Assembly: GCA_963829575.1 (NCBI GenBank)
Contig: CAWHJF010000021.1
Location: forward strand, 160,767-224,766
DNA: 64,000 nucleotides
Reading direction: 5' to 3'
Source of the DNA: an uncultured Sporolactobacillaceae bacterium
GTDB taxonomy: Bacteria; Bacillota; Bacilli; Bacillales; Sporolactobacillaceae
In this document: positions 1 to 64,000 of the stretch, in pieces
Layout: each line of letters opens with the position of its first letter
Numbering within the stretch: position 1 is the first letter of the stretch
Notes under the pieces: model-generated
Database searches by the model: none
The model's input: the letters and a program-made list of their open reading frames with translations, nothing else
Told to the model about the DNA's origin: nothing
Translations under genes and position numbers: made by a program

Positions 1-197
1 TGAAAAAAGGACGAAAACCACCTCTCAAATCTCTTATTGACTGCTGAAAAGTAGCCGAACGGCACCCCAATTATGATCGCGACAATTAATGACAACAAAC
101 TAATCCACAAATGTTGTCTGACCGAAACGAGGTATGTATCAAAATTATGAGTGAAATAATGGACAATCTGCGCCCCTAACCCTAACTGACTATTCAA
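1..197 (-). CDS. ABC transporter permease (OpuB/OpuC-type osmoprotectant permease-like). Only the 5' part is present; the gene runs off the window start.
   Basis: My own minus-strand translation from TTG at 197 (GGAGA 5 nt upstream) gives LNSQLGLGAQIVHYFTHNFDTYLVSVRQHLWISLLSLIVAIIIGVPFGYF... This looks like the N-terminus and first TM helix of a binding-protein-dependent permease. It is absent from the ORF track because it is truncated by the window edge. Confidence 0.45.
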   Translation of the reverse strand, partial: MNSQLGLGAQIVHYFTHNFDTYLVSVRQHLWISLLSLIVAIIIGVPFGYFSAVNKRFERWFSSFF

Positions 198-448
198 GGT
201 AATCTCCTTTCTATTAATGTCGTATCCTGATTCCCTTCTTTCGGTTGTTTCAAACCTATTTCCTCTATTAAAATTAAGGACATCGTTTACAATCTATGTA
301 TAATCCGCAAAATAGTAGAAGAAATTTACTACGTGTTTATGGTCCGAGTATTAAAATAGATAATCTCATTCTTTCCTAACCTTAAAGGAAATTATCACAC
401 TTCCTATTCATTTTTCAAGTTAAACGCCCCATTTGGCGTTAATAATAG

Positions 449-481
449 AAAAAATCCGACCTTGTGAGGATCGGACTTTTA
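449..481 (-). terminator. Intrinsic terminator downstream of the TetR gene
   Basis: The minus strand reads GTCCGATCC-TCACA-AGGTCGGAT followed by TTTTTT. A second small hairpin (AACGCC..GGCGTT) lies at 422-440. Confidence 0.5.
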
Positions 482-543
482 GGTGAGTGACCGTCACTTT
501 GTTTTGCTAGGTCGACAAAATTCAGGAGGTGACAGGCACCCGC

Positions 544-1149
544 CTACACCATAACATTGCACAACTGTTCCAATATCTCTTCTGGTGCGTAGCCGCGTAC
601 TTCTCGTTGAAATAAATAGGCGTCACTTTTTAAAGCGGCAAGTAACAAGTCCGCTTTAAAGGTGCTGTTGGGTTGTGAAATCCCATGTGCCATCTCGTCA
701 AATAGAGTGACAAAATGATGGTGGAGTTCATGGTATAAAGGATTACGTGCGTATGGTTTTGAACCACTTCGTTGCTCAAACTCTTCGACGCCTTTTAATA
801 ACTGAGCCTTGCTTTCTCTAAACCGAATAAACAAATTTAAAATACCTCTTAGCCGCTCACGAGGTTGCTGGGTCTTATTTTCTTCTAAGTACATTTCTAT
901 TGCCTCAAAGCACATGACTACATTGTCTTTAATTAAATCTAGGCATAATTCCCCCTTATTTCGATAACGCCTATATAAGGTTCCTGGACCAATTTCCGCT
1001 ACTGTTGCAATTTGATTCATACTCACTTCTTCGACACCAAATTGTTCGAACAAGTCAGCCGCTGTCTCTAAAATCCGTTGTCGATTAAGAGCGGCATCAC
1101 GTCGTTCCGTCCGATTAAAATGAAGGTCTTCCTCTTTCATCCTGCTCAC
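544..1149 (-). CDS. TetR/AcrR family transcriptional regulator
   Basis: 201-aa ORF. The N-terminal HTH (RILETAADLFEQFGVEEVSMNQIATVAEIGPGTLYRRYRNKGEL) is typical of TetR_N. It is divergent from the 1258 gene. Confidence 0.9.
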   Translation of the reverse strand: MSRMKEEDLHFNRTERRDAALNRQRILETAADLFEQFGVEEVSMNQIATVAEIGPGTLYRRYRNKGELCLDLIKDNVVMCFEAIEMYLEENKTQQPRERLRGILNLFIRFRESKAQLLKGVEEFEQRSGSKPYARNPLYHELHHHFVTLFDEMAHGISQPNSTFKADLLLAALKSDAYLFQREVRGYAPEEILEQLCNVMV

Positions 1150-1174
1150 CCCTGAGTTTCAAATAACCTATTTA

Positions 1175-1204
1175 TTGACAAGCGGAGATATCTCCGTTTA
1201 GAAT
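1175..1204 (+). promoter_or_regulatory. Sigma-A-like promoter of the isochorismatase-family gene with an embedded palindromic operator (probable TetR site)
   Basis: TTGACA (1175-1180), 18-nt spacer, TAGAAT (1199-1204). The spacer contains the perfect 14-bp palindrome CGGAGATATCTCCG (1183-1196). A second inverted repeat, GAATAAG..CTTATTC, follows. Confidence 0.6.
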
Positions 1205-1257
1205 AAGCGATAGAGTTCTCCACTTATTCTAACCAAACGAAAAGAGGTTTACAACAC

Positions 1258-1827
1258 ATGTCCAATCAAACACTAAAATCTGCTCTACTTGTCATGGATC
1301 TTCAAAACGGCATTGTCTCCCGTTTTGCTGAAAATGAAGATGCAATTGTTCCTTTTCAAAAAGCGATCGCAAGCGCCCGCGCACACAACATTCCGGTTAT
1401 TTATGTACGTGTTGGGTTTAGTGAGGGCTACCCTGAAGTCAGTCCAAAGAATAAAGGATTTTCTGCCATTGCAGAACATGGCGGAATGACCCTAAACGAC
1501 GCCTCCACACAAATTCATGAATCAGTTAAACCACAACAGGGCGAACCAATTGTAACTAAATACCGCATCAGCGCGTTTGCCGGAAGTACACTTGAAGTCA
1601 TTCTTCGCGCCCAACAAATTGACACGCTCATTATAAGTGGTATTTCAACAAGTGGTGTGGTACTTTCAACCGTGCGTGAAGCGGCCGACAAAGATTTCCA
1701 ACTCACCGTTTTAAGCGACGCGTGTCTCGACTCCGATCCTGACGTCCATCGCGTTTTAACTGAGAAAGTCTTTCCTCGCCAGGCCGAGGTCCTTACAGTC
1801 GACGCTTGGTCTGAGACTTTAAATTAA
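1258..1827 (+). CDS. Isochorismatase-family cysteine hydrolase
   Basis: 189-aa ORF. It begins LLVMDLQNG, contains ISGISTSGVV, and ends with the ...DACLDSD region typical of isochorismatase/nicotinamidase-like hydrolases. An RBS lies upstream. Confidence 0.85.
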   Translation: MSNQTLKSALLVMDLQNGIVSRFAENEDAIVPFQKAIASARAHNIPVIYVRVGFSEGYPEVSPKNKGFSAIAEHGGMTLNDASTQIHESVKPQQGEPIVTKYRISAFAGSTLEVILRAQQIDTLIISGISTSGVVLSTVREAADKDFQLTVLSDACLDSDPDVHRVLTEKVFPRQAEVLTVDAWSETLN

Positions 1828-1850
1828 TCAAAAGAAGCTGACCAAGAAAT

Positions 1851-1940
1851 AAGAGTCAGACCCCTCGCCACACCCTATTTTTTAAAAATGGGGTGTGGTG
1901 CGTTGGCGAGGGTGTCAGACGATCCTGAGTCAGACTCTTA
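1851..1940 (+). terminator. Long compound hairpin between the hydrolase and MFS genes (terminator or structured element)
   Basis: CCCTCGCCACACCC (1861-) pairs with GGGGTGTGG..GGCGAGGG. The outer arms AAGAGTCAGA / TCAGACTCTT and a repeated GTCAGAC motif surround it. Confidence 0.45.
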
Positions 1941-1995
1941 AACATTTTTATTTAAAGTCTACGTCTCCAGGTGAACACAGAAAGAAGGCGCTCTA

Positions 1996-3393
1996 ATGGC
2001 AAACGCTCTTAGCCAGAATTCTTTTAATCAAAAATTAATCGCCCCGATGATTTTAGGATCCATTCTGAATCCAATTAACTCGTCAATTATCTCCGTTGCT
2101 TTAATTCCTATTGGGCAAGTCTTTGGTGCGCCCCCCTCGCAAACGGCCTGGTTGATCTCAGCCCTTTATCTTGCAACAGCCATTGGCCAGCCGGTCGTTG
2201 GAAAATTAATCGACGTTTTCGGACCGCGGCGTTTGTTTCTAATGGCAACTACACTCGTTGGTCTCTCTAGTCTGATCGCGATCTTTGCGCCCAACTTATG
2301 GTGGCTCGTAATAGCAAGGGTCCTTCTGGGCTTTGGAACCTGTGCCGGTTATCCGTCATCGATGTATCTCATTCGAAGTGAAGCAGAACGAACCGGCGTG
2401 GAGAGTCCGACGAGTATTCTGACCACGCTCGCGATCTCCAACCAAACCATTGCTGTCATTGGGCCTACATTGGGAGGCTTACTGATTGAATTTGGCGGTT
2501 GGCAAAGCACCTTTGTTGTGAATCTCCCTTTATCTATTGCTTGTTTTGCACTGGGTTTTGTTCGCTTTCCAAAGCCCAAGCCCAATTCTTCGGATGACAA
2601 AAGAACCCTCGCCTCCATTGATTGGTTTGGGATCTTATTTTTTGCAGTGGCGCTGATCTCCGGCCTTCTTTTCTTAATGAATCCGAGTCTGACGCACCTT
2701 TACTTACTCTTTATTGGAATACTTATGGGAGTGGCTTTTACCGTTTTCGAGTTGAAGGTACAGGATCCTTTTATCGATGTTCGAGTGCTAGGCGGTAATG
2801 CCCCTTTGTTAATGACTTACGCGCGCAGTGTGATTACCGCAACGATTTCTTATAGCATGCTTTACGGCTATTCGCAGTGGTTAGAAAAAGGCCGGGGCTT
2901 ATCCCCGTCCCACGCAGGTTTGCTCCTTTTACCTATGTTTCTCACGGCGATTGTCGTCTCTCGTTCCACAGGAAAAAGTCCGGCAATCTGGCTTAAGTTG
3001 ATGGTCGGCAGTTTATTTCAATGTGTTGCTCTTATACTCTTGCTTTTTACAACTCAAACGAGTCCGCTCGTTTTTCTCATTGGAATAGTCTTATTGCTTG
3101 GCGTTCCTCAAGGTTTACTCAATTTAGCCAATCAAAACGCCGTGTATTATCAGGCGGTTCCCGATCAAATCGGAGCTTCTGCAGGCTTATTACGCACCTT
3201 CATGTACTTGGGCGCCTTGATCTCTTCCTCAGCTAATGGCCTCTTGTTAAAAACAAATGCCATGACCGTTGGGATGCATCAAATTGCGATTTTCACGATT
3301 AGCATCAGCATGCTTTTGATCCTCCTGACAGTGTTTGACCGATCATTAAAGCGGGTTGGAGAAAACGCTCAAGCCAAAATCCTTCAACGATAA
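1996..3393 (+). CDS. MFS transporter (14-TM drug:H+ antiporter-like, DHA2/EmrB type)
   Basis: 465-aa, highly hydrophobic ORF with the MFS motif GKLIDVFGPRR after TM2. It is co-oriented with the hydrolase gene under the TetR-controlled region. Confidence 0.85.
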   Translation: MANALSQNSFNQKLIAPMILGSILNPINSSIISVALIPIGQVFGAPPSQTAWLISALYLATAIGQPVVGKLIDVFGPRRLFLMATTLVGLSSLIAIFAPNLWWLVIARVLLGFGTCAGYPSSMYLIRSEAERTGVESPTSILTTLAISNQTIAVIGPTLGGLLIEFGGWQSTFVVNLPLSIACFALGFVRFPKPKPNSSDDKRTLASIDWFGILFFAVALISGLLFLMNPSLTHLYLLFIGILMGVAFTVFELKVQDPFIDVRVLGGNAPLLMTYARSVITATISYSMLYGYSQWLEKGRGLSPSHAGLLLLPMFLTAIVVSRSTGKSPAIWLKLMVGSLFQCVALILLLFTTQTSPLVFLIGIVLLLGVPQGLLNLANQNAVYYQAVPDQIGASAGLLRTFMYLGALISSSANGLLLKTNAMTVGMHQIAIFTISISMLLILLTVFDRSLKRVGENAQAKILQR

Positions 3394-3404
3394 AATTGGG
3401 AAAA

Positions 3405-3442
3405 GTTCAAGAATCGCGATTTGTGGTTCTTGGGCTTTTTTT
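3405..3442 (+). terminator. Intrinsic terminator of the MFS gene
   Basis: The hairpin GTTCAAGAA..TTCTTGGGC is followed by TTTTTTT. Confidence 0.6.
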
Positions 3443-3510
3443 GTCGGTGCAGATGGGTGAGTGGGTGTTATGACAAGTCAAAAGACACAGAAGGATGAGG
3501 AAGAACAACT

Positions 3511-4972
3511 CTTCGTCTCCCTTTTATAACAATAACGGAACCTCGTGTCCCTTTTTTGAATTTGTGTACTCGACGTTCCGCTAACAGCTCGTTGGGTACG
3601 CTCACGGCGAGGTTACGTCCACCACGATTCGTTATTTCTTCAATTGGATCCAATATTCATAGATAAGTTGGCAAATTGAGGATCGGCGTGTCCCTTTTTT
3701 TCTGAAAACGCCCCTATTTATAACAATAACGGAACCTCGTCTCCCTTTTATGAATTTGTGTACTCGACATTCCGCTAATAGCTCGGTGTGTACGCTCACG
3801 GCGAGATTACGTCCACCACGATTCGTTATTTCTTCAAATGGATGCAATATTTATAGATAAGTTGGCAAATTGAGGATCGGCGTGTCCCTTTTTTTCTGAA
3901 AACGCTCCTATTTATAACAATAACGGAACCTCGTGTCCCTTTTATGAATTTGTGTACACGACGTTCCGCTAATAGCTCGTTGTGTACGCTCAGGGCGAGA
4001 TTACGTCCACCACGATTCGTTATTTCTTCAAATGGATGCAATATTTATAGATAAGTTGGCAAATTGAGGATCGGCGTGTTCCTTTTTTTCTGAAAACGCC
4101 CATATTTATAACAATAACGGAACCTCGTGTCCCTTTTATGAACTTGTGTACTCGACATTCCGCTACCAGCTCGTTGGGTACGCTCAGGGCGAGATTACGT
4201 CTACCACGATTCGTTATTTCTTCAAATGGATGCAATATTTATAGATAAGTTGGCAAATTGAGGATCGGCGTGTTCCTTTTTTTCTGAAAACGCCCATATT
4301 TATAACAATAACGGAACCTCGTGTCCCTTTTATGAACTTGTGTACTCGACATTCCGCTAACAGCTCGTTGGGTACGCTCACGGCGAGATTACGTCCACCA
4401 CGATTCGTTATTTCTTCAAATGGATGCAATATTTATAGATAAGTTGGCAAATTGAGGATCGGCGTGTTCCTTTTTTTCTGAAAACGCCCATATTTATAAC
4501 AATAACGGAACCTCGTGTCCCTTTTATGAACTTGTGTACTCGACATTCCGCTACCAGCTCGTTGGGTACGCTCAGGGCGAGATTACGTCTACCACGATTC
4601 GTTATTTCTTCAAATGGATGCAATATTTATAGATAAGTTGGCAAATTGAGGATCGGCGTGTCCCTTTTTTTCTGAAAACGCCCCTATTTATAACAATAAC
4701 GGAACCTCGTGTCCCTTTTATGAACTTGTGTACTCGACATTCCGCTACCAGCTCGTTGTGTACGCTCAGGGCGAGATTACGTCCACCACGATTCGTTATT
4801 TCTTCAAATGGATGCAATATTCATAGATAAGTTGGCAAATTGAGGATCGGCGTGTCCCTTTTTTCTAAAAACGCCCCTATTTATAACAATAACGGAACCT
4901 CGTGTCCCTTTTATGAACTTGTGTACTCGACATTCCGCTACCAGCTCGTAAGGCGCTCACTCGGGCGTTACA
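3511..4972. repeat. Tandem array A1: about 7.5 head-to-tail units of exactly 194 bp, non-coding
   Basis: The ORF-track starts 3653, 3847, 4041, 4235, 4429, 4623 and 4817 are spaced by exactly 194. Unit 4021-4214 is identical to unit 4409-4602. Units differ only by scattered substitutions, with no indels. The last unit decays at 4950-4972. Confidence 0.95.
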
Positions 4973-5403
4973 ACGCCATCTTTAAACCGAAAAAAAACCC
5001 TTCTAAATTCAAAGGGCGGTTGTTTCTTACGCCTCAATACGATCTGTAATATCCCGACCACCCCCAATTTGTTGAAGGAGAGTGTTCCTGCTTCATCACG
5101 AATCATTTCAACCGTCGTTTCATACCAGCGAAATAATCCGTTTTTATGTCGAACACGTCCAATGAATCTCACTGTAGCTTGATCGATGAATACCGCATTC
5201 CGTGTTTCTAATAATCTTATATTATCATCTGGATGATTTAAGGAGACGGACGGTTTTCCAATGACTTCTTCAGGCGTGTAGCCAAGTAGGGTTTCTACTG
5301 ATGGCGAAACATATGCGAAGACCCCATCTGGTGAAACCGAGAGATGGTTATCAAAGAAATACTGGAATACACCAGGATGTTCAAGAAATTTCTTTTGCAG
5401 CAT
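4957..5403 (-). CDS. Stand-alone PAS-domain protein; the 3' end is probably frameshifted
   Basis: The 148-aa ORF has a PAS fold signature (SPSVETLLGYTPEEVIGKP...HPDD...RHKNGLFRWYE). After the C5 run at 5061-5065, an alternative frame reads GGRDITDRIEA-stop (stop at 5027-5029), which is the usual PAS C-terminal boundary. The annotated tail instead runs into the repeat array. Confidence 0.65.
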   Translation of the reverse strand: MLQKKFLEHPGVFQYFFDNHLSVSPDGVFAYVSPSVETLLGYTPEEVIGKPSVSLNHPDDNIRLLETRNAVFIDQATVRFIGRVRHKNGLFRWYETTVEMIRDEAGTLSFNKLGVVGILQIVLRRKKQPPFEFRRVFFRFKDGVVTPE

Positions 5404-5890
5404 ATTTCTTTAACCACCTTAAAAAAATACTCCGATTCACCTTACATTTAAATTTTTATATTAGAGCCCCTACTACTAAAGCAACGGAAATATCTTTGTC
5501 TATTTAACCACTGAAACAAATGCCGTCTTGATTAATTTTTAGGGTGTTCAGATCATTTTTATAATCCCGTTATGTATGTCCATTACATTTTTTCATATTC
5601 ATCGTAGTATATAATAACTCAAAGGTAAGGCGGCATAACCTTTGGGTTTATAGTAAGGACGTATGGCGACATTGTTGACCCCTGATTAGCGTTACGGGTA
5701 CGATTTTCTTTTACTAGACAGCCACCCCTCTGTTCAGTTTAGACCATTCTTTATCTCCTTTTGAATGAGGCACCTTAGCCGTCTAGGGTGCCTAAATTTG
5801 TTTGAATTACTGATCCAATCAAGCACCATTTTTGTAATCCGCCTCCCTTTTTTGTAAGATGATCTTAACGCTTAATTGGGAGGGTTAAAC

Positions 5891-6208
5891 ATGGAAAAAT
5901 TAAAATCAATGGAACAGTATCATACAATTATTCAACAAGAAAATGTGCTTCTTATGTTTTCAGCAGATTGGTGCCCGGATTGCCGCTTTATTGAACCTGC
6001 CTTGCCTGAGCTTGAAGCCGAGAATAACCAATGGACGCTTTATTACGTAGATCGCGATCAATTTATTGATCTTTGTGCGGATTTGAATGTGTTTGGAATT
6101 CCGAGCTTCTTGGCGTTTAACAAAGGGTCCGAACTTGGACGTTTGGTAAGCAAAGATCGTAAAACCAAAGACGAAATTCAAGCTTTTATTGATTCACTCG
6201 TTGCTTAA
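5891..6208 (+). CDS. Thioredoxin-family protein (WCPDC active site)
   Basis: The ORF has the FSADWCPDCRF motif. GGGAGG lies 6 nt upstream of ATG 5891, so the track start at 5876 is less likely. The hairpin GCCGTC..GACGGC plus a T-run follows. Confidence 0.85.
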   Translation: MEKLKSMEQYHTIIQQENVLLMFSADWCPDCRFIEPALPELEAENNQWTLYYVDRDQFIDLCADLNVFGIPSFLAFNKGSELGRLVSKDRKTKDEIQAFIDSLVA

Positions 6209-6250
6209 GCCGTCTTACTTGGACGGCAAATTTTTCGTAATAGGAATAGG

Positions 6251-6285
6251 AAAAGACCGGCTCAATGCCCGGTCTTTGGTTTTTA
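6251..6285. terminator. Bidirectional terminator between the thioredoxin and GH18 genes
   Basis: AAGACCGG-CTCAATGC-CCGGTCTT is flanked by an A-run and a T-run. Confidence 0.6.
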
Positions 6286-6294
6286 TTCGATTTA

Positions 6295-8145
6295 CTACTT
6301 AATATTTAACATTTGACCAATATGGATTACGTTCGATCGTAATCCATTCTCTTTTTTAATGGTCGAAACGGACGTATGAAATCTTTTGGCAACTCTTGAC
6401 AAACAATCTCCACGGACTACTTTGTAATGAACGCTTTTTGCAGAACGATTTGCTGTAGATTGCGACGCTGTCTTAATCGTTATTGGTGTTGGAGTGTCTA
6501 TTCTTATTTTTAACGTCTGCCCGATTCGAATGAGACTCGAATGCAGGTGATTCTCTCTTTGAAGTTGAGAAACTGAAATGTGGTGCGATTTTGCAATTTT
6601 CGACAAACAATCCCCGCGTTTCACTTTGTATCCTAAATCGTTCACTGTCGTCTTAGGTGTCACATTGATGGATGAAGAGACTTTGATTGGGGACAGCGTG
6701 GATTTCGCTTGTGACGGGTGTGACACGGTCACCGTTTGTGTTTTCAAGGTCTTAATTTTTAAGACTTGGCCAATCCGAATCAAACTGGAATGTAACGCAT
6801 TTTCTTTTTTGATTTGAATCGTCGAGGTGTGATAGGTCTTTGCAAGTTTTGATAGACAATCCCCGCGCTTTACCTTATAAGAAATAGTCTTCGTGACTTT
6901 AATCGTCTTCGTGCCCTTCTTTGGTGCTTGAACTGGCTCGGCTTTTACTGGTTGAGTAGGGGTTGGGGTTGATTTTGGTGCAACGGGTGGTGAAACAGAT
7001 TGAGTTGGATTCTGAGTATCACTCGAAACACTCGTAGCCGTTCCATCTAATACCCTTCGGAAATAATTCCAGGTTGAAGGCTCTTCATGATTTAAACTCC
7101 AACTTCCGGTTCCTTTAAGGTTATATTTGTTCACTAACTCAATTTTTTCGCTCATCGTTTTCTGATCATCGTACCACAGTACATAGTTACCTGGCGTGAG
7201 CGTTAGGGCCCCTGCTTGACTCGTTGCATCTGTGGGTTTGATCGTAAACGTCGCTTTTTCAGTGTGTTGGGTTGGATCATAGACAACCGTCCCATTATAC
7301 TGCTTCACATAGTCCTCGACGTTTCGTTGAGAGATCGAGATGCCATAGACATTGGTGCCATTCGAAGTTGGACCATCTGTTTTCCAAAGGCGACCATAGA
7401 ACGGCAATCCAAGTACGAGCTTTTCTGGTGAAACGCCTTGGTTAAGCGCATATTGGATGGATTTCTCTACCCATGGTAAACCTGCTACCGGTCCAGGCGT
7501 TGGATCGCCAATCCAATTCTCATCATAGGCCATAATCATGAGGTAATCGGCATAGTTGGATAGCGCCTTATAGTTATATTCCCCTTGCCAGCCGTTTTTC
7601 CAGTTTCCGGGGTTCGCTGCGACGGCGACGGAAATCTCTTTATCTGGCATTCTACTGCGAAGCTGCTTAATAAAATCCGTAAGATCCGCTTGATTGTTTT
7701 CTGTCAGACCCTCAATATCTACATCGATTCCATCCAAATTCAACGTCTTCACTTGATTGGCAATCTCTTGTGCTAAAGCTTGTCTATTTTTCAAGCCCGC
7801 TTTTCCAATCGTTGGGTCCCAGTTGTTGCTCAAGTATGGCGTGACACTTAAGCCTTCCTTGTGCATCTCATCCACAAAGGCTTTACTGTATTTATCGGTC
7901 ACTTTTAAATGCCCATCATTTCCAACTTCAAAATAATCGGGTGACACAGCATTCAACGACCCTTTAGTGGTTGCGACTTCTGAAGCATAATCACCAAAAA
8001 ATAGATAAGACATATTAAATTTTTTTGTGGGTGCTGTTGGTGTTGCAGCATCTGCAAGATGGGCACCACCAATCAGGGAAGACACCACGATCGAAACTGA
8101 TAAAATGGAACCCGCAAAAAAGTTTAATGGTTTTTGAGTTTTCAT
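6295..8145 (-). CDS. Secreted glycoside hydrolase family 18 (chitinase/peptidoglycan hydrolase-like) with three C-terminal LysM domains
   Basis: 616 aa. It has a signal peptide (..GGAHLADAATP), the GH18 catalytic motif LDGIDVDIEGL, a Pro/Thr linker, and then three copies of YKVKRGDCLSKxAK...IRIGQxLKI (LysM). Confidence 0.9.
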   Translation of the reverse strand: MKTQKPLNFFAGSILSVSIVVSSLIGGAHLADAATPTAPTKKFNMSYLFFGDYASEVATTKGSLNAVSPDYFEVGNDGHLKVTDKYSKAFVDEMHKEGLSVTPYLSNNWDPTIGKAGLKNRQALAQEIANQVKTLNLDGIDVDIEGLTENNQADLTDFIKQLRSRMPDKEISVAVAANPGNWKNGWQGEYNYKALSNYADYLMIMAYDENWIGDPTPGPVAGLPWVEKSIQYALNQGVSPEKLVLGLPFYGRLWKTDGPTSNGTNVYGISISQRNVEDYVKQYNGTVVYDPTQHTEKATFTIKPTDATSQAGALTLTPGNYVLWYDDQKTMSEKIELVNKYNLKGTGSWSLNHEEPSTWNYFRRVLDGTATSVSSDTQNPTQSVSPPVAPKSTPTPTQPVKAEPVQAPKKGTKTIKVTKTISYKVKRGDCLSKLAKTYHTSTIQIKKENALHSSLIRIGQVLKIKTLKTQTVTVSHPSQAKSTLSPIKVSSSINVTPKTTVNDLGYKVKRGDCLSKIAKSHHISVSQLQRENHLHSSLIRIGQTLKIRIDTPTPITIKTASQSTANRSAKSVHYKVVRGDCLSRVAKRFHTSVSTIKKENGLRSNVIHIGQMLNIK

Positions 8146-8596
8146 ATCGCACTTCTTTCTTTGATGTAATAGTTTTGTAACATGATTTAATTATAAAGTT
8201 ACGAAAAATGAATAACTACCTTATAAAAATTGGTAATTTGGCAGAGTACTAGATTGAGCGCTTCTTTTGTAAAGCCATACTTCTTTTTCATGAGCGGTTT
8301 GAGTGCCTTCTTTCAATGCTAAACCATCATTGAGGTGAATACATTGTAAAGATGAGGGTTCGTAATGAATGGTGGATTGACTTGCGTGGATTCTGATATT
8401 TATGGGCGGAGATTCGCGACTTTAATGGTGGGATTCAATTAAAATGCGCGTGGATTCGTTCATTATGAGCGGGAATTCGATTAAATCCACCCTTTATTCG
8501 ATTAGACAACTTCGGTATTCGTTCATAGCACCTACCCATGACTCGGTGTGAAACTCAGGGATACGAACGCCAGTTTATAGCTAGGAGGTTTTATTT

Positions 8597-10015
8597 TTGG
8601 ACATTTATGTGGTTCAATCTGGAGATTCATTGTGGAAAATAGCGAATTCATATGGGATGTCGGTGCAGGAGCTTGTCACGGTCAACGGGGTGTCTGATCC
8701 TAATCAACTTGTTGTGGGGCAGGCGCTTGTAATTCCAAAAGATCGTTTCCTCACCTATACAGTGAAGTCCGGTGATACATTGTGGGGAATTGCGAAGAAG
8801 TTTGGAGTATCCGTTTCAACGATCGTATCGCTTAACCAAATCACAAATTCCAACCAAATTAACGTTGGTCAAGACTTACAGATTCCGACCGATTTCTACA
8901 CGGTTAAAGCAGGCGATTCACTCTACGCAATTTCAAGGAAATTAAGCATTCCAATTAAAGACCTCATTAGCCTGAATCAAATCTCAAATCCGTCGCAAAT
9001 TCATATTGGGCAGCGCCTAATCTTACCTGGTAAGACGAAACCACTCGTCGAAGTCAACGGTTATACGGCGCGGGTAGGCCAATCTGAGATTCAAGAGATT
9101 CAGAGTATTGGTAATTCGTTAACCTACTTGAGCCCTTTCAGCTATCACGTACAAGACGACGGGACATTATTGCCTCTCTCAGACAGCGATTTACTGACAG
9201 TCGCGCGCACCGAGCATGTCGCCCCACTTCTCGTCATCACAAATTTTAAAAACGGCCATTTTGATTCTGATTTAGCGCACACAATTCTGAATGACCAAAC
9301 GTTACAAGAACAACTTCTTAAGTCGGTCAAGCAAACATTACAAGCAAAAAAGCAGTTTGGCCTCAATATTGACTTTGAATACGTCTATCCAGAAGATCGA
9401 GAACCATATAATGCGTTTTTACGAAAAGTCGTTAGTGAACTCCATCCTCTTGGCTATTCCGTTTCAACGGCGATTGCTCCAAAAGCCAAAAAAGATCAAG
9501 TGGGTTTGTTATATGAGGCGCATGATTACGCGGCCCACGGTCAAATTGTCGATTTTGTTGTCATCATGACGTATGAATGGGGATATTCTGGCGGTGCGCC
9601 AATGGCGGTTTCCCCTTTAAAGAACGTCAAACAAGTGATCGACTATGCCCTCACAGAAATTCCTGCCCATAAAATCCTTATGGGCGTTCCATTATACGGG
9701 TACGATTGGAAACTTCCATATATAAAAGGTGGTCAACTCGCACAAACTTTGAGTCCACTACGTGCAGTTGAGCGAGCCGCTCAATACAAAGTCAACATTC
9801 AATACGACGAACCTTCTGAATCGCCTTATTATAACTATACCGATGCAAATGGGACTGAGCATGTCGTTTGGTTTGAAGATGCCCGCAGCGTGAACGCCAA
9901 ATATGATCTAGTCAAACAATATAATCTTAGAGGTGTGAGTTATTGGGTGCTTGGCAATCCATTCCCCCAGAATTGGTATGTCTTGAACGATCACTTTCGA
10001 ATTCAGAAATTCTAA
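8597..10015 (+). CDS. LysM x3 - GH18 protein, similar to SleL/YaaH-type spore cortex N-acetylglucosaminidases
   Basis: 472 aa with a TTG start 8 nt after AGGAGG. It has three N-terminal LysM repeats (VQSGDSLWKIA.., VKSGDTLWGIA.., VKAGDSLYAIS..) and a GH18 domain with GLNIDFEYV. There is no signal peptide, as in spore enzymes made in the mother cell. Confidence 0.8.
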   Translation: MDIYVVQSGDSLWKIANSYGMSVQELVTVNGVSDPNQLVVGQALVIPKDRFLTYTVKSGDTLWGIAKKFGVSVSTIVSLNQITNSNQINVGQDLQIPTDFYTVKAGDSLYAISRKLSIPIKDLISLNQISNPSQIHIGQRLILPGKTKPLVEVNGYTARVGQSEIQEIQSIGNSLTYLSPFSYHVQDDGTLLPLSDSDLLTVARTEHVAPLLVITNFKNGHFDSDLAHTILNDQTLQEQLLKSVKQTLQAKKQFGLNIDFEYVYPEDREPYNAFLRKVVSELHPLGYSVSTAIAPKAKKDQVGLLYEAHDYAAHGQIVDFVVIMTYEWGYSGGAPMAVSPLKNVKQVIDYALTEIPAHKILMGVPLYGYDWKLPYIKGGQLAQTLSPLRAVERAAQYKVNIQYDEPSESPYYNYTDANGTEHVVWFEDARSVNAKYDLVKQYNLRGVSYWVLGNPFPQNWYVLNDHFRIQKF

Positions 10016-10254
10016 TTCTAATAAGTTCACTTCATGCCCACGTGAAAATTTGGGATCGCACCTTACCCGATCTACAGAAAGTTCTAATTGATAAATACGT
10101 TATAAGCTAAGTCAACCTCCTATGACTTGGCTTTTATCTTTTATTAATTCCTTGCTTTATAAAAAATGATGGGGCTCGTCCACGAATTGGAAATCACCCA
10201 CATAGCGTATCTTATAAAATGTAACTGTGCGTCCAAAAGGGAACGCTTTATACG

Positions 10255-11235
10255 ATGCTCCAGGCGATTCCCTTTCTAGTACTAATAAGGACTGGAGGCT
10301 CTCAAACATTGATTTATGAAGTGAAACCTGGAGATGCATTATGGAAAATTGCCCATGAGTATGAGACCACGGTAGAAGATCTAAAATTATACAACGGTTT
10401 ACAATCCGATCTCATCTTAGTTGGTCAAAAATTAAAGGTCCCTTTTAGTTATACTGTTGTAGCTGGTGATAGCTTGTGGAAACTGTCCAATACTTATCAC
10501 ACAACCGTTCAATCCATAAAAGATGCAAATGGTCTCAAGTCCAATGTGCTTTACATTGGGCAAAAACTTAGAATTCCGCCTAAGAAATTAAGCATGCAAG
10601 GTGAATTTGTTCTCATGACGAGAGATGATTTTAAAGAGTGGATATTGAACCACAAATTCATGAGAAATGTGACGTTTTTTCAAGAACATCATACCTATGA
10701 CCCCTCTTACGACAACTTCAATGGGTCTAATTATTTTAGTTTACTAGAGGGTATGAAGCGTTATCATGTCCAGACAATGGGCTGGAACGACATTAGTCAG
10801 AACATTACTACATTCCCAGATGGTATGTTGGCTGTTTGCCGGACTTTTAACAATCCGCCGCAAGGTTCTTTTGGATTATTGAACAAATCGGTCACACCCG
10901 CTATCGAAGCCACGGCGTTAGCCATTGAAAATGTTGGGGATTTTGATTCTGGACATGACCAAATGACAGAAACACAGAAAGATACTATCGTCACCGTTGC
11001 GGCCCTCCTCTGTCTCAAATTTGGTCTTGAACCTTCTGTGAACAGTATTACGTACCATCATTGGTGGGATATCCATACAGGTGAGCTTGTGTTCGATAAT
11101 AGTGAAGGTCATGCGGTGAAAACATGCCCCGGCACCAATTTCTTTGGTGGAAATACCACGACCATTGCTAAGACTCATTTCTATCCACTTGTTAAAAGTA
11201 AAATGCAAGAGATTTCAGCTACCCTCTCATTTTAA
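10255..11235 (+). CDS. LysM x2 - N-acetylmuramoyl-L-alanine amidase (amidase_2/PGRP-type)
   Basis: 326 aa. Two LysM repeats are followed by an amidase_2-like core (FFQEHHTYDPS...ITYHHWWD...CPG). An alternative TTG start at 10309 has a better RBS (GGAGG). Confidence 0.75.
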   Translation: MLQAIPFLVLIRTGGSQTLIYEVKPGDALWKIAHEYETTVEDLKLYNGLQSDLILVGQKLKVPFSYTVVAGDSLWKLSNTYHTTVQSIKDANGLKSNVLYIGQKLRIPPKKLSMQGEFVLMTRDDFKEWILNHKFMRNVTFFQEHHTYDPSYDNFNGSNYFSLLEGMKRYHVQTMGWNDISQNITTFPDGMLAVCRTFNNPPQGSFGLLNKSVTPAIEATALAIENVGDFDSGHDQMTETQKDTIVTVAALLCLKFGLEPSVNSITYHHWWDIHTGELVFDNSEGHAVKTCPGTNFFGGNTTTIAKTHFYPLVKSKMQEISATLSF

Positions 11236-11363
11236 ACCATTCAGGAGCTATGTTTTGCTCCTCATTTTGTCTGAATAGCGAACTCAAGACGGCGTACCCG
11301 TCTTTTTGGTAGACTTACACTATGATCCTTTTTAAGTTTCCAAAAAATGAGGAGGTATTATTA

Positions 11364-11915
11364 ATGAAACACGCTCTTGTTGTGGGCGGTACCGGAATGT
11401 TATCAGATGTTTCACTTTGGTTATCGAACCATGACGTCCATGTTTCGGTCATCGGCAGAGACCCGATCAAAATGAGAACGCTACTTTCAAAGTCAAATCA
11501 CCCTTCGCACATCACGCCGCTTTATGTCGATTATCGAGACACCCAAGCGTTAATTCACAACGTTCAAAATCAAATCAAAATCCACGGACCCGTTGATTTA
11601 TTGGTTACATGGATCCATAAAGATGGGGCTCATACTCTTACCTTGCTTATCCAAGAAATCAACTCAAAAGCACGCGAATGGGATTTTTTCCACGTTTTAG
11701 GTAGCCAAACTAACTTAAGTCAAACAAAGACGGCTCTCAATCTTGGAGAACGCAGTCACTATCATCAGATAAAATTGGGGTTTGTTTTAATTGATAATCA
11801 ACAATCTAGATGGCTAACCCACGAGGAAATCTCTAATGGGGTTATTCATGCGATTAAGAATAAGGTGAAGCGTTTCACTGTGGGTGTCCTTGAACCATGG
11901 GAGTTGCGTCCTTGA
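11364..11915 (+). CDS. Short-chain dehydrogenase-like protein (Rossmann VVGGTGMLS motif)
   Basis: ATG 11364 is preceded by GAGGAGG. A glycine-rich N-terminal nucleotide-binding motif is present. No closer family could be recognised. Confidence 0.55.
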   Translation: MKHALVVGGTGMLSDVSLWLSNHDVHVSVIGRDPIKMRTLLSKSNHPSHITPLYVDYRDTQALIHNVQNQIKIHGPVDLLVTWIHKDGAHTLTLLIQEINSKAREWDFFHVLGSQTNLSQTKTALNLGERSHYHQIKLGFVLIDNQQSRWLTHEEISNGVIHAIKNKVKRFTVGVLEPWELRP

Positions 11916-12021
11916 TTTAAGGGTCATCTGAAGAATATTCAATCGACTGCAATTCACAATGCTAAATAACGGGAGCAGAGAATATACTGTATTAGAACAC
12001 ATCGCAAAGGAAGGTGTTGGG

Positions 12022-13030
12022 ATGGGAACACACATTGTGCAGCCAGGTGAAAGCTTAGGGACAATTGCCCAAACCTATAATACGACCGTACAGACTTTAG
12101 TTCACACCAATCATATCCGCCCCTCTAATTCCCTCTTACCGGGGACACTTCTGACGATTCCGGAGCAGTTCCTCAACGTACATAATGAAGACCTTCCATT
12201 AAATCTCTCAAGACCACGAACGGATCCCATTACACATGTCATGATTCATTTTAATTCGAATGCCGCTCACAACCCTCGTGATCCCTACCATCTACAGGAC
12301 ATTCAAAACCGCTCGATCACTAATGGAGTCTCTACCCATTACAGGATTGGACGAAATGGTGACGTCTTTCAATTAGTTGATGAAACGCGCGTGGCCAATC
12401 AAACAAGTAAAGGCTCCCTGCCTGGTTTCCCTGAGTACACGAACCGAATAAACGACGTTTCAATCGGGATCGAGTTAATGGCGATTGGAACTCGTGATGA
12501 AATGCTCAAGTTTATGTCTGGGCAAACCTATGATGCCATTCCCCCTGACAAGGTCGGTTACACAAATGCTCAATACCGGTCTTTAAACCAACTATTGAAT
12601 ACCCTCTTTCAACGACATCCAACGATTGTAAGGGATCGGCGTCATGTTGTCGGATACGATGGAATATGCCCCAACCAGAAGAACGGATCCGGGTAAGCTC
12701 TTTGATTGGTCTCAATTGAAAGCCATCGGTCAATCGGTCCATACCGTTCAAAATGGAGAGACGCTATGGGAGATTGCCCAAAAGTACGGTACGACCATGG
12801 ATGAGTTAGCCAATTGGAACCAACTCAATTCAAACAGTTATCTATATATTGGGCAAAGACTCTTAATTCCAATAGTTCATACTAAAGGCACGCTCTATGT
12901 TGTGCAAGCAGGAGATTCCCTGTGGGGCATTGCCCATACCTTTGATGTCAGTGTCGAAGCCTTAGCCGAAGCGAACCATCTAAGCCCTGGTGCCCTTTTG
13001 CAAATTGGGCATAAATTGATTATCCCTTGA
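12022..13030 (+). pseudogene. LysM - amidase_2 - LysM x2 cell-wall amidase, split by a +1 frameshift near 12662
   Basis: ORF 11959..12696 ends ..RRHVVGYDGICPNQKNGSG*. ORF 12644..13030 in the next frame continues EYAPTRRTDPGKLFDW, which is the conserved amidase_2 motif. One extra G in the GG at 12662-12663 explains the break. Confidence 0.8.
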
Positions 13031-13036
13031 AGCAAG

Positions 13037-13083
13037 GGGACGGATCCACTGCTTCCTCAAAAAGGAAGCAGTGGATCCGTCCC
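13037..13083. terminator. Perfect 21-bp inverted repeat (hairpin) after the amidase gene
   Basis: GGGACGGATCCACTGCTTCCT - CAAAA - AGGAAGCAGTGGATCCGTCCC. No clean T-run follows. A second hairpin, ACGTGACGG..CCGTCACGT, lies at 13093-13120. Confidence 0.5.
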
Positions 13084-13364
13084 TGTGCTTATTTAATCAA
13101 CAAACGTGACGGTCTAGGCCGTCACGTTCTAAAAATAATTATCTTTGGCTGTTGATTTTATCTTTCTTTTTTGTACCTTCTTCTCGGTTCATGCCGTTTG
13201 GCGTCTCGACATTATCACTCGAATATCGATCTGCGTATGCGAGTGCTTCGATATCGTCTTCACTGTACGTTTGGACTTGACGATCCATTGGCGTGACCCC
13301 CTAGAGTTTTTATAAGATGGTACATCCCTAAGTTGGCTTTAACGCGGGCCATTTATTCATACAG

Positions 13365-13742
13365 TCAGGATTTCTCTTTATAAAAAGCAAGGTCTATAAA
13401 GGCAACGCCAATTGCAATTCCTAATGCAGTACCAAAAAAACTATACCATGGTTCATGGCTTTTAACAGTGAGGTTCAAAATGAGCCCTAAAACACTTAAC
13501 ACTAGAAAAGTTCGAATGAATCTCACCAATCGAGAGCGGAACTCTTTTTTATCCATCTTAAATAGACGTAGCATCACTATTATGATTAAGTAAAGGCCAT
13601 AAGCAAGAAGAAAGATCACATAACCGCCAACAAAAGGATAGGCGAATGGTGGATCAATATTTCGATATGTTATATAAAGCGTAATTGCCGTACTAACCAA
13701 AACAATACTAAGTAATATGTTATTGAATTTTTTCATGTTCAA
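13365..13742 (-). CDS. Small integral membrane protein (4 predicted TM segments), unknown function
   Basis: 125-aa hydrophobic ORF. No recognisable family motif. Confidence 0.55.
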   Translation of the reverse strand: MNMKKFNNILLSIVLVSTAITLYITYRNIDPPFAYPFVGGYVIFLLAYGLYLIIIVMLRLFKMDKKEFRSRLVRFIRTFLVLSVLGLILNLTVKSHEPWYSFFGTALGIAIGVAFIDLAFYKEKS

Positions 13743-13883
13743 CCCTCAATTCCCATTCGTCTTACTCCCATTTCCTAGAATGAGCAAGTTCTTCCTGTTT
13801 CATGTAAGCGTTTGAGGGTGATTAGATTTGTATAGTTGTGTCTCCGATCATTTTAAAATCCATAAGCGGCACTTTCATTTAAC

Positions 13884-15008
13884 TTATCGTGACGGTTTCT
13901 TACCCCAAAATTGGTATAAATCGGTTCGGATCCGACCATTGTACAGCTTGCGTTTCTTGGTTGCTTTTTTGCCATAATGATTCTCAAATTGTTCATCCGC
14001 TGTGAGTACATAAATGGACCATGTCTCATAAGGCTTAAGCGCCTTTCCCATTTCCTTATAAAGTCGGTACACGTCCTCTTCCTCACCAATCCTTTGGCCA
14101 TACGGAGGATTCGAGATTAAGACGCCGTTTTCCTTTTTCGTTGTAAAATCGGTCACTTGCATTTGTTTAAATGTGATCAACTCACCAAACCCAGCTTCCT
14201 GAGCATTATTCATGGAGAGGTCGACCATGCGATGGTCAATATCGGAACCTTGAATATCAAGCGGTTGGTCGTAGTTGGCTCGGTCTTCGACTTCCATTCG
14301 AGCCTCTTCCCAGAATTCTTTTCCAATCCATCCCCATTGTTCAGAAATAAAGTCACGATTAAACCCTGGGGCAATGTTCTGACCGATCATCGCCGCCTCA
14401 ATTGGAATCGTTCCAGATCCACAAAACGGGTCAGCAAACGGTCGGTCCGGTGTCCATTTGGTTAAATAGATCATGGCCGCCGCGAGCGTTTCTTTAAGCG
14501 GTGCTTCCCCATGTAGATAACGATACCCTCTTTTATGTAATCCAGCTCCAGATGTATCAATGGTCAGGGTCGCTACATCTTTTAAAAGCGCAACTTCAAT
14601 TTTGTAGAGCGCGCCATCCTCATCGAACCAATCCTGGTGATAGGTTTCCTTCATTTTTTCAACAATGGCTTTTTTAACAATGGCCTGACAATCCGGCACA
14701 CTATACAAGCCTGATTTGATTGACTTTCCGTTTACTGGAAACTCCGCATCCTTTGGCAGCCAATCTGTCCATGGCAATGCCTTTGTTTTTTCAAAAAGCT
14801 CATCAAAACTGGTTGCTTTAAATTCCCCAATTTTCAATTTAATTCGATCTGCAGTTCGGAGCCAAAGGTTGGCCCGACAAAGATCTAGTGGCGTGGCTTC
14901 AAAGGTGACTCGGCCATTTTCAACTTTCAAATTGGTATACCCTAATGCCTTCAGTTCATCTGCACAAATGGCTTCAAGTCCCATCGCTGTCGTCGCGATT
15001 AATTCCAT
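13884..15008 (-). CDS. ypsC: THUMP-domain class I SAM-dependent RNA methyltransferase (YpsC/RlmL-like)
   Basis: 374 aa. It has the N-terminal THUMP region, the methyltransferase motifs DPFCGSGTIPIEAA and NPPYG, and sits next to rnpB and gpsB as in B. subtilis. Confidence 0.85.
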   Translation of the reverse strand: MELIATTAMGLEAICADELKALGYTNLKVENGRVTFEATPLDLCRANLWLRTADRIKLKIGEFKATSFDELFEKTKALPWTDWLPKDAEFPVNGKSIKSGLYSVPDCQAIVKKAIVEKMKETYHQDWFDEDGALYKIEVALLKDVATLTIDTSGAGLHKRGYRYLHGEAPLKETLAAAMIYLTKWTPDRPFADPFCGSGTIPIEAAMIGQNIAPGFNRDFISEQWGWIGKEFWEEARMEVEDRANYDQPLDIQGSDIDHRMVDLSMNNAQEAGFGELITFKQMQVTDFTTKKENGVLISNPPYGQRIGEEEDVYRLYKEMGKALKPYETWSIYVLTADEQFENHYGKKATKKRKLYNGRIRTDLYQFWGKKPSR

Positions 15009-15420
15009 ACAAAATTCTCCTCTTCATAAAACGATTTGCTTTAACAGTTGTCAACGTTTGATCCAACTTCATATATGTAAATAAGATCGATTCAAAGCAG
15101 TCCCTTAGTATTATAGACATGCAAGCTGTGAAAAATAAAGAGAAACACAAAATATATGTCACGTCGCAAAAAATAGGGTCACAGTGGTGCGTTATTTGCT
15201 TCTGTAAGGTGGTGCCACAAACTTTATGGCCACGACGATACGCTAACCCCATGATTCCACCTTAGAACGGGTAGGTTGAGGCGCAATAGCGGATCCTCAT
15301 GAACACAAACTTGGTCCGATCGGTGTTTTTGCCCTTTTAACGAATCTTCGAGGACACGTTTTAAAATTAGGTACACTGTGATGCGTTATGGCCTATGGTC
15401 CGCCCATCCTACCCCGTCTC

Positions 15421-15454
15421 AAAAACAGCAAAAACCCCCAACAACGGTCGGGGG
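15421..15454 (-). terminator. Intrinsic terminator of rnpB
   Basis: The minus strand reads CCCCCGA-CCGTTG-TTGGGGG followed by TTTTTGCTGTTTTT. Confidence 0.7.
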
Positions 15455-15481
15455 CTTAAACATCCTCTTAAAATAAGAGCA

Positions 15482-15884
15482 GTGTTATTTGTGTTCTGTA
15501 AGCCATGTTCTGTACCTAGTACTGCAAACGGGCTGCCCCTCGTACGTTGGTGGCGATCATCTATCTACAGACACATCTGTCTCCCCTTCGTTGAATTCCC
15601 TCCAGGAAGTTCCTCTACCAAATTTGAGTTTCTCGCTCGTGGGGTTTACCTCGTTCCACTTCTCCTGTTTCCAGAAGAACTCCGTCACTGTGGCACTTTC
15701 AAGGGTATTAGACCATATCCCATAAGGACTTAGGTGATTCCCCTGCCGTTACCTGAATCGTCAGGCTACCCTAGCTTATTTTTTCGCTAGGCACGAACAC
15801 TACGATCATCTCAGATCGTGCGAGCATGGACTTTCCTCTATGCCTTCAAAGAGACACAGCGATCACCCAAACACAAATAACACG
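15482..15884 (-). ncRNA. rnpB: RNase P RNA, bacterial type B
   Basis: The reverse complement reads GTGTTATTTGTG...GAGGAAAGTCCATGCTCGCAC...GTGCCTAGCGAA...GAAAGTGCCACAGTGACG...GTAAACCCC...GGCTTACAGAACACAAATAACAC. This contains the universally conserved RNase P blocks and a P1 stem formed by the two ends. It lies between ypsC and gpsB as in B. subtilis. Confidence 0.93.
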
Positions 15885-15956
15885 CGACATTTATTAATTA
15901 TAAAATAAAAACTAGTACAAAACAAGTACTAGTTTTTGGTAAATCAACTATTAAAC

Positions 15957-16262
15957 TCAATCATTTAAGCGACTGCCAAATACATGTTTTTCTAAATTCG
16001 AAAGACGTTTTAAGATGTCGTAATTGGTTTGCCCTTGTGTTACGGAAGCACGTCTTGGCTCAGTTGGTTGTTGATTTAATTCTTGTTTCAAACGCTGATT
16101 TTCCTGTTGTAAACGGCTAATTTCAGCTTGCATGGTTTCATAATCTTTAATAATGACGTCCAAAAACTTATCCACTTCTTCAGGAGAATAGCCGCGTAAT
16201 CCTGATTTGAACTCTTTTTCTAAAATATCCTTCGTTGTCAGTTGTGCCAATTCTTTATTCAT
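15957..16262 (-). CDS. gpsB: Cell-cycle/division protein GpsB (DivIVA-domain)
   Basis: The sequence [32 protein letters not shown]...[18 protein letters not shown] closely matches the B. subtilis GpsB sequence as I recall it. ATG 16262 lies 6 nt after GAGGTG. Confidence 0.9.
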
Positions 16263-16334
16263 TCTCATCACCTCAAGCAATTGGTACTGAACCTATGCTT
16301 TATTCTTCCAAACAACGCTCCAAAAGTCAATCCA

Positions 16335-16898
16335 TTAATTCCAATATTCCGGGTTAGAATTTCGAATTTCTTCCTCTGCCGCTTCAAGATCATACCGATT
16401 CATGTAAAAAATCGGGTACCCATCTTGGGCATGGCGGGTTCTTGCAGGTTTTAAATAAAAATCAGGTGTCCCTTGTTTTTCTTCATCGTACAAAACAAAT
16501 AGGCCATCTGTCTTTGTCACTATAAACTCATTTTTTAACCGAAGCTGGCTTGGGTTTTCATAGGGGCGTTTCGTGATGCTGTCGACAAAATCGGCTTGCG
16601 CAAGAATATCCTGATAGATCGCTTGAACCCCTTCAGGCCAACGTGTCTCTTGATCGAGAAAGGGCGTTAAAATCCCGAGTTGAATGTCCGAATACTCTTC
16701 ACGAAGCTCCAAAATCACCTGGGCCGCCCAAAGTTCCACACCGGGTTGCCCGCTGATAATAAACCAGGTTGTTCCTTCTTCTATAAAGGTCATCAATTTC
16801 TTACGCAGAGCATATTTGATGACCTCAACACCCGGATGTTTGTCTGAGAAGAGGCCAAGTTCATGTGGCTTATATCCCGTAATGGCTAATGCATTCAT
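16335..16898 (-). CDS. ypsA: YpsA (DUF1273, SLOG-family) protein
   Basis: The protein contains LAITGYKPHELG...ISGQPGVELWAAQ...DGYPIFY, as in B. subtilis YpsA. The ATG at 16898 is preferred over the GTG at 16925. Confidence 0.85.
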   Translation of the reverse strand: MNALAITGYKPHELGLFSDKHPGVEVIKYALRKKLMTFIEEGTTWFIISGQPGVELWAAQVILELREEYSDIQLGILTPFLDQETRWPEGVQAIYQDILAQADFVDSITKRPYENPSQLRLKNEFIVTKTDGLFVLYDEEKQGTPDFYLKPARTRHAQDGYPIFYMNRYDLEAAEEEIRNSNPEYWN

Positions 16899-17069
16899 CC
16901 CTCTCAACCTCTCTAAAAAGTTCACTCAAAGCGTAGTAAAAGAACTTATAGGTCTGTTTTTATGTAAATCTCGAGCAAAAAAATAGCGCGCCATCTTTTT
17001 TACTTTAGTTGATCAACAATGAAGACGCGCTATGATTCGTTTAATCAACGGTTCCTCTAAAAAGTTCTA

Positions 17070-17147
17070 TTAAATGGTTTGCATGACAACAAAGACAGCA
17101 CTGATCATAATAATAATAAAAAATAACACTAATAACCACTTGCTCAT
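17070..17147 (-). CDS. Candidate 25-aa hydrophobic peptide (MSKWLLVLFFIIIMISAVFVVMQTI)
   Basis: Found by my own reading. ATG at 17147, with AGGAG about 13 nt upstream (a long spacing). A long hairpin plus T-run lies downstream at about 16981-17035. It is too short for the ORF track. Confidence 0.3.
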   Translation of the reverse strand: MSKWLLVLFFIIIMISAVFVVMQTI

Positions 17148-17331
17148 GATGTCGTTTAAACACTCCTAAATCAAAATCAAGCTTATTTCCATTGTACAAG
17201 AGAACACCGTTCGACAAAAGTGGACTTTTTCACCATTTTGAGCACTGCCAAATCGACGAAAAAGATCGAATTATCGAATAATTAGTCTTTTTTTGCGCTT
17301 GCCCAGGAAATAAAATAGTCAAATTCCCCCG

Positions 17332-18654
17332 TTATGGCGCGGAAATTTTGGTTTCCAAACGCGTGCGTCGATGAATGATTTCATCATGCAATTCATGCCC
17401 ATCTAGACTCGTTTTTTCAAAAAGGGAATAGGCTTTTTGTGTATAAAAGAGTGCTTTTTCATAATCGGATTCGCGATGTTCGTAATGCTTGGCTACTTCA
17501 ATACAAGCTGACAAATGATCCTCTGATAATTTGAGAAAATAGGACGTTGCTTTGGTGTAATCATGAAGCTTTTTATAAGAAATGGCTACTTGCTCCATTA
17601 TCTTGTTCGAGATCGAACCCTTCGTAGCCCCTTTCTTCTCTAAAAGTGGTTCAAGGCTTAGAATGGCTTCCTTATGAAATCCAAGACTCACTAACCACCG
17701 ACCACACTCATAACGTTCTTCTAATGTGGCTTGGGCCAATTCACCGTGTAACAGACGGGTTAAATGAATATACAATGTCACCAGACTTTTAATATCTTCT
17801 GCATTATGTTCAAAGACGCCATTAACAAGCGAGGCTTTCGGCGCTTTTAAAAATTGAAAATATAAAAATGGTGCCATATGGCCAGGCACATCCATCTCTC
17901 GCGTCAAGCCTAAAAGGTGTTCTTCAACCAAGGACAACCGTACCGATTCAAGTCTATGTTTCCATAAACGCCGCGAAGCGTGAAGCAAATCAAAATGTCC
18001 ATATTCCGGCAACTTAGGAACGCGATCGCGTACAAATTGAACCCTCGTTTTAACGCGTGGCCAGTCAAACGCTTTGCCATTAAACGTCACCAGATTCGAT
18101 AAATCCCGATTATCTGACAAAAAATAATAATAAAATGCCGCCTCATGCCCCGGACCAGGTAGAAAATATTGGGTGACTTCAAATTGCTTCCCAACCACTT
18201 TCCCTGTTCCCAACAAGAAAATCATATGCCCTGCCCCAGCGCCTAGTCCGGTTGTTTCGGTATCAAAGAACAACAAGTCTTCAGGTTCAAGCGAACGGGC
18301 GGAAAGGGGATGGTCTTGGAAGTTCGTCTCCCAAAGGGCCGCTGCCTCGTAAAGATCCGCAAAGCGATAGTGGCCGTGTCGCTCCTCCAGAGGGTAGACG
18401 ATCTTCTTTTGGAGCAGCGCCTGATCATCCAACGAGCGGATTTCGGCCCCTAAATCGGTTGCCGCAACTTGAAGTGCCTGGTTAAGGACTGATTCCGACT
18501 CATTTGTTGCCATCTTTTTACATGTTCCAGAAACCGCCCCACTCTCGTCGGACGCCTTCTGTTCCTTTAATTCTAATGAAGCCTTTCGACCACTCATGTC
18601 CTTTTCGTGCGTGAGATGCTTTTTATAGCGCTCAAGCTGCTTTTTAAGAGACAT
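17332..18654 (-). CDS. mrfB: RNase H-like 3'-5' exonuclease with TPR-like C-terminal region (YprB/MrfB)
   Basis: The exonuclease motif LLFFDTETTGL is present, and the gene lies immediately downstream of and overlapping the DUF1998 helicase, as for B. subtilis yprA-yprB. The ATG at 18654 has an AAAGGA RBS. Confidence 0.8.
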   Translation of the reverse strand: MSLKKQLERYKKHLTHEKDMSGRKASLELKEQKASDESGAVSGTCKKMATNESESVLNQALQVAATDLGAEIRSLDDQALLQKKIVYPLEERHGHYRFADLYEAAALWETNFQDHPLSARSLEPEDLLFFDTETTGLGAGAGHMIFLLGTGKVVGKQFEVTQYFLPGPGHEAAFYYYFLSDNRDLSNLVTFNGKAFDWPRVKTRVQFVRDRVPKLPEYGHFDLLHASRRLWKHRLESVRLSLVEEHLLGLTREMDVPGHMAPFLYFQFLKAPKASLVNGVFEHNAEDIKSLVTLYIHLTRLLHGELAQATLEERYECGRWLVSLGFHKEAILSLEPLLEKKGATKGSISNKIMEQVAISYKKLHDYTKATSYFLKLSEDHLSACIEVAKHYEHRESDYEKALFYTQKAYSLFEKTSLDGHELHDEIIHRRTRLETKISAP

Positions 18655-20929
18655 AAGACAGAACATCCTTTAATCGTTGAAGAAGCTCTACCACAACCCG
18701 TTTGTTGTTAAGGGTAGTGGGTCCTTCATTCATCCCGACACAAGATGGACAACCGGCTTCACATGGGCAACGTTCTAATACCCCTTCAACCGATTCCAAT
18801 AAATGAAACAGTTGGTCATAGAGCTTTTCACTAAGCCCTATGCCACCTGGATAGCGGTCATACAAAAAAAGCGACGGCTTTTCATTATGGTTGGCCTTAA
18901 TTTTGGGAACCACTTCAAGGTCAATAGGATCGCACATGACAAAAAGCGGAGCCGTGTGACGTAAGACCTCCGCCATCCCCACCAAAGCCCGTTCGAAGGG
19001 CTCTCGTCCATATTCTTCTAACCAGGACGGATCAAAACTAATCCAGGCAGAAGTGGTGTGCATTTCTTCTTCTGGTAGATGAATCGGTCCCCAACCGATG
19101 TTGTCATGGGTTTCAAAACGAATTTTTTTAAACAGAGTCGCTTTGGCTCGTACAGTGACTTCACCATAGGCCCGTTCAATCCCGGCTCCTAACTGTTCAA
19201 GCTTGTCTTCTTCTAATACATCCAGCTGAACCGCTAAATTGGCATCTGTGTAGTAATTGATGTCGACCTGACGAACAAAAGCTTTCTTTTCTTCCCAATC
19301 AAGCGTTTCAACTTGATATTGTTCCCCCTGATGCATGTAGATCGCTTCTTCATGCAGGAGTGTCATCGCACTGAACCGATCCATCTCCCCGAGCACTTTC
19401 ACATGCGCTTGTTCGGTTTGATCGATGATGACGACATTCTCTTGAGTAGCGGAACGCAGGCTTATATTCGTTGCTGGAAACGCATCGTTCATCCAATACC
19501 ATTTGCCACCTTGAAGGTGGAGAACATCTTGATCGCTCAAATACGTGCAAATGTCCACCACTTCCACTCCATCAAAGGTGTCTTCTTCAGAAAATGGCAA
19601 CTCATACGCCGCACATTTAATGTGGTCAACCAGAATGATCAGGTTGTTTGGATTAATCCGGGCTGATTCTGGGCTACGTTCAAAAAAATAGTCCGGATTT
19701 TGGATAATGTATTGATCAAGTGGATTGGAGGTTGCAACGAGCACAATCACAGCCTCGTCTTTCCTCCGTCCTGCTCGTCCGGCTTGTTGCCATGTGCTCG
19801 CCACGGAACCAGGGTAGCCTGTCATAATACAAGCTTGAAGTTGGCCGATGTCCACACCCAGTTCTAGAGCATTGGTACTGACCACACCTTGAATTTCCCC
19901 ATTACGCAGGCCTTTTTCAATTTCTCGTCGCTCAGACGGCAGGTACCCTCCTCGATAAGCCCGAATGTTGGCCCGATTGACCCGACCGACATTCATCGTC
20001 TGTAGGTAGTTTAAAAGAAGTTCCACACGCGTCCGACTTCTTGCAAACACAATAGTTTGAACGTCATTCTTCAAAAAGCGTTGGGCAAGTTTTCTTACTT
20101 CGAGCGTTGCGCTCCTGCGTATGTTCATGACTGGATTGACCACTGGTGGATTATAAAAGATAAAATGCTTCTTAACCGCTGGTGCACCATTTTGATCAAT
20201 GAGAGTCATGGATCGACCGGTAAGTGCTTCGGCGTGGTCCTTTGGATTCGCAATCGTTGCCGATGTACAAATAAAAATAGGATTCGATCCGTAATAGTTA
20301 CAAATCCGTTTCAAACGTCTTAAAACATTGGCGACGTGCGAACCAAACACGCCACGATACGTGTGCAATTCATCAATGACGATGTAATGCAAATTCTCAA
20401 ATAGCGATACCCACTTTGTATGATGAGGCAAAATTCCTGAATGCAACATATCTGGATTCGTCATAACGATATGACCCGCGACACGAATTTTTTGCCGAAT
20501 CGCGCTCGCGGTATCCCCATCATACGTATAGCTGTTAAGTTGTACGCCCATTTCCTCAATCATCTCGTTCATTTCACTTTTTTGATCTTGGGCAAGTGCT
20601 TTTGTCGGAAAAAGGTAAAGAGCTCGGCGTGTTGGGTCTTGGAGAATGGTTTGCAACACAGGTAGATTATAGCAAAGGGTTTTCCCAGAGGCGGTTGGCG
20701 TTACGGCCACTACATCGCTGCCTTTGGTGGCCAGATCAAAGGCTTGGCACTGATGCGAATAAAGGGACGGCACGCCTCTTTTGGTAAGGGCGTCCACAAG
20801 CCGTTGGTCCATTTGAATAGGGAACGGGACATTCTTTGCCTTTTGCTCCGGAATTGTTTTCCAATACGCGACATTTGGGTCCAATTTCAGGGTTTGTAGT
20901 AGATCTGCCATTGACTCTCTTGCTTTCAT
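18644..20929 (-). CDS. mrfA: DEAD/DEAH-box helicase with C-terminal DUF1998 Cys cluster (YprA/MrfA)
   Basis: Walker A (TPTASGKTLCY), DEAH-type box (VIDELH), motif VI (QQAGRAGRR), and a C-terminal CPCEAGCPSC zinc cluster are present. The conserved partner yprB lies downstream. Confidence 0.88.
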   Translation of the reverse strand: MKARESMADLLQTLKLDPNVAYWKTIPEQKAKNVPFPIQMDQRLVDALTKRGVPSLYSHQCQAFDLATKGSDVVAVTPTASGKTLCYNLPVLQTILQDPTRRALYLFPTKALAQDQKSEMNEMIEEMGVQLNSYTYDGDTASAIRQKIRVAGHIVMTNPDMLHSGILPHHTKWVSLFENLHYIVIDELHTYRGVFGSHVANVLRRLKRICNYYGSNPIFICTSATIANPKDHAEALTGRSMTLIDQNGAPAVKKHFIFYNPPVVNPVMNIRRSATLEVRKLAQRFLKNDVQTIVFARSRTRVELLLNYLQTMNVGRVNRANIRAYRGGYLPSERREIEKGLRNGEIQGVVSTNALELGVDIGQLQACIMTGYPGSVASTWQQAGRAGRRKDEAVIVLVATSNPLDQYIIQNPDYFFERSPESARINPNNLIILVDHIKCAAYELPFSEEDTFDGVEVVDICTYLSDQDVLHLQGGKWYWMNDAFPATNISLRSATQENVVIIDQTEQAHVKVLGEMDRFSAMTLLHEEAIYMHQGEQYQVETLDWEEKKAFVRQVDINYYTDANLAVQLDVLEEDKLEQLGAGIERAYGEVTVRAKATLFKKIRFETHDNIGWGPIHLPEEEMHTTSAWISFDPSWLEEYGREPFERALVGMAEVLRHTAPLFVMCDPIDLEVVPKIKANHNEKPSLFLYDRYPGGIGLSEKLYDQLFHLLESVEGVLERCPCEAGCPSCVGMNEGPTTLNNKRVVVELLQRLKDVLSYVS

Positions 20930-21122
20930 AGTAATCATCCTTCTTACTTCGTTCGTGTCCGAAAATCGATTATCTTCATCATAGCGAATATCTGTTCGAA
21001 TAGGAAGCGAAAACCCTCTATTTTTAAGATGAAAAAATAGGAAAAATTAAAAGACAGATCTTAGATCAAAAGCGATCTAAGATCCATCCCTGTAAACAAA
21101 TGGATAGCTTTACATTCTATGA

Positions 21123-21510
21123 TCAAGAAACAAGTGGAAGGGAAATCGTAAAGGTCGTCCCTTTATTCACTTCACTCTCAATCTTGTTGCTTTCATAATG
21201 AAACGCCATCGTCTGATAAAAGGTATCGAGGTGTAATTCTATATCTTTAGAATTTGCCTCAACCATAAGAAGGACAATGACTTCTTGAATCATTTGAATC
21301 CAATTATACCGTTAAAGTTGGTTGGAATGTGGTTTCGCTAAAGTTAGAAGATCGCTTGAAATTGGCTCGACCCTTGATCGTTCATCTTCACTCACATTGT
21401 AATCCATCTCTATTCCCTTGGTTTTATAAGTAAATGGAAAAACCCTTTCATGGCTGTTCGCGAAGTGCGTAATTCATGGACAATACGCGCCGCACATTCA
21501 CATTTTCCAG
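21123..21510 (-). pseudogene. Decayed histidine kinase remnant
   Basis: Minus-strand fragments in different frames read ..IVHELRTSRTAMKGFF.. (H-box) and ..IQMIQEVIVLLMVEANSKDIELHLDTF..NKIESEVNKGTTFTISLPLVS*. The ATP-binding core is missing. A terminator hairpin GATCTTAGATC..GATCTAAGATC lies at 21061-21088. Confidence 0.5.
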
Positions 21511-21527
21511 AGTGAATTAGGAGACGC

Positions 21528-23625
21528 TCATTTTCCTTTCAGACTACTTTTAATAACTGTCCAGTTGGTCGTTGGTCGTTGACAGACGTGATGTTCACAT
21601 AGAAAGTAAGTGGTGTTTCCATCCATCAGAGCAAAGTCGCGAGTAAACGACGCCAACTCTTCAAGTGTCGCTTTTTTCCCAACAAGGCTTAACACTTCAG
21701 GGTGAAACGCGGCGTTCCATTTTTTAAAAGAAGACTCTGGGAATCCCTCTTTGAAATCGATTTGATCTTCAGGCTCTAAAACCACCAATTCTTTTGTTCC
21801 GCCCTTCGCCAATAGATAAGACATGAGTAAAAAGGTATGACCGATCGGATAACGATTGGCATCGGCACCGAATCGGTTGAACATCTTGTCCACGTACATC
21901 TCAAGATCAAGGTCGCCGGTACGTCGTGCGAGCTTCAATAGTGTGAAAGACGCCACGCTGTTTCCCGATGGAATCGCCCCATCATAAATGTCTTTCGGAC
22001 GGGTAAACAACTCGTCTGTTTCTCGGCTCAGAAAGAACCCAAAATTTTCATGATCCCAAAACGTTCGGATCATATCGTCCGCCCACGTTTTCATCTTATT
22101 GAGATAAGTGCCCTCGAAAGTAGCTTCATAAAGGGCGTCACAGGCCCACAACATAAACGCATAATCATCTAAGTAACCCTCATAACGCACGTCACCCTCG
22201 CGATAACGGGCCATCCAGCGTCCATCTTGGAGGAGCATTTTTTCCAAAAACTCGAATGCTTTTGTGGCGGCATTCAGGTATTTGAAGTCTCCAAAAGCTT
22301 GATACGCCTTTGCAAGGGCTGTGATCATTAATCCATTCCAAGAGGTGAGGATCTTATCATCTTTATGTGGGTGGATGCGCGTTTCACGATGGTTAAAAAG
22401 TGCCTCACGACTTGAGGACAATCGTGACTTTAGTTCGTTTATTTCCATATCAAACTCCGATGCCGCCTCTTCTAGAGATGAGCTAATCAAGTGCGGAATG
22501 GACGCCCCCTCAAAGTTCCCCTGTCTTGTGATATTATATAGATTGCAGAAGAACGCACCTTCCTCATCCCCCAGCACATCCACGATCTCGTCCGGATTCC
22601 AGACATAAAACTTGCCTTCAACGCCTTCGGAATCGGCATCCTCCGCTGAATAAAAACCACCTTCTGGATCGGTCAATTTGTGCGTCACATACTGATAGAT
22701 TCCATCCACAATGTCTCGATAAAGTGGTTTTTGTGTGACCTGATAGGCTTCAGAGTAAGCGATCATCAACATCGCTTGGTCGTACAACATCTTCTCGAAA
22801 TGGGGAACCAACCACTCCCGATCCACCGAGTATCGAGCAAAACCACCACCCAGGTGATCCCATATTCCGCCACTCGCCATCCCATCCAAGGTTTTTTCAA
22901 CCAGTTTGAGGGCACGCGGTTCCTTATGTAAACGATGGATCCTAAGTAAATACATGAGTTGGTGAGGCGAGGGAAATTTAGGCTCTTGGCCAAACCCGCC
23001 ATAGACAGGGTCAAACGTATTTTTAAAATGTTCATAGGTCTTAGTGAGGATATTAGGTGCAATAGCCTCCGCCTCTTCTCCTGCTTTCTGCAAAGCCTCC
23101 ACAATCTGTTCACTTGCCTGAACGATCTGCGTCTGGTCTTCTTTGTATTGGGCGGATAATGATCTTAACACATCCATAAAACCAGGCTGTCCGTAGCGAC
23201 TTTCTTTCGGGAAATACATCCCCGCATAAAACGGTTTTTTATCGGGTGTTAGAAACACACTAAGCGGCCAACCACCATGTCCCGTTAACCCCTGACAGAC
23301 TGTCATATAGACCGAATCTAAATCCGGCCGTTCCTCGCGATCCACCTTAACTGAAACAAAATGCGCATTTAATAATTTTGCAACCTCTTCATCTTCAAAT
23401 GATTCGTGGGCCATTACATGGCACCAATGGCATGTGGACCAATGTCACCTCTAGGAATATCCGATGGATACAAACACTGGCTTGCCCTCCCGTTTGGCCT
23501 TCTGAAAGGCTTCAGGGCCCCATGCATACCAATCAACTGGGTTATGTGCATGTTGGAGTAAATAAGGCGATTTCTCATTGATTAAGCCTATTTGTATACC
23601 TCGGATCTTTTTTGTCTTTTACCAT
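21528..23625 (-). pseudogene. yyaL: YyaL-like thioredoxin-domain protein (DUF255 plus six-hairpin domain), interrupted near its 5' end
   Basis: ORF 21528..23414 begins at ..MAHESFEDEEVAKLLN.., which is internal to the family. Upstream in frame is [23 protein letters not shown], an 18-nt insert with TAG and TGA at 23436-23453. Further upstream the ATG at 23625 ([14 protein letters not shown]) is out of frame by 1 nt with [19 protein letters not shown]. Confidence 0.8.
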
Positions 23626-23783
23626 TTTAACACGTCCTTTTTCTGATTTTCCTTAGTAAAGATCTCCCTTTTTATGAGCGGCTCCATCAAGCCAGTTTAA
23701 TTTTTGGAGAAGCTTTACATTTTTATTTATCATAACATTAAAAAAGTGACGACACTTGGTCGTCACTTCTAATTTAACCATTA
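23413..23783. repeat. Direct repeat copy 1 (yyaL 5' end, its upstream region, and a terminator)
   Basis: Aligns by eye over its whole length with 25442-25795. It shares the 18-nt insert, the ...TTTTAACACGTCC.. block, GGCTCCATCAAGCCAGT, and the GTCGTCACTTCTAAT end. Confidence 0.85.
23741..23767 (-). terminator. Terminator of the 119-aa gene (inside repeat copy 1)
   Basis: AGTGACGAC-ACTTG-GTCGTCACT, with a T-run on the minus strand. Confidence 0.65.
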
Positions 23784-23793
23784 AAACAGATTT

Positions 23794-24123
23794 TTAGTTT
23801 AAGATATCAATTTCAATGCTTCTGAATCTTATATTGTCTTTTTTCTCCAACTCAATTAAATATTTCCCAAATTCAATTATAGTTGGATTTGAAATGTCAT
23901 CTAAATTTATAACTCTGTCTACATGAATCCATATTGACCTTGAATCCTCGAGAATAATTATTCCATTATACTCTGATTCAATTGATATTGATGCTATTAC
24001 AATTATTCCATCATAAGTTAAGAGAACATTATTATCATCTATTCTATAACCTGTATTTTTGGAAATATAATTCCCACCAGCCATTTCATCATATAAAATA
24101 AACGTCAAATCAACTTTTTCCAT
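23794..24123 (-). CDS. Hypothetical protein (109 aa from ATG 24123), AT-rich cassette gene
   Basis: The ORF has GGGGG 4 nt upstream of ATG 24123. No recognisable motif. It is divergent from the Abi gene. Confidence 0.5.
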   Translation of the reverse strand: MEKVDLTFILYDEMAGGNYISKNTGYRIDDNNVLLTYDGIIVIASISIESEYNGIIILEDSRSIWIHVDRVINLDDISNPTIIEFGKYLIELEKKDNIRFRSIEIDILN

Positions 24124-24352
24124 AGAACCCCCACGAATTAAATTAATTACCATACGTCTATATATTTTCTTAGAAGAATTAAAATAAAAGTGGAAATCTT
24201 ACCCAACGAACAAATTCATTTTTGGCTTTCTGGTCTCGTCTCTGTTTGAACGGCAAATTTGTTAAATAGGAGACGGAATGTAAAAACCTACTATTGATCT
24301 CGTATAGACAAACATCGTGGACGATTGCCACCATACTTCCTTTCGATTATAC

Positions 24353-24440
24353 TTGACTGATTATTAATACACCTTTAAAATATAGCTAACAGAACCCACC
24401 ACGCCTCTTTACAATGCGGACCACGGTGGGTCATTTTTTT
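24353..24440 (+). promoter_or_regulatory. Element E1: sigma-A-like promoter plus a short hairpin/T-run leader upstream of abi
   Basis: TTGACT (24353-24358), 17 nt, TAAAAT (24376-24381). Then ACCCACC...GGTGGGT followed by CATTTTTTT (24394-24440). A homologous copy lies at 26340-26424. Confidence 0.55.
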
Positions 24441-24460
24441 ATTTAAGGGGTTTATTTCTA

Positions 24461-25398
24461 ATGGACATTAGTAAAAATTTTAAAGAAATAAAAAATCCCA
24501 CTACCTTTAGTGAACAAATTGAACTGAACTCTATAAAAGCCGAAATTTAAAAATTGATGATATAGACTTTGCAGAAAACACCTTGAAGAGAATTAATTAT
24601 TATCGATTGCGAGGTTACACTTTAACTCTGATGGATCCTCAGAATAATGAGATCTTTGTAGACGGTAGCACATTTAATCAATTAATTTCGTTATATGAAT
24701 TTGATCGAAGACTTAGACAGTTATTTATGGCGTTCTTGGAAAGGATAGAAATTGCATTCCGTACACATATTACATACCATCTATCTCACTCATATGGTTC
24801 TTTGGGGTATACAAATAAAGAGGTCTTTATTAATGAAGATTTACACGAGGGCTTTCTCCTTGAGCTAGAAAAAGCCTTATTAAAAGGGAAAAATAGTGAA
24901 TCATTTGTAAAGCACTACTATGAGAATTATAACGGGGAATTTCCAATTTGGGTTGCTATTGAGGTTGCTTCATTTGGTACCATATCTAAATTATATAAAA
25001 ACCTAATACCTGAAATTAAGCAGGTCATCGGAAAAAACTATTATAATATCCCCTACTCTTATATTGAGAGTTGGTTGCAAACTCTATCAAACGTAAGAAA
25101 TGTTTGTGCTCATTATGGTAGATTATATAATAAAAATTTAACTTTTAAACCTCGTCTATTTAAAGAAGAAAGAAAAAACATAAATAATAATAAATTGTTT
25201 GCCGCAATCTATATTGCAATAAGACTGTTGACTAAGGTTGAAGGTAATAGATTTATTACTGATTTAGAGGCACTCATTCTCGAATATGAAAACCATGTTG
25301 ATTTTACATATATTGGACTACCCTTTGAATGGAAAGAACTCTTACTAATTATTAATTCTAGGAAACAAAGTAAAAATTCATCTTTTAACCTGAAATGA
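24461..25398 (+). pseudogene. Abi_2 (AbiD/AbiF-like) abortive-infection protein, disrupted by a 5-nt tandem duplication
   Basis: The main ORF has the Abi_2 hallmarks INYYRLRGY, SFGTISKLY and SNVRNVCAHYGRLYN. The N-terminus (MDISKNFKEIKNPTTFSEQIEL) is in another frame. GAACTGAACT at 24521-24530 is a duplicated GAACT, and removing one copy restores EQIELYKSRNLKIDD. Confidence 0.8.
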
Positions 25399-25441
25399 AA
25401 TGACAAACTTTAACTTAAAGATAAGACTACTATTCTACTCT

Positions 25442-25795
25442 ATTACATGACACGAATGACATGTGGACCAATGTCACCTCTAGGAATAGCCGTTGGAAAC
25501 AAACACTGGCTTGCCCTCCCGCTTCGCCTTTTGAAAGGCTTCTGGGCCCCACGCATACCAATCCACTGGGTTATGTGCATGTTGGAGTAAATAAGGTGAC
25601 TTCTATACCTCGGATTCTTTTTGTCTTTAAACATTTTAACACGTCCTTTGTTGGCTTTTTCTTAAGTTTTGATCCCCTTTTTTGGACGGCTCCATCAAGC
25701 CAGTGAAATTTTGGGGAAGCTTTACTTTTTATTTATTATAACAATAAAAACGTGACACTTGTCTTTAACTCGTCGTCACTTCTAATATAACCGTT
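25442..25795. repeat. Direct repeat copy 2 (orphan yyaL 5' fragment plus upstream region)
   Basis: The minus strand reads [60 protein letters not shown], after which homology stops. It has the same 18-nt insert (25465-25482) and lacks about 20 nt of the NRLINEK region. Confidence 0.85.
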
Positions 25796-25867
25796 ATTAT
25801 GTAGTTTGATTTTTCGATTTCTTTGATGATACCCTTCAAAATAATTAGTCATTTCGGCCCTTTCTAA

Positions 25868-26116
25868 TTAATTCATTTTTTCTAAATTATTTTTCATTGT
25901 ATCAAACAAGTCATCTATACTAAGCCCAGTTTTTGTACGAATTTTAAATAGTGTTGGTATAGACGGAAGTTCCAGTCCATTTTCTATCTTGCGTAGTTCT
26001 TCGACATCGATATCTATCAGAGCCGCAAATTCTTCTTCTGTCATGTCAATTTCCCCCCTTCTCTTTTCTCTTAAAACTTCTCCAAGTACAACTCTTATTC
26101 GTTCATCTTCGTTCAA
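25868..26116 (-). CDS. XRE-family helix-turn-helix protein
   Basis: The 82-aa protein has an HTH_XRE-like core (MTEEEFAALIDIDVEELRKIENGLELPSIPTLFKI). Confidence 0.7.
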   Translation of the reverse strand: MNEDERIRVVLGEVLREKRRGEIDMTEEEFAALIDIDVEELRKIENGLELPSIPTLFKIRTKTGLSIDDLFDTMKNNLEKMN

Positions 26117-26339
26117 ATTTATTCCTCCTTCAACATCAGCAATATTTTGTGGTGATTACATTGCGTTCATGAAGACAAAACTAAGGTTAAGGTTATGAAT
26201 ATGTCGATACTAAAGAGCCAATGCTTCAATGGATGTTTGAAAAAGATTGAAAGGCTATAAGTCAATTAGGTTATCTAATAAAGGATGGGACACAAACCAT
26301 TATAAAACTTTGTGTGCAAATAGAATTATTTTAAACTTC

Positions 26340-26424
26340 GTGACTGCTTATTAATATTTCTTTAAAATATATTAAACACCTCCCACGTCACTTCACAATG
26401 TGGACAACTATGGGTCATTTTTTG
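26340..26424 (+). promoter_or_regulatory. Element E2: orphan copy of the E1 promoter/leader with no plus-strand gene downstream
   Basis: GTGACT (26340-26345), 17 nt, TAAAAT (26363-26368). Then ..CCCACG..ACAATGTGGAC..TGGGTCATTTTTT. It is collinear with E1. Confidence 0.5.
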
Positions 26425-26489
26425 TAAATCATATGAGTTTAAATTATAGTTTGAAATGAATTAAGGATAAGGATAAGAATCAGACTCAA

Positions 26490-26880
26490 TTAGCTCTTAC
26501 TGAGGGATAATTCGAGGTTGTTTAAATCCAAAATAAAACCGCTCTTTAAAAGTATGTCTAAACCTAGTAATCCGCTATGTTCATTAGGCAAAATGGATAC
26601 ATCAATCTCAACGTTGCTTATTTTAAAATCCCCAATTTCTATGGAATCCATTTTCTTCGAATAAAAATGGACGTTTCCACCAATCCCATAAGCCTCATAA
26701 ACTGTGTCTCCATTCTCGTAGGAGACACCAATCTCCGACAAAAAATCTGGATTAATCACGGTGTGAGAAGATCCTGTATCAATGACAACGTTATTTGATC
26801 TCCATAGATTTCCCTCGAAAAGTAACATTTAATGTGGTGGTTATAAGTTGTCCATTATATTCAATTTCCGCGAATATACC
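26490..26880 (-). pseudogene. Retropepsin-like (clan AA) aspartic protease, frameshifted
   Basis: ORF 26490..26828 carries the VVIDTGSSHTVI active-site motif and GLLGLDIL. The expected N-terminal strand (AEIEYNGQLITTTLNVTFRGKSMEIK) lies in a different frame at 26810-26880 and is itself out of frame with the upstream ORF. Confidence 0.6.
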
Positions 26881-27115
26881 CCACTCTCATTAAAGGATCT
26901 TTTCTAATGTGGATAATTAATTCTTCATTAATTGTATGATAGATAATTCCATCTGGACCCGATTTAAAAAATTCTTGATTGGCTTCTTCATTCGTCAACG
27001 GCTTATTAATCGCTACATCATCCACAATTTTCAAATCTCCATCTTGATGAAAATCTAGAATGGAAACGAGAACAAATTGATTTGGAAATTTTTCTCTAAC
27101 CTCTTGCCATTTCAT
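26861..27115 (-). CDS. Small protein (84 aa), possibly DUF5678-like; may originally have been fused or coupled to the protease
   Basis: The ORF is MKWQEVREKFPNQFVLVSILD... The family assignment is from memory only. Confidence 0.4.
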   Translation of the reverse strand: MKWQEVREKFPNQFVLVSILDFHQDGDLKIVDDVAINKPLTNEEANQEFFKSGPDGIIYHTINEELIIHIRKDPLMRVGYIRGN

Positions 27116-27392
27116 CTAGATCACCCTTTCTTTCTCAAAATTATAAGATATTTTCGAAAAGGAGTCCATTAATAAAAATCTTAACGTGAGGCGTGTTATT
27201 AAGTTGAATCTATTAAACAAGATCATAATGATCTTCAACCTCTGCAAGCATATAAACCGGTTTTATTTGATCAAGCTCTTCTCGTGCGTCATTTCAAAAG
27301 TCAGTTGACACCCCTTGCGCATGATTGGCTCTATAGCCATCGACAATGCATCAAGCATCTCCACTCTCATATCCTGATTGGCAAAATTTAGC

Positions 27393-28373
27393 TTAGCGAC
27401 ATTCCACCATGTCATCTTCCAACAAAGAAAACAGCCTATCAAACTTTTCGATTTGATAGGCGTTTCTATGCGTTTTTTTATCTTCGCTAAATTCTCGAAA
27501 AAGCTTATTGGTTTTCTCTTGCACATCCTTACCAGTAATTGTTAAGTACGCAACGAAGATAACAATTATGAGTGTTAAAATAACACTTACTTTCTCAGTT
27601 CCATATCCTAATCCGCCAGCACTGCGATCCTTCCCAAACCAATCTGCAAATGATGCTCCTAATGGACGCGTTAAAATATAGGCAATCCAAAATGTTGCAA
27701 TTCCGTTTGCTTTGATTAGCCCAAAGCACAATCCTGGTATCGCAAATAAACAAGTAAACATGATCCCAGAGGCTAAAAATCCCATATGGAAGGTTTCAGC
27801 AGTTAAATCTCCTAATGCTGTTCCCATAGCAAATGTTGCTAGAACGGTTGCCCAATAAAAGAGTTCCCGACGTTTGGTATTGATGCTATGAATAGATAAT
27901 GTTTTCTCGGTTTTATACCACAACCGAAAAATAACAAGTAAAGCGACAAAAAAGGCAGAAGCAGATAACCAATATGGAATAAGAAGCACCACATGGGCGA
28001 CATCCGCAGCCATTGTTCCAAAAATACTGACCATACAAACCATTAACCAATAAACCCAGGGTATATAACGATTTACTTTAAATTGTAGGATTAAAGCAAC
28101 AATAAAACCTAATGTACCTAGTATTACAGCAAGATATTGATTAACATGAAACACGAGATAATCGGATGTCGCTTCCCCCATTGCCGTTGACAAAAGTTTA
28201 ATGATCCAGAAATAAATGGTGATTTCGGGGACTTTTGTAAGTAATTGTTTGGTGTTTTCAACTGAAACGCGATTATTCAAAATGATCTTTTCCTTCCTTA
28301 AAAGGTTATAAATGACCTCTAACAATTCTTTTTCTTTAATTTCCCTGACTGATAAGTAAATGTTCATACGCAA
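27393..28373 (-). CDS. Polytopic membrane protein resembling the COG4705 family (internal duplication)
   Basis: KVPEITIYFWIIKLLSTAMGEATSDYL is repeated as RELFYWATVLATFAMGTALGDLTAETF. An alternative TTG start at 28280 follows AAGGAAGGA. Confidence 0.6.
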   Translation of the reverse strand: MRMNIYLSVREIKEKELLEVIYNLLRKEKIILNNRVSVENTKQLLTKVPEITIYFWIIKLLSTAMGEATSDYLVFHVNQYLAVILGTLGFIVALILQFKVNRYIPWVYWLMVCMVSIFGTMAADVAHVVLLIPYWLSASAFFVALLVIFRLWYKTEKTLSIHSINTKRRELFYWATVLATFAMGTALGDLTAETFHMGFLASGIMFTCLFAIPGLCFGLIKANGIATFWIAYILTRPLGASFADWFGKDRSAGGLGYGTEKVSVILTLIIVIFVAYLTITGKDVQEKTNKLFREFSEDKKTHRNAYQIEKFDRLFSLLEDDMVECR

Positions 28374-28546
28374 TAGTATTAAGTTATCATTATCTAAATA
28401 GACGATGCTAGCCCAAAAAAAGTTTAAAGGAATCTTTTTTTATTTATTAGCAAATCTTTCGGAAGGTTATTGATTCTCTTGAATTTGCTACCCATCAAGA
28501 TAAGTCTAAAGGGTACCTCATTCCTTTTTTTCTTTACTATCCTCAA

Positions 28547-29692
28547 CTAGATCTGATTAATTAATTGATTCCATTCCTTGGAAGACATCATATCTAAATT
28601 CCAGATTCCCACGCCAGCCATGCGATATTTTTCGACTAGATCAAAATAGATTTGGAGAGAACGATCATTTGTCAGCCATACTTTATATCGTTTTCCATTT
28701 TTATTATAAGTTACATCGTAAGTGGCTTGTTTAGGGTCCCATGTTTCAGGACGATTCGTTTGTTTCAATAGCTTGCTCACATATTGATTTGCTAAAGCCA
28801 TGCTCGTAATCGTATTGCCACTTTGATCGACTTCCCAGATTCTTGTATATGAGGGTAATCCAATGATAAGTTTTTGAGGGGAGACACCTGTTTCAATGAG
28901 GTGTTTGACATTTCCCTCTAACCAATTAAGAGAAGTAACAGGCCCGGGTGAAGAGTCAGTGGACCAATGTTGGTCATAGCCCATAAAAACAATGTAGTCG
29001 CTATATTTGCTAAGTTGTCGATTGAAAGGAATAAGTGTTGAAGAACGATCCAGTGGTTCAGGCTGTATATCAATTGATAAAGTGATATGATTTGGAATGA
29101 TTGACTTAGATAGACTCATGACAAATTGACTGAACGCCTTACGATCGTTTAATGGAATTTGTTCTATGTCTAAATTTAATCCGTCTAAATGGTTCTGTTG
29201 AGCCCTAGTTTTAATTTCTCGAATGACTTGTTTCCAAACTTTTGAGTTCTTTAAGAATTGATGAGTTGAAGTATCTGATTGGTTCCCCAACGTAACCCTT
29301 CCCCAAACCTTTTTACCTTCTTTTTGCAGACTTGAAATAAAAGTAGGAGAACAATTAAGATGTAGATTGTAGGAACTGTTTATAGTTGCAAATAAAGGGG
29401 AAACGATTTTAAGCTTATCGTAACTTGCAAGCTGATGGTTGTTTCCGACCATCCATCCTAATGTCACCAGTTTTGAAGGAGCAATTTCTGATGGGTTCTT
29501 AGTCGTAGGTTTAGATCGATTTGCTAAATGAGATGGATCAGCTGTTTTTAAAGCCCAACTCCCATTCATACTATTAGGGTGCTGTATAAAAATAATTAAA
29601 GTTGGAATTCCAATGACCGCTATAGCGATAAGAATGATAAAAATAACCATTCGCCGAAAAAAACGTTGAATATATGATGAAAGATTGTCCAT
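28547..29692 (-). CDS. Membrane-anchored GH18-family glycosyl hydrolase (YdhD/YaaH-like)
   Basis: 381 aa with an N-terminal TM helix and a GH18 motif LDGLNLDIEQI. Confidence 0.8.
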   Translation of the reverse strand: MDNLSSYIQRFFRRMVIFIILIAIAVIGIPTLIIFIQHPNSMNGSWALKTADPSHLANRSKPTTKNPSEIAPSKLVTLGWMVGNNHQLASYDKLKIVSPLFATINSSYNLHLNCSPTFISSLQKEGKKVWGRVTLGNQSDTSTHQFLKNSKVWKQVIREIKTRAQQNHLDGLNLDIEQIPLNDRKAFSQFVMSLSKSIIPNHITLSIDIQPEPLDRSSTLIPFNRQLSKYSDYIVFMGYDQHWSTDSSPGPVTSLNWLEGNVKHLIETGVSPQKLIIGLPSYTRIWEVDQSGNTITSMALANQYVSKLLKQTNRPETWDPKQATYDVTYNKNGKRYKVWLTNDRSLQIYFDLVEKYRMAGVGIWNLDMMSSKEWNQLINQI

Positions 29693-29975
29693 TCCTTCAC
29701 TTCCTGTAGTAATTTATTATTAATTAATATATATGAGAGGAACTACAGAATAGTAGTTAAACTCTATCAAAAAATTTAATCCTTTATAAGTTTAATTCTA
29801 CTTTTAGTCATTACATATTAATTATGCTAATTTGATAGTTTAACAAAAAAAGGGATGCTAATCACTGAACAAAAAGCATACCCAAATTTTATTAATGCCG
29901 CTCATTTAATTATTCTCTTCACAAAATGAAACACTAATTGGTTGTTCAAAGTCTGTTTATGAATTTAATATGTCA

Positions 29976-30713
29976 TTATCTCGCTGTAGAAACACGTTGA
30001 CGTAATCGTTTTATTCCCTGTTCCTTCGTTTTCAACTCAACATTATCATTTAAAGAGACTAAATGGTCGTCTCCATATTTTCGTTGTAAGGCCCAACTAA
30101 TTAGTTGATCCGCAATGACTGTATTTTTTGGTAATAAGGGACCATGCATATAAGTCCCTATAAAATGCCCCTCTTGATAGCCTTCCGTCTGATCAACTTC
30201 ATTATTACCCCATCCATGATTGACCTTCCCTAACGGTTTCCCATTATGGAAAGTTTGACCAGCATGGTTTTCAAAGCCTAAAATATTTCCGAAGTCTTCT
30301 GAGTTAACTAAAATATCTCCAACTAATCGTTTATTCTTGGCTTTTGTATAATAATCAAAAAGTCCGATCCCCTTCATTTTAATTCCATCTTTTGTCTCAT
30401 AATAATGTCCCAAGAGTTGATAGCCGCCACAAATCGCTAAACAAACCACACGATCTTGAATGGCCGCTTTTATATTTTTTGAAAGAGAATGCTCAAAATA
30501 TTGACTTATTAATTGTTGTTCGCGGTCTCCCCCACCTCCGATATACAACAAATCGGCATCACCTAAAGAAGCTTGCTCCAATTGTGTAACCTCTTTTACT
30601 TTCATCTCAATTCCACGCCACTTACTTCTTTTTTCTAATACTTGAATATTTCCACGATCTCCATATAAATTTAGATGTTTTGGAAAAAAGTTATATACAA
30701 TGAGTTCTTTCAT
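29976..30713 (-). CDS. gatD: GatD-type glutamine amidotransferase (CobB/CobQ-like), partner of MurT
   Basis: The nucleophile motif LAICGGYQLLG and the C-terminal YMHGPLLPKN are present. There is a 4-nt overlap with the upstream murT-like gene. Confidence 0.8.
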   Translation of the reverse strand: MKELIVYNFFPKHLNLYGDRGNIQVLEKRSKWRGIEMKVKEVTQLEQASLGDADLLYIGGGGDREQQLISQYFEHSLSKNIKAAIQDRVVCLAICGGYQLLGHYYETKDGIKMKGIGLFDYYTKAKNKRLVGDILVNSEDFGNILGFENHAGQTFHNGKPLGKVNHGWGNNEVDQTEGYQEGHFIGTYMHGPLLPKNTVIADQLISWALQRKYGDDHLVSLNDNVELKTKEQGIKRLRQRVSTAR

Positions 30714-32032
30714 ACGGGTTGTACCTTTCTATTTAGGTCTTGTTTGGCAACATCTAGTCCTGTATAAGTCGGTAAAATATAGGTTTGAATCGGGTGCGCG
30801 AGAGCATAAGTGATCGCGTCATGTATGCTTGGAATTTCCTTAACTTTGAACGTCTCCAGTTCCGCATATTTAAGTCGAAGGACAAGTTCACTCGAACGAG
30901 TTCCTGCACAGATAATCGTTTCGATTTCGAGTCGGTTTAACGCTTCAAAATCAACATCCCATATCCAGGAAATATCCTCGCCATCGGCTATATTATCATT
31001 TAAAATAAGCAAAAGCTGTTTAGGATCGGAATCCCCCACTAGGTCATTAATTATGACATTTGTCCCTGAAGGGTTTTTGTTTAGATTTAAAGTGTAAGGA
31101 ACACCTTGGTGATAAAAGGTTTCCATCCGACCATTTTTAATGGAAAATTGGTCTAAAGCTTTCTGTATGCGATTGTAATTCATACCTGACTCATAAGCGG
31201 TTGAAATAGCCGCTAAAACATTATATATGTTAAAGCTCCCTTTTAATGGAGTTGCATAAGGAAGCCCTCCTATTTGAAAACTTAGGTTTGGACTAGTTCT
31301 GGCTTCAGTCACCTCATAATCAGGTTGTTTTCTTGTAAAACCACAATGACATTTATAATTGCCTAATTGGCCATAGTGCATATAAAGGTAGGTCATCTCA
31401 TCTCCGCAATTTGGACAATGAACCGATTCTCCTTGAGCAAAATTACTAAAATTAAGCGCACCGCTTTTCACACCGAAATACGTGTTTTCTTTCTGTAAAG
31501 AATCAAACTGCATCACAAGCGGGTCATCGGTATTTAAAATAAGTTCCGTTTTGATTGGTTTAATGGCGTTCATCATGTTTTTTATTAGAACATCTATTTC
31601 CCCGTAACGGTCTAATTGATCACGAAAAAAATTAAGAATCACAATTCGATCTGGATGAATATTATTGATGACTTGTGGTAGACTTCCTTCGTCAACTTCC
31701 AGCACAGCATAATCTGAATTCACCCTTCCTAGATAATTTGCTGCTTTAATAAGAGAAGCTGTAATACCTGTTAACATATTTGCACCTTCACTATTATGAA
31801 CAACTGATTGATTAGCTTGTTTCATCATATTCACAAGTAAATTAGTCGTGGTTGTCTTCCCATTTGTACCCGTCACAAAGAGGATGTTCTTTACGTCTAT
31901 TTTCATCATTTTCAATATCCTTGGGGTTAGTTTTAAAGCAACAGAACCTGAAATTGTAGTTCCTCTTCGACCTCCTAAACGACTAAGTAGGTAGACTGCT
32001 TTTGAGATTAAAATGGTCAATACTAAACGCAT
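30710..32032 (-). CDS. murT: MurT-type Mur ligase family protein (lipid II isoglutaminyl synthase subunit-like)
   Basis: It has the P-loop VTGTNGKTTT, the Cys4 ribbon CPNCGDEM...KCHCG typical of MurT, and a C-terminal DUF1727-like region. The ATG at 32032 has a GAGG RBS. The longer track ORF adds a low-complexity extension. Confidence 0.8.
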   Translation of the reverse strand: MRLVLTILISKAVYLLSRLGGRRGTTISGSVALKLTPRILKMMKIDVKNILFVTGTNGKTTTTNLLVNMMKQANQSVVHNSEGANMLTGITASLIKAANYLGRVNSDYAVLEVDEGSLPQVINNIHPDRIVILNFFRDQLDRYGEIDVLIKNMMNAIKPIKTELILNTDDPLVMQFDSLQKENTYFGVKSGALNFSNFAQGESVHCPNCGDEMTYLYMHYGQLGNYKCHCGFTRKQPDYEVTEARTSPNLSFQIGGLPYATPLKGSFNIYNVLAAISTAYESGMNYNRIQKALDQFSIKNGRMETFYHQGVPYTLNLNKNPSGTNVIINDLVGDSDPKQLLLILNDNIADGEDISWIWDVDFEALNRLEIETIICAGTRSSELVLRLKYAELETFKVKEIPSIHDAITYALAHPIQTYILPTYTGLDVAKQDLNRKVQPV

Positions 32033-32456
32033 ATTTCTTCGCCTCAATTCCTTAGTTCTTTGATGTTCGTCACTTTTCGCACTAGAGGAATCGTAAAGAT
32101 AAGATTTTCTTGGACTAGTATTAGTTGACGAAATTCTAGTATTAAAATTGACTGCTTGTTTTTCATAATTTTTAATCAAGTACCAAAAAACTAAGGTATT
32201 CTAATTTTTCATACACTAATAGTTTATCGATAAAAAATTATTAAAGTATAAATAACAAATTAAAAATTGATGAGAAATAAATTAAAAAACGCTCATTTAT
32301 ATATTCCTCAAATAGAACTAATCAAGAAACTTAGAATCAATTGGTTCTATTTGGTATTATTTTCAGTAAACGTACAATTATTAAAGGGAAATAATAACAC
32401 ATACATATATTTAAACCGCCCCAATATAGGACGGCTCTATGATCTAATTGATCCAA

Positions 32457-35111
32457 TTAAATTCCTCTTAAATCCTCTGTGACTTGTTTCTGAGAATAAG
32501 AGATCGACCTTGTTACTCCGATTACTGTGGAGAGAACCGCAAAAATGAGTAAGAGAGCGAGATACCCCCAAGGAATAAATAGCGTTTCAGGTGGTGGGTC
32601 AAATACGCCTTTAAGCATCTTAACTAGTAATTCTGTGACCCCAAACCCAAGTATCAAACCTATGACCCCTCCTGGTAGAAGGACCATGAAGCCCTCACTC
32701 CACAAAAACGATCCTAACTGATTGCGTTTTGCCCCAAGCGCAGTTAATAATGCAAACGTACGCCTTCTCTCATTAAATCCAAGAGCCAGAATCAAACCAG
32801 CTGTTCCAGCGACGAACAAAACCGAAAAGATCAATTCAAGTCGTGTGAGTCCATGAAGGTTAAACGCTGTAAGTCCCGAACTAATTATACTTTGGGCGGT
32901 ATTAAGATCCGTGACTTTTGCCCCTGGAATGGATGCAAGAACTTTTGAAACTTGTTTAGCGACTATTCCAGGATCTTTATTGGTTTTAATTAGTACCGTT
33001 TCGTGTGCACTCGTCCCCGTCATTTTACTAATATAAGAATCATTAGCTAAAAGAAAGGAATCACGAGGTGCTGTAGGAAATTCACGCACAACCCCTATAA
33101 AACGAAAAGGAATAACATGGTATTTATGGTCTTTTCCACTTTGTAAACGTAACCGAATCCGATCCCCTTTTTGAAGTCGGTAATCCTTTACAGTCTCCTC
33201 GGAAACCAAAACACCATCTGGAGTATTTGCTAAAAGATTCAGGGTTTTTGGTGCGTTCCCATTCTGGAAAAACGCGTTGGACATACTTGTTACTTTTGAA
33301 ATGGACTTAGGATTAATGCCATACATATCCTGTAGATCATTTCCTACAAAGGCATAGCGGTGTTGCATCGCTTCTGCCTTCACTACCCCTGGTACTTGCT
33401 GAATATTACTTAACTTAGTAGCCACTGGTGCATGTGTGGAACTTGTAACCGTCACATCGGCACCATTCGTCAGTGCCGCATCAACATGCGATTGGACATT
33501 ATAGGTTAGGTTAAATATGGAAGTTGAAACGGCAAATGAAATGGCAAGCGCAGTTAAAATAATGCCTCTTATGATCAACACACGTTGACGACTAAATGTA
33601 GCTGCCACAATGGAAGATAAGTTCTTAGAAAACGGTTTAACCAGACCTGATAAAAGTGACGTTGAGCCAAATAATCTAAATAATAGACGCATGAAAAGTA
33701 ACGATCCACCTACCCATAAGAAGAATGGGGCGATAAATGCGGTATAATCAACAGAAGTTTGGGGAACTCCCTCCGGCGCCATCACAATTTGGTAACCTGT
33801 ACTCGCAGACTTCCAAAAAAAGAGTCCGGCAATGACAAGAAAAATCACATCTAAATAAAGCTTTTGCCATAGTGGTTTTGTTACTCGGCCTAAGGGCTTC
33901 TGACTGGAAACGGTCGCATTCCTCATTTCCCGCCAAGCTGGTACAATCACCGCTGAAAGAGAAAGTATTAATCCGATTACAGCAGAAATAATCATCCAAA
34001 AGAATAGCGTTGCCCCATAGATAAGATGGGTCGTTGAGATAAGGCTTGATAGCACCCAACTTAATATAAACCCTAAACCAATTCCTCCGATTCCTATAAT
34101 TAGAGCTTCTCCAACTTGGAGAGTAAGAATTTGTTTTAATGAAGCCCCCCTTACTCGAAGCAGCCCTTGATTCATTCGGTGACGTTCACGACCGGAATTT
34201 ACTACTGCTAAAGTAAGCAAAATAGCCAAAAACGCTCCAGGTAAACCTAAGAAAAGAAAGAGCACATTCGCATATAAAGCATCCGCACGAACGCCTTCTA
34301 AACGAGCAGCGAGATTGTTTCCAATAATTCCAGAACCTGCAATGCGTGCCTCCACATTATTAGCCAACTGATTAACTTGGGTATAGGCTTTGTTAGGGCT
34401 AGAGGTCAGAGGGTGATTGATTTTGACATGCAATTGCGTATGAACCGTATCAGGCTTAGCAGATTTTTGTGGATCAAAAACCTGATGCCAAAGTGATGTC
34501 GGTAAAATCATGACATTATCTGGAGGGGCTTGTAACGTTGCGTTTGATGGTGAACCCACCTTTTGGAAAAGTGAATCAGCATTCGGTAAAGCCACTACAC
34601 CTTCTACTTTTACATCAACTGGAGTTAATCCTACTCGCTTAATGGACACGGTATCGCCAACAGAAACGTGGAGGTTGGCTGCAGTTTGTTGGGCAATCAG
34701 TACCCCTTGTTGTTTCCCAACGAGAGATTGAATCTGCCCATGGAAAAGCCTGTGATAATTGTCATCGACGCCGAGAACTTTACCTGATGCGGTGACCTGA
34801 GTAGTCGAGCCAGTCGTCGCCTGAAATCCACTGACATCAGCGAAGCCTACCGTTGAAAGGGCTTTGTAACCCGTCTCTTTCTTTACAGCTCGTACCACTT
34901 GATCCGCTTTTGACGGATCCGTGAGTAAGATTTGCCAGTCAACTGGAACATCTTTGACGGCTTTTTGGGTCATACCGGCGTCACTACTTACAATAAAACT
35001 GCCTAGTGAAGCAATCAGTGCTACGGTTAAAGAAACGCCTAAAATTGCACCAAGTAAGCGGCCATTTAAACTGATGAGTAACCCTTTCAACCAAATTAGC
35101 CAAGTCTTCAT
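32457..35111 (-). CDS. ABC transporter permease with two FtsX-type domains (MacB-like, 884 aa)
   Basis: Two 4-TM FtsX-like modules are separated by large extracytoplasmic domains. The gene is translationally coupled to two ATPase genes. Confidence 0.8.
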   Translation of the reverse strand: MKTWLIWLKGLLISLNGRLLGAILGVSLTVALIASLGSFIVSSDAGMTQKAVKDVPVDWQILLTDPSKADQVVRAVKKETGYKALSTVGFADVSGFQATTGSTTQVTASGKVLGVDDNYHRLFHGQIQSLVGKQQGVLIAQQTAANLHVSVGDTVSIKRVGLTPVDVKVEGVVALPNADSLFQKVGSPSNATLQAPPDNVMILPTSLWHQVFDPQKSAKPDTVHTQLHVKINHPLTSSPNKAYTQVNQLANNVEARIAGSGIIGNNLAARLEGVRADALYANVLFLFLGLPGAFLAILLTLAVVNSGRERHRMNQGLLRVRGASLKQILTLQVGEALIIGIGGIGLGFILSWVLSSLISTTHLIYGATLFFWMIISAVIGLILSLSAVIVPAWREMRNATVSSQKPLGRVTKPLWQKLYLDVIFLVIAGLFFWKSASTGYQIVMAPEGVPQTSVDYTAFIAPFFLWVGGSLLFMRLLFRLFGSTSLLSGLVKPFSKNLSSIVAATFSRQRVLIIRGIILTALAISFAVSTSIFNLTYNVQSHVDAALTNGADVTVTSSTHAPVATKLSNIQQVPGVVKAEAMQHRYAFVGNDLQDMYGINPKSISKVTSMSNAFFQNGNAPKTLNLLANTPDGVLVSEETVKDYRLQKGDRIRLRLQSGKDHKYHVIPFRFIGVVREFPTAPRDSFLLANDSYISKMTGTSAHETVLIKTNKDPGIVAKQVSKVLASIPGAKVTDLNTAQSIISSGLTAFNLHGLTRLELIFSVLFVAGTAGLILALGFNERRRTFALLTALGAKRNQLGSFLWSEGFMVLLPGGVIGLILGFGVTELLVKMLKGVFDPPPETLFIPWGYLALLLIFAVLSTVIGVTRSISYSQKQVTEDLRGI

Positions 35112-35824
35112 TGAGACGTCACCTCCAATCTCCCTTGTTTAATGGTCCATACCTGATCCAACTGTTTGACAACTTCATTGTCATGGGTGGCAATTACTAA
35201 GGCCATCCCCTCTTCTTCCGAGGTTTCAAGTAAGACTTTCATAAGATGTCGGGCAGTGTGATGATCTAATTGTCCAGATGGTTCATCCGCAAGAATAACC
35301 TTAGGCTTACAGACTAACGCCCTAGCTGCCGCCACACGTTGTGCCTGGCCGCCTGACAATTCTTCAGGTAGTTTATCTTTTAAATGGTCGATTTCCAGTT
35401 TCCTTAATTCATTCAAGGCAAGGTTTTCCGTTATCGCTTTTGGCTGATTCATTATTAAGAGAGGTAAGGCCACGTTCTCTATAACCGATAACGATGGAAT
35501 AAGGCTGGGCATCTGAAAAATATAGCTGATCCCCATTGGGCGAATTGGATGAATGTTGTGATTCTCAAAATAACTAAAATCAACGTGACCTTTTGATGGC
35601 TTTTCGAGCTTCCCTAAAACCTGTAAAAGCGTCGATTTCCCACTACCGGATTGCCCAACAAGGGCAATCCGATCCCCGGTTTTAATCTCACACGAAGCTG
35701 ATTCCAGGGCAACAACTTCTATTCCTCCTGCCTCATAAGTCCGGCTCACTTGTTCAGTTTTAATTAAAGTTATTTGGTTGATACCTTGCATGGTTCCTTC
35801 TGTCTTCATTACCTTTTGGCTCAT
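35108..35824 (-). CDS. ABC transporter ATP-binding protein
   Basis: Walker A (GQSGSGKST), signature (LSGGQAQR) and Walker B (ILADEP) are present. Both ends have ATGA-type overlaps. Confidence 0.9.
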   Translation of the reverse strand: MSQKVMKTEGTMQGINQITLIKTEQVSRTYEAGGIEVVALESASCEIKTGDRIALVGQSGSGKSTLLQVLGKLEKPSKGHVDFSYFENHNIHPIRPMGISYIFQMPSLIPSLSVIENVALPLLIMNQPKAITENLALNELRKLEIDHLKDKLPEELSGGQAQRVAAARALVCKPKVILADEPSGQLDHHTARHLMKVLLETSEEEGMALVIATHDNEVVKQLDQVWTIKQGRLEVTSQ

Positions 35825-36492
35825 TCAAGAACGCTCCCATCGTACAAACGGATAATCCGATCACATTGTGCTGCTAAGGTTTCACTATGTGTCGCCACAA
35901 TTGTCGCGTTTCCTGCTTTTCGTCGTTCCTCTAAAAGATTGATGATGATTTTTTCCGTTTCTTGGTCGACTTCACCTGTTGGTTCATCAGCAATGAGTAA
36001 TTTGGGAGACGTCGATAAAGCAATTGCAAGGCCCGCACGTGCAGCTTCCCCACCTGATAAGTGCTTTGGGTAAGCTTTTTTACGATGGAGAAGTCCTACC
36101 CTTTTCAATAACTCATCCAGACTTTGGTTTCCTTTTGACTTAGCGAGACTCATTTGAAGTTGGATGTTCGCCTCAACCGTTAAATGTTGAAACAAGTTTC
36201 CATTCTGCAACAAAACGCCGATTTCCGCTGATCTCATGCGTGCTCTCTGTGCTTCTGAGCGCCTTGTTAAACGCTTGCCATCTAACTCCACATACCCGCC
36301 ATCCGGTTCATCAATTCCAACTAAGCAAGACAGTAACGTGGATTTTCCACTCCCTGAAGGTCCCATGATAGAAAGGAATTCCCCTTCCTTGAGGAAAAAA
36401 CTGACCCCTCTAAGCGCCATGATTTCTTCTTCAGGAGTATGATAGAATCGATAAAGCTCATTGGCTTTTAAGAAATCCATTACTAATTCCAC
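35821..36492 (-). CDS. ABC transporter ATP-binding protein (second ATPase)
   Basis: Walker A (GPSGSGKST), signature (LSGGEAAR) and Walker B (LIADEP) are present. The start is either GTG 36492 or ATG 36480. Confidence 0.9.
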   Translation of the reverse strand: MELVMDFLKANELYRFYHTPEEEIMALRGVSFFLKEGEFLSIMGPSGSGKSTLLSCLVGIDEPDGGYVELDGKRLTRRSEAQRARMRSAEIGVLLQNGNLFQHLTVEANIQLQMSLAKSKGNQSLDELLKRVGLLHRKKAYPKHLSGGEAARAGLAIALSTSPKLLIADEPTGEVDQETEKIIINLLEERRKAGNATIVATHSETLAAQCDRIIRLYDGSVLE

Positions 36493-37121
36493 CCAAAGCT
36501 ATCTGACATCTTCTTCCATTGATCCACGTTGTCTGCACCATATGGCGCCCATAATTTCAGGACTTCAAGTTTATTATTGTTTTGATAGAGATAGGCGCTA
36601 TCCTCTAATCGAACTTGTTTTCCTGTTACCGAATTCGGATCCGAGTTTGAGCTATAAACCACTCGAATCGCTTTTCCAGAAGGAAGTTGGACTTCGGTGA
36701 CACTTTTCACCTTGACCGCTCGTTCCTGTTTCTGTAATTGAGGAATCCAATTTGTCTTCACCAAATCCGCTGAAAGATTGGATGAAAACGGGGTTAAGGA
36801 CGTGACACTAACACCATCTAATTTACTAACAAATTGGACCATGTTGCCTTTTGTTGAACGCGCCCAACCTTCTGGAACGACTAAATGATAGCCATTCTGA
36901 CTGGATTTATAGGAAATAAAAGCTTGTGAATCTGGAATATCTCCTACCGGATGTGTTTCCGGAACCACTGGTTTTTCTTTGGTTGACGAACTTTGATTCG
37001 TTGATGACGACGGGGTAGAAGGATTTGATTGGGTAGTAGTTGGCGTAGACGCACTGCCGCAAGCGACAAGTGATGCCGTTAATACAATTGAACAAGTCGT
37101 TAAAGCAATCTTATTTATCAT
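36483..37121 (-). CDS. Lipoprotein (lipobox LVACGS) with a Ser/Thr/Pro-rich linker; first gene of the ABC operon
   Basis: The signal peptide MINKIALTTCSIVLTASLVAC-G is followed by a low-complexity linker and then a roughly 150-aa globular domain of unknown family. Confidence 0.75.
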   Translation of the reverse strand: MINKIALTTCSIVLTASLVACGSASTPTTTQSNPSTPSSSTNQSSSTKEKPVVPETHPVGDIPDSQAFISYKSSQNGYHLVVPEGWARSTKGNMVQFVSKLDGVSVTSLTPFSSNLSADLVKTNWIPQLQKQERAVKVKSVTEVQLPSGKAIRVVYSSNSDPNSVTGKQVRLEDSAYLYQNNNKLEVLKLWAPYGADNVDQWKKMSDSFGWN

Positions 37122-37329
37122 GGTACATCCTCCTAGAATAGTAACTTTTGTTACGAATTAAACTTAAAAGTAACGGTTTTAACCGTTGGACAGGTTCATC
37201 TTACCTATTAAGTCTGAGAATGTAATCAAATAATAATGAGAGCTTGATGAGAAAATTCCAATAGACTTTTCATTTGTTTTTATAAGAAAGGTGTAAAATA
37301 AGAGAAAGAAAATTAAATGAGGTGTTAGT

Positions 37330-38025
37330 GTGGAACAATTAAAACTACTTCTAGCGGAAGATGAAGAACATGTTGCCACCTTTATTGAATTAGAATTAGT
37401 TCATGAAGGTTATGATGTAACAGTCGTTCATGATGGAAAACAGGCCTATATATCCTTTGATGAGAAGGTGTTCGATCTTATTTTACTCGACTGGATGCTT
37501 CCTCATTTAGATGGCTTAGAAGTCTGTCGACGGATTAGAAAAAGAAGTGACGTTCCTATCATCATCCTAACAGCTCGGGATTATTTAGGAGATAAAATTG
37601 CCGGACTTGATACTGGAGCAGATGATTATATCACCAAGCCTTTTGAAATTGAAGAATTACTTGCAAGGATACGAGCGGTCACACGTCGACAAAAAAGCCC
37701 CCTCCCACAACAAGAAGAACAATTACAAATTGTAGACTTAGAAATGAATTTACTAAGCCGAGTGGTAAATCGGGGTCAAGATGTCATTGACTTAACCCCT
37801 AGAGAATTTGACCTCCTCTATTTCCTATTAAAAAACCAGGGGATCGTTTTAAGCCGAGACAGTCTTCTCTCCAAGGTGTGGGGGTATGACTTTGATGGGG
37901 GAACGAATATTGTTGATGTGTATATTCGTTATTTGAGAAACAAGCTTGATCGAGATTATCAGGTTAAGTTGATTCATACCATACGGGGTGTTGGCTATGT
38001 CTTGAGACCGGAGACAGAGGTGTAA
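37330..38025 (+). CDS. OmpR/PhoB-family response regulator
   Basis: The receiver domain (LLLAEDEE...DLILLDWMLP) and winged-helix output (TPREFDLLYFLLKN...IHTIRGVGYVL) are present. GTG start follows GAGGTG. Confidence 0.9.
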   Translation: MEQLKLLLAEDEEHVATFIELELVHEGYDVTVVHDGKQAYISFDEKVFDLILLDWMLPHLDGLEVCRRIRKRSDVPIIILTARDYLGDKIAGLDTGADDYITKPFEIEELLARIRAVTRRQKSPLPQQEEQLQIVDLEMNLLSRVVNRGQDVIDLTPREFDLLYFLLKNQGIVLSRDSLLSKVWGYDFDGGTNIVDVYIRYLRNKLDRDYQVKLIHTIRGVGYVLRPETEV

Positions 38026-39452
38026 TGACTATTTGGAGGCGTTTCATAGAAGTCGTTAGTTTTAAGAAAGTTAGAAATACTCTTATGGCTCATTTCACCT
38101 TCTGGTATGTCATCCATCTATTTATAACCATGTTCATAATTGGGATGATCATCCTTGTGGCAGCTAGCTATTTTTTAATCAATAATATTAAAAAAGATAC
38201 ACGCGTCCTAGAACAGCAACTCCTCGATGCCTCACAAGAACAACAGGTGGATTGGACGGAGGCAATCGATAATCTTCTCTATCCTAACTACAGTAATTAT
38301 TATGTGAAAGTTACAGATTCTAAAGGTAAGATGATTACAAGTTCACATGGGTGGGATCAAATATCTAATACCGATTACGACCAAATTAACAAAGCATGGC
38401 TCCTTTCATTGTTGTTTAACCACGGAAAAGGCGTATACTTCACCCGTTCCGCCCCTTGGGTAGAAAAAAATGGGAGCATCGGACACATTACCATCTACGC
38501 ACAACTTAACCCTATTTGGGATTTTTTACGATTCTTAATTGAAATTTTACTTACCGCAACCTTAATTGGCGTCCTGTTAGGCTCCATGTTTATTTTTTTC
38601 CGTACAAGAAGAAATTTGGAGCCCTTAAAGAACATTACGGACACAGTTAAGGATATTCAACAAGTGTCAGATTTCAAAAAACGGGTTCCCATACCTGATG
38701 GACCGAATGAATTAACCACCTTAGCCAATGCCTTTAATCGATTACTTCAAAAAATTGAAGGGCAAATAGAAAAGGAGCGTATGTTCGCATCAAATGCATC
38801 GCATGAATTACGGACGCCAATTACCGCCTTTAAAGGCCATCTTAACCTTTTAAAGCGTTGGGGAAAAAAAGATCCAAAGGTACTGGATCAATCCATCCAT
38901 GCTCTTGAGAGTGAAGGAAACCGAATGCAACGGTTAATCGATCAATTACTCAGACTCGCGCAAAGTGATTCCCCTTATATTGAGACGCGTCCAATCCTTT
39001 TAAATCAAGTCATCAAACAAGCCAACCAAGAATTATTAGAAAACCTAAAACCTTTACAAGTCATTCAGGTAAAGCGTGATGAAAATATTGAAATCGTTGG
39101 AAACTCAGACCAAATTAGACAAATCGCCATTATTTTCATCGAAAATGCGATTAAATTCACAGATAAGACAGGGGAAATTGAACTATCCATTTACGGAGAA
39201 GAAAACTGGGGCGTTTTTGAGATCCATGATTCTGGTATAGGTATACAAGAAGAAGATCTTCCTCATATCTTTGAGCGCTTCTATCGAATAGATAAAGCGC
39301 GTTCAAGACAAACAGGTGGAACAGGACTCGGACTTTCCATTGCAAAAGAAATGATTGATCAACACAAAGGTCACATTGAGGTTCAAAGTGCGTTTGGAGA
39401 AGGAACGACCTTTAAAGTTATGCTTCCCAAAGTAAATATGCCCAACTCCTAA
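38025..39452 (+). CDS. Sensor histidine kinase (2 TM, HAMP, HisKA, HATPase)
   Basis: H-box (SHELRTPITAFKGH), N box (NAIKFT) and G boxes (DSGIGI, GGTGLGLSIAKE) are present. There is a 1-nt overlap with the regulator gene. Confidence 0.9.
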   Translation: MTIWRRFIEVVSFKKVRNTLMAHFTFWYVIHLFITMFIIGMIILVAASYFLINNIKKDTRVLEQQLLDASQEQQVDWTEAIDNLLYPNYSNYYVKVTDSKGKMITSSHGWDQISNTDYDQINKAWLLSLLFNHGKGVYFTRSAPWVEKNGSIGHITIYAQLNPIWDFLRFLIEILLTATLIGVLLGSMFIFFRTRRNLEPLKNITDTVKDIQQVSDFKKRVPIPDGPNELTTLANAFNRLLQKIEGQIEKERMFASNASHELRTPITAFKGHLNLLKRWGKKDPKVLDQSIHALESEGNRMQRLIDQLLRLAQSDSPYIETRPILLNQVIKQANQELLENLKPLQVIQVKRDENIEIVGNSDQIRQIAIIFIENAIKFTDKTGEIELSIYGEENWGVFEIHDSGIGIQEEDLPHIFERFYRIDKARSRQTGGTGLGLSIAKEMIDQHKGHIEVQSAFGEGTTFKVMLPKVNMPNS

Positions 39453-39567
39453 GTTGAGTCTGGGCTTTTTAATATCCTTTTATTCACTATATTCACAGGG
39501 GGAAATTCAATTTTAAATAAAAGTAAAATATAAAACACCTGTAAATAAATATTAATTGGAGTATTAC

Positions 39568-39813
39568 TTAAAGTGACACCAATGACAAATACTCCAAATA
39601 ACCAACGTTAGCTATACCCAATAGATACGAAAACAAGCTTGTTTCCACGTTTCGCTTTTTCGAATGCTTCGTCTCCCACGGATACCAGTCCACTGAATTA
39701 TGAGCGTGCTGTAATAAATAAGGAGATTTTTCTTCGATTAGTCTATTGGGTACATTTTTATTAGTTGGCAAAGAACGTTGTTTCGTTTGAGTTCTTTTCA
39801 GTTTAAAGTCCAC
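39568..39813 (-). pseudogene. Third, more diverged orphan copy of the yyaL 5' end
   Basis: The minus strand reads [46 protein letters not shown], then (after a G-run frameshift) [25 protein letters not shown] 17-nt gap follows, then AGT ATT TGT CAT TGG TGT CAC (S-ICHWCH), after which homology ends. Confidence 0.8.
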
Positions 39814-39856
39814 CCAAAAAAGGCTATGTTCAGCAGTTGTTCAAGGTACTCATCAC

Positions 39857-40897
39857 CTATACTTCAGGAAGCAAGACAACCTTGCCTAGTTTTCCTGCTT
39901 TTTTAAAATAAATTTGAGCTTCCCTCGCTTTTTCTAAGGGAAAAGTACGATCGATTACTGGTTTGATTTTCCCTTCAGAAATAGCGTGAAGCATACGTTT
40001 AAACTCTTCCCTTGTGCCCAATACAGAGCCATAAAGAGTAATATGCTTTAAGTACAATGTTCTAAAATCAAGCTCTGTCTTCTGTCCGCCAGCAGATCCA
40101 GATGTGCAAAATTTCCCACCTCTCTTCAGTACCTGAAGGGAAGTTGAGAACAAAGCATCTCCTACAACATCTAATACCGAGTCAATCGGACCTTCATTCA
40201 CTTCTATTATTTCTTCAGCAAGTTTATTTGATTTATAAGACAATACATGGGTTGCTCCCAATTCCTTCATTTTTTCTTCCAAACCTAAGTCACCTACAAT
40301 AGCGATGACCTTAGCACCAAATACTTTTGAGGCAATTTGTACATTTAATGATCCAACACCACCATTTGCCCCAGTTACCATAACAGTCTCCCCAGGTTGA
40401 ACTTGAATTTGTTCTACCATATGCCATGCTGTTAAACCACTAACAGAAAAAACAGCACTTTCTATATAGTCGGACAGAGGCATATCAAAACAAAGGTGAG
40501 CTGGCCACACTACATATTCCGCATATCCACCATCATATTCTGAACCAATGAAGGACATATCTTCTGAAATATGTTCAAAACCAACATCTCCACTTGATGT
40601 AAATGGGAAAAGGACAACATTTTTTCCAATCATGGATTTAGCCACAGATTCCCCAACCTTTACGACGCTTCCTGTTATATCAGAGCCGGGTGTACGAGGA
40701 AATTGAACTCCTTCTGGTCGCCATCCAGACTTGGAACCAGTGCCATAAGCTCCTTCCCTCATCCAGATTTCTGTATTATTTATTGCACAAGCCTTTACTT
40801 TGATTAGCACTTCATTTTCTTTAGGTTCTGGTATAGCTTTTGTAACGATTTCTAATTTATCTACATCACCGTATCCCGTCACTTGGACAGCTTTCAT
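39857..40897 (-). CDS. Zinc-type alcohol dehydrogenase/quinone oxidoreductase (MDR superfamily)
   Basis: 346 aa with a GroES-like N-terminus and the Rossmann motif VTGANGGVGS. Confidence 0.85.
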   Translation of the reverse strand: MKAVQVTGYGDVDKLEIVTKAIPEPKENEVLIKVKACAINNTEIWMREGAYGTGSKSGWRPEGVQFPRTPGSDITGSVVKVGESVAKSMIGKNVVLFPFTSSGDVGFEHISEDMSFIGSEYDGGYAEYVVWPAHLCFDMPLSDYIESAVFSVSGLTAWHMVEQIQVQPGETVMVTGANGGVGSLNVQIASKVFGAKVIAIVGDLGLEEKMKELGATHVLSYKSNKLAEEIIEVNEGPIDSVLDVVGDALFSTSLQVLKRGGKFCTSGSAGGQKTELDFRTLYLKHITLYGSVLGTREEFKRMLHAISEGKIKPVIDRTFPLEKAREAQIYFKKAGKLGKVVLLPEV

Positions 40898-41306
40898 AAG
40901 TTGATCGCCTCTCTTTTTTTGGATCGTTAAGTGTTTAGTATTATATGTGTGCTCTTAGTTTCGTCAAAATAACTTCCCAGTTAAATGAAAAATTTCATGA
41001 CCTCACAGATCTTTAGATATAAATCATAACAAAAAATAATGAATTTGACATGGAAAGAGGGAAACGACATGTATCTATATACAGCTTAGTTAAGTCATAC
41101 TCGTTGAAAATGGTTTCTGCGCATTATAAATTAAATACATTGTAAAATTTACATTAAATAGGAACATTGTTGTTCTTGGTTCCATGCCCTTGATTTTGTT
41201 AGATCGCTCTTTTGATTCTTGTCCTCAGTTACAGCTAATCCTATTAGAAAAAAGTCTACCTTTTCTTATGTTAAGGTGGAGTCCACTCTTATGTAAAAGT
41301 CACCTT

Positions 41307-41864
41307 TTATTTCACTATTTTTACGATAATTAAACGAGCGACCGATGTGGATACCATATAAAACAAAAAAGAATAAATAAATTTCCAATCATATAATTTA
41401 TAATAGCCAATCCAAACAAACATGGGTTCTGCTGCAAAAGCAAGAAAACATGCCGTAATCAAATTTGAAATTAAGAAGATTCTCAGCGAAGATAAAGAAA
41501 AGAATTGGTAACCAATCATGAAGACAATCGGTACTAAAATGGAGTCTGCAGTTAGTAATGGAGGAACAATTGGAATCATCTTTATTGGATAACTCCACCA
41601 AGATAAATTTGTCCCAATATCATCAAGAATAACAGCCATAATATTAATCATACACCCATAAAAGGCAATCTCATAGGCTCTACTTTTATCGAGAACCTTC
41701 CACCATATGAATAATGGAATAATGGTTAAGCCAACAAGGAGCCACCATTCCCAGGTTAAAAAAGTTGCATGGAGCCACTGACTTACATCAAGTCTATGTA
41801 ATTCCGCCCTCACTTGTTGCGCTTTTAGAAAGGTTTTTGTGACATGGTTCGTGTTGATTAGCAT
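41307..41864 (-). CDS. Polytopic membrane protein (possibly CBO0543-like), unknown function
   Basis: 185-aa hydrophobic, Trp-rich ORF. The family name is recalled from memory only. Confidence 0.5.
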   Translation of the reverse strand: MLINTNHVTKTFLKAQQVRAELHRLDVSQWLHATFLTWEWWLLVGLTIIPLFIWWKVLDKSRAYEIAFYGCMINIMAVILDDIGTNLSWWSYPIKMIPIVPPLLTADSILVPIVFMIGYQFFSLSSLRIFLISNLITACFLAFAAEPMFVWIGYYKLYDWKFIYSFLFYMVSTSVARLIIVKIVK

Positions 41865-41952
41865 CTCTCATCCATTCCTTATGGTTTTCGTTAGATTTCA
41901 AAAGGATTTGCTCAATCACAGGTTAGATCCACTTCATAAGAATCAATCTCTG

Positions 41953-42417
41953 TTATGACCTCTTAATCTTCGCAACGCCTAAGGCAAAGTGATTGAAAAG
42001 GACATTTTCTACAAATTCAGTTTGCGCCTCTTCACAGTCAATTATTAAAATGACCTCAGAATGTTTCCCTTTCATTAGCTTTTTTCTTTTCTTATAGATT
42101 TTCTCAATGAAAAGTCTAATTACGAAACCTAAGGCAAAGCCAACAATAGCACCAATTATTCCCCAATAAATAGGTCCCCATGATAATTCAAATCCAATAC
42201 TTGCTCCAATGACAGAAAGGGCAGTTCCAAGCACCATACCTATATCGATTAAAGAGGTCCCATCCGAACGATGATGCGTATCGAATAGTTTCCGGTCTTC
42301 CTTTCGATTATCTAATGGAATAGCAAATATGTTGTCTTGAGAAAATCCCTTTTTCTCTATCGCCATTTCCAAAAAGATATGATTTTCAAATGTGGAAAAT
42401 AGTTGCATATAAGTCAC
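41953..42417 (-). CDS. Hypothetical membrane protein (154 aa)
   Basis: The ORF has two central TM helices. ATGA overlap with the upstream small gene suggests an operon. Confidence 0.5.
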   Translation of the reverse strand: MTYMQLFSTFENHIFLEMAIEKKGFSQDNIFAIPLDNRKEDRKLFDTHHRSDGTSLIDIGMVLGTALSVIGASIGFELSWGPIYWGIIGAIVGFALGFVIRLFIEKIYKKRKKLMKGKHSEVILIIDCEEAQTEFVENVLFNHFALGVAKIKRS

Positions 42418-42735
42418 TCTACTTTCTGCCCCTTTAAGATCTGAAAGCTTGGTTCTTGATAGTTTTCTATCAAAAAACTTCTCTGTACCTTTTCATAGAG
42501 TTTATTATTTTCGACAGTATTTACAAAAGAATCAAAAATTGAAAACCCGTATAATGATGGAAAAAATAATAACCACTCGGGCTTTAAAACGGACGTTGCT
42601 TGTTGGATTTCTCCTAAAAATAGCAAACTCACCACTTCTAGTGTGTGTGAATAGTAAAAAAATATGACAGACCAAATAATAACAAAAAAAAGCAGTAACA
42701 ATCCTATGAATATAGAGTTGTCCTAGGCCAGGCAT
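42414..42735 (-). pseudogene. Small membrane protein (PGLGQLY N-terminal motif), split at a T8/A8 homopolymer
   Basis: ORF 42532..42735 (MPGLGQLYIHRIVTAFF..) and ORF 42414..42701 (..FFVIIWSVIFFYYSH..) join into one roughly 106-aa ORF if the A8 run at 42683-42690 is shortened by 1 nt. Confidence 0.6.
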
Positions 42736-42889
42736 TAAAACTTAATTACTTGCGATTAATAGCAGAATTTTGTTGATTTCCCTCAAAAAAATACCCAATA
42801 ATGACTGAACTGTCATTATTGGGTATTAAAGAAATTAAACAGGAAAAAATATGCATTTTAACTTTATGGAGCCGATGACGATGCACCGA

Positions 42890-43833
42890 TCATTTAACTT
42901 TGATCACTATTTTCCCTTTGGCATGATGTGTTTCACTTAATGCATGTGCTTCTTGTAACTCTTCTGCTGAAAAGTCAAATACATGTCCCACTTGTGGCTT
43001 GATAATTTCTTTCTCAAGTAAGTCGCCTATTTCACTTAACTGTTTACCATTTGGCGTTAACCAATAGGAGCTTGCCGTTACTTGATGCTTTTCTGCCAAT
43101 TCTGGATCGGGTTGTCCGGCAATCGTGACCAGTCTGCCACCAGGTTTTAGTACTTGGAAGCTTTTATTTAAGATGTCACCGCCCATTGTATCAATGACCA
43201 CATCATAATCACTTAATTCTTCTTCAAATTGTTGTGTGCGGTAATTAATAAATTGATCTGCACCTAGCTCTTTAACATAAGCTTCATTTTTATCACTTGC
43301 TGTTGTCGCGACATAGGCACCCAAATGTTTCGCCATTTGAATAGCTAAACTTCCTACACCACCCGCTCCAGCATGAATAAGGACTTTATCTCCTTGCTTG
43401 ACTTTTGTGTGATCCACTAGACATTGCCAAGCGGTTAAACCTGCTAATGGAATAGAGGCTGCTTCTTCAAAGTCAGGTTACTTGGTTTTTTCGCAAGCAA
43501 TTCCTCTTCCACAGCCACAAATTCCGCATAAGTCCCTTCAGCGGTAGTTGCCGGTCGTGCAAAAATTTCATCCCCGACTTGAAAATTCTTTACTTCACTT
43601 CCGACCTCCACGATCTTGCCCGCAACATCCCAGCCAAGGATAATTGGGAATGACCAATCCAGCATCTGCTTCAAGTAACCCGCACGAAGCTTCCAATCAA
43701 TCGGATTAATGGAGGTTGCATAAACCTCAACAAGGACTTGGTTTGCTTTAATTTTGGGTTTCGGTTGTTCCTGTTCTACTAACACATCTTTATTACCATA
43801 TTCATTGATGACAACTGCACGCATGACTAGCAC
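42890..43833 (-). pseudogene. NADPH:quinone oxidoreductase (MDR family), split by a 1-nt deletion
   Basis: ORF 43444..43833 ends ..KKPSNLTLKKQPLFH*. The next frame reads FEEAASIPLAGLTAWQCLVDHTKVKQGDKVLIHAGAGGVG and continues into ORF 42890..43417. The break is at the A3 run 43469-43471. Confidence 0.8.
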
Positions 43834-44169
43834 TCCCTTTTACTTTTGCGAAATATATTTGCACGTTCTATTATTAGTATCTTACTAATAAGTCATTCCT
43901 TCTCTTCAGTGCATGAGAAAAGTCATACTTATAATTCTTCATTTATCTATCAATTTGAGACAAATTATATTTTAGCTTCTAATAGCTTGTAATCCAAATC
44001 ATCTGCTTATGAGTTGTAAATTATGAAGCAAATATCCGTCTCTTTGATAAAAGAAATTTATTTTCCAACGAACTTTTTCTGCTTTCTCATTTCGAATCAA
44101 GTGTTCACCTTTACTAAAATGTAACTATTTATCATGTTTTGAAGCGATGATGAAAATTATTAGAAGGTT

Positions 44170-44345
44170 ATTTATAAACATGGCACCCATGACCTGTGCG
44201 TTAGTATATCCAACAGATACGAAACCGGGCTCGTTTTCAAGTTTTCGCTTTTTCAAAAGCTTCCTCTCCGTAAGGAAACCCTTCCACAGGGTTATATGTG
44301 TGTTGGCGTATGTAAGATGACTTCTCAGCGTTTAAAATTAGTTGG
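44170..44345 (-). pseudogene. Fourth, strongly decayed yyaL 5' fragment
   Basis: The minus strand reads ..[30 protein letters not shown], then (shifted) ENEPGFVSVGYTNAQVMGAM. It is recognisably the [31 protein letters not shown] segment. Confidence 0.6.
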
Positions 44346-44806
44346 CATTGGATCACCTTCTTTATTTTTAATCAATTCCATTGTTATGTTTACCTTAAAA
44401 AAGAAAAACACTAATAAATCAGCTCCACGATTTAAACAAAAATACTAATGGATGGTACATGTTTTTTCATCGTTGGATTGGGAGGAATCCAACGGTATTC
44501 CTTTTATTCTCGATCTTTTTAAAGTCGTTGCCAAGTCTCTTCAATTTAAATCAACACCCTATTTTTCAATTATCTTCCATAAATGTCAATAGGATCTGGA
44601 TTTTTCGTACATAACCTTCTGCCTTTTTGGTCATATTAAGTATCGAAAGGCGCAAGTGCATTAGACAGTCGGATCTTAAAGGGAGATGGTTGCGTTGAAC
44701 AAGTCACTTGAAAAAGTCACTGGTCACCAATAAAACCATAAACTTCTAGAAAGAAGGGTCTCTGAAAGATACTAACCGAACGTCCACAGAAGCTTAACCC
44801 TTTCAT

Positions 44807-44839
44807 GGGGTTCTATCCTTGCGATAGAGCCCCTTTTTT
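44807..44839 (+). terminator. Strong orphan intrinsic terminator on the plus strand
   Basis: GGGGTTCTATC-CTTGC-GATAGAGCCCC followed by TTTTTT. No annotated plus-strand gene lies upstream. Confidence 0.6.
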
Positions 44840-44942
44840 ATGATCTTTATTTAACTGGTCAAAATTGAAATCCTGCTGAACGCATGCCCTTTTATATATT
44901 TATAATTGAATAGTATAGAAAAAGAAGAAGCGGGAATGAGAT

Positions 44943-46118
44943 TTAATGCTCTTCCCCTGCTTCTTTTTTTACTTTGTTCCATATAATCTTAAAGATTGTT
45001 TTATCCTCATTCGACTGTACTGAAATTACAGCATCATGTTTTTCTACAATCTGTTTTACAACGGCCAAACCTAGGCCTGTACCTAAATTCTTTGTTGTTA
45101 CAAATGGTTCAAATATATTTTCCACTAAATGTGCAGGTATCATTTTACCATTATTTGAAATTTCAACTTCAACCTTATCCTTTACTGCTTTTAATTCAAT
45201 TTCAATCTTTCGGTTTTCATTTTGTTCTGTAAGTTCCTCTACTGCGTTATTTAGAATGTTTAATAAAATTTGTTTAATTTGTTCTTCTACGGCATAAATA
45301 TAACATTCTTCTTGAATCGATGACCGCACTTCAATTTTTTCATCCACAAAACGCGGATACATAAACTCCACCATCATTGTTGCGACCTTCGAAAGATCAA
45401 ATCTCTTCATTTCATCATCTAAACCTTTTGTTTTCGATAAAAATAAAAATCTAGATACCTTATCTTGTAAACTTATCATTTCTTGATCAAGTACACTAAA
45501 ATAAAAATTACTTTCCTGATCATCTTTATACTTTTCCTCAAGTAAAGAAATAAACCCTTTAATAGATGTTAAGGGATTTCTAAATTCATGAGCAAAGCTT
45601 GCGGCAATTTGCCCTAAAATTGTTAATCGATCATGATGCATTTCCTTAATAAATTTGCTCTTTTCTGATATGATAGAATCCTTTAAATTTGTATACTCTT
45701 TTACTGCATAGTAAACGTAAGAATCAAACATTTGATTGACAACCATAATTGCTAACAGCTTGTCCTCTTCAACCAAATCATCTGATTCCACAATAATCCC
45801 AATAACAATCGAACAACCAATATTAATATTTTGCACAAATTCACTAATATTTATATTGGCTTCTATTCTTTCTCTAGCAATTTTCTTTGTTAATTCAATA
45901 ATCGGTGCAACCTCTTTGGTTTCCATGTACATATCTATTAAATGGATCGTGCGTTTCCCATTTTCTATTATTTCATCATAAAATGGATCTTGTTTAGATA
46001 TCTTTGCCGTTTCTAACCATTTATCTAATATTTTTTCTTCTACCTTTTTCAAAAACATTGAAAACAGATTGACAAATGACTTATTAAAATTTATATCAAT
46101 GATCAAAGGAATCACCAT
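44943..46118 (-). CDS. Cytoplasmic sensor histidine kinase (sporulation-kinase-like H-box)
   Basis: H-box (ASFAHEFRNPLTSIKGF), N box (LNILNNAVE) and G box (GTGLGLAVVKQIVE) are present, with no TM segments. The probable start is ATG 46058 (MFLKKVEEKIL). Confidence 0.8.
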   Translation of the reverse strand: MVIPLIIDINFNKSFVNLFSMFLKKVEEKILDKWLETAKISKQDPFYDEIIENGKRTIHLIDMYMETKEVAPIIELTKKIARERIEANINISEFVQNINIGCSIVIGIIVESDDLVEEDKLLAIMVVNQMFDSYVYYAVKEYTNLKDSIISEKSKFIKEMHHDRLTILGQIAASFAHEFRNPLTSIKGFISLLEEKYKDDQESNFYFSVLDQEMISLQDKVSRFLFLSKTKGLDDEMKRFDLSKVATMMVEFMYPRFVDEKIEVRSSIQEECYIYAVEEQIKQILLNILNNAVEELTEQNENRKIEIELKAVKDKVEVEISNNGKMIPAHLVENIFEPFVTTKNLGTGLGLAVVKQIVEKHDAVISVQSNEDKTIFKIIWNKVKKEAGEEH

Positions 46119-46810
46119 CTTTCCAAAACTATATTATCACAATTTCAATGACCTCTTAATGTTTTTTTGTAATAGTAAAAATTTATATAACTAATTAAGA
46201 CTTTCAAACCGTTGAACGGCTTTTTATTTTCACTAAATTCACATGATAAGATCCTTATTAAATTTAACAACCACTAAGAAAACAAAAGCCGACACATATT
46301 CTCCCGTTTTTGTTTAGTATAGAATTGTATAGAAAAGGCGGTTGCCCCCACCCTCAAGCCTATGTATAGAAAAATGTTATTATTTTTGAAGCTGTGAAGC
46401 TTACAAGACCTATTACAATTAAAACTTAATGAAACTAAATAAATTCAAATGAATTCATTAGAAATCGTTCATCTACTATAGCTCGATCAAAAAAAGAGCT
46501 CAAATGAATGAACTCTTATGCGGGTGTTTTATTATTTCAAGTAGCGAGACGCACTTGACATGAGTTGTGAGTTCTTCGCAGACACATTGATATAATGGTG
46601 TTTGCCTTTATTGTATATCTAACAATCGTGCCCAATTGTAGAAGTTATCCATAATCAATACTTTTGTACGGGAGAATAAAGGTGTACACAGATTCTTTCA
46701 TTGCACGCCACCTAAACTAAAAAATGGACGATACCTTTGCTTTAGACTTGTCCCTAAAAGCATCAAAACGCTTTTGATCACCCACAATGGCTGCTGTACC
46801 CATTTCAGAT

Positions 46811-46847
46811 CAAAAAAAATCCCCCCTCTTTCAATTAGTGGGGAGAT
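46811..46847 (-). terminator. Terminator downstream of the larE-like gene
   Basis: The minus strand reads ATCTCCCC-loop-GGGGGGAT followed by TTTTTTT. Confidence 0.55.
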
Positions 46848-46880
46848 CAGCTCATGTAAGTTAAAATAAAAGTGTAACAA

Positions 46881-47714
46881 CTAGAACGAGTTCTCTGGCA
46901 AGTGATTCATACTTCCTGATTTAAAACCGTTTAAATCTAAAGTGACATACTTATACCCTAATTTTTGAAGGGTCTTTGTAATGTCTTCGTGATTTTCTAA
47001 AACCACAGACAGATCTTTTGGCTCAACTTCAATTCGTGCAATCTCTCCGTGAGTCCGGACACGATATTGTCTGATTCCCAATGCCTTTAAGTAAGCTTCT
47101 GATTGTTCAACTTTAGTTAATTTTTCCCGAGTAATTTCTTCTCCATAAGCAATTCGAGAGGATAAACAAGCGAAGGATGGTTTATTCCATGTTGGCAAAT
47201 CCAAGGATTTTGAAAGTTCACGAATCTCTTCTTTAAATAATTTCGCCTCTTGCAAGGGGCCTCTTACTCCAGCTTCCTTTGCAGCTTTAATACCTGGGCG
47301 AAAATCACTCGAATCATCTGCGATTAATCCGTAAACCACATTCTTAAATCCTACCTCTTTCATAATAGGAAGAACTTCTTCGAATAACCCTTTCTTGCAG
47401 AAATAGCAACGACTCGTATTATTTTGCGTATACCCTGGAATGGCAAGCTCTGATGTTTCAATGACTCTATGCGACGCTCCAATAAGAGCAGCCAGGTCCT
47501 TGGCCTCTTTTAACTCACTGGACGGATAGCTTTCAGAGTCAGCCGTTACCGCTAGCACATTTTCAGAGCCTAGCACATCGAGTGCTACTTTTAATAAAAA
47601 AGTACTATCTACCCCACCTGAAAAGGCAACCACAACGTTACCCATGTCTTGAAGAATCTTTTCTAATTGCCGATATTTTTCTTGAAGCATAAGGTCCCTC
47701 CTTTCATCATTCAT
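46881..47714 (-). CDS. larE: PP-loop ATP-utilising enzyme of the LarE (sacrificial sulfur transferase) family
   Basis: It has the PP-loop VAFSGGVDSTFLL and the conserved Cys region SFACLSSRI. 277 aa. No larA/B/C genes are nearby. Confidence 0.65.
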   Translation of the reverse strand: MNDERRDLMLQEKYRQLEKILQDMGNVVVAFSGGVDSTFLLKVALDVLGSENVLAVTADSESYPSSELKEAKDLAALIGASHRVIETSELAIPGYTQNNTSRCYFCKKGLFEEVLPIMKEVGFKNVVYGLIADDSSDFRPGIKAAKEAGVRGPLQEAKLFKEEIRELSKSLDLPTWNKPSFACLSSRIAYGEEITREKLTKVEQSEAYLKALGIRQYRVRTHGEIARIEVEPKDLSVVLENHEDITKTLQKLGYKYVTLDLNGFKSGSMNHLPENSF

Positions 47715-47735
47715 TCAGACTACTATTCCGTCAGT

Positions 47736-48608
47736 TTAGAATGGCATGTTTTCGAATGGGGTTGAGTAATCAGGAATCTGACTTAAGAGTTCTTCGGCTT
47801 CAACATCTGTCATCTCTCCAAAACGCAACACGGCATCCACAATTTTCGGGAATAAATGAACGTCTCCAGCACTTGCAAAAGCAGAAATACTGTCATGTGA
47901 TAAAACAAAATGCACACAAGCATCGATAATTTTCTGTTGATCGAACGGCTCATACCAAGTCGCATATTTTTTGTGTTGATTTTCTTTCCAAGGACCTTTT
48001 GCAATCGCCTTGATCACGCGAAGTGCCACATCCTGTTTTTTGGTCTCTGCAGCCAATGCATCAAAATCCTCTTTGAATTCAGGAATGGAATATAAGTAAT
48101 AATTAAAAGGTGTTAAAACAGCATCAAATGCATAACGCTTTAATGCTTCCAAATGAGTGGCTGGAGCAAGATGACCGTGTCCAGTGATCCCAATCGCATC
48201 GACTAACCCTTCTTCTTTGGCTTCTATGGCAGCTTCCAAAGCCCCACCTTTTTTTGTACACTTATCTAAATCTTCAAGATTACAAACAGCATGGAGCTGA
48301 ATCAAATCAAGTTTCTCAACCTGTAAACGTTTTAAAGAATTAAGAATTTCGGCTTTCGCTTTCTCTTTTGAGCGTTCCCCCGTTTTAGTCGCCAAAAAAA
48401 TTTGATCTCTAACTTTTGGCATCCATGGTCCCATTCTAAGTTCTGCTTCTCCGTAACTTGCGGCCGTATCAAAATGGTTCACTCCGTTTTTCAAGGCAAG
48501 TGAAATGGATTCATCCGCTTCTTCTTGTGTGACCGCTCCCAATGATGCAGCACCAAACATAACAGCCGAACTCATATAACCCAAACGGCCCAAACGACGT
48601 TTTAACAT
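47736..48608 (-). CDS. Aldo/keto reductase
   Basis: The 290-aa ORF has [15 protein letters not shown] and LIQLHAV motifs. Confidence 0.85.
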
Positions 48609-48988
48609 ACGATCGCTCCCTTTTTAAATGAATTAAACCTTCTTGCTATTATTATGAATATTACGATACCTTGAGTATACATTAATTGATCGCGCTTTTA
48701 AAATATAAGCTTAGGGTGTTAAGAACCTCTAGACTATTTAGCGGGTCACCAATGGAAAATGTTCGTTTTAGTTTGGTCTTAGCTTATCGTAATTAAAAGA
48801 TAGGATACATAAAAAAGAGACATGAACGATTCCCGCACTTAAAATAATAGGATGCGTTCGCTTTTCCACTTAGAAAATCTTCATTGATAGGAGCTTCGTT
48901 CTTGACTAAGGGCATACATTTAGGATTATGATTATATTTAAGTAGGTTTTAAAAGTTTTAAAATAATTGTTAAAAAGGAGATCTGAAT

Positions 48989-49840
48989 ATGAAATCATTA
49001 ACCGATACTTATAAGTTGTCCAATGGTGTGGAAATCCCATGCATTGGCTTTGGTACATGGCAGACGCCCAATGGTGATGTCGCAGTTTCTTCGGTACTCA
49101 GTGCCCTTCAAGCGGGCTATCGCCATATCGACACAGCTCAAGGGTACGGCAATGAGGAAAGTGTGGGAGATGCTGTAAAGAAAAGCGGAATGGATCGCAA
49201 AGAGATTTTCATTACTTCGAAGCTAACCAATAGTGAACACGGTTATCAAAAGACTCTTGATGCCTTTGAAGTAACGATGAAAAAGCTAGATATGGATTAC
49301 ATAGATCTATTCCTCATCCACTGGCCAAATCCGATTGCGTTCCGCGATCATTGGCAAGAAGCGAACGCAGAGACATGGAGGGCTTTTGAGGAATTGTACA
49401 ACGCGGGGCGCATCCGCAGCATCGGCATTAGTAATTTCCACGCGCATCATATCGAAGAATTAATGAAAACCGCGACAATTGCTCCAATGGTGAACCAAAT
49501 CAGGTTGTGCCCTGGGGACACGCAGGACGAAGTCGTCGATTACAGCCGTTCCCGTAATATGCTGCTAGAAGCGTACAGTCCGCTTGGTGTTGGTAAAATA
49601 TTTGAAGTGCCGGAAATGAGGGCGTTAGCTGAGAAATACGGGAAATCCATCGCGCAGATTTGCATACGGTGGAGTTTACAACGTGGTTACCTACCCCTGC
49701 CGAAGTCGGTCACACCTGCCCGCATTAAGGAGAATGCAGAAGTGTTCGATTTTGAGTTGTCAACGGAGGACGTGCAGCTGATCGCCGATCTAAAAGGCGT
49801 CGTCGGCTATTCAGCCGACCCAGATCAAACAACATTCTAA
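48989..49840 (+). CDS. Aldo/keto reductase (2,5-diketo-D-gluconate reductase/YvgN-like)
   Basis: LSNGVEIPCIGFGTWQ, GYRHIDTAQGYGNE, DLFLIHWP and IGISNF are present. 283 aa. Confidence 0.9.
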   Translation: MKSLTDTYKLSNGVEIPCIGFGTWQTPNGDVAVSSVLSALQAGYRHIDTAQGYGNEESVGDAVKKSGMDRKEIFITSKLTNSEHGYQKTLDAFEVTMKKLDMDYIDLFLIHWPNPIAFRDHWQEANAETWRAFEELYNAGRIRSIGISNFHAHHIEELMKTATIAPMVNQIRLCPGDTQDEVVDYSRSRNMLLEAYSPLGVGKIFEVPEMRALAEKYGKSIAQICIRWSLQRGYLPLPKSVTPARIKENAEVFDFELSTEDVQLIADLKGVVGYSADPDQTTF

Positions 49841-49863
49841 TTGATCTTAACGTTTATGAAAAT

Positions 49864-49897
49864 AACCAAGAGGGCCTATTCCTCTTGGTTATTTTTG
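49864..49897. terminator. Bidirectional terminator between the AKR gene and arsC
   Basis: AACCAAGAGG-GCCTATT-CCTCTTGGTT is flanked by an A-run and a T-run. Confidence 0.7.
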
Positions 49898-49899
49898 TT

Positions 49900-50319
49900 T
49901 TATTTTCCTGTTTCCGCGAAACGCTTGATTCGTTCACCGATTTCATCACGTACACTTTGAAAAACAGCCCATTTTTCTTCTTCAGACCCTTCTGCTTTGG
50001 CTGGGTCAGTAAATCCCCAATGATCCCGTTTCACATGTGGCGGTGTCATCGGACATTTATCCGCAGCATCTCCACATAAAGTTACCACAAAAGTGGCGTT
50101 ATTCAAGATCTCTGGATCAATAATTTCCGATTTTTGATTGGAAATATCAATACTAACTTCCTGCATGGCTTTTACGGCCTTAGGATTTAGGCCATGCGCC
50201 TCAATACCTGCACTTTTAACGTCCCATTCCTCACCGAGTAACTTTTTCCCCCACCCCTCAGCCATTTGGCTTCGGCATGAATTACCTGTACATAGAAAAT
50301 AAATCGTTTTTTTAGTCAT
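49900..50319 (-). CDS. arsC: Arsenate reductase, thioredoxin-coupled LMW-PTPase type
   Basis: [20 protein letters not shown], with C82/C89 equivalents ([11 protein letters not shown]). It is very close to the staphylococcal pI258 ArsC as I recall it. Confidence 0.92.
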
Positions 50320-50346
50320 GAACTCTTTCTCCTTTAATATGGTGGT

Positions 50347-51642
50347 TTAGGCAAATAATAGCCTGATATAGAGACCTAATAAGGTAAAGAATAAAATAGG
50401 AATGGTTAAAACAATCCCTGTTTTAAAATAAGTTCCCCATGAAATCGTGACCCCTTTTTGCTTGAGGACATGGAGCCATAATAGCGTCGCAAGTGATCCG
50501 ATTGGCGTGATCTTTGGTCCTAAGTCTGAACCAATAACGTTTGCAAAAATTAAGCCTTCTTTCACAGCGTGACTCGCCGTCGTACCATGAATCGCTAAAG
50601 CATCAATCATCACCGTTGGCATGTTGTTCATAATCGATGACAAAATGGCTGCCACAAACCCCATAACCATTGTTCCGGCAAACAACCCTTGGTTCGCACT
50701 CGCTTGGATTAAATGCCCAAGTACCGACGTTAAACCAACATTTCTTAATCCATAAACGACGACGTACATGCCAATTGAGAAAAAGACAATGGCCCAAGGT
50801 GCGCCTTTTAGCACGGTTTTCGTATGAACAGCTGGGCTTCTTCTAGCCATTAGCAGGAAGAAAACAGCTACAATAAGCGCAATAATTGAAACAGGGATAT
50901 GAACAAATTGACTAATAAAATAGCCCAATAGTAAGACCGCTAAGACAATCCAGGAAAGACGAAACATTTTGATGTCCTTAATAGCTTGAGCAGGTTCTTT
51001 TAAATTATTTAAATCATAGTGCTTCGGAATGTTTCGTTTAAAGTAAAGGTATAAAACCAAAATACTGCCAACAATTGAAAACAAGTCAGGTAGTATCATT
51101 TTTGACACATATTGAACAAACCCAATCCCAAAGTAATCTGCCGAAACAATATTAACTAGGTTACTGACGACGAGTGGTAGAGAGGTCGTATCCGCAATAA
51201 AACCGCTCGCAATGATAAACGGAAAAATCATTTTCTCTTCAAATTTGAGGTTCCTCACCATGGCTAGAACGATTGGTGTTAGAATTAGAGCTGCTCCATC
51301 ATTCGCAAAGAACGCGGCGACAATCGCACCTAGTATCGTCACATAGATGTACATTCTAACCCCGTTCCCTTTTGCTGCTTTTGCCATGTGCAGTGCTGCC
51401 CATTCAAAAAATCCTATCTCATCTAGTATGAGTGAAATCATGATAATGGCAATAAACGTAAAGGTGGCATCCCAAACAATTTTAGTCACTTCAATGACAT
51501 CATGGAAATGAACAACTCCAACCAAAAGAGCGAGCACCGCTCCGCCACACGCTGACCAGCCAATTGATAGGTTCTTTGGTTGCCAAATCACCAAAACTAA
51601 CGTTAAAACAAAAATGACGATGGCTAAACTCATAGTGATCAC
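50347..51642 (-). CDS. arsB: Arsenite efflux pump, ArsB type
   Basis: 431-aa polytopic protein, collinear with pI258 ArsB (..[18 protein letters not shown].., ..[23 protein letters not shown]..). Confidence 0.92.
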
Positions 51643-51653
51643 TTCATATCCCC

Positions 51654-52004
51654 CTAATCACAACATTTAATTCGAAGACCCTTGGCTTCTAACTCAATTA
51701 ATTTTTCTCGTTGGTCTGGAAGATGCTGCAAAAGGGTTTGAATCATTAAGTAAGCCTCATGTTCCGTATTTAAAGAATAAAAGATCCATTGACCACTTCT
51801 TTTTTCCTTAACTAGGCCAACATCGCGCAATTTTCTTAAATGCTGGCTAATAGCGGGTTGACTCATATTAAAGATCTCAACAAATTCACACACACAACAC
51901 TCATTATTTGGATTCATTAAAGCAACCATAGACAGCCTTGTTTTATCACCTAGTAATTTTAATATGTGAGTTGTTTTGTCTAGATCAAGAACCGTTTTAT
52001 CCAT
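51654..52004 (-). CDS. arsR: ArsR-family metalloregulator
   Basis: It has the CCVCEF metal site followed by the HTH ([19 protein letters not shown]). ATG 52004 lies 6 nt after AAGGAGG. Confidence 0.9.
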
Positions 52005-52155
52005 AAATGACCTCCTTAAGAACAATATAATTATATGCTTATATTATAACAAAGAATATTAATGTCAATGGTAAGTTTTCGTCATTCAAAATCCCCACCC
52101 GAATGAATGCGATCCACACTTCCGAAAGAAGCAATAGAACCGTCCCCACGCTTCT

Positions 52156-52194
52156 ATATGACAAATGTCATATTCACTCCCTGACAATTATGTC
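52156..52194. promoter_or_regulatory. Candidate DesR operator in the des promoter region
   Basis: A perfect palindrome ATATGACA-AA-TGTCATAT (52156-52173) is followed by a related half-palindrome TGACAATTATGTC (52182-52194), about 70-110 nt upstream of des. Confidence 0.5.
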
Positions 52195-52264
52195 TATTCT
52201 TAAGCATTGGATTTCTTTAGTATTGAGGTAAGAAGAAAAAGAGCCAAATTATTAGGAGGCAGAC

Positions 52265-53317
52265 ATGAGTAAACAACAAATTAAGGTACTAAGAAAAAGT
52301 GTCTCACCTTACGCGACCCCAACTACAAAATTAAGTATTCAACAACTCTTAAATACACTGATACCGTTTTTGGGCCTATGGTTTCTCGCTTATGAAAGCT
52401 TAAACGTGTCCGTTTGGTTAACGATCGCGCTTGCGGTTTGTGCGTCAGGTTTTGTCATTCGCATATTCATTATCTTTCATGACTGTGCCCATTTAGCTTT
52501 CTTCAAGAATAATAAATTAAATCGAATAGTGGGAACACTAACTGGCATCATCACCTTATTTCCTTACGAACTATGGAAATACGAACATTCGATCCACCAC
52601 GCGACAAGCAGTAACTTAGATAAAAGAGGAACTGGTGATGTCTGGGTTATGACGGTCCAAGAATATATTGAGGCCAATTTTTGGAAACGCCTCACCTACC
52701 GTTTATACCGCAACCCGTTTATTCTCTTTGGTTTAGGACCTATTTTTCTCTACATTGTTAAGAATCGTTTTAATCGAAGAGGCGCACGTCGAAAAGAGCG
52801 GATCAATACTTACTTGACGAATGTGGCCATTTTAGCCCTGTACACTTTATTAATATGGGCAGTTGGTTGGGAAGCCTTTTTAATCATACAAGTTCCAATT
52901 CTAATGATTGCAGGTTCACTTGGTATTTGGTTGTTTTACGTCCAACATCAATTTGAAGATTCCTACTATGAAAATGAAGAAGAATGGGATTTTGTGAAAG
53001 CCGCTGTAGATGGAAGTTCTTATTATAAGCTACCTGCTATTTTACAATGGGTTACAGGAAGTATTGGCTACCATCATGTCCACCATTTAATTCCAAGGGT
53101 TCCGAATTACAATCTCAAGTTGGCTCATGATGCGACTCCAGACTTACAACATGTGACTACTATTACTCTTAAAACAAGTTTACAATCACTCCACTTCAGG
53201 TTATATGATGAAACCAATAAAACCTTTGTGAATTTCAAGTCCATCAAGCCTCTCTTGGCTCAACCAAAAAAGGAGCTCACTGTCCGTTCATTCAAAGTGG
53301 ATCCTGTCAAAGAGTAA
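52265..53317 (+). CDS. des: Membrane fatty-acid (acyl-lipid delta5-type) desaturase
   Basis: Three His boxes (HDCAH, HSIHH, HHVHH) are present. 350 aa. desK-desR follow, as in B. subtilis. Confidence 0.9.
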   Translation: MSKQQIKVLRKSVSPYATPTTKLSIQQLLNTLIPFLGLWFLAYESLNVSVWLTIALAVCASGFVIRIFIIFHDCAHLAFFKNNKLNRIVGTLTGIITLFPYELWKYEHSIHHATSSNLDKRGTGDVWVMTVQEYIEANFWKRLTYRLYRNPFILFGLGPIFLYIVKNRFNRRGARRKERINTYLTNVAILALYTLLIWAVGWEAFLIIQVPILMIAGSLGIWLFYVQHQFEDSYYENEEEWDFVKAAVDGSSYYKLPAILQWVTGSIGYHHVHHLIPRVPNYNLKLAHDATPDLQHVTTITLKTSLQSLHFRLYDETNKTFVNFKSIKPLLAQPKKELTVRSFKVDPVKE

Positions 53318-53423
53318 TACAAAACGCCCTTCAAACGAGTCACTTGAAGGGTTTCTTTATGAGACTAGTGGGAATTATGACCATAAGCGTATAATAAGGC
53401 TAGAATAAAAAAAGGAGACTTCT

Positions 53424-54560
53424 ATGAGAAATTGGTTTCATATCATACCAAAGAACACCTGGCTAAACATTTACGTTTGGATCATTTTTTGTCTACTCCC
53501 CTTTTATTTTATTATGAGATCCTTGTCGATCCTTGATATTAGTTTTGGGGTCCTTCTCATCCTTTTGTTTTATATCGCCAACCGACTATCTTTTAATTCA
53601 AAAACTGGATTTGTCTATTTATGGGTGAGTATTCAAATCGTCATCAATCTATTCATGACCCTTTATTTTAGTTACGTCTATTTCGGCTTATTTTTAGCTT
53701 TCCTTATAGGTAAAATTGAACGTAGAGGTGGCTTTCTTTCTCTTTATATCGTTCATCTCGTAACGACCATCGCAGCCGTTACTGTGGGGTTTTTCACCGA
53801 AACCAATCTCTTTACCGGCCAGTTACCTTTTGTCATAATTAGTGTCATCGGCATTATTCTTTTACCTTTCAATATGTATAACCGCGACAAACAGGTCAAG
53901 CTTGAGGGTCAACTTGAACATGCCAATAAAAAACTCTCCCAACTCATTATAATGGAAGAACGTCAACGAATTGCACGAGATTTGCACGATACGCTTGGAC
54001 AAAAACTTTCATTAATCGGATTAAAAAGTGATTTAGCGAAGAAGTTAATCGATGTCAAACCTGAATCGGCAAAAATTGAATTAAGTGATATCAATCATAC
54101 GGCAAGGATGGCTTTAAAAGAAGTGCGTGAAATGGTAGCCGATATGAGAGCCATAAAATTAAACGACGAAATAGGTAAAATTAAACAGATTTTGGGTGTT
54201 GCCAATATTGACGTCGTAATCGAAGGTCCGACGGATTTAAAAAACACGCCTCCTTTTGTTGAAAATGTTTTGACCATGTGTCTAAAAGAAGCGGTTACCA
54301 ACATTGTGAAACATAGTCAAGCCACCTTATGCCATATCAAAATCTTGGAATCGGATAATGAAATTAAAATTCAGATTCAAGATAATGGGGTAGGTTTAAC
54401 AAAGGAAAATAAAACCCATAATGGCCATGGCATTATCGGAATGAAAGAACGCTTAGAATTTGTTAATGGTACCTTAGAAATGAAGTCTTTAGATGGAACC
54501 CTATTGATCATACAAATCCCGAATGTCATTCAGTATACAAAGAAAGGAAATTCGCTATGA
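53424..54560 (+). CDS. desK: Thermosensor histidine kinase DesK
   Basis: It has 5 TM segments and is collinear with B. subtilis DesK (EERQRIARDLHDTLGQKLSLIGLKSDLA, CLKEAVTNIVKHSQA, GHGIIGMKERLEF). Confidence 0.9.
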   Translation: MRNWFHIIPKNTWLNIYVWIIFCLLPFYFIMRSLSILDISFGVLLILLFYIANRLSFNSKTGFVYLWVSIQIVINLFMTLYFSYVYFGLFLAFLIGKIERRGGFLSLYIVHLVTTIAAVTVGFFTETNLFTGQLPFVIISVIGIILLPFNMYNRDKQVKLEGQLEHANKKLSQLIIMEERQRIARDLHDTLGQKLSLIGLKSDLAKKLIDVKPESAKIELSDINHTARMALKEVREMVADMRAIKLNDEIGKIKQILGVANIDVVIEGPTDLKNTPPFVENVLTMCLKEAVTNIVKHSQATLCHIKILESDNEIKIQIQDNGVGLTKENKTHNGHGIIGMKERLEFVNGTLEMKSLDGTLLIIQIPNVIQYTKKGNSL

Positions 54561-55159
54561 TTCGTATTGTCATCGCCGAGGATCAACGTCTGTTACTCGG
54601 AGCGTTAAGCTCCCTTCTCAACTTAGAAGAGGACATGGAGGTGGTCGGTAAGGCCCATAACGGTGAAGAAGCCTTAAATCTAATTAACAGTTGTCAACCC
54701 GATGTATGTATTATGGATATTGAAATGCCCTTAATGAGCGGATTAGATGTCGCAGAAACATTAAAAGGTTCAACGTGTAAGTTTATTATTTTAACTACGT
54801 TTGCAAGACCGGGTTACTTTGAACGGGCCCGCGAAGCGGGCGTAAGTGGTTACCTCTTAAAGGATAGTCCAAGTGAAGACCTTGCCCGTTCGATCCGAAC
54901 TATTATGGAAGGTCGACGCGTCTATGCCCCAGAACTTATTGATATGGCCTACGAACAGTCTGAAAGTCCATTAACGAAACGCGAAGAGGAAGTGATTAAA
55001 CTTATTGCGAATGGAAAAAGCACCAAAGAGATCGCGGGCGAACTTTTTATCACCAACGGTACGGTACGTAATTATATTTCAGTGATCCTCGATAAATTAA
55101 ATGTGACGAACCGAATTGAAGCCGTTACACGTTTTAGGGAAAAGGGTTGGTTTAAATAG
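54557..55159 (+). CDS. desR: NarL/LuxR-family response regulator DesR
   Basis: Receiver domain (IVIAEDQ..DVCIMDIEMP) plus LuxR HTH (LTKREEEVIKLIANGKSTKEIAGELFITNGTVRNY). There is a 4-nt overlap with desK. Confidence 0.9.
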   Translation: MIRIVIAEDQRLLLGALSSLLNLEEDMEVVGKAHNGEEALNLINSCQPDVCIMDIEMPLMSGLDVAETLKGSTCKFIILTTFARPGYFERAREAGVSGYLLKDSPSEDLARSIRTIMEGRRVYAPELIDMAYEQSESPLTKREEEVIKLIANGKSTKEIAGELFITNGTVRNYISVILDKLNVTNRIEAVTRFREKGWFK

Positions 55160-55215
55160 ATGAGGATCATTTGATCTCCATAACTTTGGGGAAAAATGAT
55201 CCTCATCCCTTTTCC
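55159..55215 (+). terminator. Terminator of des-desKR
   Basis: A 13-bp stem GATGAGGATCATT / AATGATCCTCATC with a long loop is followed by CCTTTTCC. Confidence 0.5.
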
Positions 55216-55310
55216 GTTCTAAGCTCATTCAAAGATTAACTTCTAGATCGTGAATGGTCTCACATAGTATGAAATAAAGTGACGTGATCATTGAATGAGG
55301 AGGTTTTTTT

Positions 55311-55532
55311 ATGAATCATCATGGTAAATGGAAACAGCCCCACTCTATTCCTAAAGTCCCTTTGCCATCTAACAACACCCATAATTGGACGCCTCCAACA
55401 CATCCAGCCTTGTCATTTCAGCCACCCAACCTCCCACAATTCAGTCCTAAAGAAGCCCTAAAATCAGGAACTTTATGGAAACCCCTATATGACCCGTATT
55501 TTACTCCTCGTGATCGTGAAAAAAGCGGCGCC
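55311..55532 (+). CDS. cotJA: CotJA-like spore coat-associated protein. The stop codon is missing and the ORF reads on into the gad remnant.
   Basis: FQPPNLPQFSPKEALKSGTLWKPLYDPY is the conserved CotJA core. No cotJB or cotJC follows. Confidence 0.6.
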
Positions 55533-56151
55533 ATGGCTCGGTCATTTCACCACGCATCGGAGGAACCATTAGATGAAAATTTGCAGATCTCGCCTCCATC
55601 AACTGTCCATAGAGACACGGCTTTACCACCTATGATTTTGCCTGACCAAGGGCAGTCCTCTGAAAAGGCTTACGAAACCGTACATCGTGACTTGGCATTA
55701 GACGGCAATCCCCTACTTAATCTTGCCACATTCGTCACAACTTGGATGGATCCTTATGCGGATCGTTTATATGCCGAATCCTACAACAAGAACTTAATAG
55801 ACAAAAGAGCCTTTTGAAATCTTCACACACGGCTCGCATCTTCCTGTTGTGACATGGAAATTAAAAGACGCGTATACCTCCAATTGGACACTTAAAGACT
55901 TAGCTCGACAGCTATGGACCTTTGGCTGGCAAGTGCCCGCATATCCTCTTCCGGAAAAAATGGAAGACATTATGATCATGCGCGTTGTTGTTCGTCATGG
56001 ATTTTCCATGGATCTGGCTCACTATTTTATGAAAAATCTCAAACAGGCTCTCGACTATTTGGATTCTTTGGATGCACCATTACCTCGAGATCCAAAAAAA
56101 GACATAGGTTTTCATCATGAAGCAAAAGGTCCAACCCATCCAAGTATCTAG
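55533..56151 (+). pseudogene. Glutamate decarboxylase remnant (N-terminal about 95 aa and C-terminal about 100 aa; PLP core deleted)
   Basis: ..HRDLALDGNPLLNLATFVTTWMDPYADRLYAESYNKNLIDK.. stops at 55817. ORF 55849..56151 reads ..LARQLWTFGWQVPAYPLPEKMEDIMIMRVVVRHGFSMDLA.., which is the typical Gad C-terminus. Confidence 0.7.
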
Positions 56152-56296
56152 TGACTATAGAAAAGTCAATTATTCAGGAGTGCTATATAGTAAAACGCAC
56201 CTTTTGAAAAGGACTTTTTACACAACGAGTTGGCATTCCTTTTTTAAAAAAAGAGGCCTTATTGAAGTGGACCCCTTAGATCGCTTGACTTCTCTT

Positions 56297-58258
56297 TCAT
56301 CTTGATCGCTTTTCATGTTGGATCATCTGGAGACTTTCGTACAATTCTTGGATTTCTTCATTAACCCCGGGATACCCCACAATCGTAGGAATCGTTAAGT
56401 TGGATTTAGGTTGATCGATCCCTTCATACAGGGTTTCAAAAACCGATTGAACGTCTTTAATTTGTTGGTCGTTTTTTGGAGCAGCCCATCTAGTGCTTGA
56501 GGTTGCTCCAATTAAGGAACCTAATCTTTGCATGGCAATGACCGATGACCAATAGGAATCCACCCATCGGGATTTTCGAATCTCATTGAGTGCACCGTCG
56601 TACGTATTCCTTAGCACAACGAGCATATTAAGGAGTTGTGTTCTTTTTTTGACTATTGACGTTTCACTTATACTCTCTTCGCGCATGAGGTCCTGAAGTA
56701 ATTCACCAGAAAATTTTATAACAAGCTTCATGACCATTGGCAGTCTAGTTGAAGCGGACTTGTGCCAAAGAAATAATCCAGCTAATAGTGCAACGGCTGT
56801 CCCTAGTATCGTATCCACAAGTCTGGCCCCTATTAAGGTTGGGATTGGTAAACGGAGACCGCTAAAGTGCGTAATAATCAGGGCCATTGGTGTGATAAAG
56901 GTAACTGCCACTGTGTAATTTCTGACGATAAACAATTCAATGATAAATTGCAAGGTCATAACCACTAGCACTAATTCCCAAGCATTCACATGAAGCGATA
57001 GGATCAATCCGCCAATTAAAATTCCTACCGCTGTCCCAACAGACCGTTGCAACGTTCGATTCACGATCGCCCAAACCGTTGCCCCTTGTAATGCTGAAGC
57101 GCAGGCAAGAGTCACCCAATAAGGACGCTCATTTCCAAAAAAAATCGATAAAAGTGATGCAACTAGAACCGCGATTCCGATCCTAAGCGCTCCAGGAAGC
57201 ACAGCAGATGGATTAGAAAAAGAACTTCTGAACACCCGCCACACACTTTGGTCTGAGGACCGGATCAGTAAAGGTGAAATTGGAATTTTATTATTGAGAA
57301 TGTGAGAGGCTATGAGCACTTCATCTTTTAAATGAATAAGAATTGGATCCAGATCCGCAAACGTATCGAGCTTTTTGGGAATAGCCGCCTCTGACTGCTT
57401 GAGTGCTCGTGCCACCTCTTGGACTGCATCAACCAGTACCTGATTGATCGGATCCTTTGATTGGACTTCTGCTTCAATGACGGCCAGAAAAAGATCATTG
57501 GCTTTTTCAACGAGGTTCAGTAAATAAGCAGACTTGTTGGTTTTGGGATCTTTTTTAGAGGCCCCTTTAAGTAAAGGCTTTTCCGCCAATTTTAATGATA
57601 AAAGTAAGTTGTGCTTTTCTTGGTCGCTCTCTGCCGTTCCAATCGATGCCATGAAACGAGCTAGATCTTGATAGACCTCGATGACGAGTGAAGTTTCTTG
57701 ATTATAAGCGTTCCATAACCACCCACACATGGCAATGAGCCAAGCCATGACACCACCAACCAGTGCCATCCCCATTCTAAACGGGATGAGCGATGGATCA
57801 AATGGAATAATGGTGCCGACCGCGCACACTAGTATAAAAAAGTAACTGCCTGGTGGTGGCATTTTAAAAGCATTGCTAAAATAGGTAGACAATGTACTGA
57901 CACTCACAAAGGCGAGTGTCATCATGAGGGGCGAAGCCGACGTGGCAAGTCCCACTCCAAATGAGAGCACCATCCCAATGAGGACAAAAAACAATTTCCT
58001 TGCTCGTTCGGCGTAGGTCTCATTATGTACATAGAGGGCGGTAAACCCTCCCATGCTCGCAAGCAACGCCCATTCCATATGGTTAAATAAGGCCCCAATC
58101 ATAAATGGTATCCCTATAGTAATGGACGCACTGATGGCTTTACCCCAAGGGGCTCTTGGTCCTCTATTCCAGTGAAACGCCCCTTTAAAACCTAAGGGAC
58201 TTGGTGGATTAGGGATGGGCGAGCGTTTATACCCCTCATTATTACTCAATGGTGACAC
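56297..58258 (-). CDS. FUSC-family (fusaric-acid-resistance/aromatic acid exporter-like) integral membrane protein
   Basis: 653 aa. Two polytopic membrane halves are separated by a long cytoplasmic helical region, the usual FUSC/YccS architecture. Confidence 0.7.
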   Translation of the reverse strand: MSPLSNNEGYKRSPIPNPPSPLGFKGAFHWNRGPRAPWGKAISASITIGIPFMIGALFNHMEWALLASMGGFTALYVHNETYAERARKLFFVLIGMVLSFGVGLATSASPLMMTLAFVSVSTLSTYFSNAFKMPPPGSYFFILVCAVGTIIPFDPSLIPFRMGMALVGGVMAWLIAMCGWLWNAYNQETSLVIEVYQDLARFMASIGTAESDQEKHNLLLSLKLAEKPLLKGASKKDPKTNKSAYLLNLVEKANDLFLAVIEAEVQSKDPINQVLVDAVQEVARALKQSEAAIPKKLDTFADLDPILIHLKDEVLIASHILNNKIPISPLLIRSSDQSVWRVFRSSFSNPSAVLPGALRIGIAVLVASLLSIFFGNERPYWVTLACASALQGATVWAIVNRTLQRSVGTAVGILIGGLILSLHVNAWELVLVVMTLQFIIELFIVRNYTVAVTFITPMALIITHFSGLRLPIPTLIGARLVDTILGTAVALLAGLFLWHKSASTRLPMVMKLVIKFSGELLQDLMREESISETSIVKKRTQLLNMLVVLRNTYDGALNEIRKSRWVDSYWSSVIAMQRLGSLIGATSSTRWAAPKNDQQIKDVQSVFETLYEGIDQPKSNLTIPTIVGYPGVNEEIQELYESLQMIQHEKRSR

Positions 58259-58413
58259 CTTCTTCTATGATGATCTTTAAAATTACTAAACGGGTTAAAA
58301 AGGAACCACCGTGATCATGTGACCACAGTGGATAGTTTGATGCTATTATAATAGAGCTATTCAAAGTCGAAATGGTTTCAATAACTCGTAAATGCTACGT
58401 GTGTTCATATTTT

Positions 58414-59026
58414 ATAATTGTGGACTCGACAATCCGCAATTAGCTTGTTTAATGCTCTCGCTCGGGTGTTGCGTCCACCACGATCCGCTATTCCCTTCAA
58501 ATCGATCTCAATTATTAGGAAAAATGCCAATTAGCGGATCCAGATGTCCCTTCTCTTTCGCAAACTAGTCTGATCAGGACGATAAAGGATCCTCGTGGCC
58601 CCTTTTCTAATTTGTGGACTCGACAATCCTCTATTTGCTTGTGCCACGCTCTCACTCGGGTGTTACGTCCACCACGATCCGCTATTCCCTTCAAATCGAT
58701 CTCAATTATTAGGAAAAATGCCAATTAGCGGATCCAGATGTCCCTTTTCTTTCGCAAACCAGTCTGATCAGGACGATAAAGGATCCTCGTGGCCCCTTTT
58801 TTAATTTGTGGACTCGACAATCCTCTATTTGCTTGTGCCACGCTTTCGCTCGGGTGTTGCGTCCACCACGATCCGCTATTCCCTTCAAATCGATCTCGAT
58901 TATTAGGAAAAATGCCAATTAGCGGATCCAGATGTCCCTTTTCTTTCGCAAACCAGTCTGATCAGGACGATAAAGGATCCTCGTGGCCCCTTTTTTAATT
59001 TGTGGACTCGACAATCCTCTATTTGT
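58414..59026. repeat. Tandem array A2: about 3.2 units of exactly 194 bp, related to array A1
   Basis: GTGGACTCGAC recurs at 58420, 58614, 58808 and 59002 (a spacing of 194 each). The array begins and ends in the same block. It shares ordered conserved blocks with A1. Confidence 0.95.
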
Positions 59027-59171
59027 TCGATTCAGGGACGCTAACCTCATTCCTTGCTCTACCGTTTGAAACAGCCCCTATACATTCTACAGGAAATTCA
59101 GTTCGTCATTGATGCTGAGCCGTAACAGCTACTTTTAAGGTATTAACTGTAAAAAATGATGGATAAGTGTT

Positions 59172-60527
59172 TTAGATAATGTTAATTTTTTGCCCTGGGA
59201 AAATATAGGGAGAAGATAGGTTGTTGGCTTTCATCAATTTTTTAGTATTGGTGTCATTCAAGAGGGCAATATCCCATAAGGTATCCCCTTTTTTCACCGT
59301 ATACGAAAGTGTTTTCGGAGCTTTGACCGACGCCATTTTCACTTGGCTGTCTGTTGATGGTACACGTGTTTGACTTGTTTTTAGCTTTTGACCCGGGTAA
59401 ATGATATAAGATGTCAGATGATTAAGAGACATCAAATTGGATAAAGAAACGCCTTCTGTATGCGCAATCGCGGATAGCGTGTCCCCTTTTTTCACCGTAT
59501 AAGTTGTCGTCGTAGCGGTTGTTTGGGTTGACAATATGGTTGCCGGTGCAGATGGGGCTGAACTCTTTTGGGCGACTGGTGTTGGTTTGGCCGATGACGT
59601 TGAATTTCTAAGTGATAACGAGTGACCCGGGAAAATTAAATCACTTCCCAGTTGATTAAGCGATTTTAATTGAGCAACAGTCAGGTTAAATTTCTGACCT
59701 ATTTTTGACAACGTATCACCAGAAACAACCGTGTATGTAGATGGTGATACGTTTTGTGTTGGGACGGGCTGGACGGCTGCTTTAGAAGTCGAACTCTTAG
59801 TGGTTTGAGTTGTCGTTACCGTTTGAAGACGAACCTTTATTTGTTCACCCGGAAAAATGATGTCCGCGGTCAATTTATTTATCGTTTTGAGCTCAGCCAC
59901 TGAAATGCCATATTTTTGACTAATTAACCAAAGCGAATCACCCGATTGAACCGTATGAACGGCCGAACTCGACACATTGGAGGATGGATTGGAAGTCGTT
60001 GTGGGTGTGGCATTTGGAATCGGTGTGACCTGAGTTGTTGGATTTGCAGATTGGACGATTTGCTCAAGAGAGATCGGTGTATTTAGGACTCGTCTTGCTG
60101 TCACATAACGCGACGTCCAATAAGAGCTGTTCATATTGGTGATTTTAACACCTGAGAGAATGGCATTTAGCATTTGGTTGTTCCCTATATAAATCCCCAC
60201 ATGATCAATAACGCCATTAAAACTCGTATCAAAGAAGACAAGATCCCCAACTTGTAAGTCGGCTTTTTGAACTGCAGTCCCGACTTTTGCTTGATCAGCT
60301 GCTACTCTTGGAAGAATTATGCCATTTTGCTTAAAAACAGTCGCAGTAAAAGAAGAGCAGTCAAATTCGTTAAGGTTCCCGACCAAGGCACCATAGACAT
60401 ACGGCTTACCTATGTATTGTTCTCCCGTTTGAACAATATCGGTCGAACTTGCAGCCAACGCGCTAGAATGGGCTGTTAAAACGATTCCCCCTGCCAGAAC
60501 AATCGGCGCAATAGCAAATTTCTTCAT
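59172..60527 (-). CDS. NlpC/P60 peptidoglycan endopeptidase with four C-terminal LysM domains
   Basis: It has a signal peptide, the catalytic region FDCSSFTATVF...VIDHVGIYIG, and then four LysM repeats (VQSGDSLWLIS, VVSGDTLSKIG, VKKGDTLSAIA, VKKGDTLWDIA). ATG 60527 follows GGGAGG. Confidence 0.88.
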   Translation of the reverse strand: MKKFAIAPIVLAGGIVLTAHSSALAASSTDIVQTGEQYIGKPYVYGALVGNLNEFDCSSFTATVFKQNGIILPRVAADQAKVGTAVQKADLQVGDLVFFDTSFNGVIDHVGIYIGNNQMLNAILSGVKITNMNSSYWTSRYVTARRVLNTPISLEQIVQSANPTTQVTPIPNATPTTTSNPSSNVSSSAVHTVQSGDSLWLISQKYGISVAELKTINKLTADIIFPGEQIKVRLQTVTTTQTTKSSTSKAAVQPVPTQNVSPSTYTVVSGDTLSKIGQKFNLTVAQLKSLNQLGSDLIFPGHSLSLRNSTSSAKPTPVAQKSSAPSAPATILSTQTTATTTTYTVKKGDTLSAIAHTEGVSLSNLMSLNHLTSYIIYPGQKLKTSQTRVPSTDSQVKMASVKAPKTLSYTVKKGDTLWDIALLNDTNTKKLMKANNLSSPYIFPGQKINII

Positions 60528-60736
60528 TAGGATGAAACCTCCCTTTTTTACAAGCAACAGAATGTTCAGTAGTAGAGTGCTAGAATTGTAGAAAGGACAG
60601 ACTAAGACTTATAAGAAATTTACCATATTTTGCAGAATAAAGGGAGTTTTTTAATGAAAATGTCAAAACTTAATAAAGAACGTTTCGATTTTTCATTAAA
60701 TAAAAAGAAGCCCAGTTAATCACATATTAATCCGGA

Positions 60737-61354
60737 TTAACTGGGCTTTATATAGGCCAATGCTTTTCGATAATCCGCGTCTGTGTCGACATCAAAAAAG
60801 AGCTTTGGATCCTCACCTCTAATAAAATGGCCTCTATGTCTATTATTAATAAAGACGCTTCTCGCTCCCTGATCGCCATTTAATTGGAGCAAGTGAGAAA
60901 AGAAATGCTGTGAAAAAATAGCTGGCGGACATGGATGGTCATTAAACAAAGAAGCCACAAACTCTGCGTCGCCTTTTTCAAACTCATCGATTAAACGATT
61001 CATCCACTCTAACGTGACAAAAGGCTGATCGGCAAGTACAATCATGACGGCCCGGGCACCATCACAGACGGCTTGCTCCACCCCTATTTTGATCGATTCG
61101 GACTGACCTTTTGCTGAATGGGCAACACTCAGTATATGATCACAGTCAATTTGGGAAGTGACCCATTTAGATCTACCTTCCATTGGACACAGAACATAGA
61201 TCGACTCTAACCGGGATTGACACGCGGCCGCCAAGGCTTTCTTTCCCAATGCCTCTTCTTCTAATGGGAGAAAGAGTTTATTCCGATCCTCTCCCATTCG
61301 TCGACTATTGCCTGCAGCAAGATAAAGCCCTATGATTCCTTTATTCTTGATAAT
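60737..61354 (-). CDS. MobA/MocA-like nucleotidyltransferase (molybdenum cofactor cytidylyltransferase-like)
   Basis: The track ORF starts at MGEDRNKLFLPL. In-frame homology (GIIGLYLAAGNSRRMGED, the NTP-binding loop) extends upstream to the stop of the preceding gene, with only ATT/ATC/ATA available as start codons. Confidence 0.65.
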   Translation of the reverse strand: MIKNKGIIGLYLAAGNSRRMGEDRNKLFLPLEEEALGKKALAAACQSRLESIYVLCPMEGRSKWVTSQIDCDHILSVAHSAKGQSESIKIGVEQAVCDGARAVMIVLADQPFVTLEWMNRLIDEFEKGDAEFVASLFNDHPCPPAIFSQHFFSHLLQLNGDQGARSVFINNRHRGHFIRGEDPKLFFDVDTDADYRKALAYIKPS

Positions 61355-61357
61355 GCC

Positions 61358-61831
61358 TCACCCCTGCTTCTTATCCTGATTGAGAACGGCATGAACCGCC
61401 TCTTTAATTTCCTGATAACTAGTACAGCGGCAAATGTTCGACTCGAGCCAATTTTGAATATCTGCTTCAGTGGCATCTGGACGTGACGTAACTAAAGCAT
61501 GGGCATTTATGATAAATCCTGAAGTGCAATACCCGCACTGAAAACCCCAGTTTTCAACAAACGCCTTCTGGATTGGGACACCATTCAACCCTTCAATGGA
61601 AGTGATGTCATAATCGGTTGCTTCAATCGCAAGCATGAGACAAGACTTCATGGGCTCGCCGTCGACTAAGACCGTACAAGCGCCGCAGTCACCATTCAAA
61701 CAACCAGGTTTAGCCCCGGTGAGATCAAGCTCCGTTCGCAAAACATCCAACAGTGTTTGAACAGGTCTGGCCAACACGACATGTTTCTCTTGGTTCACAT
61801 TTAAGGTCATAGCATATTTATAAACGGCCAA
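61358..61831 (-). CDS. [2Fe-2S]-binding small subunit of a molybdenum hydroxylase (CoxS/XdhC-type)
   Basis: Both cluster motifs are present: CLNGDCGACTV and CGYCTSG...CRCTSY. Confidence 0.9.
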   Translation of the reverse strand: MAVYKYAMTLNVNQEKHVVLARPVQTLLDVLRTELDLTGAKPGCLNGDCGACTVLVDGEPMKSCLMLAIEATDYDITSIEGLNGVPIQKAFVENWGFQCGYCTSGFIINAHALVTSRPDATEADIQNWLESNICRCTSYQEIKEAVHAVLNQDKKQG

Positions 61832-62665
61832 TTATAGTCCCTCCCAAGCTGAAAAACACTCAAACACGAGCTGTTTTAATTTAAATAGTCGATACTCCGA
61901 CGATCCTTCAATATCCGTTAAAATATCTTGAGGTAAAGCGCGTCGAGCCTCCAACCAACGTTCTTCCAAACTTTTAGATGGATCATTTAATAGGGGTTCA
62001 AGTTGAAACGCACGAAACGGGTAAGGGGTTAGACCACTGATTGCAAGTCGAATCGCCCCTTCTATTTTAAGGGCCGCAAGCGTCACAAGTGGATAGCCAA
62101 CATTCCCTTGTTTCCTCACTTTTTTACTATAGAAAGGCAGCGAGGTAATCGATTTATCTAGAATAAATTGAACGAGACATTCACTAGTCTCAAGTTTCAT
62201 CTCCTTTTTAAAAACATGATGAATCGACGCCCTTCTTAATCCGGTTGGACCAGCTAATACGAGCTCGCAATCAGATAATAAAAAAGGTAGCACCGCCTCA
62301 CGGTAAAAAATTGCCCCGCAAACATTTCCCCCAATGGTGATTTTATTTCGTGCAGTGCGGTCGGCCACTTCATTCGCTGTGACACTTAGTAATGGGAACA
62401 GGTCTGATTCGATGCAACGAGTCAACGTCTGGGATGCACCAATGACGAGGTGGTGATGCTTTCTATCTAAAATCTGTGTTTCAGGGATGTGCTTAAGATC
62501 AATCACGGCATCTGTGTATACTTGTTTAATCCGACCCAAAGTGATGATTTCGGTTCCACCTGAATAATACATTGGTTGTTTTCCCTTGTTGCGCAAAGAA
62601 TCATGTAGTTGAACCGCTTCCTGCAACGAATTGGGTTTATAATAATCAAAATCAAATGGAATCAT
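61832..62665 (-). CDS. FAD-binding medium subunit of a molybdenum hydroxylase (CoxM/XdhB-type)
   Basis: It has an FAD_binding_5-like N-terminus (YYKPNSLQEAVQL...YYSGGTEI). ATG 62665 overlaps the TGA of the large-subunit gene (ATGA). Confidence 0.85.
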   Translation of the reverse strand: MIPFDFDYYKPNSLQEAVQLHDSLRNKGKQPMYYSGGTEIITLGRIKQVYTDAVIDLKHIPETQILDRKHHHLVIGASQTLTRCIESDLFPLLSVTANEVADRTARNKITIGGNVCGAIFYREAVLPFLLSDCELVLAGPTGLRRASIHHVFKKEMKLETSECLVQFILDKSITSLPFYSKKVRKQGNVGYPLVTLAALKIEGAIRLAISGLTPYPFRAFQLEPLLNDPSKSLEERWLEARRALPQDILTDIEGSSEYRLFKLKQLVFECFSAWEGL

Positions 62666-64000
62666 TTGGAATCCCTCATTCGTATTCGCCATATGGATTC
62701 AGGAACAAGTGGAAGATGAGTCAGTTCAACTTGAGCGGCTAATGAGAGAGCATTTGCTAAAGCAGCTGGCATTCCAATTACGCCATGTTCGCCAATTCCT
62801 CTTGCCCCAAAAGCCGACTCTTCATCTGGGGTCTCTTCAAACTCAACTGAATAGTCCGGTTGTTCTCCATATCGAAAGAGTCGGTAAGTTCGAAGTTGTG
62901 GATTAAGGACGAGTCCTTGACTATTGTAGATAAACCCTTCTGAACTCGCGAAACTTAACCCCATCGACATTCCGCCCATGACTTGTGCGAGTGCCCCTTT
63001 ATAATTTAATACTTTACCTGCATCGATCACTGTCGCGGCCTTAAGTAGCTTATAACTTCCATCACGAAGGTCTAATTCGACTTCCACAGCTTGTGCACCG
63101 ACTGTCCACTGTGGACCTGGGGTTCCTTTTCCAGTTTCTTTTTCTAACGTCGTTAAATGTTTTAATATGTAGTTCCCGCGACCAATGACCTGCCCACCGA
63201 TGGCATTTCCATTTGGAAACGTGTAGCCATACGCAATGTCCTTGATGGGGACAGATAAGGTTGGATGACCTTTTACAAAAATATGCCCTGATTCAAGTTC
63301 AAGATCACTTTTTTCGACTCTTAACACAAATTGAGCGATCTCAAACAACTGATCAATGGCGTCATCGGCTGCTTTAAGTACCGCCCTTCCAGCCATATGT
63401 GTGGCTTCACTGGCTACCGTTTTCCAATGCTCAGGGCTTAAATCAGTCACAACTTCCATATGGACATGAACCTGACTTGTATCCATTTTTAACCGTTCAG
63501 CTAACATTTGGGCAAGTACCGTTTTGGTCCCCGTTCCAATCTCAACGACCCCACAATTCAAATTCACAGTTCCATCTTGATTAAAAAGGATGACCGCACC
63601 TGATGGCGCATTCGTCTCGATATTGGAGGTTTTCCAAAAACAACCTAATCCTTTAGCCCTTACGGTGTAGGCATTGACCTGTTTGATTTGCCCATCTTGA
63701 TCCCAGCGAATCATCTCTCTTAACCGTTGCATACATTTCTGGAAATTCCCAATGTTGCTTCTGGTAAGTAGTGCTTCAGTAGGTGTGGTTTGACCGGGAT
63801 GAATGGCATTCTTAACTCTTAACTCCAAAGGATCAAGATTCAATTTCTTGGCGAGTTGGTCCATCGCTCGTTCAACGGCAAAGGTCAATTCGGTGTGACT
63901 AAAGCCTCGAAAAGCCGTGGCATACGTATGGTTAGTGTACATGCAAAAGGAATCACACCAGACATTAGGCACAAAATAAGGGCCCGTGCAATCAATAGCG
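62662..64000 (-). CDS. Molybdopterin-binding large subunit (CoxL/XdhA-type). Only the C-terminal part is present; the 5' end lies beyond the window.
   Basis: The frame is open to the window edge. It carries aldehyde-oxidase/xanthine-dehydrogenase C-terminal motifs (FGARGIGEHGVIGMPAALANA). Confidence 0.85.
   Translation of the reverse strand, partial: AIDCTGPYFVPNVWCDSFCMYTNHTYATAFRGFSHTELTFAVERAMDQLAKKLNLDPLELRVKNAIHPGQTTPTEALLTRSNIGNFQKCMQRLREMIRWDQDGQIKQVNAYTVRAKGLGCFWKTSNIETNAPSGAVILFNQDGTVNLNCGVVEIGTGTKTVLAQMLAERLKMDTSQVHVHMEVVTDLSPEHWKTVASEATHMAGRAVLKAADDAIDQLFEIAQFVLRVEKSDLELESGHIFVKGHPTLSVPIKDIAYGYTFPNGNAIGGQVIGRGNYILKHLTTLEKETGKGTPGPQWTVGAQAVEVELDLRDGSYKLLKAATVIDAGKVLNYKGALAQVMGGMSMGLSFASSEGFIYNSQGLVLNPQLRTYRLFRYGEQPDYSVEFEETPDEESAFGARGIGEHGVIGMPAALANALSLAAQVELTHLPLVPESIWRIRMRDSK

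Follow-up and report, generated by a model that had tools for sequence, protein, structure and literature searches.

Two convergent genes, an MFS transporter gene on the plus strand (1996-3393; Pfam MFS_1, E 5e-41) and an ORF with a PAS domain on the minus strand (4957-5403; Pfam PAS_3, E 2e-14), are separated by an array of near-identical 194-bp units (array A1), and the locus raises the question of what such an array is, how its units have been kept alike, and whether it does anything for its host. We analysed it within a window of 64 kb (the whole stretch of DNA under analysis, part of one genome), starting from a sequence-only reading that had placed the array between the ends of these two genes, as we find it.

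Extent and variation of the array

A1 was confirmed to be a real, non-coding tandem repeat. Tandem Repeats Finder places it at 3519-4949 with the period of 194 given by the sequence-only reading, at 96% matches, 0% indels and a score of 2596, and counts 7.4 copies (the earlier figure of 7.5 was slightly too high); the feature was also defined by a table of its units with their distance matrix and by nhmmer, which matches the units at E values of 1e-62 to 1e-65. Full units start at 3519, 3713, 3907, 4101, 4295, 4489 and 4683, and a partial unit starts at 4876. The claim that the array is free of indels holds nearly throughout, the exception being a single 1-bp deletion in a T run of unit 7 (T7 to T6, near 4858), which may be a homopolymer sequencing error. 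Variation affects 22 of the 194 columns of the unit, and the variable positions that had been listed by eye are real. At least six distinct unit variants occur within A1, more than an assembly that had simply collapsed or expanded one unit could produce.

The differences between units are unevenly distributed along the array, which is homogeneous at its centre and divergent toward its edges: the central units (u4 to u6) differ pairwise at 1-4 positions, the edge units (u1 and u7) at 11-18. The stretches 4021-4214 and 4409-4602 are identical, as had been noted, and the longest exact repeat at an offset of 388 (two units) is 280 bp long, beginning at 3994. On these comparisons the pattern is one of concerted evolution, probably via unequal recombination or gene conversion, in agreement with the recent amplification or homogenisation proposed earlier. 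At the right edge the array degenerates (4950-4970) into an A2-like version of unit columns 75-97, A2 being a second array described below; this edge terminates in ...GTTAC and contains the stop codon of the PAS ORF. Its stretch 4952-4970 (GCGCTCACTCGGGCGTTAC) is closer to the A2 version than to the A1 version, as suspected from the sequence, with a local alignment score of 28 against the A2 unit compared with a maximum of 24 in 200 shuffles. We read this last partial unit as probably an older edge copy that escaped homogenisation.

A hairpin common to three loci

At least three loci of the repeat family occur in the window, all of them in intergenic DNA downstream of genes. The second array, A2 (58380-59033; Tandem Repeats Finder, alignments and cmsearch), has the same orientation as A1 and the same 194-bp unit, in 3.2 copies by Tandem Repeats Finder, with a consensus about 65% identical to that of A1. 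The third locus is a decayed copy of about 1.3 units (15150-15400, minus strand; nhmmer E 7e-5), which is oriented opposite to A1; it is placed between the rnpB terminator and the next gene, and its orientation is also opposite to that of its neighbouring genes.

Each unit contains, internally, one imperfect, AT-rich hairpin of about 50 nt (H1), with the paired arms UAGCGGAAU-G-UCG...CGA-G-GUUCCGUUA. The copy at 4304-4374 (stable sense on the minus strand) serves as our example, as judged by cmsearch, RNA folding and pair counts; the other copies in A1 are at 3528-3598, 3722-3792, 3916-3986, 4110-4180, 4498-4568, 4692-4762 and 4885-4955, those found by cmsearch in A2 are at 58384-58454, 58578-58648, 58772-58842 and 58966-59036, and that of the decayed copy is at 15325-15393, where the stable sense is the plus strand of the window. 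Both arrays begin and finish with H1, in the same phase, and searching the window with a structure-aware H1 model brought up no additional copies. The predicted structure depends strongly on the strand: H1 of A1 scores 88-95 bits in cmsearch on the minus strand versus 12-23 bits on the plus strand, and its RNA fold has an energy of -15.5 kcal/mol (z -3.9) on the minus strand versus -8.6 (z -1.2) on the plus strand; for A2 the corresponding folds are -19.1 kcal/mol (z -4.6) and -9.8 (z -0.6). Folded as single-stranded DNA, H1 is weak (-5 to -7 kcal/mol, z -1.3 to -2.5). The strand on which H1 is stable in A1 and A2 is the G-rich strand, which has the sequence of the lagging-strand template.

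Across A1, A2 and the relic, 92-94% of the H1 cells are paired, as against 30-53% when the partners are slid by 1-3 columns. Compensatory changes among the three (CG-to-AU and AU-to-UA double changes, and GU/AU and UG/CG switches) accompany this pairing, and the decayed copy retains eight of nine outer-stem pairs, some of them switched from GU to AU or from UG to CG, the covariation being drawn from three lineages only. The comparisons show a predicted hairpin that is conserved across three loci, with compensatory changes and a strong strand asymmetry. Within A1 itself, the suggestion that variable positions might fall in loops or in compensatory pairs receives a weak answer: two of the 22 variable columns lie inside the 30 paired columns of H1, where one makes a wobble-to-Watson-Crick switch and the other breaks a pair.

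A second conserved element is an invariant 16-nt block, TTACGTCCACCACGAT (for example, 4389-4404), present once per unit in A1 and A2 and forming the loop CACCAC and the top of a further hairpin, H2. The stem of H2 contains two compensatory pairs and is thermodynamically weak on either strand, and some compensatory changes are also seen in long-range pairings on the plus strand; we did not rely on either, because these structures are thermodynamically weak or mutually exclusive. The unit as a whole folds no better than its shuffles on either strand (z -1.3 and +0.9), and H1 alone is robust among the predicted structures. By reading, a motif of about 20 bp, AATARCGRATC..GTG, can also be made out three times per unit (two direct, one inverted) in both A1 and A2.

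Transcription, coding potential and relatives

On the minus strand, A2 lies downstream of an NlpC/P60 gene with four LysM domains (59172-60557, minus strand) and upstream of a gene for a FUSC-family membrane protein (56297-58258, minus strand). More precisely, it sits between the stop codon of the former (59172) and a strong terminator-like hairpin of 11 pairs just downstream of the array (58306-58331, minus strand), and the scan reported no minus-strand terminator-like site between 59172 and A2. At A1, the MFS gene is followed, upstream of the array, by a probable terminator read from the sequence (CAAGAATC...GGTTCTTG and then a T run; 3408-3445, plus strand), which the consensus scan missed because its loop exceeds 8 nt; a homologous hairpin is also found 3' of the orthologous MFS gene in two relatives (L027 and L028). 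The PAS gene has a terminator-like hairpin followed by T8 (4997-5017, minus strand), just upstream of A1 on the minus strand. A1 lies outside both flanking terminators, and its transcription would therefore require read-through.

Promoters were sought by a consensus scan and by eye (alternative sigma factors by eye only). Across 3300-5200, which includes A1, the scan of both strands returned 0 sigma-70-type promoters versus 3.9 expected; in 58100-59300 the sole promoter-like match (59185-59156, minus strand) is outside A2; and the search for SigA, W, H, E, G, K and L motifs gave nothing convincing and nothing common to A1 and A2. Pfam was run on 54 ORFs of the window (three plausible ORFs of at least 100 aa, at 54557-55159, 55311-55817 and 55849-56151, were left out), and the 54 included no transposase, recombinase or reverse transcriptase. 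Pfam on the neighbours of the loci showed no partner gene common to them.

With respect to coding potential, seven minus-strand ORFs in A1 have starts spaced by exactly 194 (3653, 3847 ... 4817), as the sequence-only reading had seen; the one at the left edge encodes 61 aa and the following six encode 71 aa. The accompanying claim that no protein can span units stands insofar as no frame is open across several A1 units, but the 71-aa ORFs (216 nt) are slightly longer than one unit and cross unit borders. ORFs of 69 aa are open in the same frame in A2. By reading, no ribosome-binding site precedes the TTG starts, and the differences between A1 and A2 have no codon 3-periodicity (26/22/19 by column mod 3). 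Pfam has no match to the unit in any frame, and neither the six-frame translation against 5.8 billion proteins nor the ORF profile against 1.84 billion representative proteins gave a match. Because AAAAGGGACAC looks like the KKGDT codons of LysM, and in view of the repeat periods of neighbouring LysM genes (68-77 aa) and the 71-aa ORFs, a LysM-derived pseudo-coding repeat was considered and rejected: Pfam on X-masked three-frame translations found no LysM match, and a custom HMM built from the 12 LysM domains of the window, run with filters off, found nothing (best E 0.37). We also rejected a real small protein, given the lack of Pfam matches, homologues and 3-periodicity, and the unit does not belong with protein-coding repeats, LysM or other. 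On these comparisons the 194-bp unit is non-coding.

Searches for relatives of the unit were directed at RNA families, DNA elements and genomes. Rfam has no match at the gathering score and, at E values up to 10, one chance-level match in A1 (Ref55, E 6.5) and none in A2; membership of an Rfam family by covariance model was rejected, and no known RNA family (including ribozymes, tRNA-like elements and tmRNA) was found. A plasmid or phage origin (single-strand origin, iterons) was rejected, with no match to blastn in distant mode, and attC cores, the SpoIIIE/FtsK recognition motif, dif, parS and Chi (AGCGG) gave isolated short matches that were inconsistent across units and arrays. Motif scans built on the conserved blocks returned 0 matches in IMG/VR viral contigs (two blocks), four single chance matches in unrelated phyla among GTDB representatives (two blocks), and 21 single matches in JGI metagenomes (three blocks), none of them unit-like by blastn or nhmmer. 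As a positive control, both patterns recover A1 and A2 in the window; since the conserved blocks have to match exactly, the scans could overlook relatives that have diverged.

The sequence-only reading had put forward the same intergenic region in relatives for comparison. In two more distant relatives (L027 and L028) the array is absent after the orthologous MFS gene; the closest relative (L005) has a weak solo H1-like remnant at the same locus, and in L005 the structure-aware H1 model gives a weak, unpaired match only. The repeat family has, in these searches, apparently been seen in this bacterial lineage alone. The absence at the orthologous locus, like the third, decayed locus and H1 with its compensatory changes and strand asymmetry, adds to what the sequence-only reading had described.

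Explanations for the array and known repeat systems

The explanation that we prefer, and to which we give about an even chance of being correct, takes A1 as one member of a family of structured intergenic repeats that is restricted to this lineage, is of the same kind as BOX, REP/BIME and NIME, and is transcribed passively from genes lying upstream on the minus strand. The family would have begun with a founding copy arranged as H1-rest-H1; exchange between units, through unequal homologous recombination, gene conversion or slippage during replication, would have amplified it and kept the units uniform. The arrays would have no promoters of their own and would be transcribed passively on the minus strand, A2 as part of the 3' UTR of the NlpC/P60-LysM gene and A1 through read-through from the PAS gene; the stacked H1 hairpins might then form barriers to 3' exonucleases or aid pausing or termination, or might be without any host function. 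A role as barrier or termination aid has been shown for REP and proposed for BOX. Counting against this explanation are the orientation of the decayed copy relative to its neighbouring genes and the position of A1 beyond both flanking terminators, and simple neutral amplification leaves unexplained the equal period at about 65% identity, the common start and end phase of the arrays, and the invariant 16-nt block. If the explanation is true, A1 would be a clear case of concerted evolution, in a bacterial 'minisatellite' made of structured intergenic repeats, from a poorly sampled Bacillales lineage. The compensatory H1 changes between paralogous arrays, the strong strand specificity and the conservation of unit length and block at this level of identity deserve notice. 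Array copy number is likely to be variable, short-read assemblies may break on such arrays, and an array may alter the stability or termination of neighbouring mRNAs.

REP/BIME repeats of enterobacteria and pseudomonads are intergenic (often between convergent genes or after stop codons), hairpin-forming and clustered, and REP RNA hairpins shield upstream mRNA from 3' exonucleases. The A1 family is likewise intergenic, hairpin-forming and clustered; REPs, however, are GC-rich palindromes of 20-40 nt that alternate in orientation, number in the hundreds and are associated with RAYT transposases, whereas the A1 family has a 194-bp, head-to-tail, AT-rich unit with an imperfect hairpin of about 50 nt. 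A1 was rejected as a REP/BIME in the strict sense on these differences, and no RAYT or Y1 transposase is among the window ORFs scanned with Pfam. The BOX elements of Streptococcus pneumoniae (boxA-(boxB)n-boxC) and the A1 family are both intergenic and non-coding, are present at several loci, carry an internal module in tandem, are predicted to form hairpins when transcribed, and have no gene of their own; the likeness is one of organisation, and sequence similarity is not expected. BOX modules are 45-59 nt long, number more than 100 per genome and include distinct end modules A and C that pair together, whereas the A1 family repeats its 194-bp unit in full, has its hairpin inside the unit and is seen at three loci in 64 kb. 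At both ends of the A1 and A2 arrays stands the same segment bearing H1, and no distinct A or C modules were found. Length change through slippage or unequal crossover, and an effect on genes in the same transcript, would be further features common to BOX and the A1 family. Tandem boxB modules, folding into hairpins, length variation arising from slippage or unequal crossover, and an influence on co-transcribed genes are described for BOX elements (PMC3049150), and the REP/BIME class of repeats is listed in PMC3184786.

The exact 194-bp period, the common phase of the array ends and the invariant block are likewise not explained by plain unequal crossing-over, and would be accounted for by either of two more specific histories, which we judge unlikely even when taken together: the arrays may yield unit RNAs (about 194 nt, cut at H1 from a minus-strand transcript and acting via AUCGUGGUGGACGUAA), or they may be the footprint of hairpin-guided single-strand or rolling-circle copying that laid down H1-[rest-H1]n. 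Under the first of these, the transcript of A2 would form the 3' UTR of an mRNA encoding a cell-wall hydrolase.

That the arrays are a functional tandem-repeat RNA in the full sense, a new multi-copy structured ncRNA made as a long minus-strand transcript and cut at or near H1 into units (as regulator, sponge or scaffold, with AUCGUGGUGGACGUAA as recognition or seed sequence), we regard as rather doubtful. A strand-specific H1 conserved with compensatory changes, a 16-nt block that is invariant between arrays otherwise about 65% identical, the exact conservation of unit length, and the position of A2 within a probable transcription unit would all fit such an RNA, and if unit-length RNAs exist, the family would be a candidate new class of tandem-repeat ncRNA. 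Weighing on the other side are the lack of a promoter within or ahead of the arrays, of an Rfam family even at E up to 10, of a partner gene common to the loci and of significant structure in the unit as a whole; nor was a homologue found in the other organisms searched, so that there is no sign of long-term selection. Anabaena NsiR1 and Listeria LhrC1-5 are near-identical non-coding units arranged head-to-tail in intergenic DNA, each with a promoter and terminator. A1 shares the near-identical head-to-tail units, but no per-unit promoter or terminator was found in A1 or A2, and a tandem sRNA gene array was rejected on the promoter count given above.

It is quite improbable, in our estimation, that the unit represents a present or former mobile or recombinogenic DNA element, with H1 as the hairpin recognised in single strands, in the manner of IS200/IS605-derived elements, REP/RAYT or integron attC, with H1-[rest-H1]n arising from repeated insertion beside an existing copy or from rolling-circle copying. 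Such an origin would suit arrays that begin and finish with H1 in the same phase, three loci dispersed within 64 kb, the coincidence in both arrays of the H1-stable strand with the G-rich, lagging-strand template sequence, and the solo H1-like remnant in the closest relative. IS200/IS605-derived elements (PATE) have subterminal hairpins at both ends and insert 3' of a fixed tetra- or pentanucleotide. The right edge of A1 stops directly after TTAC, which would also suit this origin; that of A2 does not. Against it, the hairpin in single-stranded DNA is weak. The other points against it are that no HUH transposase, recombinase or reverse transcriptase was present among the 54 ORFs scanned (Pfam; three ORFs at 54557-56151 left out), that no terminal inverted repeats or target duplications were recognised, that the arrays have no sharp edges but fuzzy, degenerate ones, that an attC-type R''/R' core pair is not conserved (by reading), and that the relic is oppositely oriented. 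A1 was also rejected as a MITE (its inverted repeat, H1, is internal rather than terminal, and its edges are degenerate with no recognisable duplication) and as an integron attC array, a class with conserved R''(RYYYAAC)/R'(GTTRRRY) cores, since GTTGGGT is confined to some A1 units, units 2, 3 and 7 having lost it, as has A2; neither the inverse attC core nor an integrase was found in the window.

Very improbable is an array of protein-binding sites acting as double-stranded DNA in chromosome organisation or regulation, with three copies of the motif AATARCGRATC..GTG per unit: the recurrence of the motif in both arrays and the conserved period speak for it, yet H1 is asymmetric between the strands, through its G-U pairs and GU/AU switches, in a way not expected of a duplex site, the motif copies in A1 diverge from those in A2 despite the single protein that one genome would provide, and no candidate binding protein is linked to the loci. 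We find an assembly artefact (repeat expansion or mis-joining) scarcely credible; arrays of 194-bp units are hard for short-read assembly, and some sequence error is suggested by the T run that varies by 1 bp and by two genes that are split elsewhere, but the six distinct unit variants with their ordered centre-to-edge gradient, the second, diverged array and the relic of the same family, and the unique and biologically sensible flanks all argue against it. The proposal that the array encodes 71-aa minus-strand small proteins, or is a decayed LysM-repeat coding region, is effectively refuted, in that the 71-aa and 69-aa ORFs open in the same frame, the repeat periods of similar size in neighbouring LysM genes and the KKGDT-like codons are set against starts without ribosome-binding sites, substitutions without 3-periodicity, a best LysM HMM E value of 0.37 and the absence of Pfam matches and homologues in the searches above.

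Other known arrays resemble A1 in part of their layout. Neisseria intergenic mosaic elements (NIME, dRS3-RS arrays) alternate a short inverted-repeat element with longer segments and, like the A1 family, open and close with the same short element; in NIME, dRS3 (20 bp) serves phages for integration and the RS segments vary among themselves, whereas the intervening segments of the A1 family are all the same. Mycobacterial MIRUs (46-101 bp) lie within operons and carry small ORFs coupled to the flanking genes. MIRUs and intergenic minisatellites share with the A1 family tandem repeats in intergenic DNA at several loci, with copy number likely polymorphic, and the A1 family differs from MIRUs in its longer unit and in ORFs without ribosome-binding sites. 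Type III antitoxin repeats (ToxI, AntiQ) and CRISPR arrays are tandem repeats whose single precursor transcript is cut into units; their repeats are 21-48 nt long with a linked toxin or cas gene and, in CRISPR, unique spacers, in contrast to A1, which has a 194-nt unit and neither. A CRISPR array was rejected because the whole 194-bp unit repeats at 96% identity with no unique segments between repeats, and because no Cas family was found among the 54 window ORFs (Pfam; three ORFs at 54557-56151 left out). A type III toxin-antitoxin locus was rejected on unit size (194 nt versus about 34-45 nt) and on the neighbouring genes (MFS, PAS, NlpC/P60 and FUSC). Elsewhere in the window, 19 kb from A1, is an Abi_2 gene with an abiF RNA motif.

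Two arrays and a decayed copy of one repeat family

Array A1 (3519-4949) was recovered by Tandem Repeats Finder with a period of 194 bp (7.4 copies, 96% matches, no indels), and reading the sequence and cutting it into units gave the period described in the sequence-only reading. It is not a lone array, but one member of a family that in this window includes a second array, A2 (58380-59033; same orientation, 194-bp period, 3.2 copies, Tandem Repeats Finder), and a decayed copy of approximately 1.3 units, found by a unit profile search at about 15150-15400 on the strand opposite to A1 and A2, between the terminator of the RNase P RNA gene (rnpB, 15494-15874, minus strand) and the next gene; a structure-aware model found no further family copies in the window. 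The consensus sequences of A1 and A2 are approximately 65% identical, and despite this both keep a period of exactly 194 bp, with two compensating 1-nt indels between them. Each array starts just before one common segment and finishes just past an extra copy of it, giving the layout H1-[rest-H1]n (where H1 is a hairpin within each unit), although the array edges are fuzzy. GATC sites number five per unit in A2 and one in A1.

A1 is set, as had been reported, between two convergent genes, an MFS gene (plus strand) and a PAS-domain ORF (minus strand), and it is enclosed by their terminators, at 3408-3445 (plus; sequence reading and homology with relatives) and 5017-4997 (minus). The PAS-only ORF (4957-5403, minus, 148 amino acids) crosses its own terminator hairpin (5017-4997) in frame, stops inside the degenerate edge of A1 and is preceded upstream by a gap of about 470 bp without genes; it may be what is left of a larger sensor gene.

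Cutting A1 into units showed that 4021-4214 and 4409-4602 are indeed identical (at an offset of two units, exact repeats extend to 280 bp), and all variable positions named earlier are among the 22 variable columns of the array. The absence of indels holds for Tandem Repeats Finder, but unit 7 is short of one T in a T7 run, perhaps through a true deletion of 1 bp, perhaps through a homopolymer error. Units 4 to 6 differ pairwise at 1-4 positions, and the edge units 1 and 7 differ from all others at 11-18. The last partial unit matches the internal units through column 74 and then, as the sequence-only reading had remarked, takes the A2-like state, reading CGCTCACTCGGGCGTTAC where all internal units read CGCTCACGGCGAGATTAC. 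A change that arose after the split of A1 and A2 has thus spread through the interior of A1 and not to its edge, as is classically seen when unequal crossing-over or gene conversion drives concerted evolution; of the earlier proposal of recent amplification or homogenisation, it is homogenisation that this spread supports.

Coding potential, transcription and hairpins

Seven minus-strand ORF starts in A1 are spaced by exactly 194 bp, as first described (one ORF of 61 amino acids at the left edge, then six of 71). The 71-amino-acid ORFs and their 69-amino-acid counterparts in A2 open in the same frame, with TTG starts and without a ribosome-binding site. The claim that no protein could span units fails in the narrow sense that ORFs of 216 nt are slightly longer than one unit, but the unit is non-coding by all tests applied. 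The consensus sequences of A1 and A2 have 67 differences, without codon periodicity (split 26/22/19); no frame of the unit matched Pfam; the six-frame concatenated translation of A1 and A2 had no match, even with E allowed up to 10, in a search of 5.8 billion proteins, and the ORF profile had none among 1.84 billion representative proteins. Rfam gave no match at gathering scores (one chance-level match at E up to 10), ARAGORN gave none, and blastn in distant mode found none among 72,556 plasmids and 50,697 phage records. By these searches the 194-bp unit is neither coding nor an RNA or element already described. Descent from a LysM-repeat coding region by decay was also considered and rejected, given that a hidden Markov model built from the window's 12 LysM domains found no match with filters off.

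No sigma-70-type promoter was predicted on either strand of A1 (3.9 expected), the only promoter-like match in the scan of A2 lies outside the array (59185-59156), and no alternative-sigma motifs conserved between the arrays were found. Because A1 lies downstream of the PAS terminator, its transcription would need read-through. GC skew marks the minus strand as leading, and this strand is gene-rich. Read along it, A2 follows the stop codon of an NlpC/P60-LysM gene and precedes a strong terminator-like hairpin (58331-58306), and is probably part of that gene's 3' untranslated region. The same hairpin precedes the start codon of FUSC by just 48 nt.

H1 occupies unit columns 15-65, with RNAalifold recovering the same hairpin on both strands. 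Across A1, A2 and the decayed copy, 92% of cells pair (37-53% when partners are slid by 1-3 columns), with double changes between loci (CG to AU, AU to UA) and single-sided switches (GU/AU, UG/CG, UA/UG). The predicted energies of the minus-strand RNA are -15.5 kcal/mol in A1 (z -3.9) and -19.1 kcal/mol in A2 (z -4.6), versus -8.6 (z -1.2) and -9.8 kcal/mol (z -0.6) for the plus strand and only -5 to -7 kcal/mol with DNA parameters; in a covariance model, copies on the minus strand reach 81-95 bits, against 12-23 bits for their mirror images on the plus strand. H1 is thus predicted to be strongly strand-specific because of its G-U pairs, and this asymmetry argues for a minus-strand constraint at the RNA level (less well, single-stranded DNA) rather than a protein-binding site in duplex DNA. 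Whether variable positions fall in loops or compensatory pairs, as the sequence-only reading asked, is answered only weakly: just two of the 22 variable A1 columns fall in the 30 paired columns of H1, one being a UG/CG switch and the other breaking its pair. A second hairpin, H2, has its loop (CACCAC) within the block TTACGTCCACCACGAT, 16 nt invariant between A1 and A2; it has two compensatory pairs and is weak on both strands. The whole unit is no more stable than its shuffles.

Distribution and interpretation

Exact-motif scans used patterns drawn from conserved blocks that A1 and A2 have in common, and these patterns detected both arrays in the window. Elsewhere the scans found no match in IMG/VR, only four single chance matches in unrelated phyla among 185,579 GTDB species representatives, and 21 single matches without further similarity in JGI metagenomes. 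The source organism stands isolated within the Bacillales: identity of its MFS protein to any other reaches 84% at most, and is 71-73% for named species of Bacillus, Heyndrickxia and Pullulanibacillus, and that of FUSC reaches 53% at most. In two relatives with an orthologous MFS gene (L027 and L028, 77-78% identity), the homologous terminator is present and the repeat absent. The closest relative (L005, Logan SRR30639616, MFS 84%) has one weak H1-region match after the MFS gene (1575-1645; nhmmer E 1e-4 in a small database, hairpin not preserved), which may represent either a solo copy in decay or a point where the assembly broke at a repeat; the contig stops 60 bp beyond it. Taken together, these comparisons indicate a family that is young or confined to the lineage of the source organism.

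The explanation we favor, at about an even chance of being right, is that the family belongs to the BOX/REP kind of structured, non-coding intergenic repeat, is restricted to its lineage, and would have been amplified and kept homogeneous by recombination between units. The arrays would be transcribed passively on the minus strand, and the stack of hairpins might stabilise upstream transcripts, terminate them or have no effect. The closest precedent is the pneumococcal BOX element, which has internal modules in tandem, folds into hairpins, changes in length through slippage or unequal crossover and affects co-transcribed genes (PMC3049150). The repeats represent a new family of a known kind of element. 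Left unaccounted for by the BOX/REP-like explanation are the exact 194-bp period at approximately 65% identity, the common start and end phase of the arrays and the invariant 16-nt block, and these three features keep alive two readings that we consider unlikely even in combination, namely a processed multi-copy non-coding RNA and a hairpin-guided single-strand or rolling-circle copying process. No transposase, recombinase or reverse transcriptase was found among 54 window ORFs scanned against Pfam, a set that left out three plausible ORFs (54557-55159, 55311-55817 and 55849-56151).

Other features of the window and of a relative

LysM cell-wall hydrolase genes are unusually dense at 6295-13030 and 59172-60557 (two GH18-LysM, one LysM-only, one amidase-LysM and one NlpC/P60-LysM gene). 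The amidase_2-LysM gene (11959-13030, plus) is split into two overlapping ORFs and a zinc-dependent alcohol dehydrogenase (42890-43833, minus) into two (ADH_N and ADH_zinc_N); in both cases the frameshift marks a pseudogene or a sequencing error. GC content is 0.34-0.37 at 24001-32000 and 40001-48000, versus 0.40-0.44 elsewhere, and these stretches may be acquired islands. The interval 24395-25398, in a low-GC stretch, holds an abiF RNA motif (Rfam RF03085, 38.3 bits) and, immediately downstream of it, an Abi_2 (AbiF/AbiD-like) gene, a known abortive-infection pairing. In Pullulanibacillus sp. KACC 23026 (CP119107.1), an intergenic tandem array unrelated to A1 and A2 lies at 14580-15486, flanked by genes for a histidine kinase and an ECF sigma factor; it has 17.5 copies of a 52-bp unit, in which about 38 nt are conserved and about 14 nt vary more, with a higher-order period of 208 bp.

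Follow-up and report, generated by a model that had tools for sequence, protein, structure and literature searches.

The window, by which we mean the whole 64,000-nt stretch analysed here, carries on its minus strand the 3' part of a yyaL (DUF255) gene, preceded by an interrupted 5' end and, further upstream, by three displaced yyaL 5' ends (Table 1). The 628-aa ORF was matched over profile positions 55 to 163 of PF03190 (E = 1.4e-43), and it deviates from the family at 3 of 155 highly conserved columns, the family mean being 2.1. The gene-linked junction (copy 1) reads, on the minus strand, GGA TAT TCC, TAG AGG TGA CAT TGG TCC, ACA TGC CAT TGG TGC CAT GTA ATG. The 18-nt insert TAGAGGTGACATTGGTCC between GYS and TCHWCHVM that had been reported in the first-pass annotation was confirmed at both of its positions, in copies 1 and 2, and this 18-mer occurs exactly twice in the window, with no occurrence expected (100 shuffles). 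On re-reading the sequence, the AGGTGA noted 6 nt ahead of the second TCC in copy 1 was there, as was the suspected upstream frameshift, an extra A at ~23582-23583 that breaks the 5' ORF: the shifted frame ends at a stop after 16 codons and is not rescued by any canonical start codon. With the frameshift corrected, the copy-1 5' fragment has 91% amino acid identity to the YyaL N-terminus of Pullulanibacillus sp. KACC 23026, to whose YyaL the 3' part in the window is only 66% identical. TGGTG stands 7 nt ahead of the CHVM Met in every copy. Ordinary decoding of this yyaL would yield at best an N-terminally truncated protein without the CxxC motif, and yyaL function in this genome has probably been lost.

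Displaced yyaL ends and cassettes in the window

Copies 1 and 2 have ~1 kb of common homology (23413-24439 and 25442-26423), at 91% over the first 163 nt, and the cassette between them holds an abiF RNA motif (24395-24431; Rfam RF03085, 38.3 bits) and an Abi_2 gene (24583-25398; Pfam, E = 2.4e-52). Copy 2 has a 20-nt deletion in its 5' fragment and a Trp codon mutated to TCG, so that its core reads TGT CAT TCG TGT CAT GTA AT, 25442 being the end of yyaL homology. Copy 3 is as it was first described, AGC TAA CGTTGGTTATTTGGAGTATT TGT CAT TGG TGT CAC (39573-39613), and the copy-4 junction, possibly that of the oldest displaced end, reads GGATATACTAACGCACAGGTCATGGGTGCCATGT / TTATAAATAA. The earlier observation that the displaced copies lose yyaL homology right after CH(V) holds, and lesions are present in 4/4 of the 5' copies. 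The island between junctions 2 and 3 carries genes for an aspartyl protease, DUF347, GH18, GatD/MurT paralogues, an ABC/FtsX transporter, a response regulator and a histidine kinase.

Pfam scans and tblastn with a large serine recombinase from a homologous locus (L083, below) found no recombinase gene or remnant in the 64,000-nt window. An Rfam scan of the window at gathering threshold returned only RNase P and abiF, with no SECIS or other recoding family, and an IS or intron remnant was rejected for the lack of a transposase or structured RNA beyond these two. An assembly artefact was likewise rejected, as the feature recurs in two copies within the window and in many independent assemblies.

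Table 1. Features of the yyaL locus and of the displaced yyaL ends in the window (a point marks features listed without strand).
Feature	Position	Strand	Basis or remarks
yyaL 3' ORF, 628 aa	21528..23414	-	First residue is the Met of CHVM; native B' side of the junction
Predicted attP/attB common core, ACA TGC CAT TGG TGC CAT GTA	23415..23435	-	Sequence; homologous attP-type dyad centres; complete elements
18-nt insert TAGAGGTGACATTGGTCC	23436..23453	-	Stop codon with the putative distal P arm; junction of attR type
Surrogate yyaL 5' fragment, copy 1 (ATG at 23625)	23454..23625	-	Frameshifted by an extra A
Rest of the right-end block common to the two youngest cassettes	23626..24439	.	Homologous to 25635-26423; direct-repeat families D1-D7
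Cassette cargo (2,029-bp cassette, copy 2 to copy 1)	24395..25398	+	abiF RNA motif and Abi_2 gene
Copy 2	25442..25634	-	5' fragment 25483-25634, identical 18-nt insert 25465-25482, decayed core
Island cargo between junctions 2 and 3	26424..39551	.	Pfam scans
Copy-3 junction, attP-like imperfect palindrome	39552..39610	-	Stop and insert 39588-39610 (20-nt insert related to that of copy 1)
yyaL 5' fragment, copy 3	39611..39790	-	~75% identical to copy 1; frameshifted
yyaL 5' fragment, copy 4, most decayed	44170..44350	-	Internal stops; tblastn and sequence

Homologous junctions in other genomes

The window is not alone in its insert, for Bacilli, Clostridia, metagenomes and viral contigs together yielded 81 distinct junctions with a stop plus 12-58 nt at the same codon. 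TRR was permitted at the stop position in the search, so TGG could have been found; the codon right after the GYS serine codon was nevertheless TAA, TAG or TGA in 81/81 junctions and TGG in none, and when the stop requirement was dropped, all seven true viral matches among those listed still carried a stop. The three stop codons are used interchangeably, and insert length modulo 3 is evenly distributed over the junction variants. A comparison with orthologues had been proposed in the first-pass annotation: among the matches listed in a YyaL protein scan of genome contigs, distant orthologues (relatives of at most 48% identity) were uninterrupted at the insert point in 77 of the 78 that could be scored. 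The target is also intact in the close relatives P0003 and P0004. About a quarter of the closest homologue clusters are interrupted, and among the best 120 clusters 34 are gene calls with their start at the CHVM Met or a few codons ahead of TCHWCH.

The insert of the window aligns with an insert family found at L207, L081 and L083, the last of which has its insert directly after a recombinase gene, and the insert family of copy 3 is gene-linked at L211. The modules of 5' fragment plus insert at L081 (Scopulibacillus) and L083 (Pseudalkalibacillus) differ at 16 of 162 nt (~90% identity), and each of the two loci has a 3' protein with only 51-54% identity to that of the window. The yyaL 5' fragment with its insert is thus a mobile module, and one element can enter different hosts. 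Sister-species pairs had different inserts in every pair, which argues for recurrent integration. The 5' ends that accompany the inserts (surrogate 5' ends) are conserved at the protein level, with synonymous sites saturated and a pN/pS of about 0.2. At conserved columns, the 3' ORFs of interrupted alleles are no richer in changes (2.00 versus 2.12, p = 0.78). In the metagenome sample, 10 of the 45 3' ORFs that could be assessed are truncated.

Attachment-site symmetry, recombinase genes and complete elements

The DNA encoding T-C-H-W-C-H-V is itself near-palindromic (ACATGyCAyTGGTGyCATGT), and sites whose yyaL homology runs out after CAYGT are imperfect palindromes of ~54 bp with their centre between the T and the GG of the Trp codon. 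About this centre, attP-type symmetry extends over 18-22 of 27 positions at L177, L202, L148, L087, L138, L193, L109 and L171, and the insert is the outer left arm of the palindrome, the mirror of the distal arm in P'. By analogy, the crossover centre of the window site would lie at the same point of the Trp codon (23426/23425), and its insert occupies positions about 11-28 counted from there. Copy 3 retains such a palindrome, with 14-nt arms (39552-39565 and 39588-39601) that are 93% complementary and a 22-nt spacer containing TGT CAT TGG TGT CAC (39573-39587). At copy 2, a repeat search found no inverted repeat, and on reading the sequence the right flank does not mirror the P arm; the copy-2 junction is therefore not a clean attP.

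At L083 a 510-aa Resolvase/Recombinase/Zn_ribbon_recom gene adjoins the surrogate 5' end, and a large serine recombinase gene adjoins the surrogate also at L126, L155, L170, L202, L145, L205 and L206; the Parageobacillus group carries recombinase genes. Among the IMG/VR viral contigs, all seven true matches are of attP type and six of the seven have an adjoining recombinase gene. Neither the N-terminal peptide nor the L083 recombinase gave a match in scans of viral contigs, and tblastn of the YyaL N-terminus against GenBank phages gave one weak match. Of ~62 metagenomic junctions with 1.5 kb or more of sequence upstream, only 6 had a recombinase gene directly upstream. Most are orphans, probably left by element deletion through recombination between the two 5' copies. 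Five complete elements were found within single contigs: L170 (8.65 kb, with its recombinase gene), L115, L091, L199 and L146. In all five, attL is an uninterrupted native ...GYS-T-CHWCH followed by P', attR is a surrogate 5' end, stop and insert followed by the native 3' gene, and the core is identical in both.

Based on these data, it is very probable that the insert is the outer P arm of a large-serine-recombinase attachment site in yyaL, and ribosome hopping is not needed to account for it. That it might be part of a recombination site had been offered in the first-pass annotation as an alternative, and it is this suggestion that the palindromic attP, the adjoining large serine recombinase and the complete elements with attL and attR have borne out. 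Phages and integrative elements with a large serine recombinase would target the DNA coding for T-C-H-W-C-H-V in yyaL by means of an attP of ~54 bp, an imperfect palindrome centred, like the target, within the Trp codon, whose inner sequence is that of the target and whose outer arms are the element's own. Just outside the P arm the element would carry the surrogate yyaL 5' end, consisting of a ribosome-binding site, ATG and ~53-60 codons up to ...SIGYS, and then the stop. Recombination between attP and attB, presumably catalysed by the adjoining recombinase, would split the host yyaL, leaving at attL the native 5' end, uninterrupted through CHWCHV, joined to P', and at attR the surrogate 5' end, stop, distal P arm and core joined to the native 3' gene.

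Given the homologous junctions and the complete elements with their attR, the window would thus hold one attR-type junction and three older ones. Its site at 23415-23453 would be the attR, and the copies at 25.4, 39.6 and 44.2 kb would be older junctions pushed upstream by later insertions. The four junctions would then delimit a 21-kb accumulation of cassettes and islands that includes Abi_2, transporters and a two-component system. As to the stack itself, the attachment-site reading gives no route for a new element into an existing attR, and so to four layers.

Alternative readings and known systems

The lead reading of the first-pass annotation was programmed bypassing of the kind known from T4 gene 60, in which ribosomes would take off at the serine codon before the stop and land on a matching serine codon past the gap, to give full-length YyaL. 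In its favour, copy 1 has TCC on both sides, a stop after the take-off codon and an AGGTGA that precedes the landing codon by 6 nt, and copy 3 is matched as well (AGC/AGT). Across junctions a serine codon is directly followed by the stop in 81/81, and cognate serine codons number 27 in frame and 14 in the other two frames taken together, about a fourfold excess per frame. Loci with long gaps resemble gene 60: L084 has AGC UAG, a hairpin UAGCCC...GGGCUA and GAGAGG 8 nt before AGU in a 55-nt gap, and L205/L206 have TCC UGA, a hairpin CCC-UUCG-GGG and a landing TCU after 47 nt. The protein-level constraint on surrogate 5' ends would also fit. Against this, the upstream ORF is broken in the window by frameshifts in copies 1 and 3 and by the deletion in copy 2, and the predicted fold of the junction RNA does not stand out from those of shuffled sequence (z = +0.26). 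It had been proposed to see whether the flanking codons stay matched while the gap varies, and they do so in a minority: a cognate in-frame serine codon precedes CHWCH in only 24/68 gene-linked junctions, while both such a codon and an in-frame start are missing from 34/68, the commonest non-cognate codons at the landing position being CCG, TTC, AGA and TGT, with TGA in 4. L186 and L099, with near-identical inserts, differ by an uncompensated switch in the class of the 'take-off' codon, and the flanking codons of L207 and L081 have drifted, again without compensation. Among the element-borne sites (recombinase-adjacent or on viral contigs, about a dozen), only 3-4 have a cognate codon. The serine-like codon after the gap may be vestigial, as it falls where attP has kept its resemblance to attB. 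The truncated metagenomic 3' ORFs add to the difficulty, and the independent inserts of sister species mean that long-term inheritance of an interrupted gene was not seen in the pairs compared. We therefore consider gene-60-like bypassing highly improbable at this locus.

A rescue of the split gene, in which the element would supply an N-terminal fragment that is translated, ribosomes would terminate at its stop and re-initiate at an ATG, GTG or TTG within the insert or at the CHVM Met, and the two polypeptides would reassemble a working thioredoxin-like domain, fits the conserved stop, the protein-conserved surrogate, the TGGTG ahead of the CHVM Met in every copy and the interrupted-allele 3' ORFs with no excess changes at conserved columns. 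An in-frame start before CHWCH is present in 14/68 gene-linked junctions, gene calls beginning MLISTCHWCH, MPTCHWCH and MSTCHWCH exist, and in L205/L206 a hairpin begins with the UGA stop and has its 3' half (GGGG) 5 nt ahead of an in-frame ATG, the classic layout of translational coupling. In most junctions, however, the only in-frame start is the Met that follows CHWCHV, which would leave the invariant CxxC out of both fragments; attL still encodes the native N-terminal fragment, which makes the surrogate redundant; the surrogate ORF in the window is frameshifted; and fragment complementation in the yyaL/DUF255 family would be a proposal at the level of sequence. This rescue is quite unlikely to be the explanation.

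Two other readings fare worse. The 18-nt insert of the window is in frame (UAG R UGA H W S, where UGA-CAU-UGG-UCC resembles the codons for CHWC), as read-through or stop redefinition (selenocysteine at UGA, pyrrolysine at UAG) would have it, but with insert lengths evenly spread modulo 3, stops that are interchangeable and no SECIS in the Rfam scan of the window, we give this almost no credence. A purely local origin of the insert, by tandem duplication of the CATTGGT segment and long divergence in a dead gene, without any mobile element, can point to CATTGGTCC within the insert, which resembles the downstream CATTGGTGCC, and to the lesions in all window copies. Local duplication cannot explain 81 junction variants across classes, viral contigs, recombinase neighbours and mirrored P' arms, and the earlier suggestion to this effect was rejected as having practically no chance of being right. 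What stands of the decay alternative is that all four 5' copies are damaged; the insert itself is read as an attachment-site arm.

The attachment-site reading alone does not explain the protein conservation of the surrogate 5' ends or the invariable true stop. In a further reading, the surrogate would be a functional repair device, with ribosomes at the conserved stop, in some lineages at least, either hopping across the recombinase-binding arm or terminating and restarting inside it, so that the lysogen keeps an active YyaL; the coding gap would then follow from the inability of an attP half-site to code for the protein as well. Candidate lineages are those with Parageobacillus-type gaps of 47-55 nt (hairpin at the stop, SD-like element, matched serine codons) or short gaps such as TCC-18 nt-TCC. 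We regard such a device as unlikely.

For the window, the attachment-site reading means that an apparent recoding signal is the footprint of a serine recombinase, and that the disrupted yyaL fronts a 21-kb stack of decayed insertions. Our literature search found no description of the yyaL/DUF255 CxxC palindrome as an integration target, nor of elements whose protein-conserved copy of its 5' end invariably stops where their attP arm begins, and from its sequence distribution this palindrome is predicted to be a very common one in Bacilli and Clostridia. For annotation, hundreds of 'truncated thioredoxin-domain proteins' and 53-aa ORFs would be attR junctions, and recombinase toolkits would gain many predicted natural attP/attB pairs for one conserved 20-bp target.

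Prophages and elements with large serine recombinases are well known inside protein-coding genes, e.g., SPbeta (SprA) in spsM, skin (SpoIVCA) in sigK, A118 in comK and Bxb1 in groEL1. The yyaL elements resemble them in having a Resolvase + Recombinase + Zn-ribbon protein beside a ~50-bp imperfect-palindrome attP, an attB in conserved coding sequence, hybrid attL and attR, and a split target gene. They differ in their target, the yyaL/DUF255 palindrome that codes for CxxC, and in carrying beside the attP a complete surrogate 5' end, conserved at the protein level, whose stop coincides with the P-arm edge; in the window, moreover, no recombinase was found and four junctions are stacked. The carrying along of a replacement end of the target gene is familiar from e14 and phage 21 in icd and from many tRNA-targeting elements. 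There, as here, the element supplies a copy of the displaced gene part, so the native end decays as a pseudo-fragment beside the prophage. Their replacement, however, fuses in frame through the common core and leaves the gene intact, whereas the yyaL elements place a stop and 12-58 nt of predicted recombinase-binding DNA between replacement and gene, so that standard decoding cannot join the two.

Serial accretion of islands at one integration hot spot gives tandem arrays with repeated att-like junctions, and the window is similar in that repeated partial ends of the target gene mark successive insertions, the older copies are more decayed, and the cargo consists of defence and accessory genes (Abi_2, transporters). 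Here the repeat is a 5' gene end plus P arm instead of a 3' tRNA end, and a 2-kb cassette that has no recombinase gene forms the youngest unit. The bypass cassette of T4 gene 60 is a 50-nt coding gap linked to a mobile MobA element (preprint by Manning and Atkins, 10.1101/2022.08.31.505936). The yyaL junctions differ in that codons are matched in only about a third of them, that recombinase-site symmetry explains the gap sequences, that the upstream ORF is frameshifted in the window copy, and that they are known from sequence alone. The two are alike in that a mobile element brings a non-coding gap into a conserved gene, with a stop right after the last sense codon, and some variants (window copy 1, L084, L205) also share the matched codons, the hairpin starting at the stop and the SD-like element. 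The yyaL elements may suggest a route to the origin of gene-60-type coding gaps, and were the surrogate 5' end to prove a repair device, the T4 gene 60 cassette would have in them a cellular counterpart linked to a recombinase.

The interruption of yyaL and its distribution

On the minus strand, copy 1, the gene-linked one of the four yyaL 5' fragments, reads GTA TCC ATC GGA TAT TCC TAG AGG TGA CAT TGG TCC ACA TGC CAT TGG TGC CAT GTA ATG GCC, and the 628-aa ORF that starts at the ATG of CHVM matches the DUF255/Thioredox_DsbH profile from position 55 onward only, so that 18 nt interrupt the codons for GYS and TCHWCHVM. The first-pass annotation had placed this insert at the identical point of copies 1 and 2, which was borne out both by the reading of the sequence and by an exact second occurrence of the 18-mer, with no other in the window and none expected by chance. 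Its further observations also held: copy 3 has AGC TAA and a 20-nt insert ahead of ATT TGT CAT TGG TGT CAC, the SD-like AGGTGA of copy 1 lies 6 nt ahead of the second TCC, an extra A near 23582 breaks the copy-1 5' ORF, and the yyaL homology of the displaced copies ends right after CH(V). Copies 1 and 2 have ~1 kb of homology in common; in copy 2, 20 nt are deleted and the Trp codon TGG has become TCG, and copy 3 has a frameshift. That annotation had missed a fourth copy, heavily decayed, in which internal stops and a frameshift occur and the junction sequence GGATATACTAACGCACAGGTCATGGGTGCCATGT gives way to unrelated DNA; this may be the oldest of the displaced ends, and the degree of decay is greater in older copies.

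Other genomes carry the interruption as well. Of the top 120 clusters of homologues of the 3' protein, 34 consist of 608-639-aa gene calls from many Bacillales genera, with a start at the CHVM Met or up to a few codons ahead of TCHWCH. Scopulibacillus darangshiensis, Sporolactobacillus pectinivorans and Parageobacillus genomosp. 1 have, ahead of the short call, a PF03190 ORF of 53-60 aa with SIGYS at its end, then a stop, a short gap and (S/T)CHWCHVM, and the layout in Lacrimispora amygdalina (Clostridia) is identical. The insert point is uninterrupted in 77 of 78 scorable distant orthologues. A metagenome scan with a degenerate pattern yielded at least ~97 true junctions, and the metagenome matches listed, together with the genome loci, gave at least 81 different junction sequences, in which the insert is 12-58 nt long (mostly 15-21) and the three residues modulo 3 are evenly represented. 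Salibacterium salarium has interrupted-type (625 aa) and full-length (682 aa) YyaL homologues under one name (P0059, P0082), so an intact paralogue may persist alongside the targeted copy in some genomes.

Attachment sites and layered insertions

That the insert might belong to a recombination site had been raised at first pass as an alternative, and it proved to be the correct one, given the palindromic sites, the adjacent recombinase genes and the whole elements with both attL and attR; four converging lines of evidence establish this reading at the level of sequence comparison. Junctions that lose yyaL homology after CAYGT are ~54-bp imperfect palindromes centred on the T|GG of the Trp codon (symmetry at 18-22 of 27 positions), in which the insert forms the distal arm on the left and is mirrored on the opposite side; in copy 3, 14-nt arms, 93% complementary, enclose a 22-nt spacer with the CHWCH codons. 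The DNA coding for T-C-H-W-C-H-V is itself near-palindromic (ACATGyCAyTGGTGyCATGT), and thus a natural dimer target. The 18-nt insert of the window lies at positions ~11-28 from the inferred centre; in serine integrases whose structures have been studied, this part of an attP half-site would be the distal motif to which the zinc-ribbon domain binds. It can be aligned with the inserts of a family comprising L207 and the Scopulibacillus (L081) and Pseudalkalibacillus (L083) loci, and the family of the copy-3 insert is also gene-linked, in locus L211.

In Pseudalkalibacillus hwajinpoensis, the yyaL 5' fragment starts ~60 nt past a 510-aa Resolvase + Recombinase + Zn_ribbon_recom gene, and homologous recombinase genes directly adjoin the module in L126, L155, L170, L202, L145, L205 and L206. 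The 5' fragment plus insert is a mobile module, because the Pseudalkalibacillus and Scopulibacillus versions differ at only 16 of 162 nt (~90% identity), whereas either 3' protein shows only 51-54% identity to that of the window. All seven true matches in IMG/VR viral contigs are of the attP type, six with a recombinase gene adjacent. Whole integrated elements, 2.3-8.7 kb in length, are present in five contigs: at the upstream junction the native 5' end is intact through CHWCH(V) and gives way to foreign DNA, and at the downstream one a different 5' fragment, stop and insert precede the native 3' gene, which is the attL/attR pattern of a putative site-specific recombinase. At L210:2068-3489, a 473-aa tyrosine integrase with an HSDR_N_2 domain occupies the place expected for the serine recombinase gene, 1.3 kb upstream of a surrogate (element-borne) yyaL 5' fragment. 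In a Thermacetogeniaceae MAG (L023:1671-2900), yyaL is intact and uninterrupted, with a decayed extra 5' fragment 1.1 kb upstream, possibly the trace of a since-lost element.

Features of the window
Feature	Position	Strand	Remarks
RNase P RNA, class B	15494-15874	-	309 bits
DEAD/MZB helicase + RNase_H_2 gene	16335-20938	-	mrfAB-like pair
628-aa yyaL 3' ORF	21528-23414	-	
attR-type junction	23415-23453	-	18-nt insert at 23436-23453
Cassette between copies 2 and 1			2,029 bp; Abi_2 gene and abiF RNA motif, without recombinase gene
abiF RNA motif directly 5' of Abi_2 abortive-infection gene	24395-25398	+	Rfam RF03085
Older junction (copy 2)	25442-25482	-	18-mer recurs at 25465-25482
Second abiF RNA copy	26378-26423	+	
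Accessory genes between copies 2 and 3			13 kb
Cargo	within 29976-39452		GatD/MurT-like paralogues (CobQ-type amidotransferase + Mur ligase)
Cargo	within 29976-39452		MacB/FtsX-type ABC transporter, two ATPase genes
Cargo	within 29976-39452		response regulator/histidine kinase pair
Older junction (copy 3)	39552-39610	-	AGC TAA, insert and CHWCH codons at 39573-39613
Intact zinc alcohol dehydrogenase paralogue	39857-40897		
Split zinc alcohol dehydrogenase	42890-43833	-	ADH_N in 43444-43833, ADH_zinc_N in 42890-43417
Older junction (copy 4)	~44170-44200	-	copy 4 at ~44170-44350

The helicase/RNase_H_2 pair, found downstream of yyaL in the window and in the related genomes L208 and L209, shows what natively lies downstream of the integration site. 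The stretches of L082 and L083 cover the pair only in part (RNase_H_2 and YpsA in L082, helicase in L083); the window, too, has YpsA. The class B RNase P RNA is consistent with a Bacillota chromosome. The 2,029-bp unit appears to be a defence cassette lacking a recombinase gene; its abiF motif scores 38.3 bits, just over the threshold of 37, and the second abiF copy, 2 kb off and 80% identical, is not followed by an intact Abi gene. The cargo resembles a cell-wall or peptide-antibiotic resistance module, and between copies 3 and 4 are alcohol dehydrogenase genes, the split one probably a pseudogene. No recombinase gene or remnant was found anywhere in the window. Between the copy-1 5' fragment and the YyaL N-terminus of Pullulanibacillus sp. 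KACC 23026, amino-acid identity is 91%, with the first 13 residues, which normally vary, included; the 3' protein and its counterpart there are only 66% identical, an indication that the 5' end and the 3' gene did not evolve together. We infer the order of the insertion events and the way in which a new element enters an existing attR. The feature is real and, as judged from sequence, explained as a recombination-site arm within a decayed stack of insertions.

Possible recoding at the junctions

The main idea of the first-pass annotation, a bypass like that of T4 gene 60, is unlikely at the window locus, where the upstream ORF is frameshifted and the junction RNA fold is unremarkable (z = +0.26). 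Nor are the flanking codons generally matched across homologous junctions, as a cognate in-frame Ser occurs in only 24 of 68 gene-linked junctions, an in-frame start in 14 and neither in 34; at element-borne sites (recombinase-adjacent or viral contigs) the cognate codon is found in only 3-4 of about a dozen. Near-identical inserts switch take-off codon class without compensation (AGT/TGT in L186 vs TCG/TGG in L099), and L207 has TCC where L081 and L083 have TTC. The Ser-like codon is possibly a vestige, because attP still mimics attB there. In an unselected metagenome sample, with some contigs of low coverage, the 3' ORF is truncated in 10 of 45 assessable cases, and sister species have different inserts, so long-term inheritance of an interrupted gene is not observed.

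A translational role of the surrogate 5' end, by hopping or by termination-restart, is nevertheless plausible. In 81 of 81 junctions (at least 81 being known), the codon after Ser is a true stop, under a search pattern, TRR, that permitted TGG; TGG never occurs, and by our own arithmetic would be expected in about one in six if the two purine positions were independent. Synonymous divergence among the surrogates is saturated (pS 0.83-0.86) and pN is only 0.17-0.19, the values of intact genes across phyla, with no homogenisation with the host's displaced 5' end. The long gaps of L084 (2905-3000) and of L205 (2610-2700) and L206, the latter two Parageobacillus-like metagenome contigs with a divergently oriented serine recombinase gene upstream, closely resemble the gene 60 gap. 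These variants have matched Ser codons, an SD-like element and a hairpin whose first bases are those of the stop. The L205/L206 gap has TCC UGA-CCC-UUCG-GGG-UCA, with in-frame ATGs and a landing TCU after 47 nt; that of L084 has AGC UAG-CCC...GGG-CUA, GAGAGG and AGU after 55 nt. In L205, the 3' half (GGGG) of the hairpin opened by the stop lies 5 nt before an in-frame ATG with the predicted product MKMKVRMLISTCHWCH..., a layout that would fit termination-restart at least as well as hopping. Intact 3' ORFs have no excess changes at 155 conserved columns (2.00 vs 2.12, p = 0.78), the window 3' protein having 3. The interest of the system lies in how widespread the integration target is, and in the unexplained protein-conserved, stop-terminated surrogate 5' end.

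Relation to known systems

A recent survey of gene-60 homologues concerns phage topoisomerase genes only (10.1101/2022.08.31.505936). In the literature we found no link of yyaL to bypassing or of bypassing to serine recombinases, and nothing on serine recombinases targeting thioredoxin-domain genes. The yyaL elements share the architecture of serine-integrase prophages inserted in genes, i.e., SPbeta in spsM, skin in sigK and A118 in comK. Like e14 and phage 21 at icd, where the element brings a replacement gene end, they too bring one, but unlike at icd, the replacement in yyaL is parted from its gene by a recombinase-binding arm.

Follow-up and report, generated by a model that had tools for sequence, protein, structure and literature searches.

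Stacked 5' fragments of yyaL in a Sporolactobacillaceae genome suggest successive insertions by serine-integrase elements that carry a surrogate gene start

The 64-kb stretch of DNA analysed here (the window) encodes on its minus strand the body of yyaL, a DUF255/SSP411 gene whose intact 628-aa open reading frame (21528..23414) begins at a Met codon directly after the CHWCHV codons. The product matches the Pfam family Thioredox_DsbH (positions 55-163, E 1e-43), and its closest relatives share 71-66% identity. Searching the window by tblastn with yyaL N-termini returned exactly four significant matches, all on the strand of yyaL: c1, innermost and attached to the gene (23295-23600, E 1e-53), c2 (25441-25602, E 2e-22), c3 (39583-39771, E 3e-13), and the outermost, c4 (44177-44335, E 1e-8). 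This agrees with an earlier note, made from the sequence alone, that had placed same-orientation copies of the yyaL 5' end at these four positions. The option that such fragments are unrelated low-complexity matches is contradicted by their significant pairwise blastn alignments: c1/c2, 80.6% over 382 nt (E 7e-98; 91% in the first 163 nt); c3/c4, 77.6% over 98 nt (E 1e-11); c1/c3, 71% over 136 nt (E 6e-10); c2/c3, 76%; and c2/c4, 73%.

Reading the fragments, all on the minus strand, refined this picture. Copy c1 (23415..23625; ATG 23625-23623, CHWCHV codons 23432-23415) is indeed attached to the gene but is itself broken, by a +1 frameshift at about codon 14 (cttaAtcaatgag, about 23582) and by two in-frame stops in an 18-nt insert (23436-23453). 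As read, the surrogate 5' end now joined to yyaL is non-functional. The detached c2 (25442..25634) has a 20-nt deletion in its LINEK region, an 18-nt insert (25465-25482), and CHSCH in place of CHWCH, and it breaks after GTAAT. In c3 (39573..39771), also detached, a -1 frameshift follows PWG, an insert occupies 39588-39610, and the CHWCH codons (39587-39573) lead to a break after TGTCAC. The heavily decayed c4 (44178..44422; ATG 44348-44346) holds an insert remnant, C-TAACGCACAGG, and the core GTCATGGGTGCCATGT. It has retained the native promoter: its promoter region (44351-44422) is of the native type and 83% identical to positions 8126-8200 of locus L084, and this block together with the fragment aligns with the intact gene of L085 (71% over 263 nt).

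The three detached copies end at one point, as the earlier note had proposed. Copy c2 breaks after TGTCATGTAAT (about 25442), c3 after TGGTGTCAC (about 39573), and c4 after GGTGCCATGT (about 44178), mutually within about 10 nt and in or directly after the CHWCHV codons. The same breakpoint was found in the old fragment of L084, which ends at TGGTG, in a stray fragment of L085, in the old fragments of L189, L134, L218, and L224, and in 20 detached fragments from IMG/VR and metagenomes.

Pairwise identities differ among the copies, but the increasing divergence that had been described mixes two distinct sequence lineages, c1/c2 and c3/c4, and does not amount to a simple age gradient. The fragments are nearer to other genomes than to each other (c3 to L083, 81%; c2 to L084, 92%; c1 to L085, 86%; c1 to c3, 71%), and c3 aligns with a functional-looking 5' end in L083 over 198 nt at 80.8%, insert included. 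These relationships bear on a purely local origin, in which the fragments would be segmental duplications or pseudogene debris of the gene's own 5' end, produced without a mobile element, by illegitimate recombination. The arrangement of all copies on one strand within 21 kb and the lack of a mobility gene in the window fit such an origin. It is nevertheless very improbable, and already largely refuted, given that each lineage is nearer to other genera than to its neighbours, that the breakpoint is common to dozens of unrelated genomes and to phage attP sites, and that a 1.7-kb module linked to c2 matches Pullulanibacillus at 92% identity, against 69-78% for its flanks.

Between the fragments lie three islands, named from the innermost outward A, B, and C. 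Island A holds a 119-aa open reading frame with no family match (23794..24153, minus), in the slot that an XRE gene fills in the c2 unit, and an AbiD/Abi_2 abortive-infection gene (24583..25398, plus; Pfam Abi_2 E 2e-52, PADLOC AbiD E 7e-83) that converges on c2. Upstream of the latter is a conserved block (24354..24439, plus) with an abiF RNA motif (24395-24431; Rfam RF03085, 38.3 bits vs a gathering score of 37), of which a diverged second copy occurs at 26341-26423 (repeats D6/D7). The c1/c2 repeat, previously limited to roughly the first 60 codons, runs on in collinear blocks for about 1 kb rather than 200 nt, to 24439 and 26423 in the self-comparison. Island B includes the conserved 1.7-kb module (25467..27183, minus), comprising the c2 5' end, a promoter, the XRE gene (25868-26116), the abiF-like block, the retropepsin-like PDC-M08B (26490-26828; PADLOC E 1e-33), and PDC-M08A (26861-27115; PADLOC E 1e-17). 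Island A and part of island B are small defence cassettes (AbiD with abiF RNA; PDC-M08). The rest of island B (27393..39452) encodes DUF347, GH18, GatD, and MurT proteins, a MacB-type ABC exporter (two ATPases and a permease), a lipoprotein, and a response regulator with a histidine kinase. The cargo of island C (39857..43833, minus) consists of three small membrane proteins and two oxidoreductases, one of the zinc-ADH type (39857-40897) and one split into two open reading frames (42890-43417 and 43444-43833). A GC profile, suggested earlier as a check, supported the description of all three islands as AT-rich only in part: GC is 0.32-0.38 at 24-33 kb and 0.30-0.40 at 37-47 kb, against about 0.42 in the flanks, but the ABC exporter region at 33-37 kb is native-like (0.42-0.45), and low GC extends beyond c4, up to 47 kb. 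With its housekeeping-like genes of native GC at 33-37 kb, island B may be composite or partly native DNA.

The comparison recommended in the earlier note turned up both a single-island and an empty-site state, only in relatives whose yyaL is 66-68% identical to that of the window. Pullulanibacillus sp. KACC 23026 has one island, located between a decayed old fragment with the native promoter and yyaL. This island is the same PDC-M08/XRE module (91.8% over 1740 nt; flanks 69-78%). In L085, the native promoter is joined to an uninterrupted yyaL, representing the empty site. The attached copy in Pullulanibacillus is chimeric, resembling c2 to about codon 30 and then continuing with 47 nt identical to the strain's own old fragment, such that the island is flanked by a 47-nt perfect repeat with the insert absent from both copies. 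The chimera shows that recombination between the arms occurs, and the insert-less repeat needs an extra gene-conversion step under a model of entry by large serine recombinases (LSRs).

The insert itself is a stop-led segment of 12-45 nt between the GYS and TCHWCH codons, found in all four window copies and decayed in c4. That of c1, TAGAGGTGACATTGGTCC (23436..23453, minus), separates the Ser codon TCC (23456-23454) from ACA-TGC-CAT-TGG, resembles TAG followed by a degenerate duplicate of the T-CHWC codons, and is also present in c2 and in the stray fragment of L085. The insert of c3 is TAACGTTGGTTATTTGGAGTATT (39588-39610).

Extending the earlier report of no integrase or transposase, we found no recombinase or transposase Pfam domain in any sizeable open reading frame of the 64-kb window and no LSR remnant by tblastn. 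Elsewhere, LSRs of about 500 aa with Resolvase, Recombinase, and Zn_ribbon_recom domains adjoin a yyaL fragment in 17 loci; the six examined share 30-40% identity. At L090 and L096, the fragment sits between PHROG-matching phage genes and the LSR, and the phage attP sites sit within the phage-borne surrogate yyaL 5' end. The insert mirrors the sequence just past the core, with 14/17 complementary outer positions in L090, 15/17 in L167, 14/17 in L196, and 13/17 in L087, where the null probability of at least 12/17 is 0.0006. The search for intact elements that pair a yyaL 5' fragment with an integrase, also proposed earlier, succeeded in Parageobacillus (CP130884.1) and Pseudalkalibacillus hwajinpoensis (CP156674.1). 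The former shows the order insert-less old fragment, LSR, element of about 8 kb, surrogate 5' end with insert, and gene body, and joining its ends yields a perfect inverted repeat of 14 nt whose halves each lie 10 nt from the centre (p<0.0005). In the latter, as in the metagenomic locus L189, the LSR lies directly upstream of the surrogate. Recombinase-less arrays of two to three same-strand fragments also occur in L110, L134, L165, and L218.

The yyaL DNA encoding T-C-H-W-C-H-V is the chromosomal attB of this LSR family, members of which are found on temperate phages and on small integrative elements of Bacillota, and the insert constitutes the outer arm of the matching attP. We propose that the window probably records at least three successive insertions at this attB by LSR-type elements bearing a surrogate 5' end, whose recombinases were later lost. 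The attP lies within an element-borne copy of the first ~55 yyaL codons. On integration, with the crossover in or beside the Trp codon, the 5' end native to the host would stay behind, truncated at CHWCH(V), and the surrogate promoter and 5' end would be joined to the yyaL body. Because attP needs a separate outer recognition arm, at a distance from the crossover (about 14-25 bp) where the host gene has the IGYS codons, the surrogate carries a non-coding insert of 12-45 nt, always stop-led, between GYS and TCHWCH. On this model, c4 would be the oldest 5' end, c3 would have arrived with island C, c2 with island B and its PDC-M08 cassette, and c1 with island A and its AbiD/abiF cassette, followed by loss of the recombinase genes and most of the element backbones.

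Reconstituting attP from the island ends gave uneven results. The core of the earlier idea, serial integration at the yyaL 5' end with replacement 5' ends, is backed by the LSRs, attP sites, and integrated elements elsewhere, but islands A and B fail the dyad test. At its left end, island C has a P'-type arm (44140..44177, minus) in which AAATAACC, 14 nt from the core centre, is an inverted repeat of GGTTATTT, which sits 15 nt from the centre in the c3 insert. Together, the c3 insert and the flank that follows c4 thereby form a symmetric 8-nt inverted repeat (shuffle p 0.0145), with 9/17 outer positions complementary (p about 0.07). A global alignment of this P' arm with that of L189 scored no better than controls. 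Neither the c1 arm with the c2 flank (island A) nor the c2 arm with the c3 flank (island B) rebuilds an attP-like dyad, and the c1/c2 insert resembles a degenerate core duplication, not a mirror of any flank. Among the three islands, then, the ends of C alone weakly rebuild the dyad; entry by an LSR is reasonably supported for C and conjectural for A and B.

These results leave appreciable room for spread without a local recombinase, which we consider possible though clearly less probable than the proposed model. Here, the islands would not each have been integrated by a recombinase in this genome; circles from another array, each with an LSR-junction 5' fragment, would have entered by single-crossover homologous recombination in the 5' arm of about 160-200 nt, or the innermost unit would be an unequal recombination product of the next. 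Besides the dyad failures at A and B, this accords with the recombinase-free window, the Pullulanibacillus chimera, and the likeness of c1 and c2, 91% identical in their coding part, with a common odd 18-nt insert and collinear blocks, the abiF motif among them, over about 1 kb. Against it, arms of 71-80% identity are poor RecA substrates, and the ends at c3/c4 form a symmetric inverted repeat. Moreover, each truncated junction still requires an original site-specific event, and such spread therefore complements rather than replaces serial LSR insertion. Homologous recombination between repeated arms of about 160 nt, on circles that already had an LSR-made junction, may accordingly have brought in or copied islands A and B. 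Since c1 and c2 have an idiosyncratic insert in common and stay collinear for about 1 kb, island A in particular may reflect homologous (Campbell-type) recombination or local duplication rather than an independent site-specific event.

The locus L081 of a relative combines an inverted yyaL 5' fragment with a tyrosine recombinase that is located 1.3 kb upstream of the gene and fused to an HsdR-N/Mrr-like domain. This raises another scenario: the fragments could be alternative 5' cassettes that, as in phase variation or a shufflon, swap yyaL promoters or N-termini or turn the gene on and off by means of a recombinase whose gene lies elsewhere. We regard this as the least probable reading, a marginal one. 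The four window copies are all direct repeats, frameshifts, deletions, and stops have degraded three of them, and unrelated cargo of 2-14 kb lies in between. Neither the window nor the other loci retrieved contain a homolog of the L081 recombinase.

Returning to serial LSR insertion, the attP-arm insert is widespread in bacteria. It is retained in at least 75 otherwise intact yyaL genes with purifying selection on both sides, which implies that either a translational bypass has gone unrecognised or a split gene is tolerated; judging from sequence, ribosomes may have to skip it. The inner binding motif of the recombinase would account equally well for the likeness between the Ser codon and the last triplet of the insert.

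Elements with LSRs are known from Bacillus genes, namely skin in sigK (SpoIVCA), SPbeta in spsM (SprA), and gin in gerE (PMC5499854, PMC5595907). As in these systems, the LSR targets a short palindromic att site within the conserved coding sequence of a spore-forming member of the Bacillota, and phage-sized and very small non-phage elements follow the same logic. However, skin, SPbeta, and gin simply split the gene, which regains function only on excision, whereas the yyaL elements carry a surrogate promoter and 5' coding end, with the attP arm as a stop-led insert within the surrogate coding sequence; in the window, they are also stacked in an array and have lost the recombinase.

Gene-end replacement and tandem islands at one att site are familiar from phage 21 and e14 in icd, from tRNA and tmRNA islands, and from Streptococcus pyogenes prophages at gene 5' ends. 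There too, each past integration leaves a duplicated, progressively decaying gene end, the newest copy is attached to the gene, and recombinase-less remnants are common. Those systems use tyrosine integrases, an attP-attB identity block, and an uninterrupted replacement end. In contrast, the yyaL recombinase is a serine integrase that needs no homology, and its replacement end is interrupted by the attP arm.

The insert recalls phage T4 gene 60, in which ribosomes perform a programmed bypass of a 50-nt coding gap that is part of a mobile element (PMC5462505; bioRxiv 10.1101/2022.08.31.505936). In both, a conserved open reading frame is interrupted by a short non-coding gap derived from a mobile element, the last sense codon is immediately followed by a stop, the triplet that closes the gap tends to look like the take-off codon, and both flanks are under purifying selection; some long yyaL variants have a hairpin right after the stop. 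In contrast to gene 60, bypass in yyaL is a prediction from sequence, the landing codon is exact or same-tRNA in only 19/83 insert variants, and the gaps are mostly 15-25 nt without a hairpin. Finally, as at defence-gene hot spots, such as those of AbiD with abiF RNA (Rfam RF03085) or the PADLOC candidate PDC-M08, small AT-rich, recombinase-less anti-phage cassettes that differ between relatives gather at one position, but each yyaL cassette comes physically linked with a surrogate gene start and half a serine-integrase att site.

The yyaL gene of the window (DUF255/SSP411, with a thioredoxin-like N-terminal domain) has its body in a 628-aa ORF at 21528-23414 on the minus strand, which begins at the first Met after the CHWCHV active-site codons. 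Searching the 64 kb with yyaL N-termini (tblastn) gave four same-strand matches and none further. Together with self-blastn, these matches agreed with the coordinates that the earlier note had assigned to four nested copies of the yyaL 5' end: 23413-23625 (c1, innermost and joined to the gene), 25442-25634 (c2), 39568-39813 (c3), and 44170-44345 (c4, outermost). The copies delimit three islands, termed here A (c1-c2), B (c2-c3), and C (c3-c4). By self-blastn, c1 and c2 share 80.6% identity over 382 nt (E 7e-98), reaching 91% across the first 163 nt; identity was 77.6% over 98 nt for c3 and c4, 71% over 136 nt for c1 and c3, 76% for c2 and c3, and 73% for c2 and c4. The likeness of c1 and c2 runs on upstream in collinear blocks, to 24439 and 26423, respectively, and these blocks enclose different small genes (a 119-aa ORF vs. 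an XRE regulator). Copy c1 is itself broken: an extra base (cttaAtcaatgag, about 23582) throws reading from the ATG at 23625 out of frame, and a stop is met after 16 codons. Read along the gene strand, yyaL homology stops after CATGTAAT in c2, after TGGTGTCAC in c3, and after GGTGCCATGT in c4, that is, within about 10 nt of each other in the CHWCHV codons. This bears out the common breakpoint claimed previously, and the same break position recurs in more than 25 fragments of other genomes.

All four copies carry an insert, a stretch led by a stop codon and lying between the GYS and TCHWCH codons. The c1 insert (23436-23453, minus strand) consists of 18 nt, TAG AGG TGA CAT TGG TCC, that separate the SIGYS Ser codon from the TCHWCH Thr codon, and the c2 insert (25465-25482, minus strand) is identical to it. 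Copy c3 bears a different, 23-nt insert (TAACGTTGGTTATTTGGAGTATT; 39588-39610, minus strand), and c4 a decayed remnant of the c3 type (about 44194-44204, minus strand). The last codon before the insert, hereafter the take-off codon, and the stop that follows it are TCC-TAG in c1 and c2 and AGC-TAA in c3. The c1/c2 insert looks like a TAG followed by a degenerate copy of the T-CHWC codons, and mirrors no flank. A dif/Xer-like site, prompted by TTCCTAGA in copy 1, was ruled out by its spacing.

The islands had also been described as more AT-rich than their flanks, which held only in part: 24-33 kb has a GC content of 0.32-0.38 and 37-47 kb one of 0.30-0.40, compared with about 0.42 in the flanks, but the ABC-exporter segment at 33-37 kb reaches 0.42-0.45, and low GC extends past c4. 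Just beyond c4, a HisK_N-type histidine kinase gene (44943-46118, minus strand) has the lowest GC of the window (0.30-0.32), and low values continue to 47 kb, so the AT-rich stretch is not ended by the outermost fragment. The reported absence of recombinase, transposase, and relaxase genes from the 21 kb could be extended to the whole 64-kb window, where no sizeable ORF has a Pfam domain of these kinds. Likewise, neither Pfam searches of all sizeable ORFs nor tblastn with five members of the large serine recombinase (LSR) family described below found an LSR gene or remnant in the window. Rfam and tRNA scans of the region detected no tRNA gene and returned only an abiF RNA motif.

This abiF motif (RF03085, 24395-24431, plus strand) lies 150 nt upstream of, and on the same strand as, the AbiD gene of island A, which matches Pfam Abi_2 (E 2e-52) and PADLOC AbiD (E 7e-83). 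It forms the distal block of the c1/c2 collinear similarity. A diverged second copy is found in the copy-2 unit (26378-26423), and Pullulanibacillus sp. KACC 23026 has another (9215-9298 of the fetched locus, L084). The second copy in the window is followed by no Abi gene, and this orphan suggests that in the copy-2 unit an Abi gene was swapped for the PDC-M08 pair. The pair, previously called a "retropepsin module", matches both genes of the PADLOC candidate defence system PDC-M08 (26490-27115, minus strand), namely PDC-M08B at 26490-26828 (E 1e-33) and PDC-M08A at 26861-27115 (E 1e-17), beside an XRE/control protein. Protein scans of IMG/VR found no relatives of AbiD or PDC-M08B. A quinone-oxidoreductase-type gene of island C (42890-43833, minus strand) is present as two ORFs of 129 aa and 175 aa, and is probably a frameshift pseudogene.

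Elsewhere in the window, two tandem arrays of a 194-nt unit were detected at 3519-4949 (7.4 copies) and 58410-59025 (3.2 copies), with 95-96% internal identity and about 68% identity between arrays. Each has LysM-domain cell-wall hydrolase genes no more than about 1.5 kb away. Neither array contains a long ORF, the period not being a multiple of 3. A single unit did not fold significantly better than shuffles.

No exact match to the window's YyaL protein is on record, and only 5% of the window's words were found in sequencing runs. Profiling genome contigs with the yyaL protein gave only relatives of at most 48% identity, and the contigs of the nearest homologs were then reached via the protein database. 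The yyaL of Pullulanibacillus sp. KACC 23026 is 66% identical and uninterrupted, and directly upstream of it lie a PDC-M08A, PDC-M08B, and XRE module, a promoter, and a 5' end. The module is 91.8% identical to that of the window over 1740 nt, compared with 69-78% for neighbouring genes; the island is 1.65 kb long and has no recombinase. Upstream of it is a decayed second 5' fragment, which breaks directly after TGCCATTGGTG and whose promoter block matches the sequence upstream of c4. This locus represents a single-island state. For ~30 codons the attached copy resembles c2, after which come 47 nt identical to the old fragment of the same locus; the attached copy lacks an insert. This structure suggests gene conversion between the two arms. 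The Logan contig L085 (yyaL 68% identical) has the same native promoter joined to an uninterrupted gene, i.e., an empty site, as well as a stray c1-type fragment 6 kb upstream that is 86% identical to c1 and has the same insert. Similarly, c3 is 81% identical, insert included, to the attached 5' end of another locus, L083. Thus, c2, c1, and c3 are nearer to sequences of other genomes (L084, L085, and L083, respectively) than to each other, and the native promoter shared by c4, the old fragment of Pullulanibacillus, and L085 marks the c4 promoter and 5' end as ancestral, in line with the prediction of the nested model. The comparison across relatives, 66-68% identical in yyaL, therefore recovered both the single-island and the empty state expected if islands had been added serially, as the earlier note had proposed.

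The helicase, RNase_H_2, YpsA, and DivIVA neighbourhood downstream of yyaL, which includes a class B RNase P RNA (15494-15874, minus strand, 309 bits), is syntenic with Pullulanibacillus and with a further locus, L081. The latter contains an inverted yyaL 5' fragment ending in GYS-TAA beside a truncated ArsR-like ORF (5547-5654), and, 1.3 kb upstream of its yyaL, a tyrosine recombinase of 473 aa with a fused HsdR-N/Mrr-like nuclease domain (7068-8489). This recombinase was not seen in any of the other loci, and tblastn gave no match to it in the window.

Stop-led inserts occur in many Bacillota. A metagenome scan for the pattern GYS, stop, gap, CHW detected at least 120 loci, with at least 96 distinct authentic 5' ends, at least 75 of them attached to a gene body; insert-bearing loci besides the window are L081, L083, L086, L004, and L104-L227. 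As a background free of pattern bias, 79 of 80 distant homologs (at most 48% identity) are uninterrupted and one has an insert. Among the 119 closest homologs in the protein database, 33 are 608-639 aa long, i.e., annotated from an internal Met, and the insert was present in all seven short homologs inspected at the DNA level. We counted 83 distinct variants among the matches listed. Their gaps are 12-45 nt long, with a mode of 19-21, and are spread evenly modulo 3 (29 at 0, 24 at 1, and 30 at 2). The first triplet was TAG, TAA, or TGA in all 83 and never TGG, though the pattern allowed it, and the gap was likewise led by a stop in 8/8 loci retrieved without a stop requirement. The last triplet repeats the take-off Ser codon in 11 of these 83 listed variants, as in c1 (TCC...TCC), and is a same-tRNA codon in 8 more; its middle base is identical to that of the Ser codon in 86%, vs. 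at most 13% at control offsets. Such a likeness is also expected from the inner binding motif of an integrase.

Phage sequences linked the insert to a recombinase. Scanning IMG/VR for GYS, stop, short gap, and CHW recovered six independent detached fragments, each beside a protein of ~500 aa with Resolvase, Recombinase, and Zn_ribbon_recom domains; these recombinases are 30-40% identical to one another. An insert-less pattern added one further detached fragment. Two contigs (L090 and L096) have PHROG-matching phage genes (thymidylate synthase, dNMP kinase, phrog_2426, and others) on one side of the fragment and the recombinase on the other, indicating that the fragment belongs to the phage. 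Moreover, TTTTTACTTTAG, 26 nt, and CTAAAGTAAAAA form a 50-bp dyad in L090, centred between the T and G of the Trp codon. Perfect inverted repeats between the insert and the sequence past the core span 13 nt in L167 and 11 nt in L196, and 12-15 of 17 outer positions are complementary in six detached sites (null probability of at least 12, 0.0006). Since the insert mirrors the sequence beyond the core, we read it as the outer left arm of a serine-integrase attP located in a phage-borne surrogate yyaL 5' end, the corresponding attB being the CHWCHV codons of yyaL. The GenBank phage collection gave one match to the N-terminal peptide, in an unannotated 4.5-kb entry.

We also fetched four "truncated" homologs from named isolates, with no sequence-pattern bias. 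Parageobacillus CP130884.1 (L224) has, in this order, an insert-less old fragment, a recombinase, an element of about 8 kb, a surrogate 5' end, and the gene body. Its old fragment reads GYS-T-C-H-TG up to the junction, where ATGACACAAACTAAGTTAAACCT follows, and the surrogate ends with AGGTTTAACTTAGTACATGTCACTG; once these ends are joined, a perfect inverted repeat of 14 nt appears, with each half 10 nt from the centre (p<0.0005), which provides a positive control. In Pseudalkalibacillus hwajinpoensis CP156674.1 (L225), the recombinase lies immediately 5' of the surrogate, and the cargo is SIR2- and GIY-YIG-like. The other two, Sporolactobacillus pectinivorans and Scopulibacillus darangshiensis, represent a scar state: the gene bears the insert, its neighbours are ordinary, and no recombinase lies within 10 kb. 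The metagenomic locus L189 has an insert-less old fragment and an 8.6-kb element, with the recombinase immediately 5' of the surrogate. Elements carrying a yyaL 5' fragment together with an integrase, which the earlier note had envisaged in other genomes, were thus found in CP130884.1, CP156674.1, and L189; an LSR gene within or next to the element was additionally seen in L145, L174, and the phage contigs. In L110 (with Schlafen/AlbA_2 cargo), L134, L165, and L218, two or three same-strand fragments form recombinase-less arrays, making the window a large example of a recurrent pattern.

If LSR elements built the islands of the window by nested integration, the insert of each copy is expected to mirror the flank after the next copy outward. 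For island C, the c3 insert and the flank after c4 contain an 8-nt symmetric inverted repeat (GGTTATTT/AAATAACC, 15 and 14 nt from the centre; p 0.0145), and 9 of 17 outer positions are complementary (p about 0.07). No inverted repeat was obtained for island B (c2 insert vs. the flank after c3) or for island A (c1 insert vs. the flank after c2). Island C can reasonably be attributed to an LSR element of the GGTTAY-motif type. A claim of homology of its P' arm to that of L189 was dropped, as their global alignment was no better than controls, and the shared outer motif alone was retained. For islands A and B, homologous recombination between the arms of about 160 nt may have been the route of entry or of copying; exchange between arms does happen, since the attached copy of Pullulanibacillus is a chimera. 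In addition, c3 and the flank downstream of it share an inverted repeat of 9-10 nt (TTGGAGTAT/ATACTCCAA; 39573-39610 with 39548-39572), which is asymmetric (8 and 16 nt from the centre; p 0.003); it could mean that the c3 scar served as the near attB arm for the integrase of the next element. A tyrosine-integrase island with a replaced gene end was rejected: the window has no Phage_integrase domain, and the arms are 71-91% identical rather than identical. The nested-integration reading was therefore right in kind, and now has a mechanism and a recombinase family, but within the window only the outer island and the native character of c4 support it directly. Arrays in which integrative elements accumulate at a single att site and replace the gene end are already known, and that of the window is a variant of them. 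What is surprising is the serine-integrase attP arm as a stop-led gap inside a surrogate coding sequence, kept in many apparently functional genes. Among the papers searched, none dealt with yyaL/DUF255 as an integrase target or with bypassing tied to att sites.

Several observations bear on how the interrupted genes are expressed. Nearly all N-terminal ORFs are 53-60 codons long with a proper start, and 40 of 48 complete gene bodies are full-length. Within one human-gut-assembly clade whose inserts are homologous though diverged, the 46 codons preceding the gap have a dN/dS of 0.05-0.13, and the 100 codons from CHWCH on have one of 0.03-0.12. CHWCHV is intact between the stops and the annotated start in all nine attached insert-bearing genes found without pattern bias (c1 of the window and eight relatives' loci). 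The simplest reading of these sequences is that full-length YyaL would still be needed and made by ribosomes bypassing the gap; alternatively, the gene is split and lacks the CXXC motif. A caution on bypass comes from Pullulanibacillus, where the insert was apparently erased by conversion, suggesting a cost. Since both halves are under strong purifying selection and CHWCH is encoded between the stop and the next start, yyaL is a candidate for natural bypassing beyond the cases of phage T4 and yeast mitochondria, and one open to direct testing. Removal of the insert at the RNA level was rejected, as assembled contigs from runs labelled RNA retain the insert and span it without a joint; the insert-less variant contigs proved to be divergent homologs of other organisms rather than spliced forms. 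Selenocysteine, read-through, and an internal start were also rejected: no stop coincides with a Cys codon, gap lengths are spread evenly modulo 3, and only 20 of the 83 variants among the matches listed have an in-frame start before CHWCH. The most far-reaching proposal, offered tentatively and at somewhat less than an even chance, is that serine-integrase elements hide an attP arm as a 12-45 nt stop-led gap in the surrogate yyaL frame, that ribosomes bypass this gap from the Ser codon, and that the lysogen or scarred cell still makes full-length YyaL with its CHWCH.

A serine integrase normally requires no homology. A serine-integrase family that carries a surrogate gene end, with an attP arm in coding sequence, is an unusual solution, and yyaL, as a single conserved target, offers attB/attP pairs in a natural series. 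The recombinase-less 21-kb patchwork of the window becomes a readable history, in which the integration site, recombinase family, and donor element types can be named, and two of its islands would be portable anti-phage cassettes, each coupled to one half of an att site. Where annotation is concerned, the "truncated" yyaL genes of 620-628 aa owe their split to an integrase att-arm rather than to random lesions in seven of seven cases inspected at the DNA level. If the proposal is true, bypassing would be widespread and chromosomally fixed in bacteria, created and spread by recombinase site requirements, and would occur in about one in four of the closest yyaL homologs, most of them from Bacillales, as well as in Clostridia-like lineages of the gut. 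As in T4 gene 60, the stop in the yyaL inserts lies immediately 3' of the take-off codon. The longest variants (38-63 nt) have a GC-rich hairpin directly after the stop (L086, 875-920; L091; L210; L224, 9925-9990), and two of them have GAGAGG 10-13 nt before the resume point; these features resemble the take-off hairpin and the Shine-Dalgarno-like element of gene 60.
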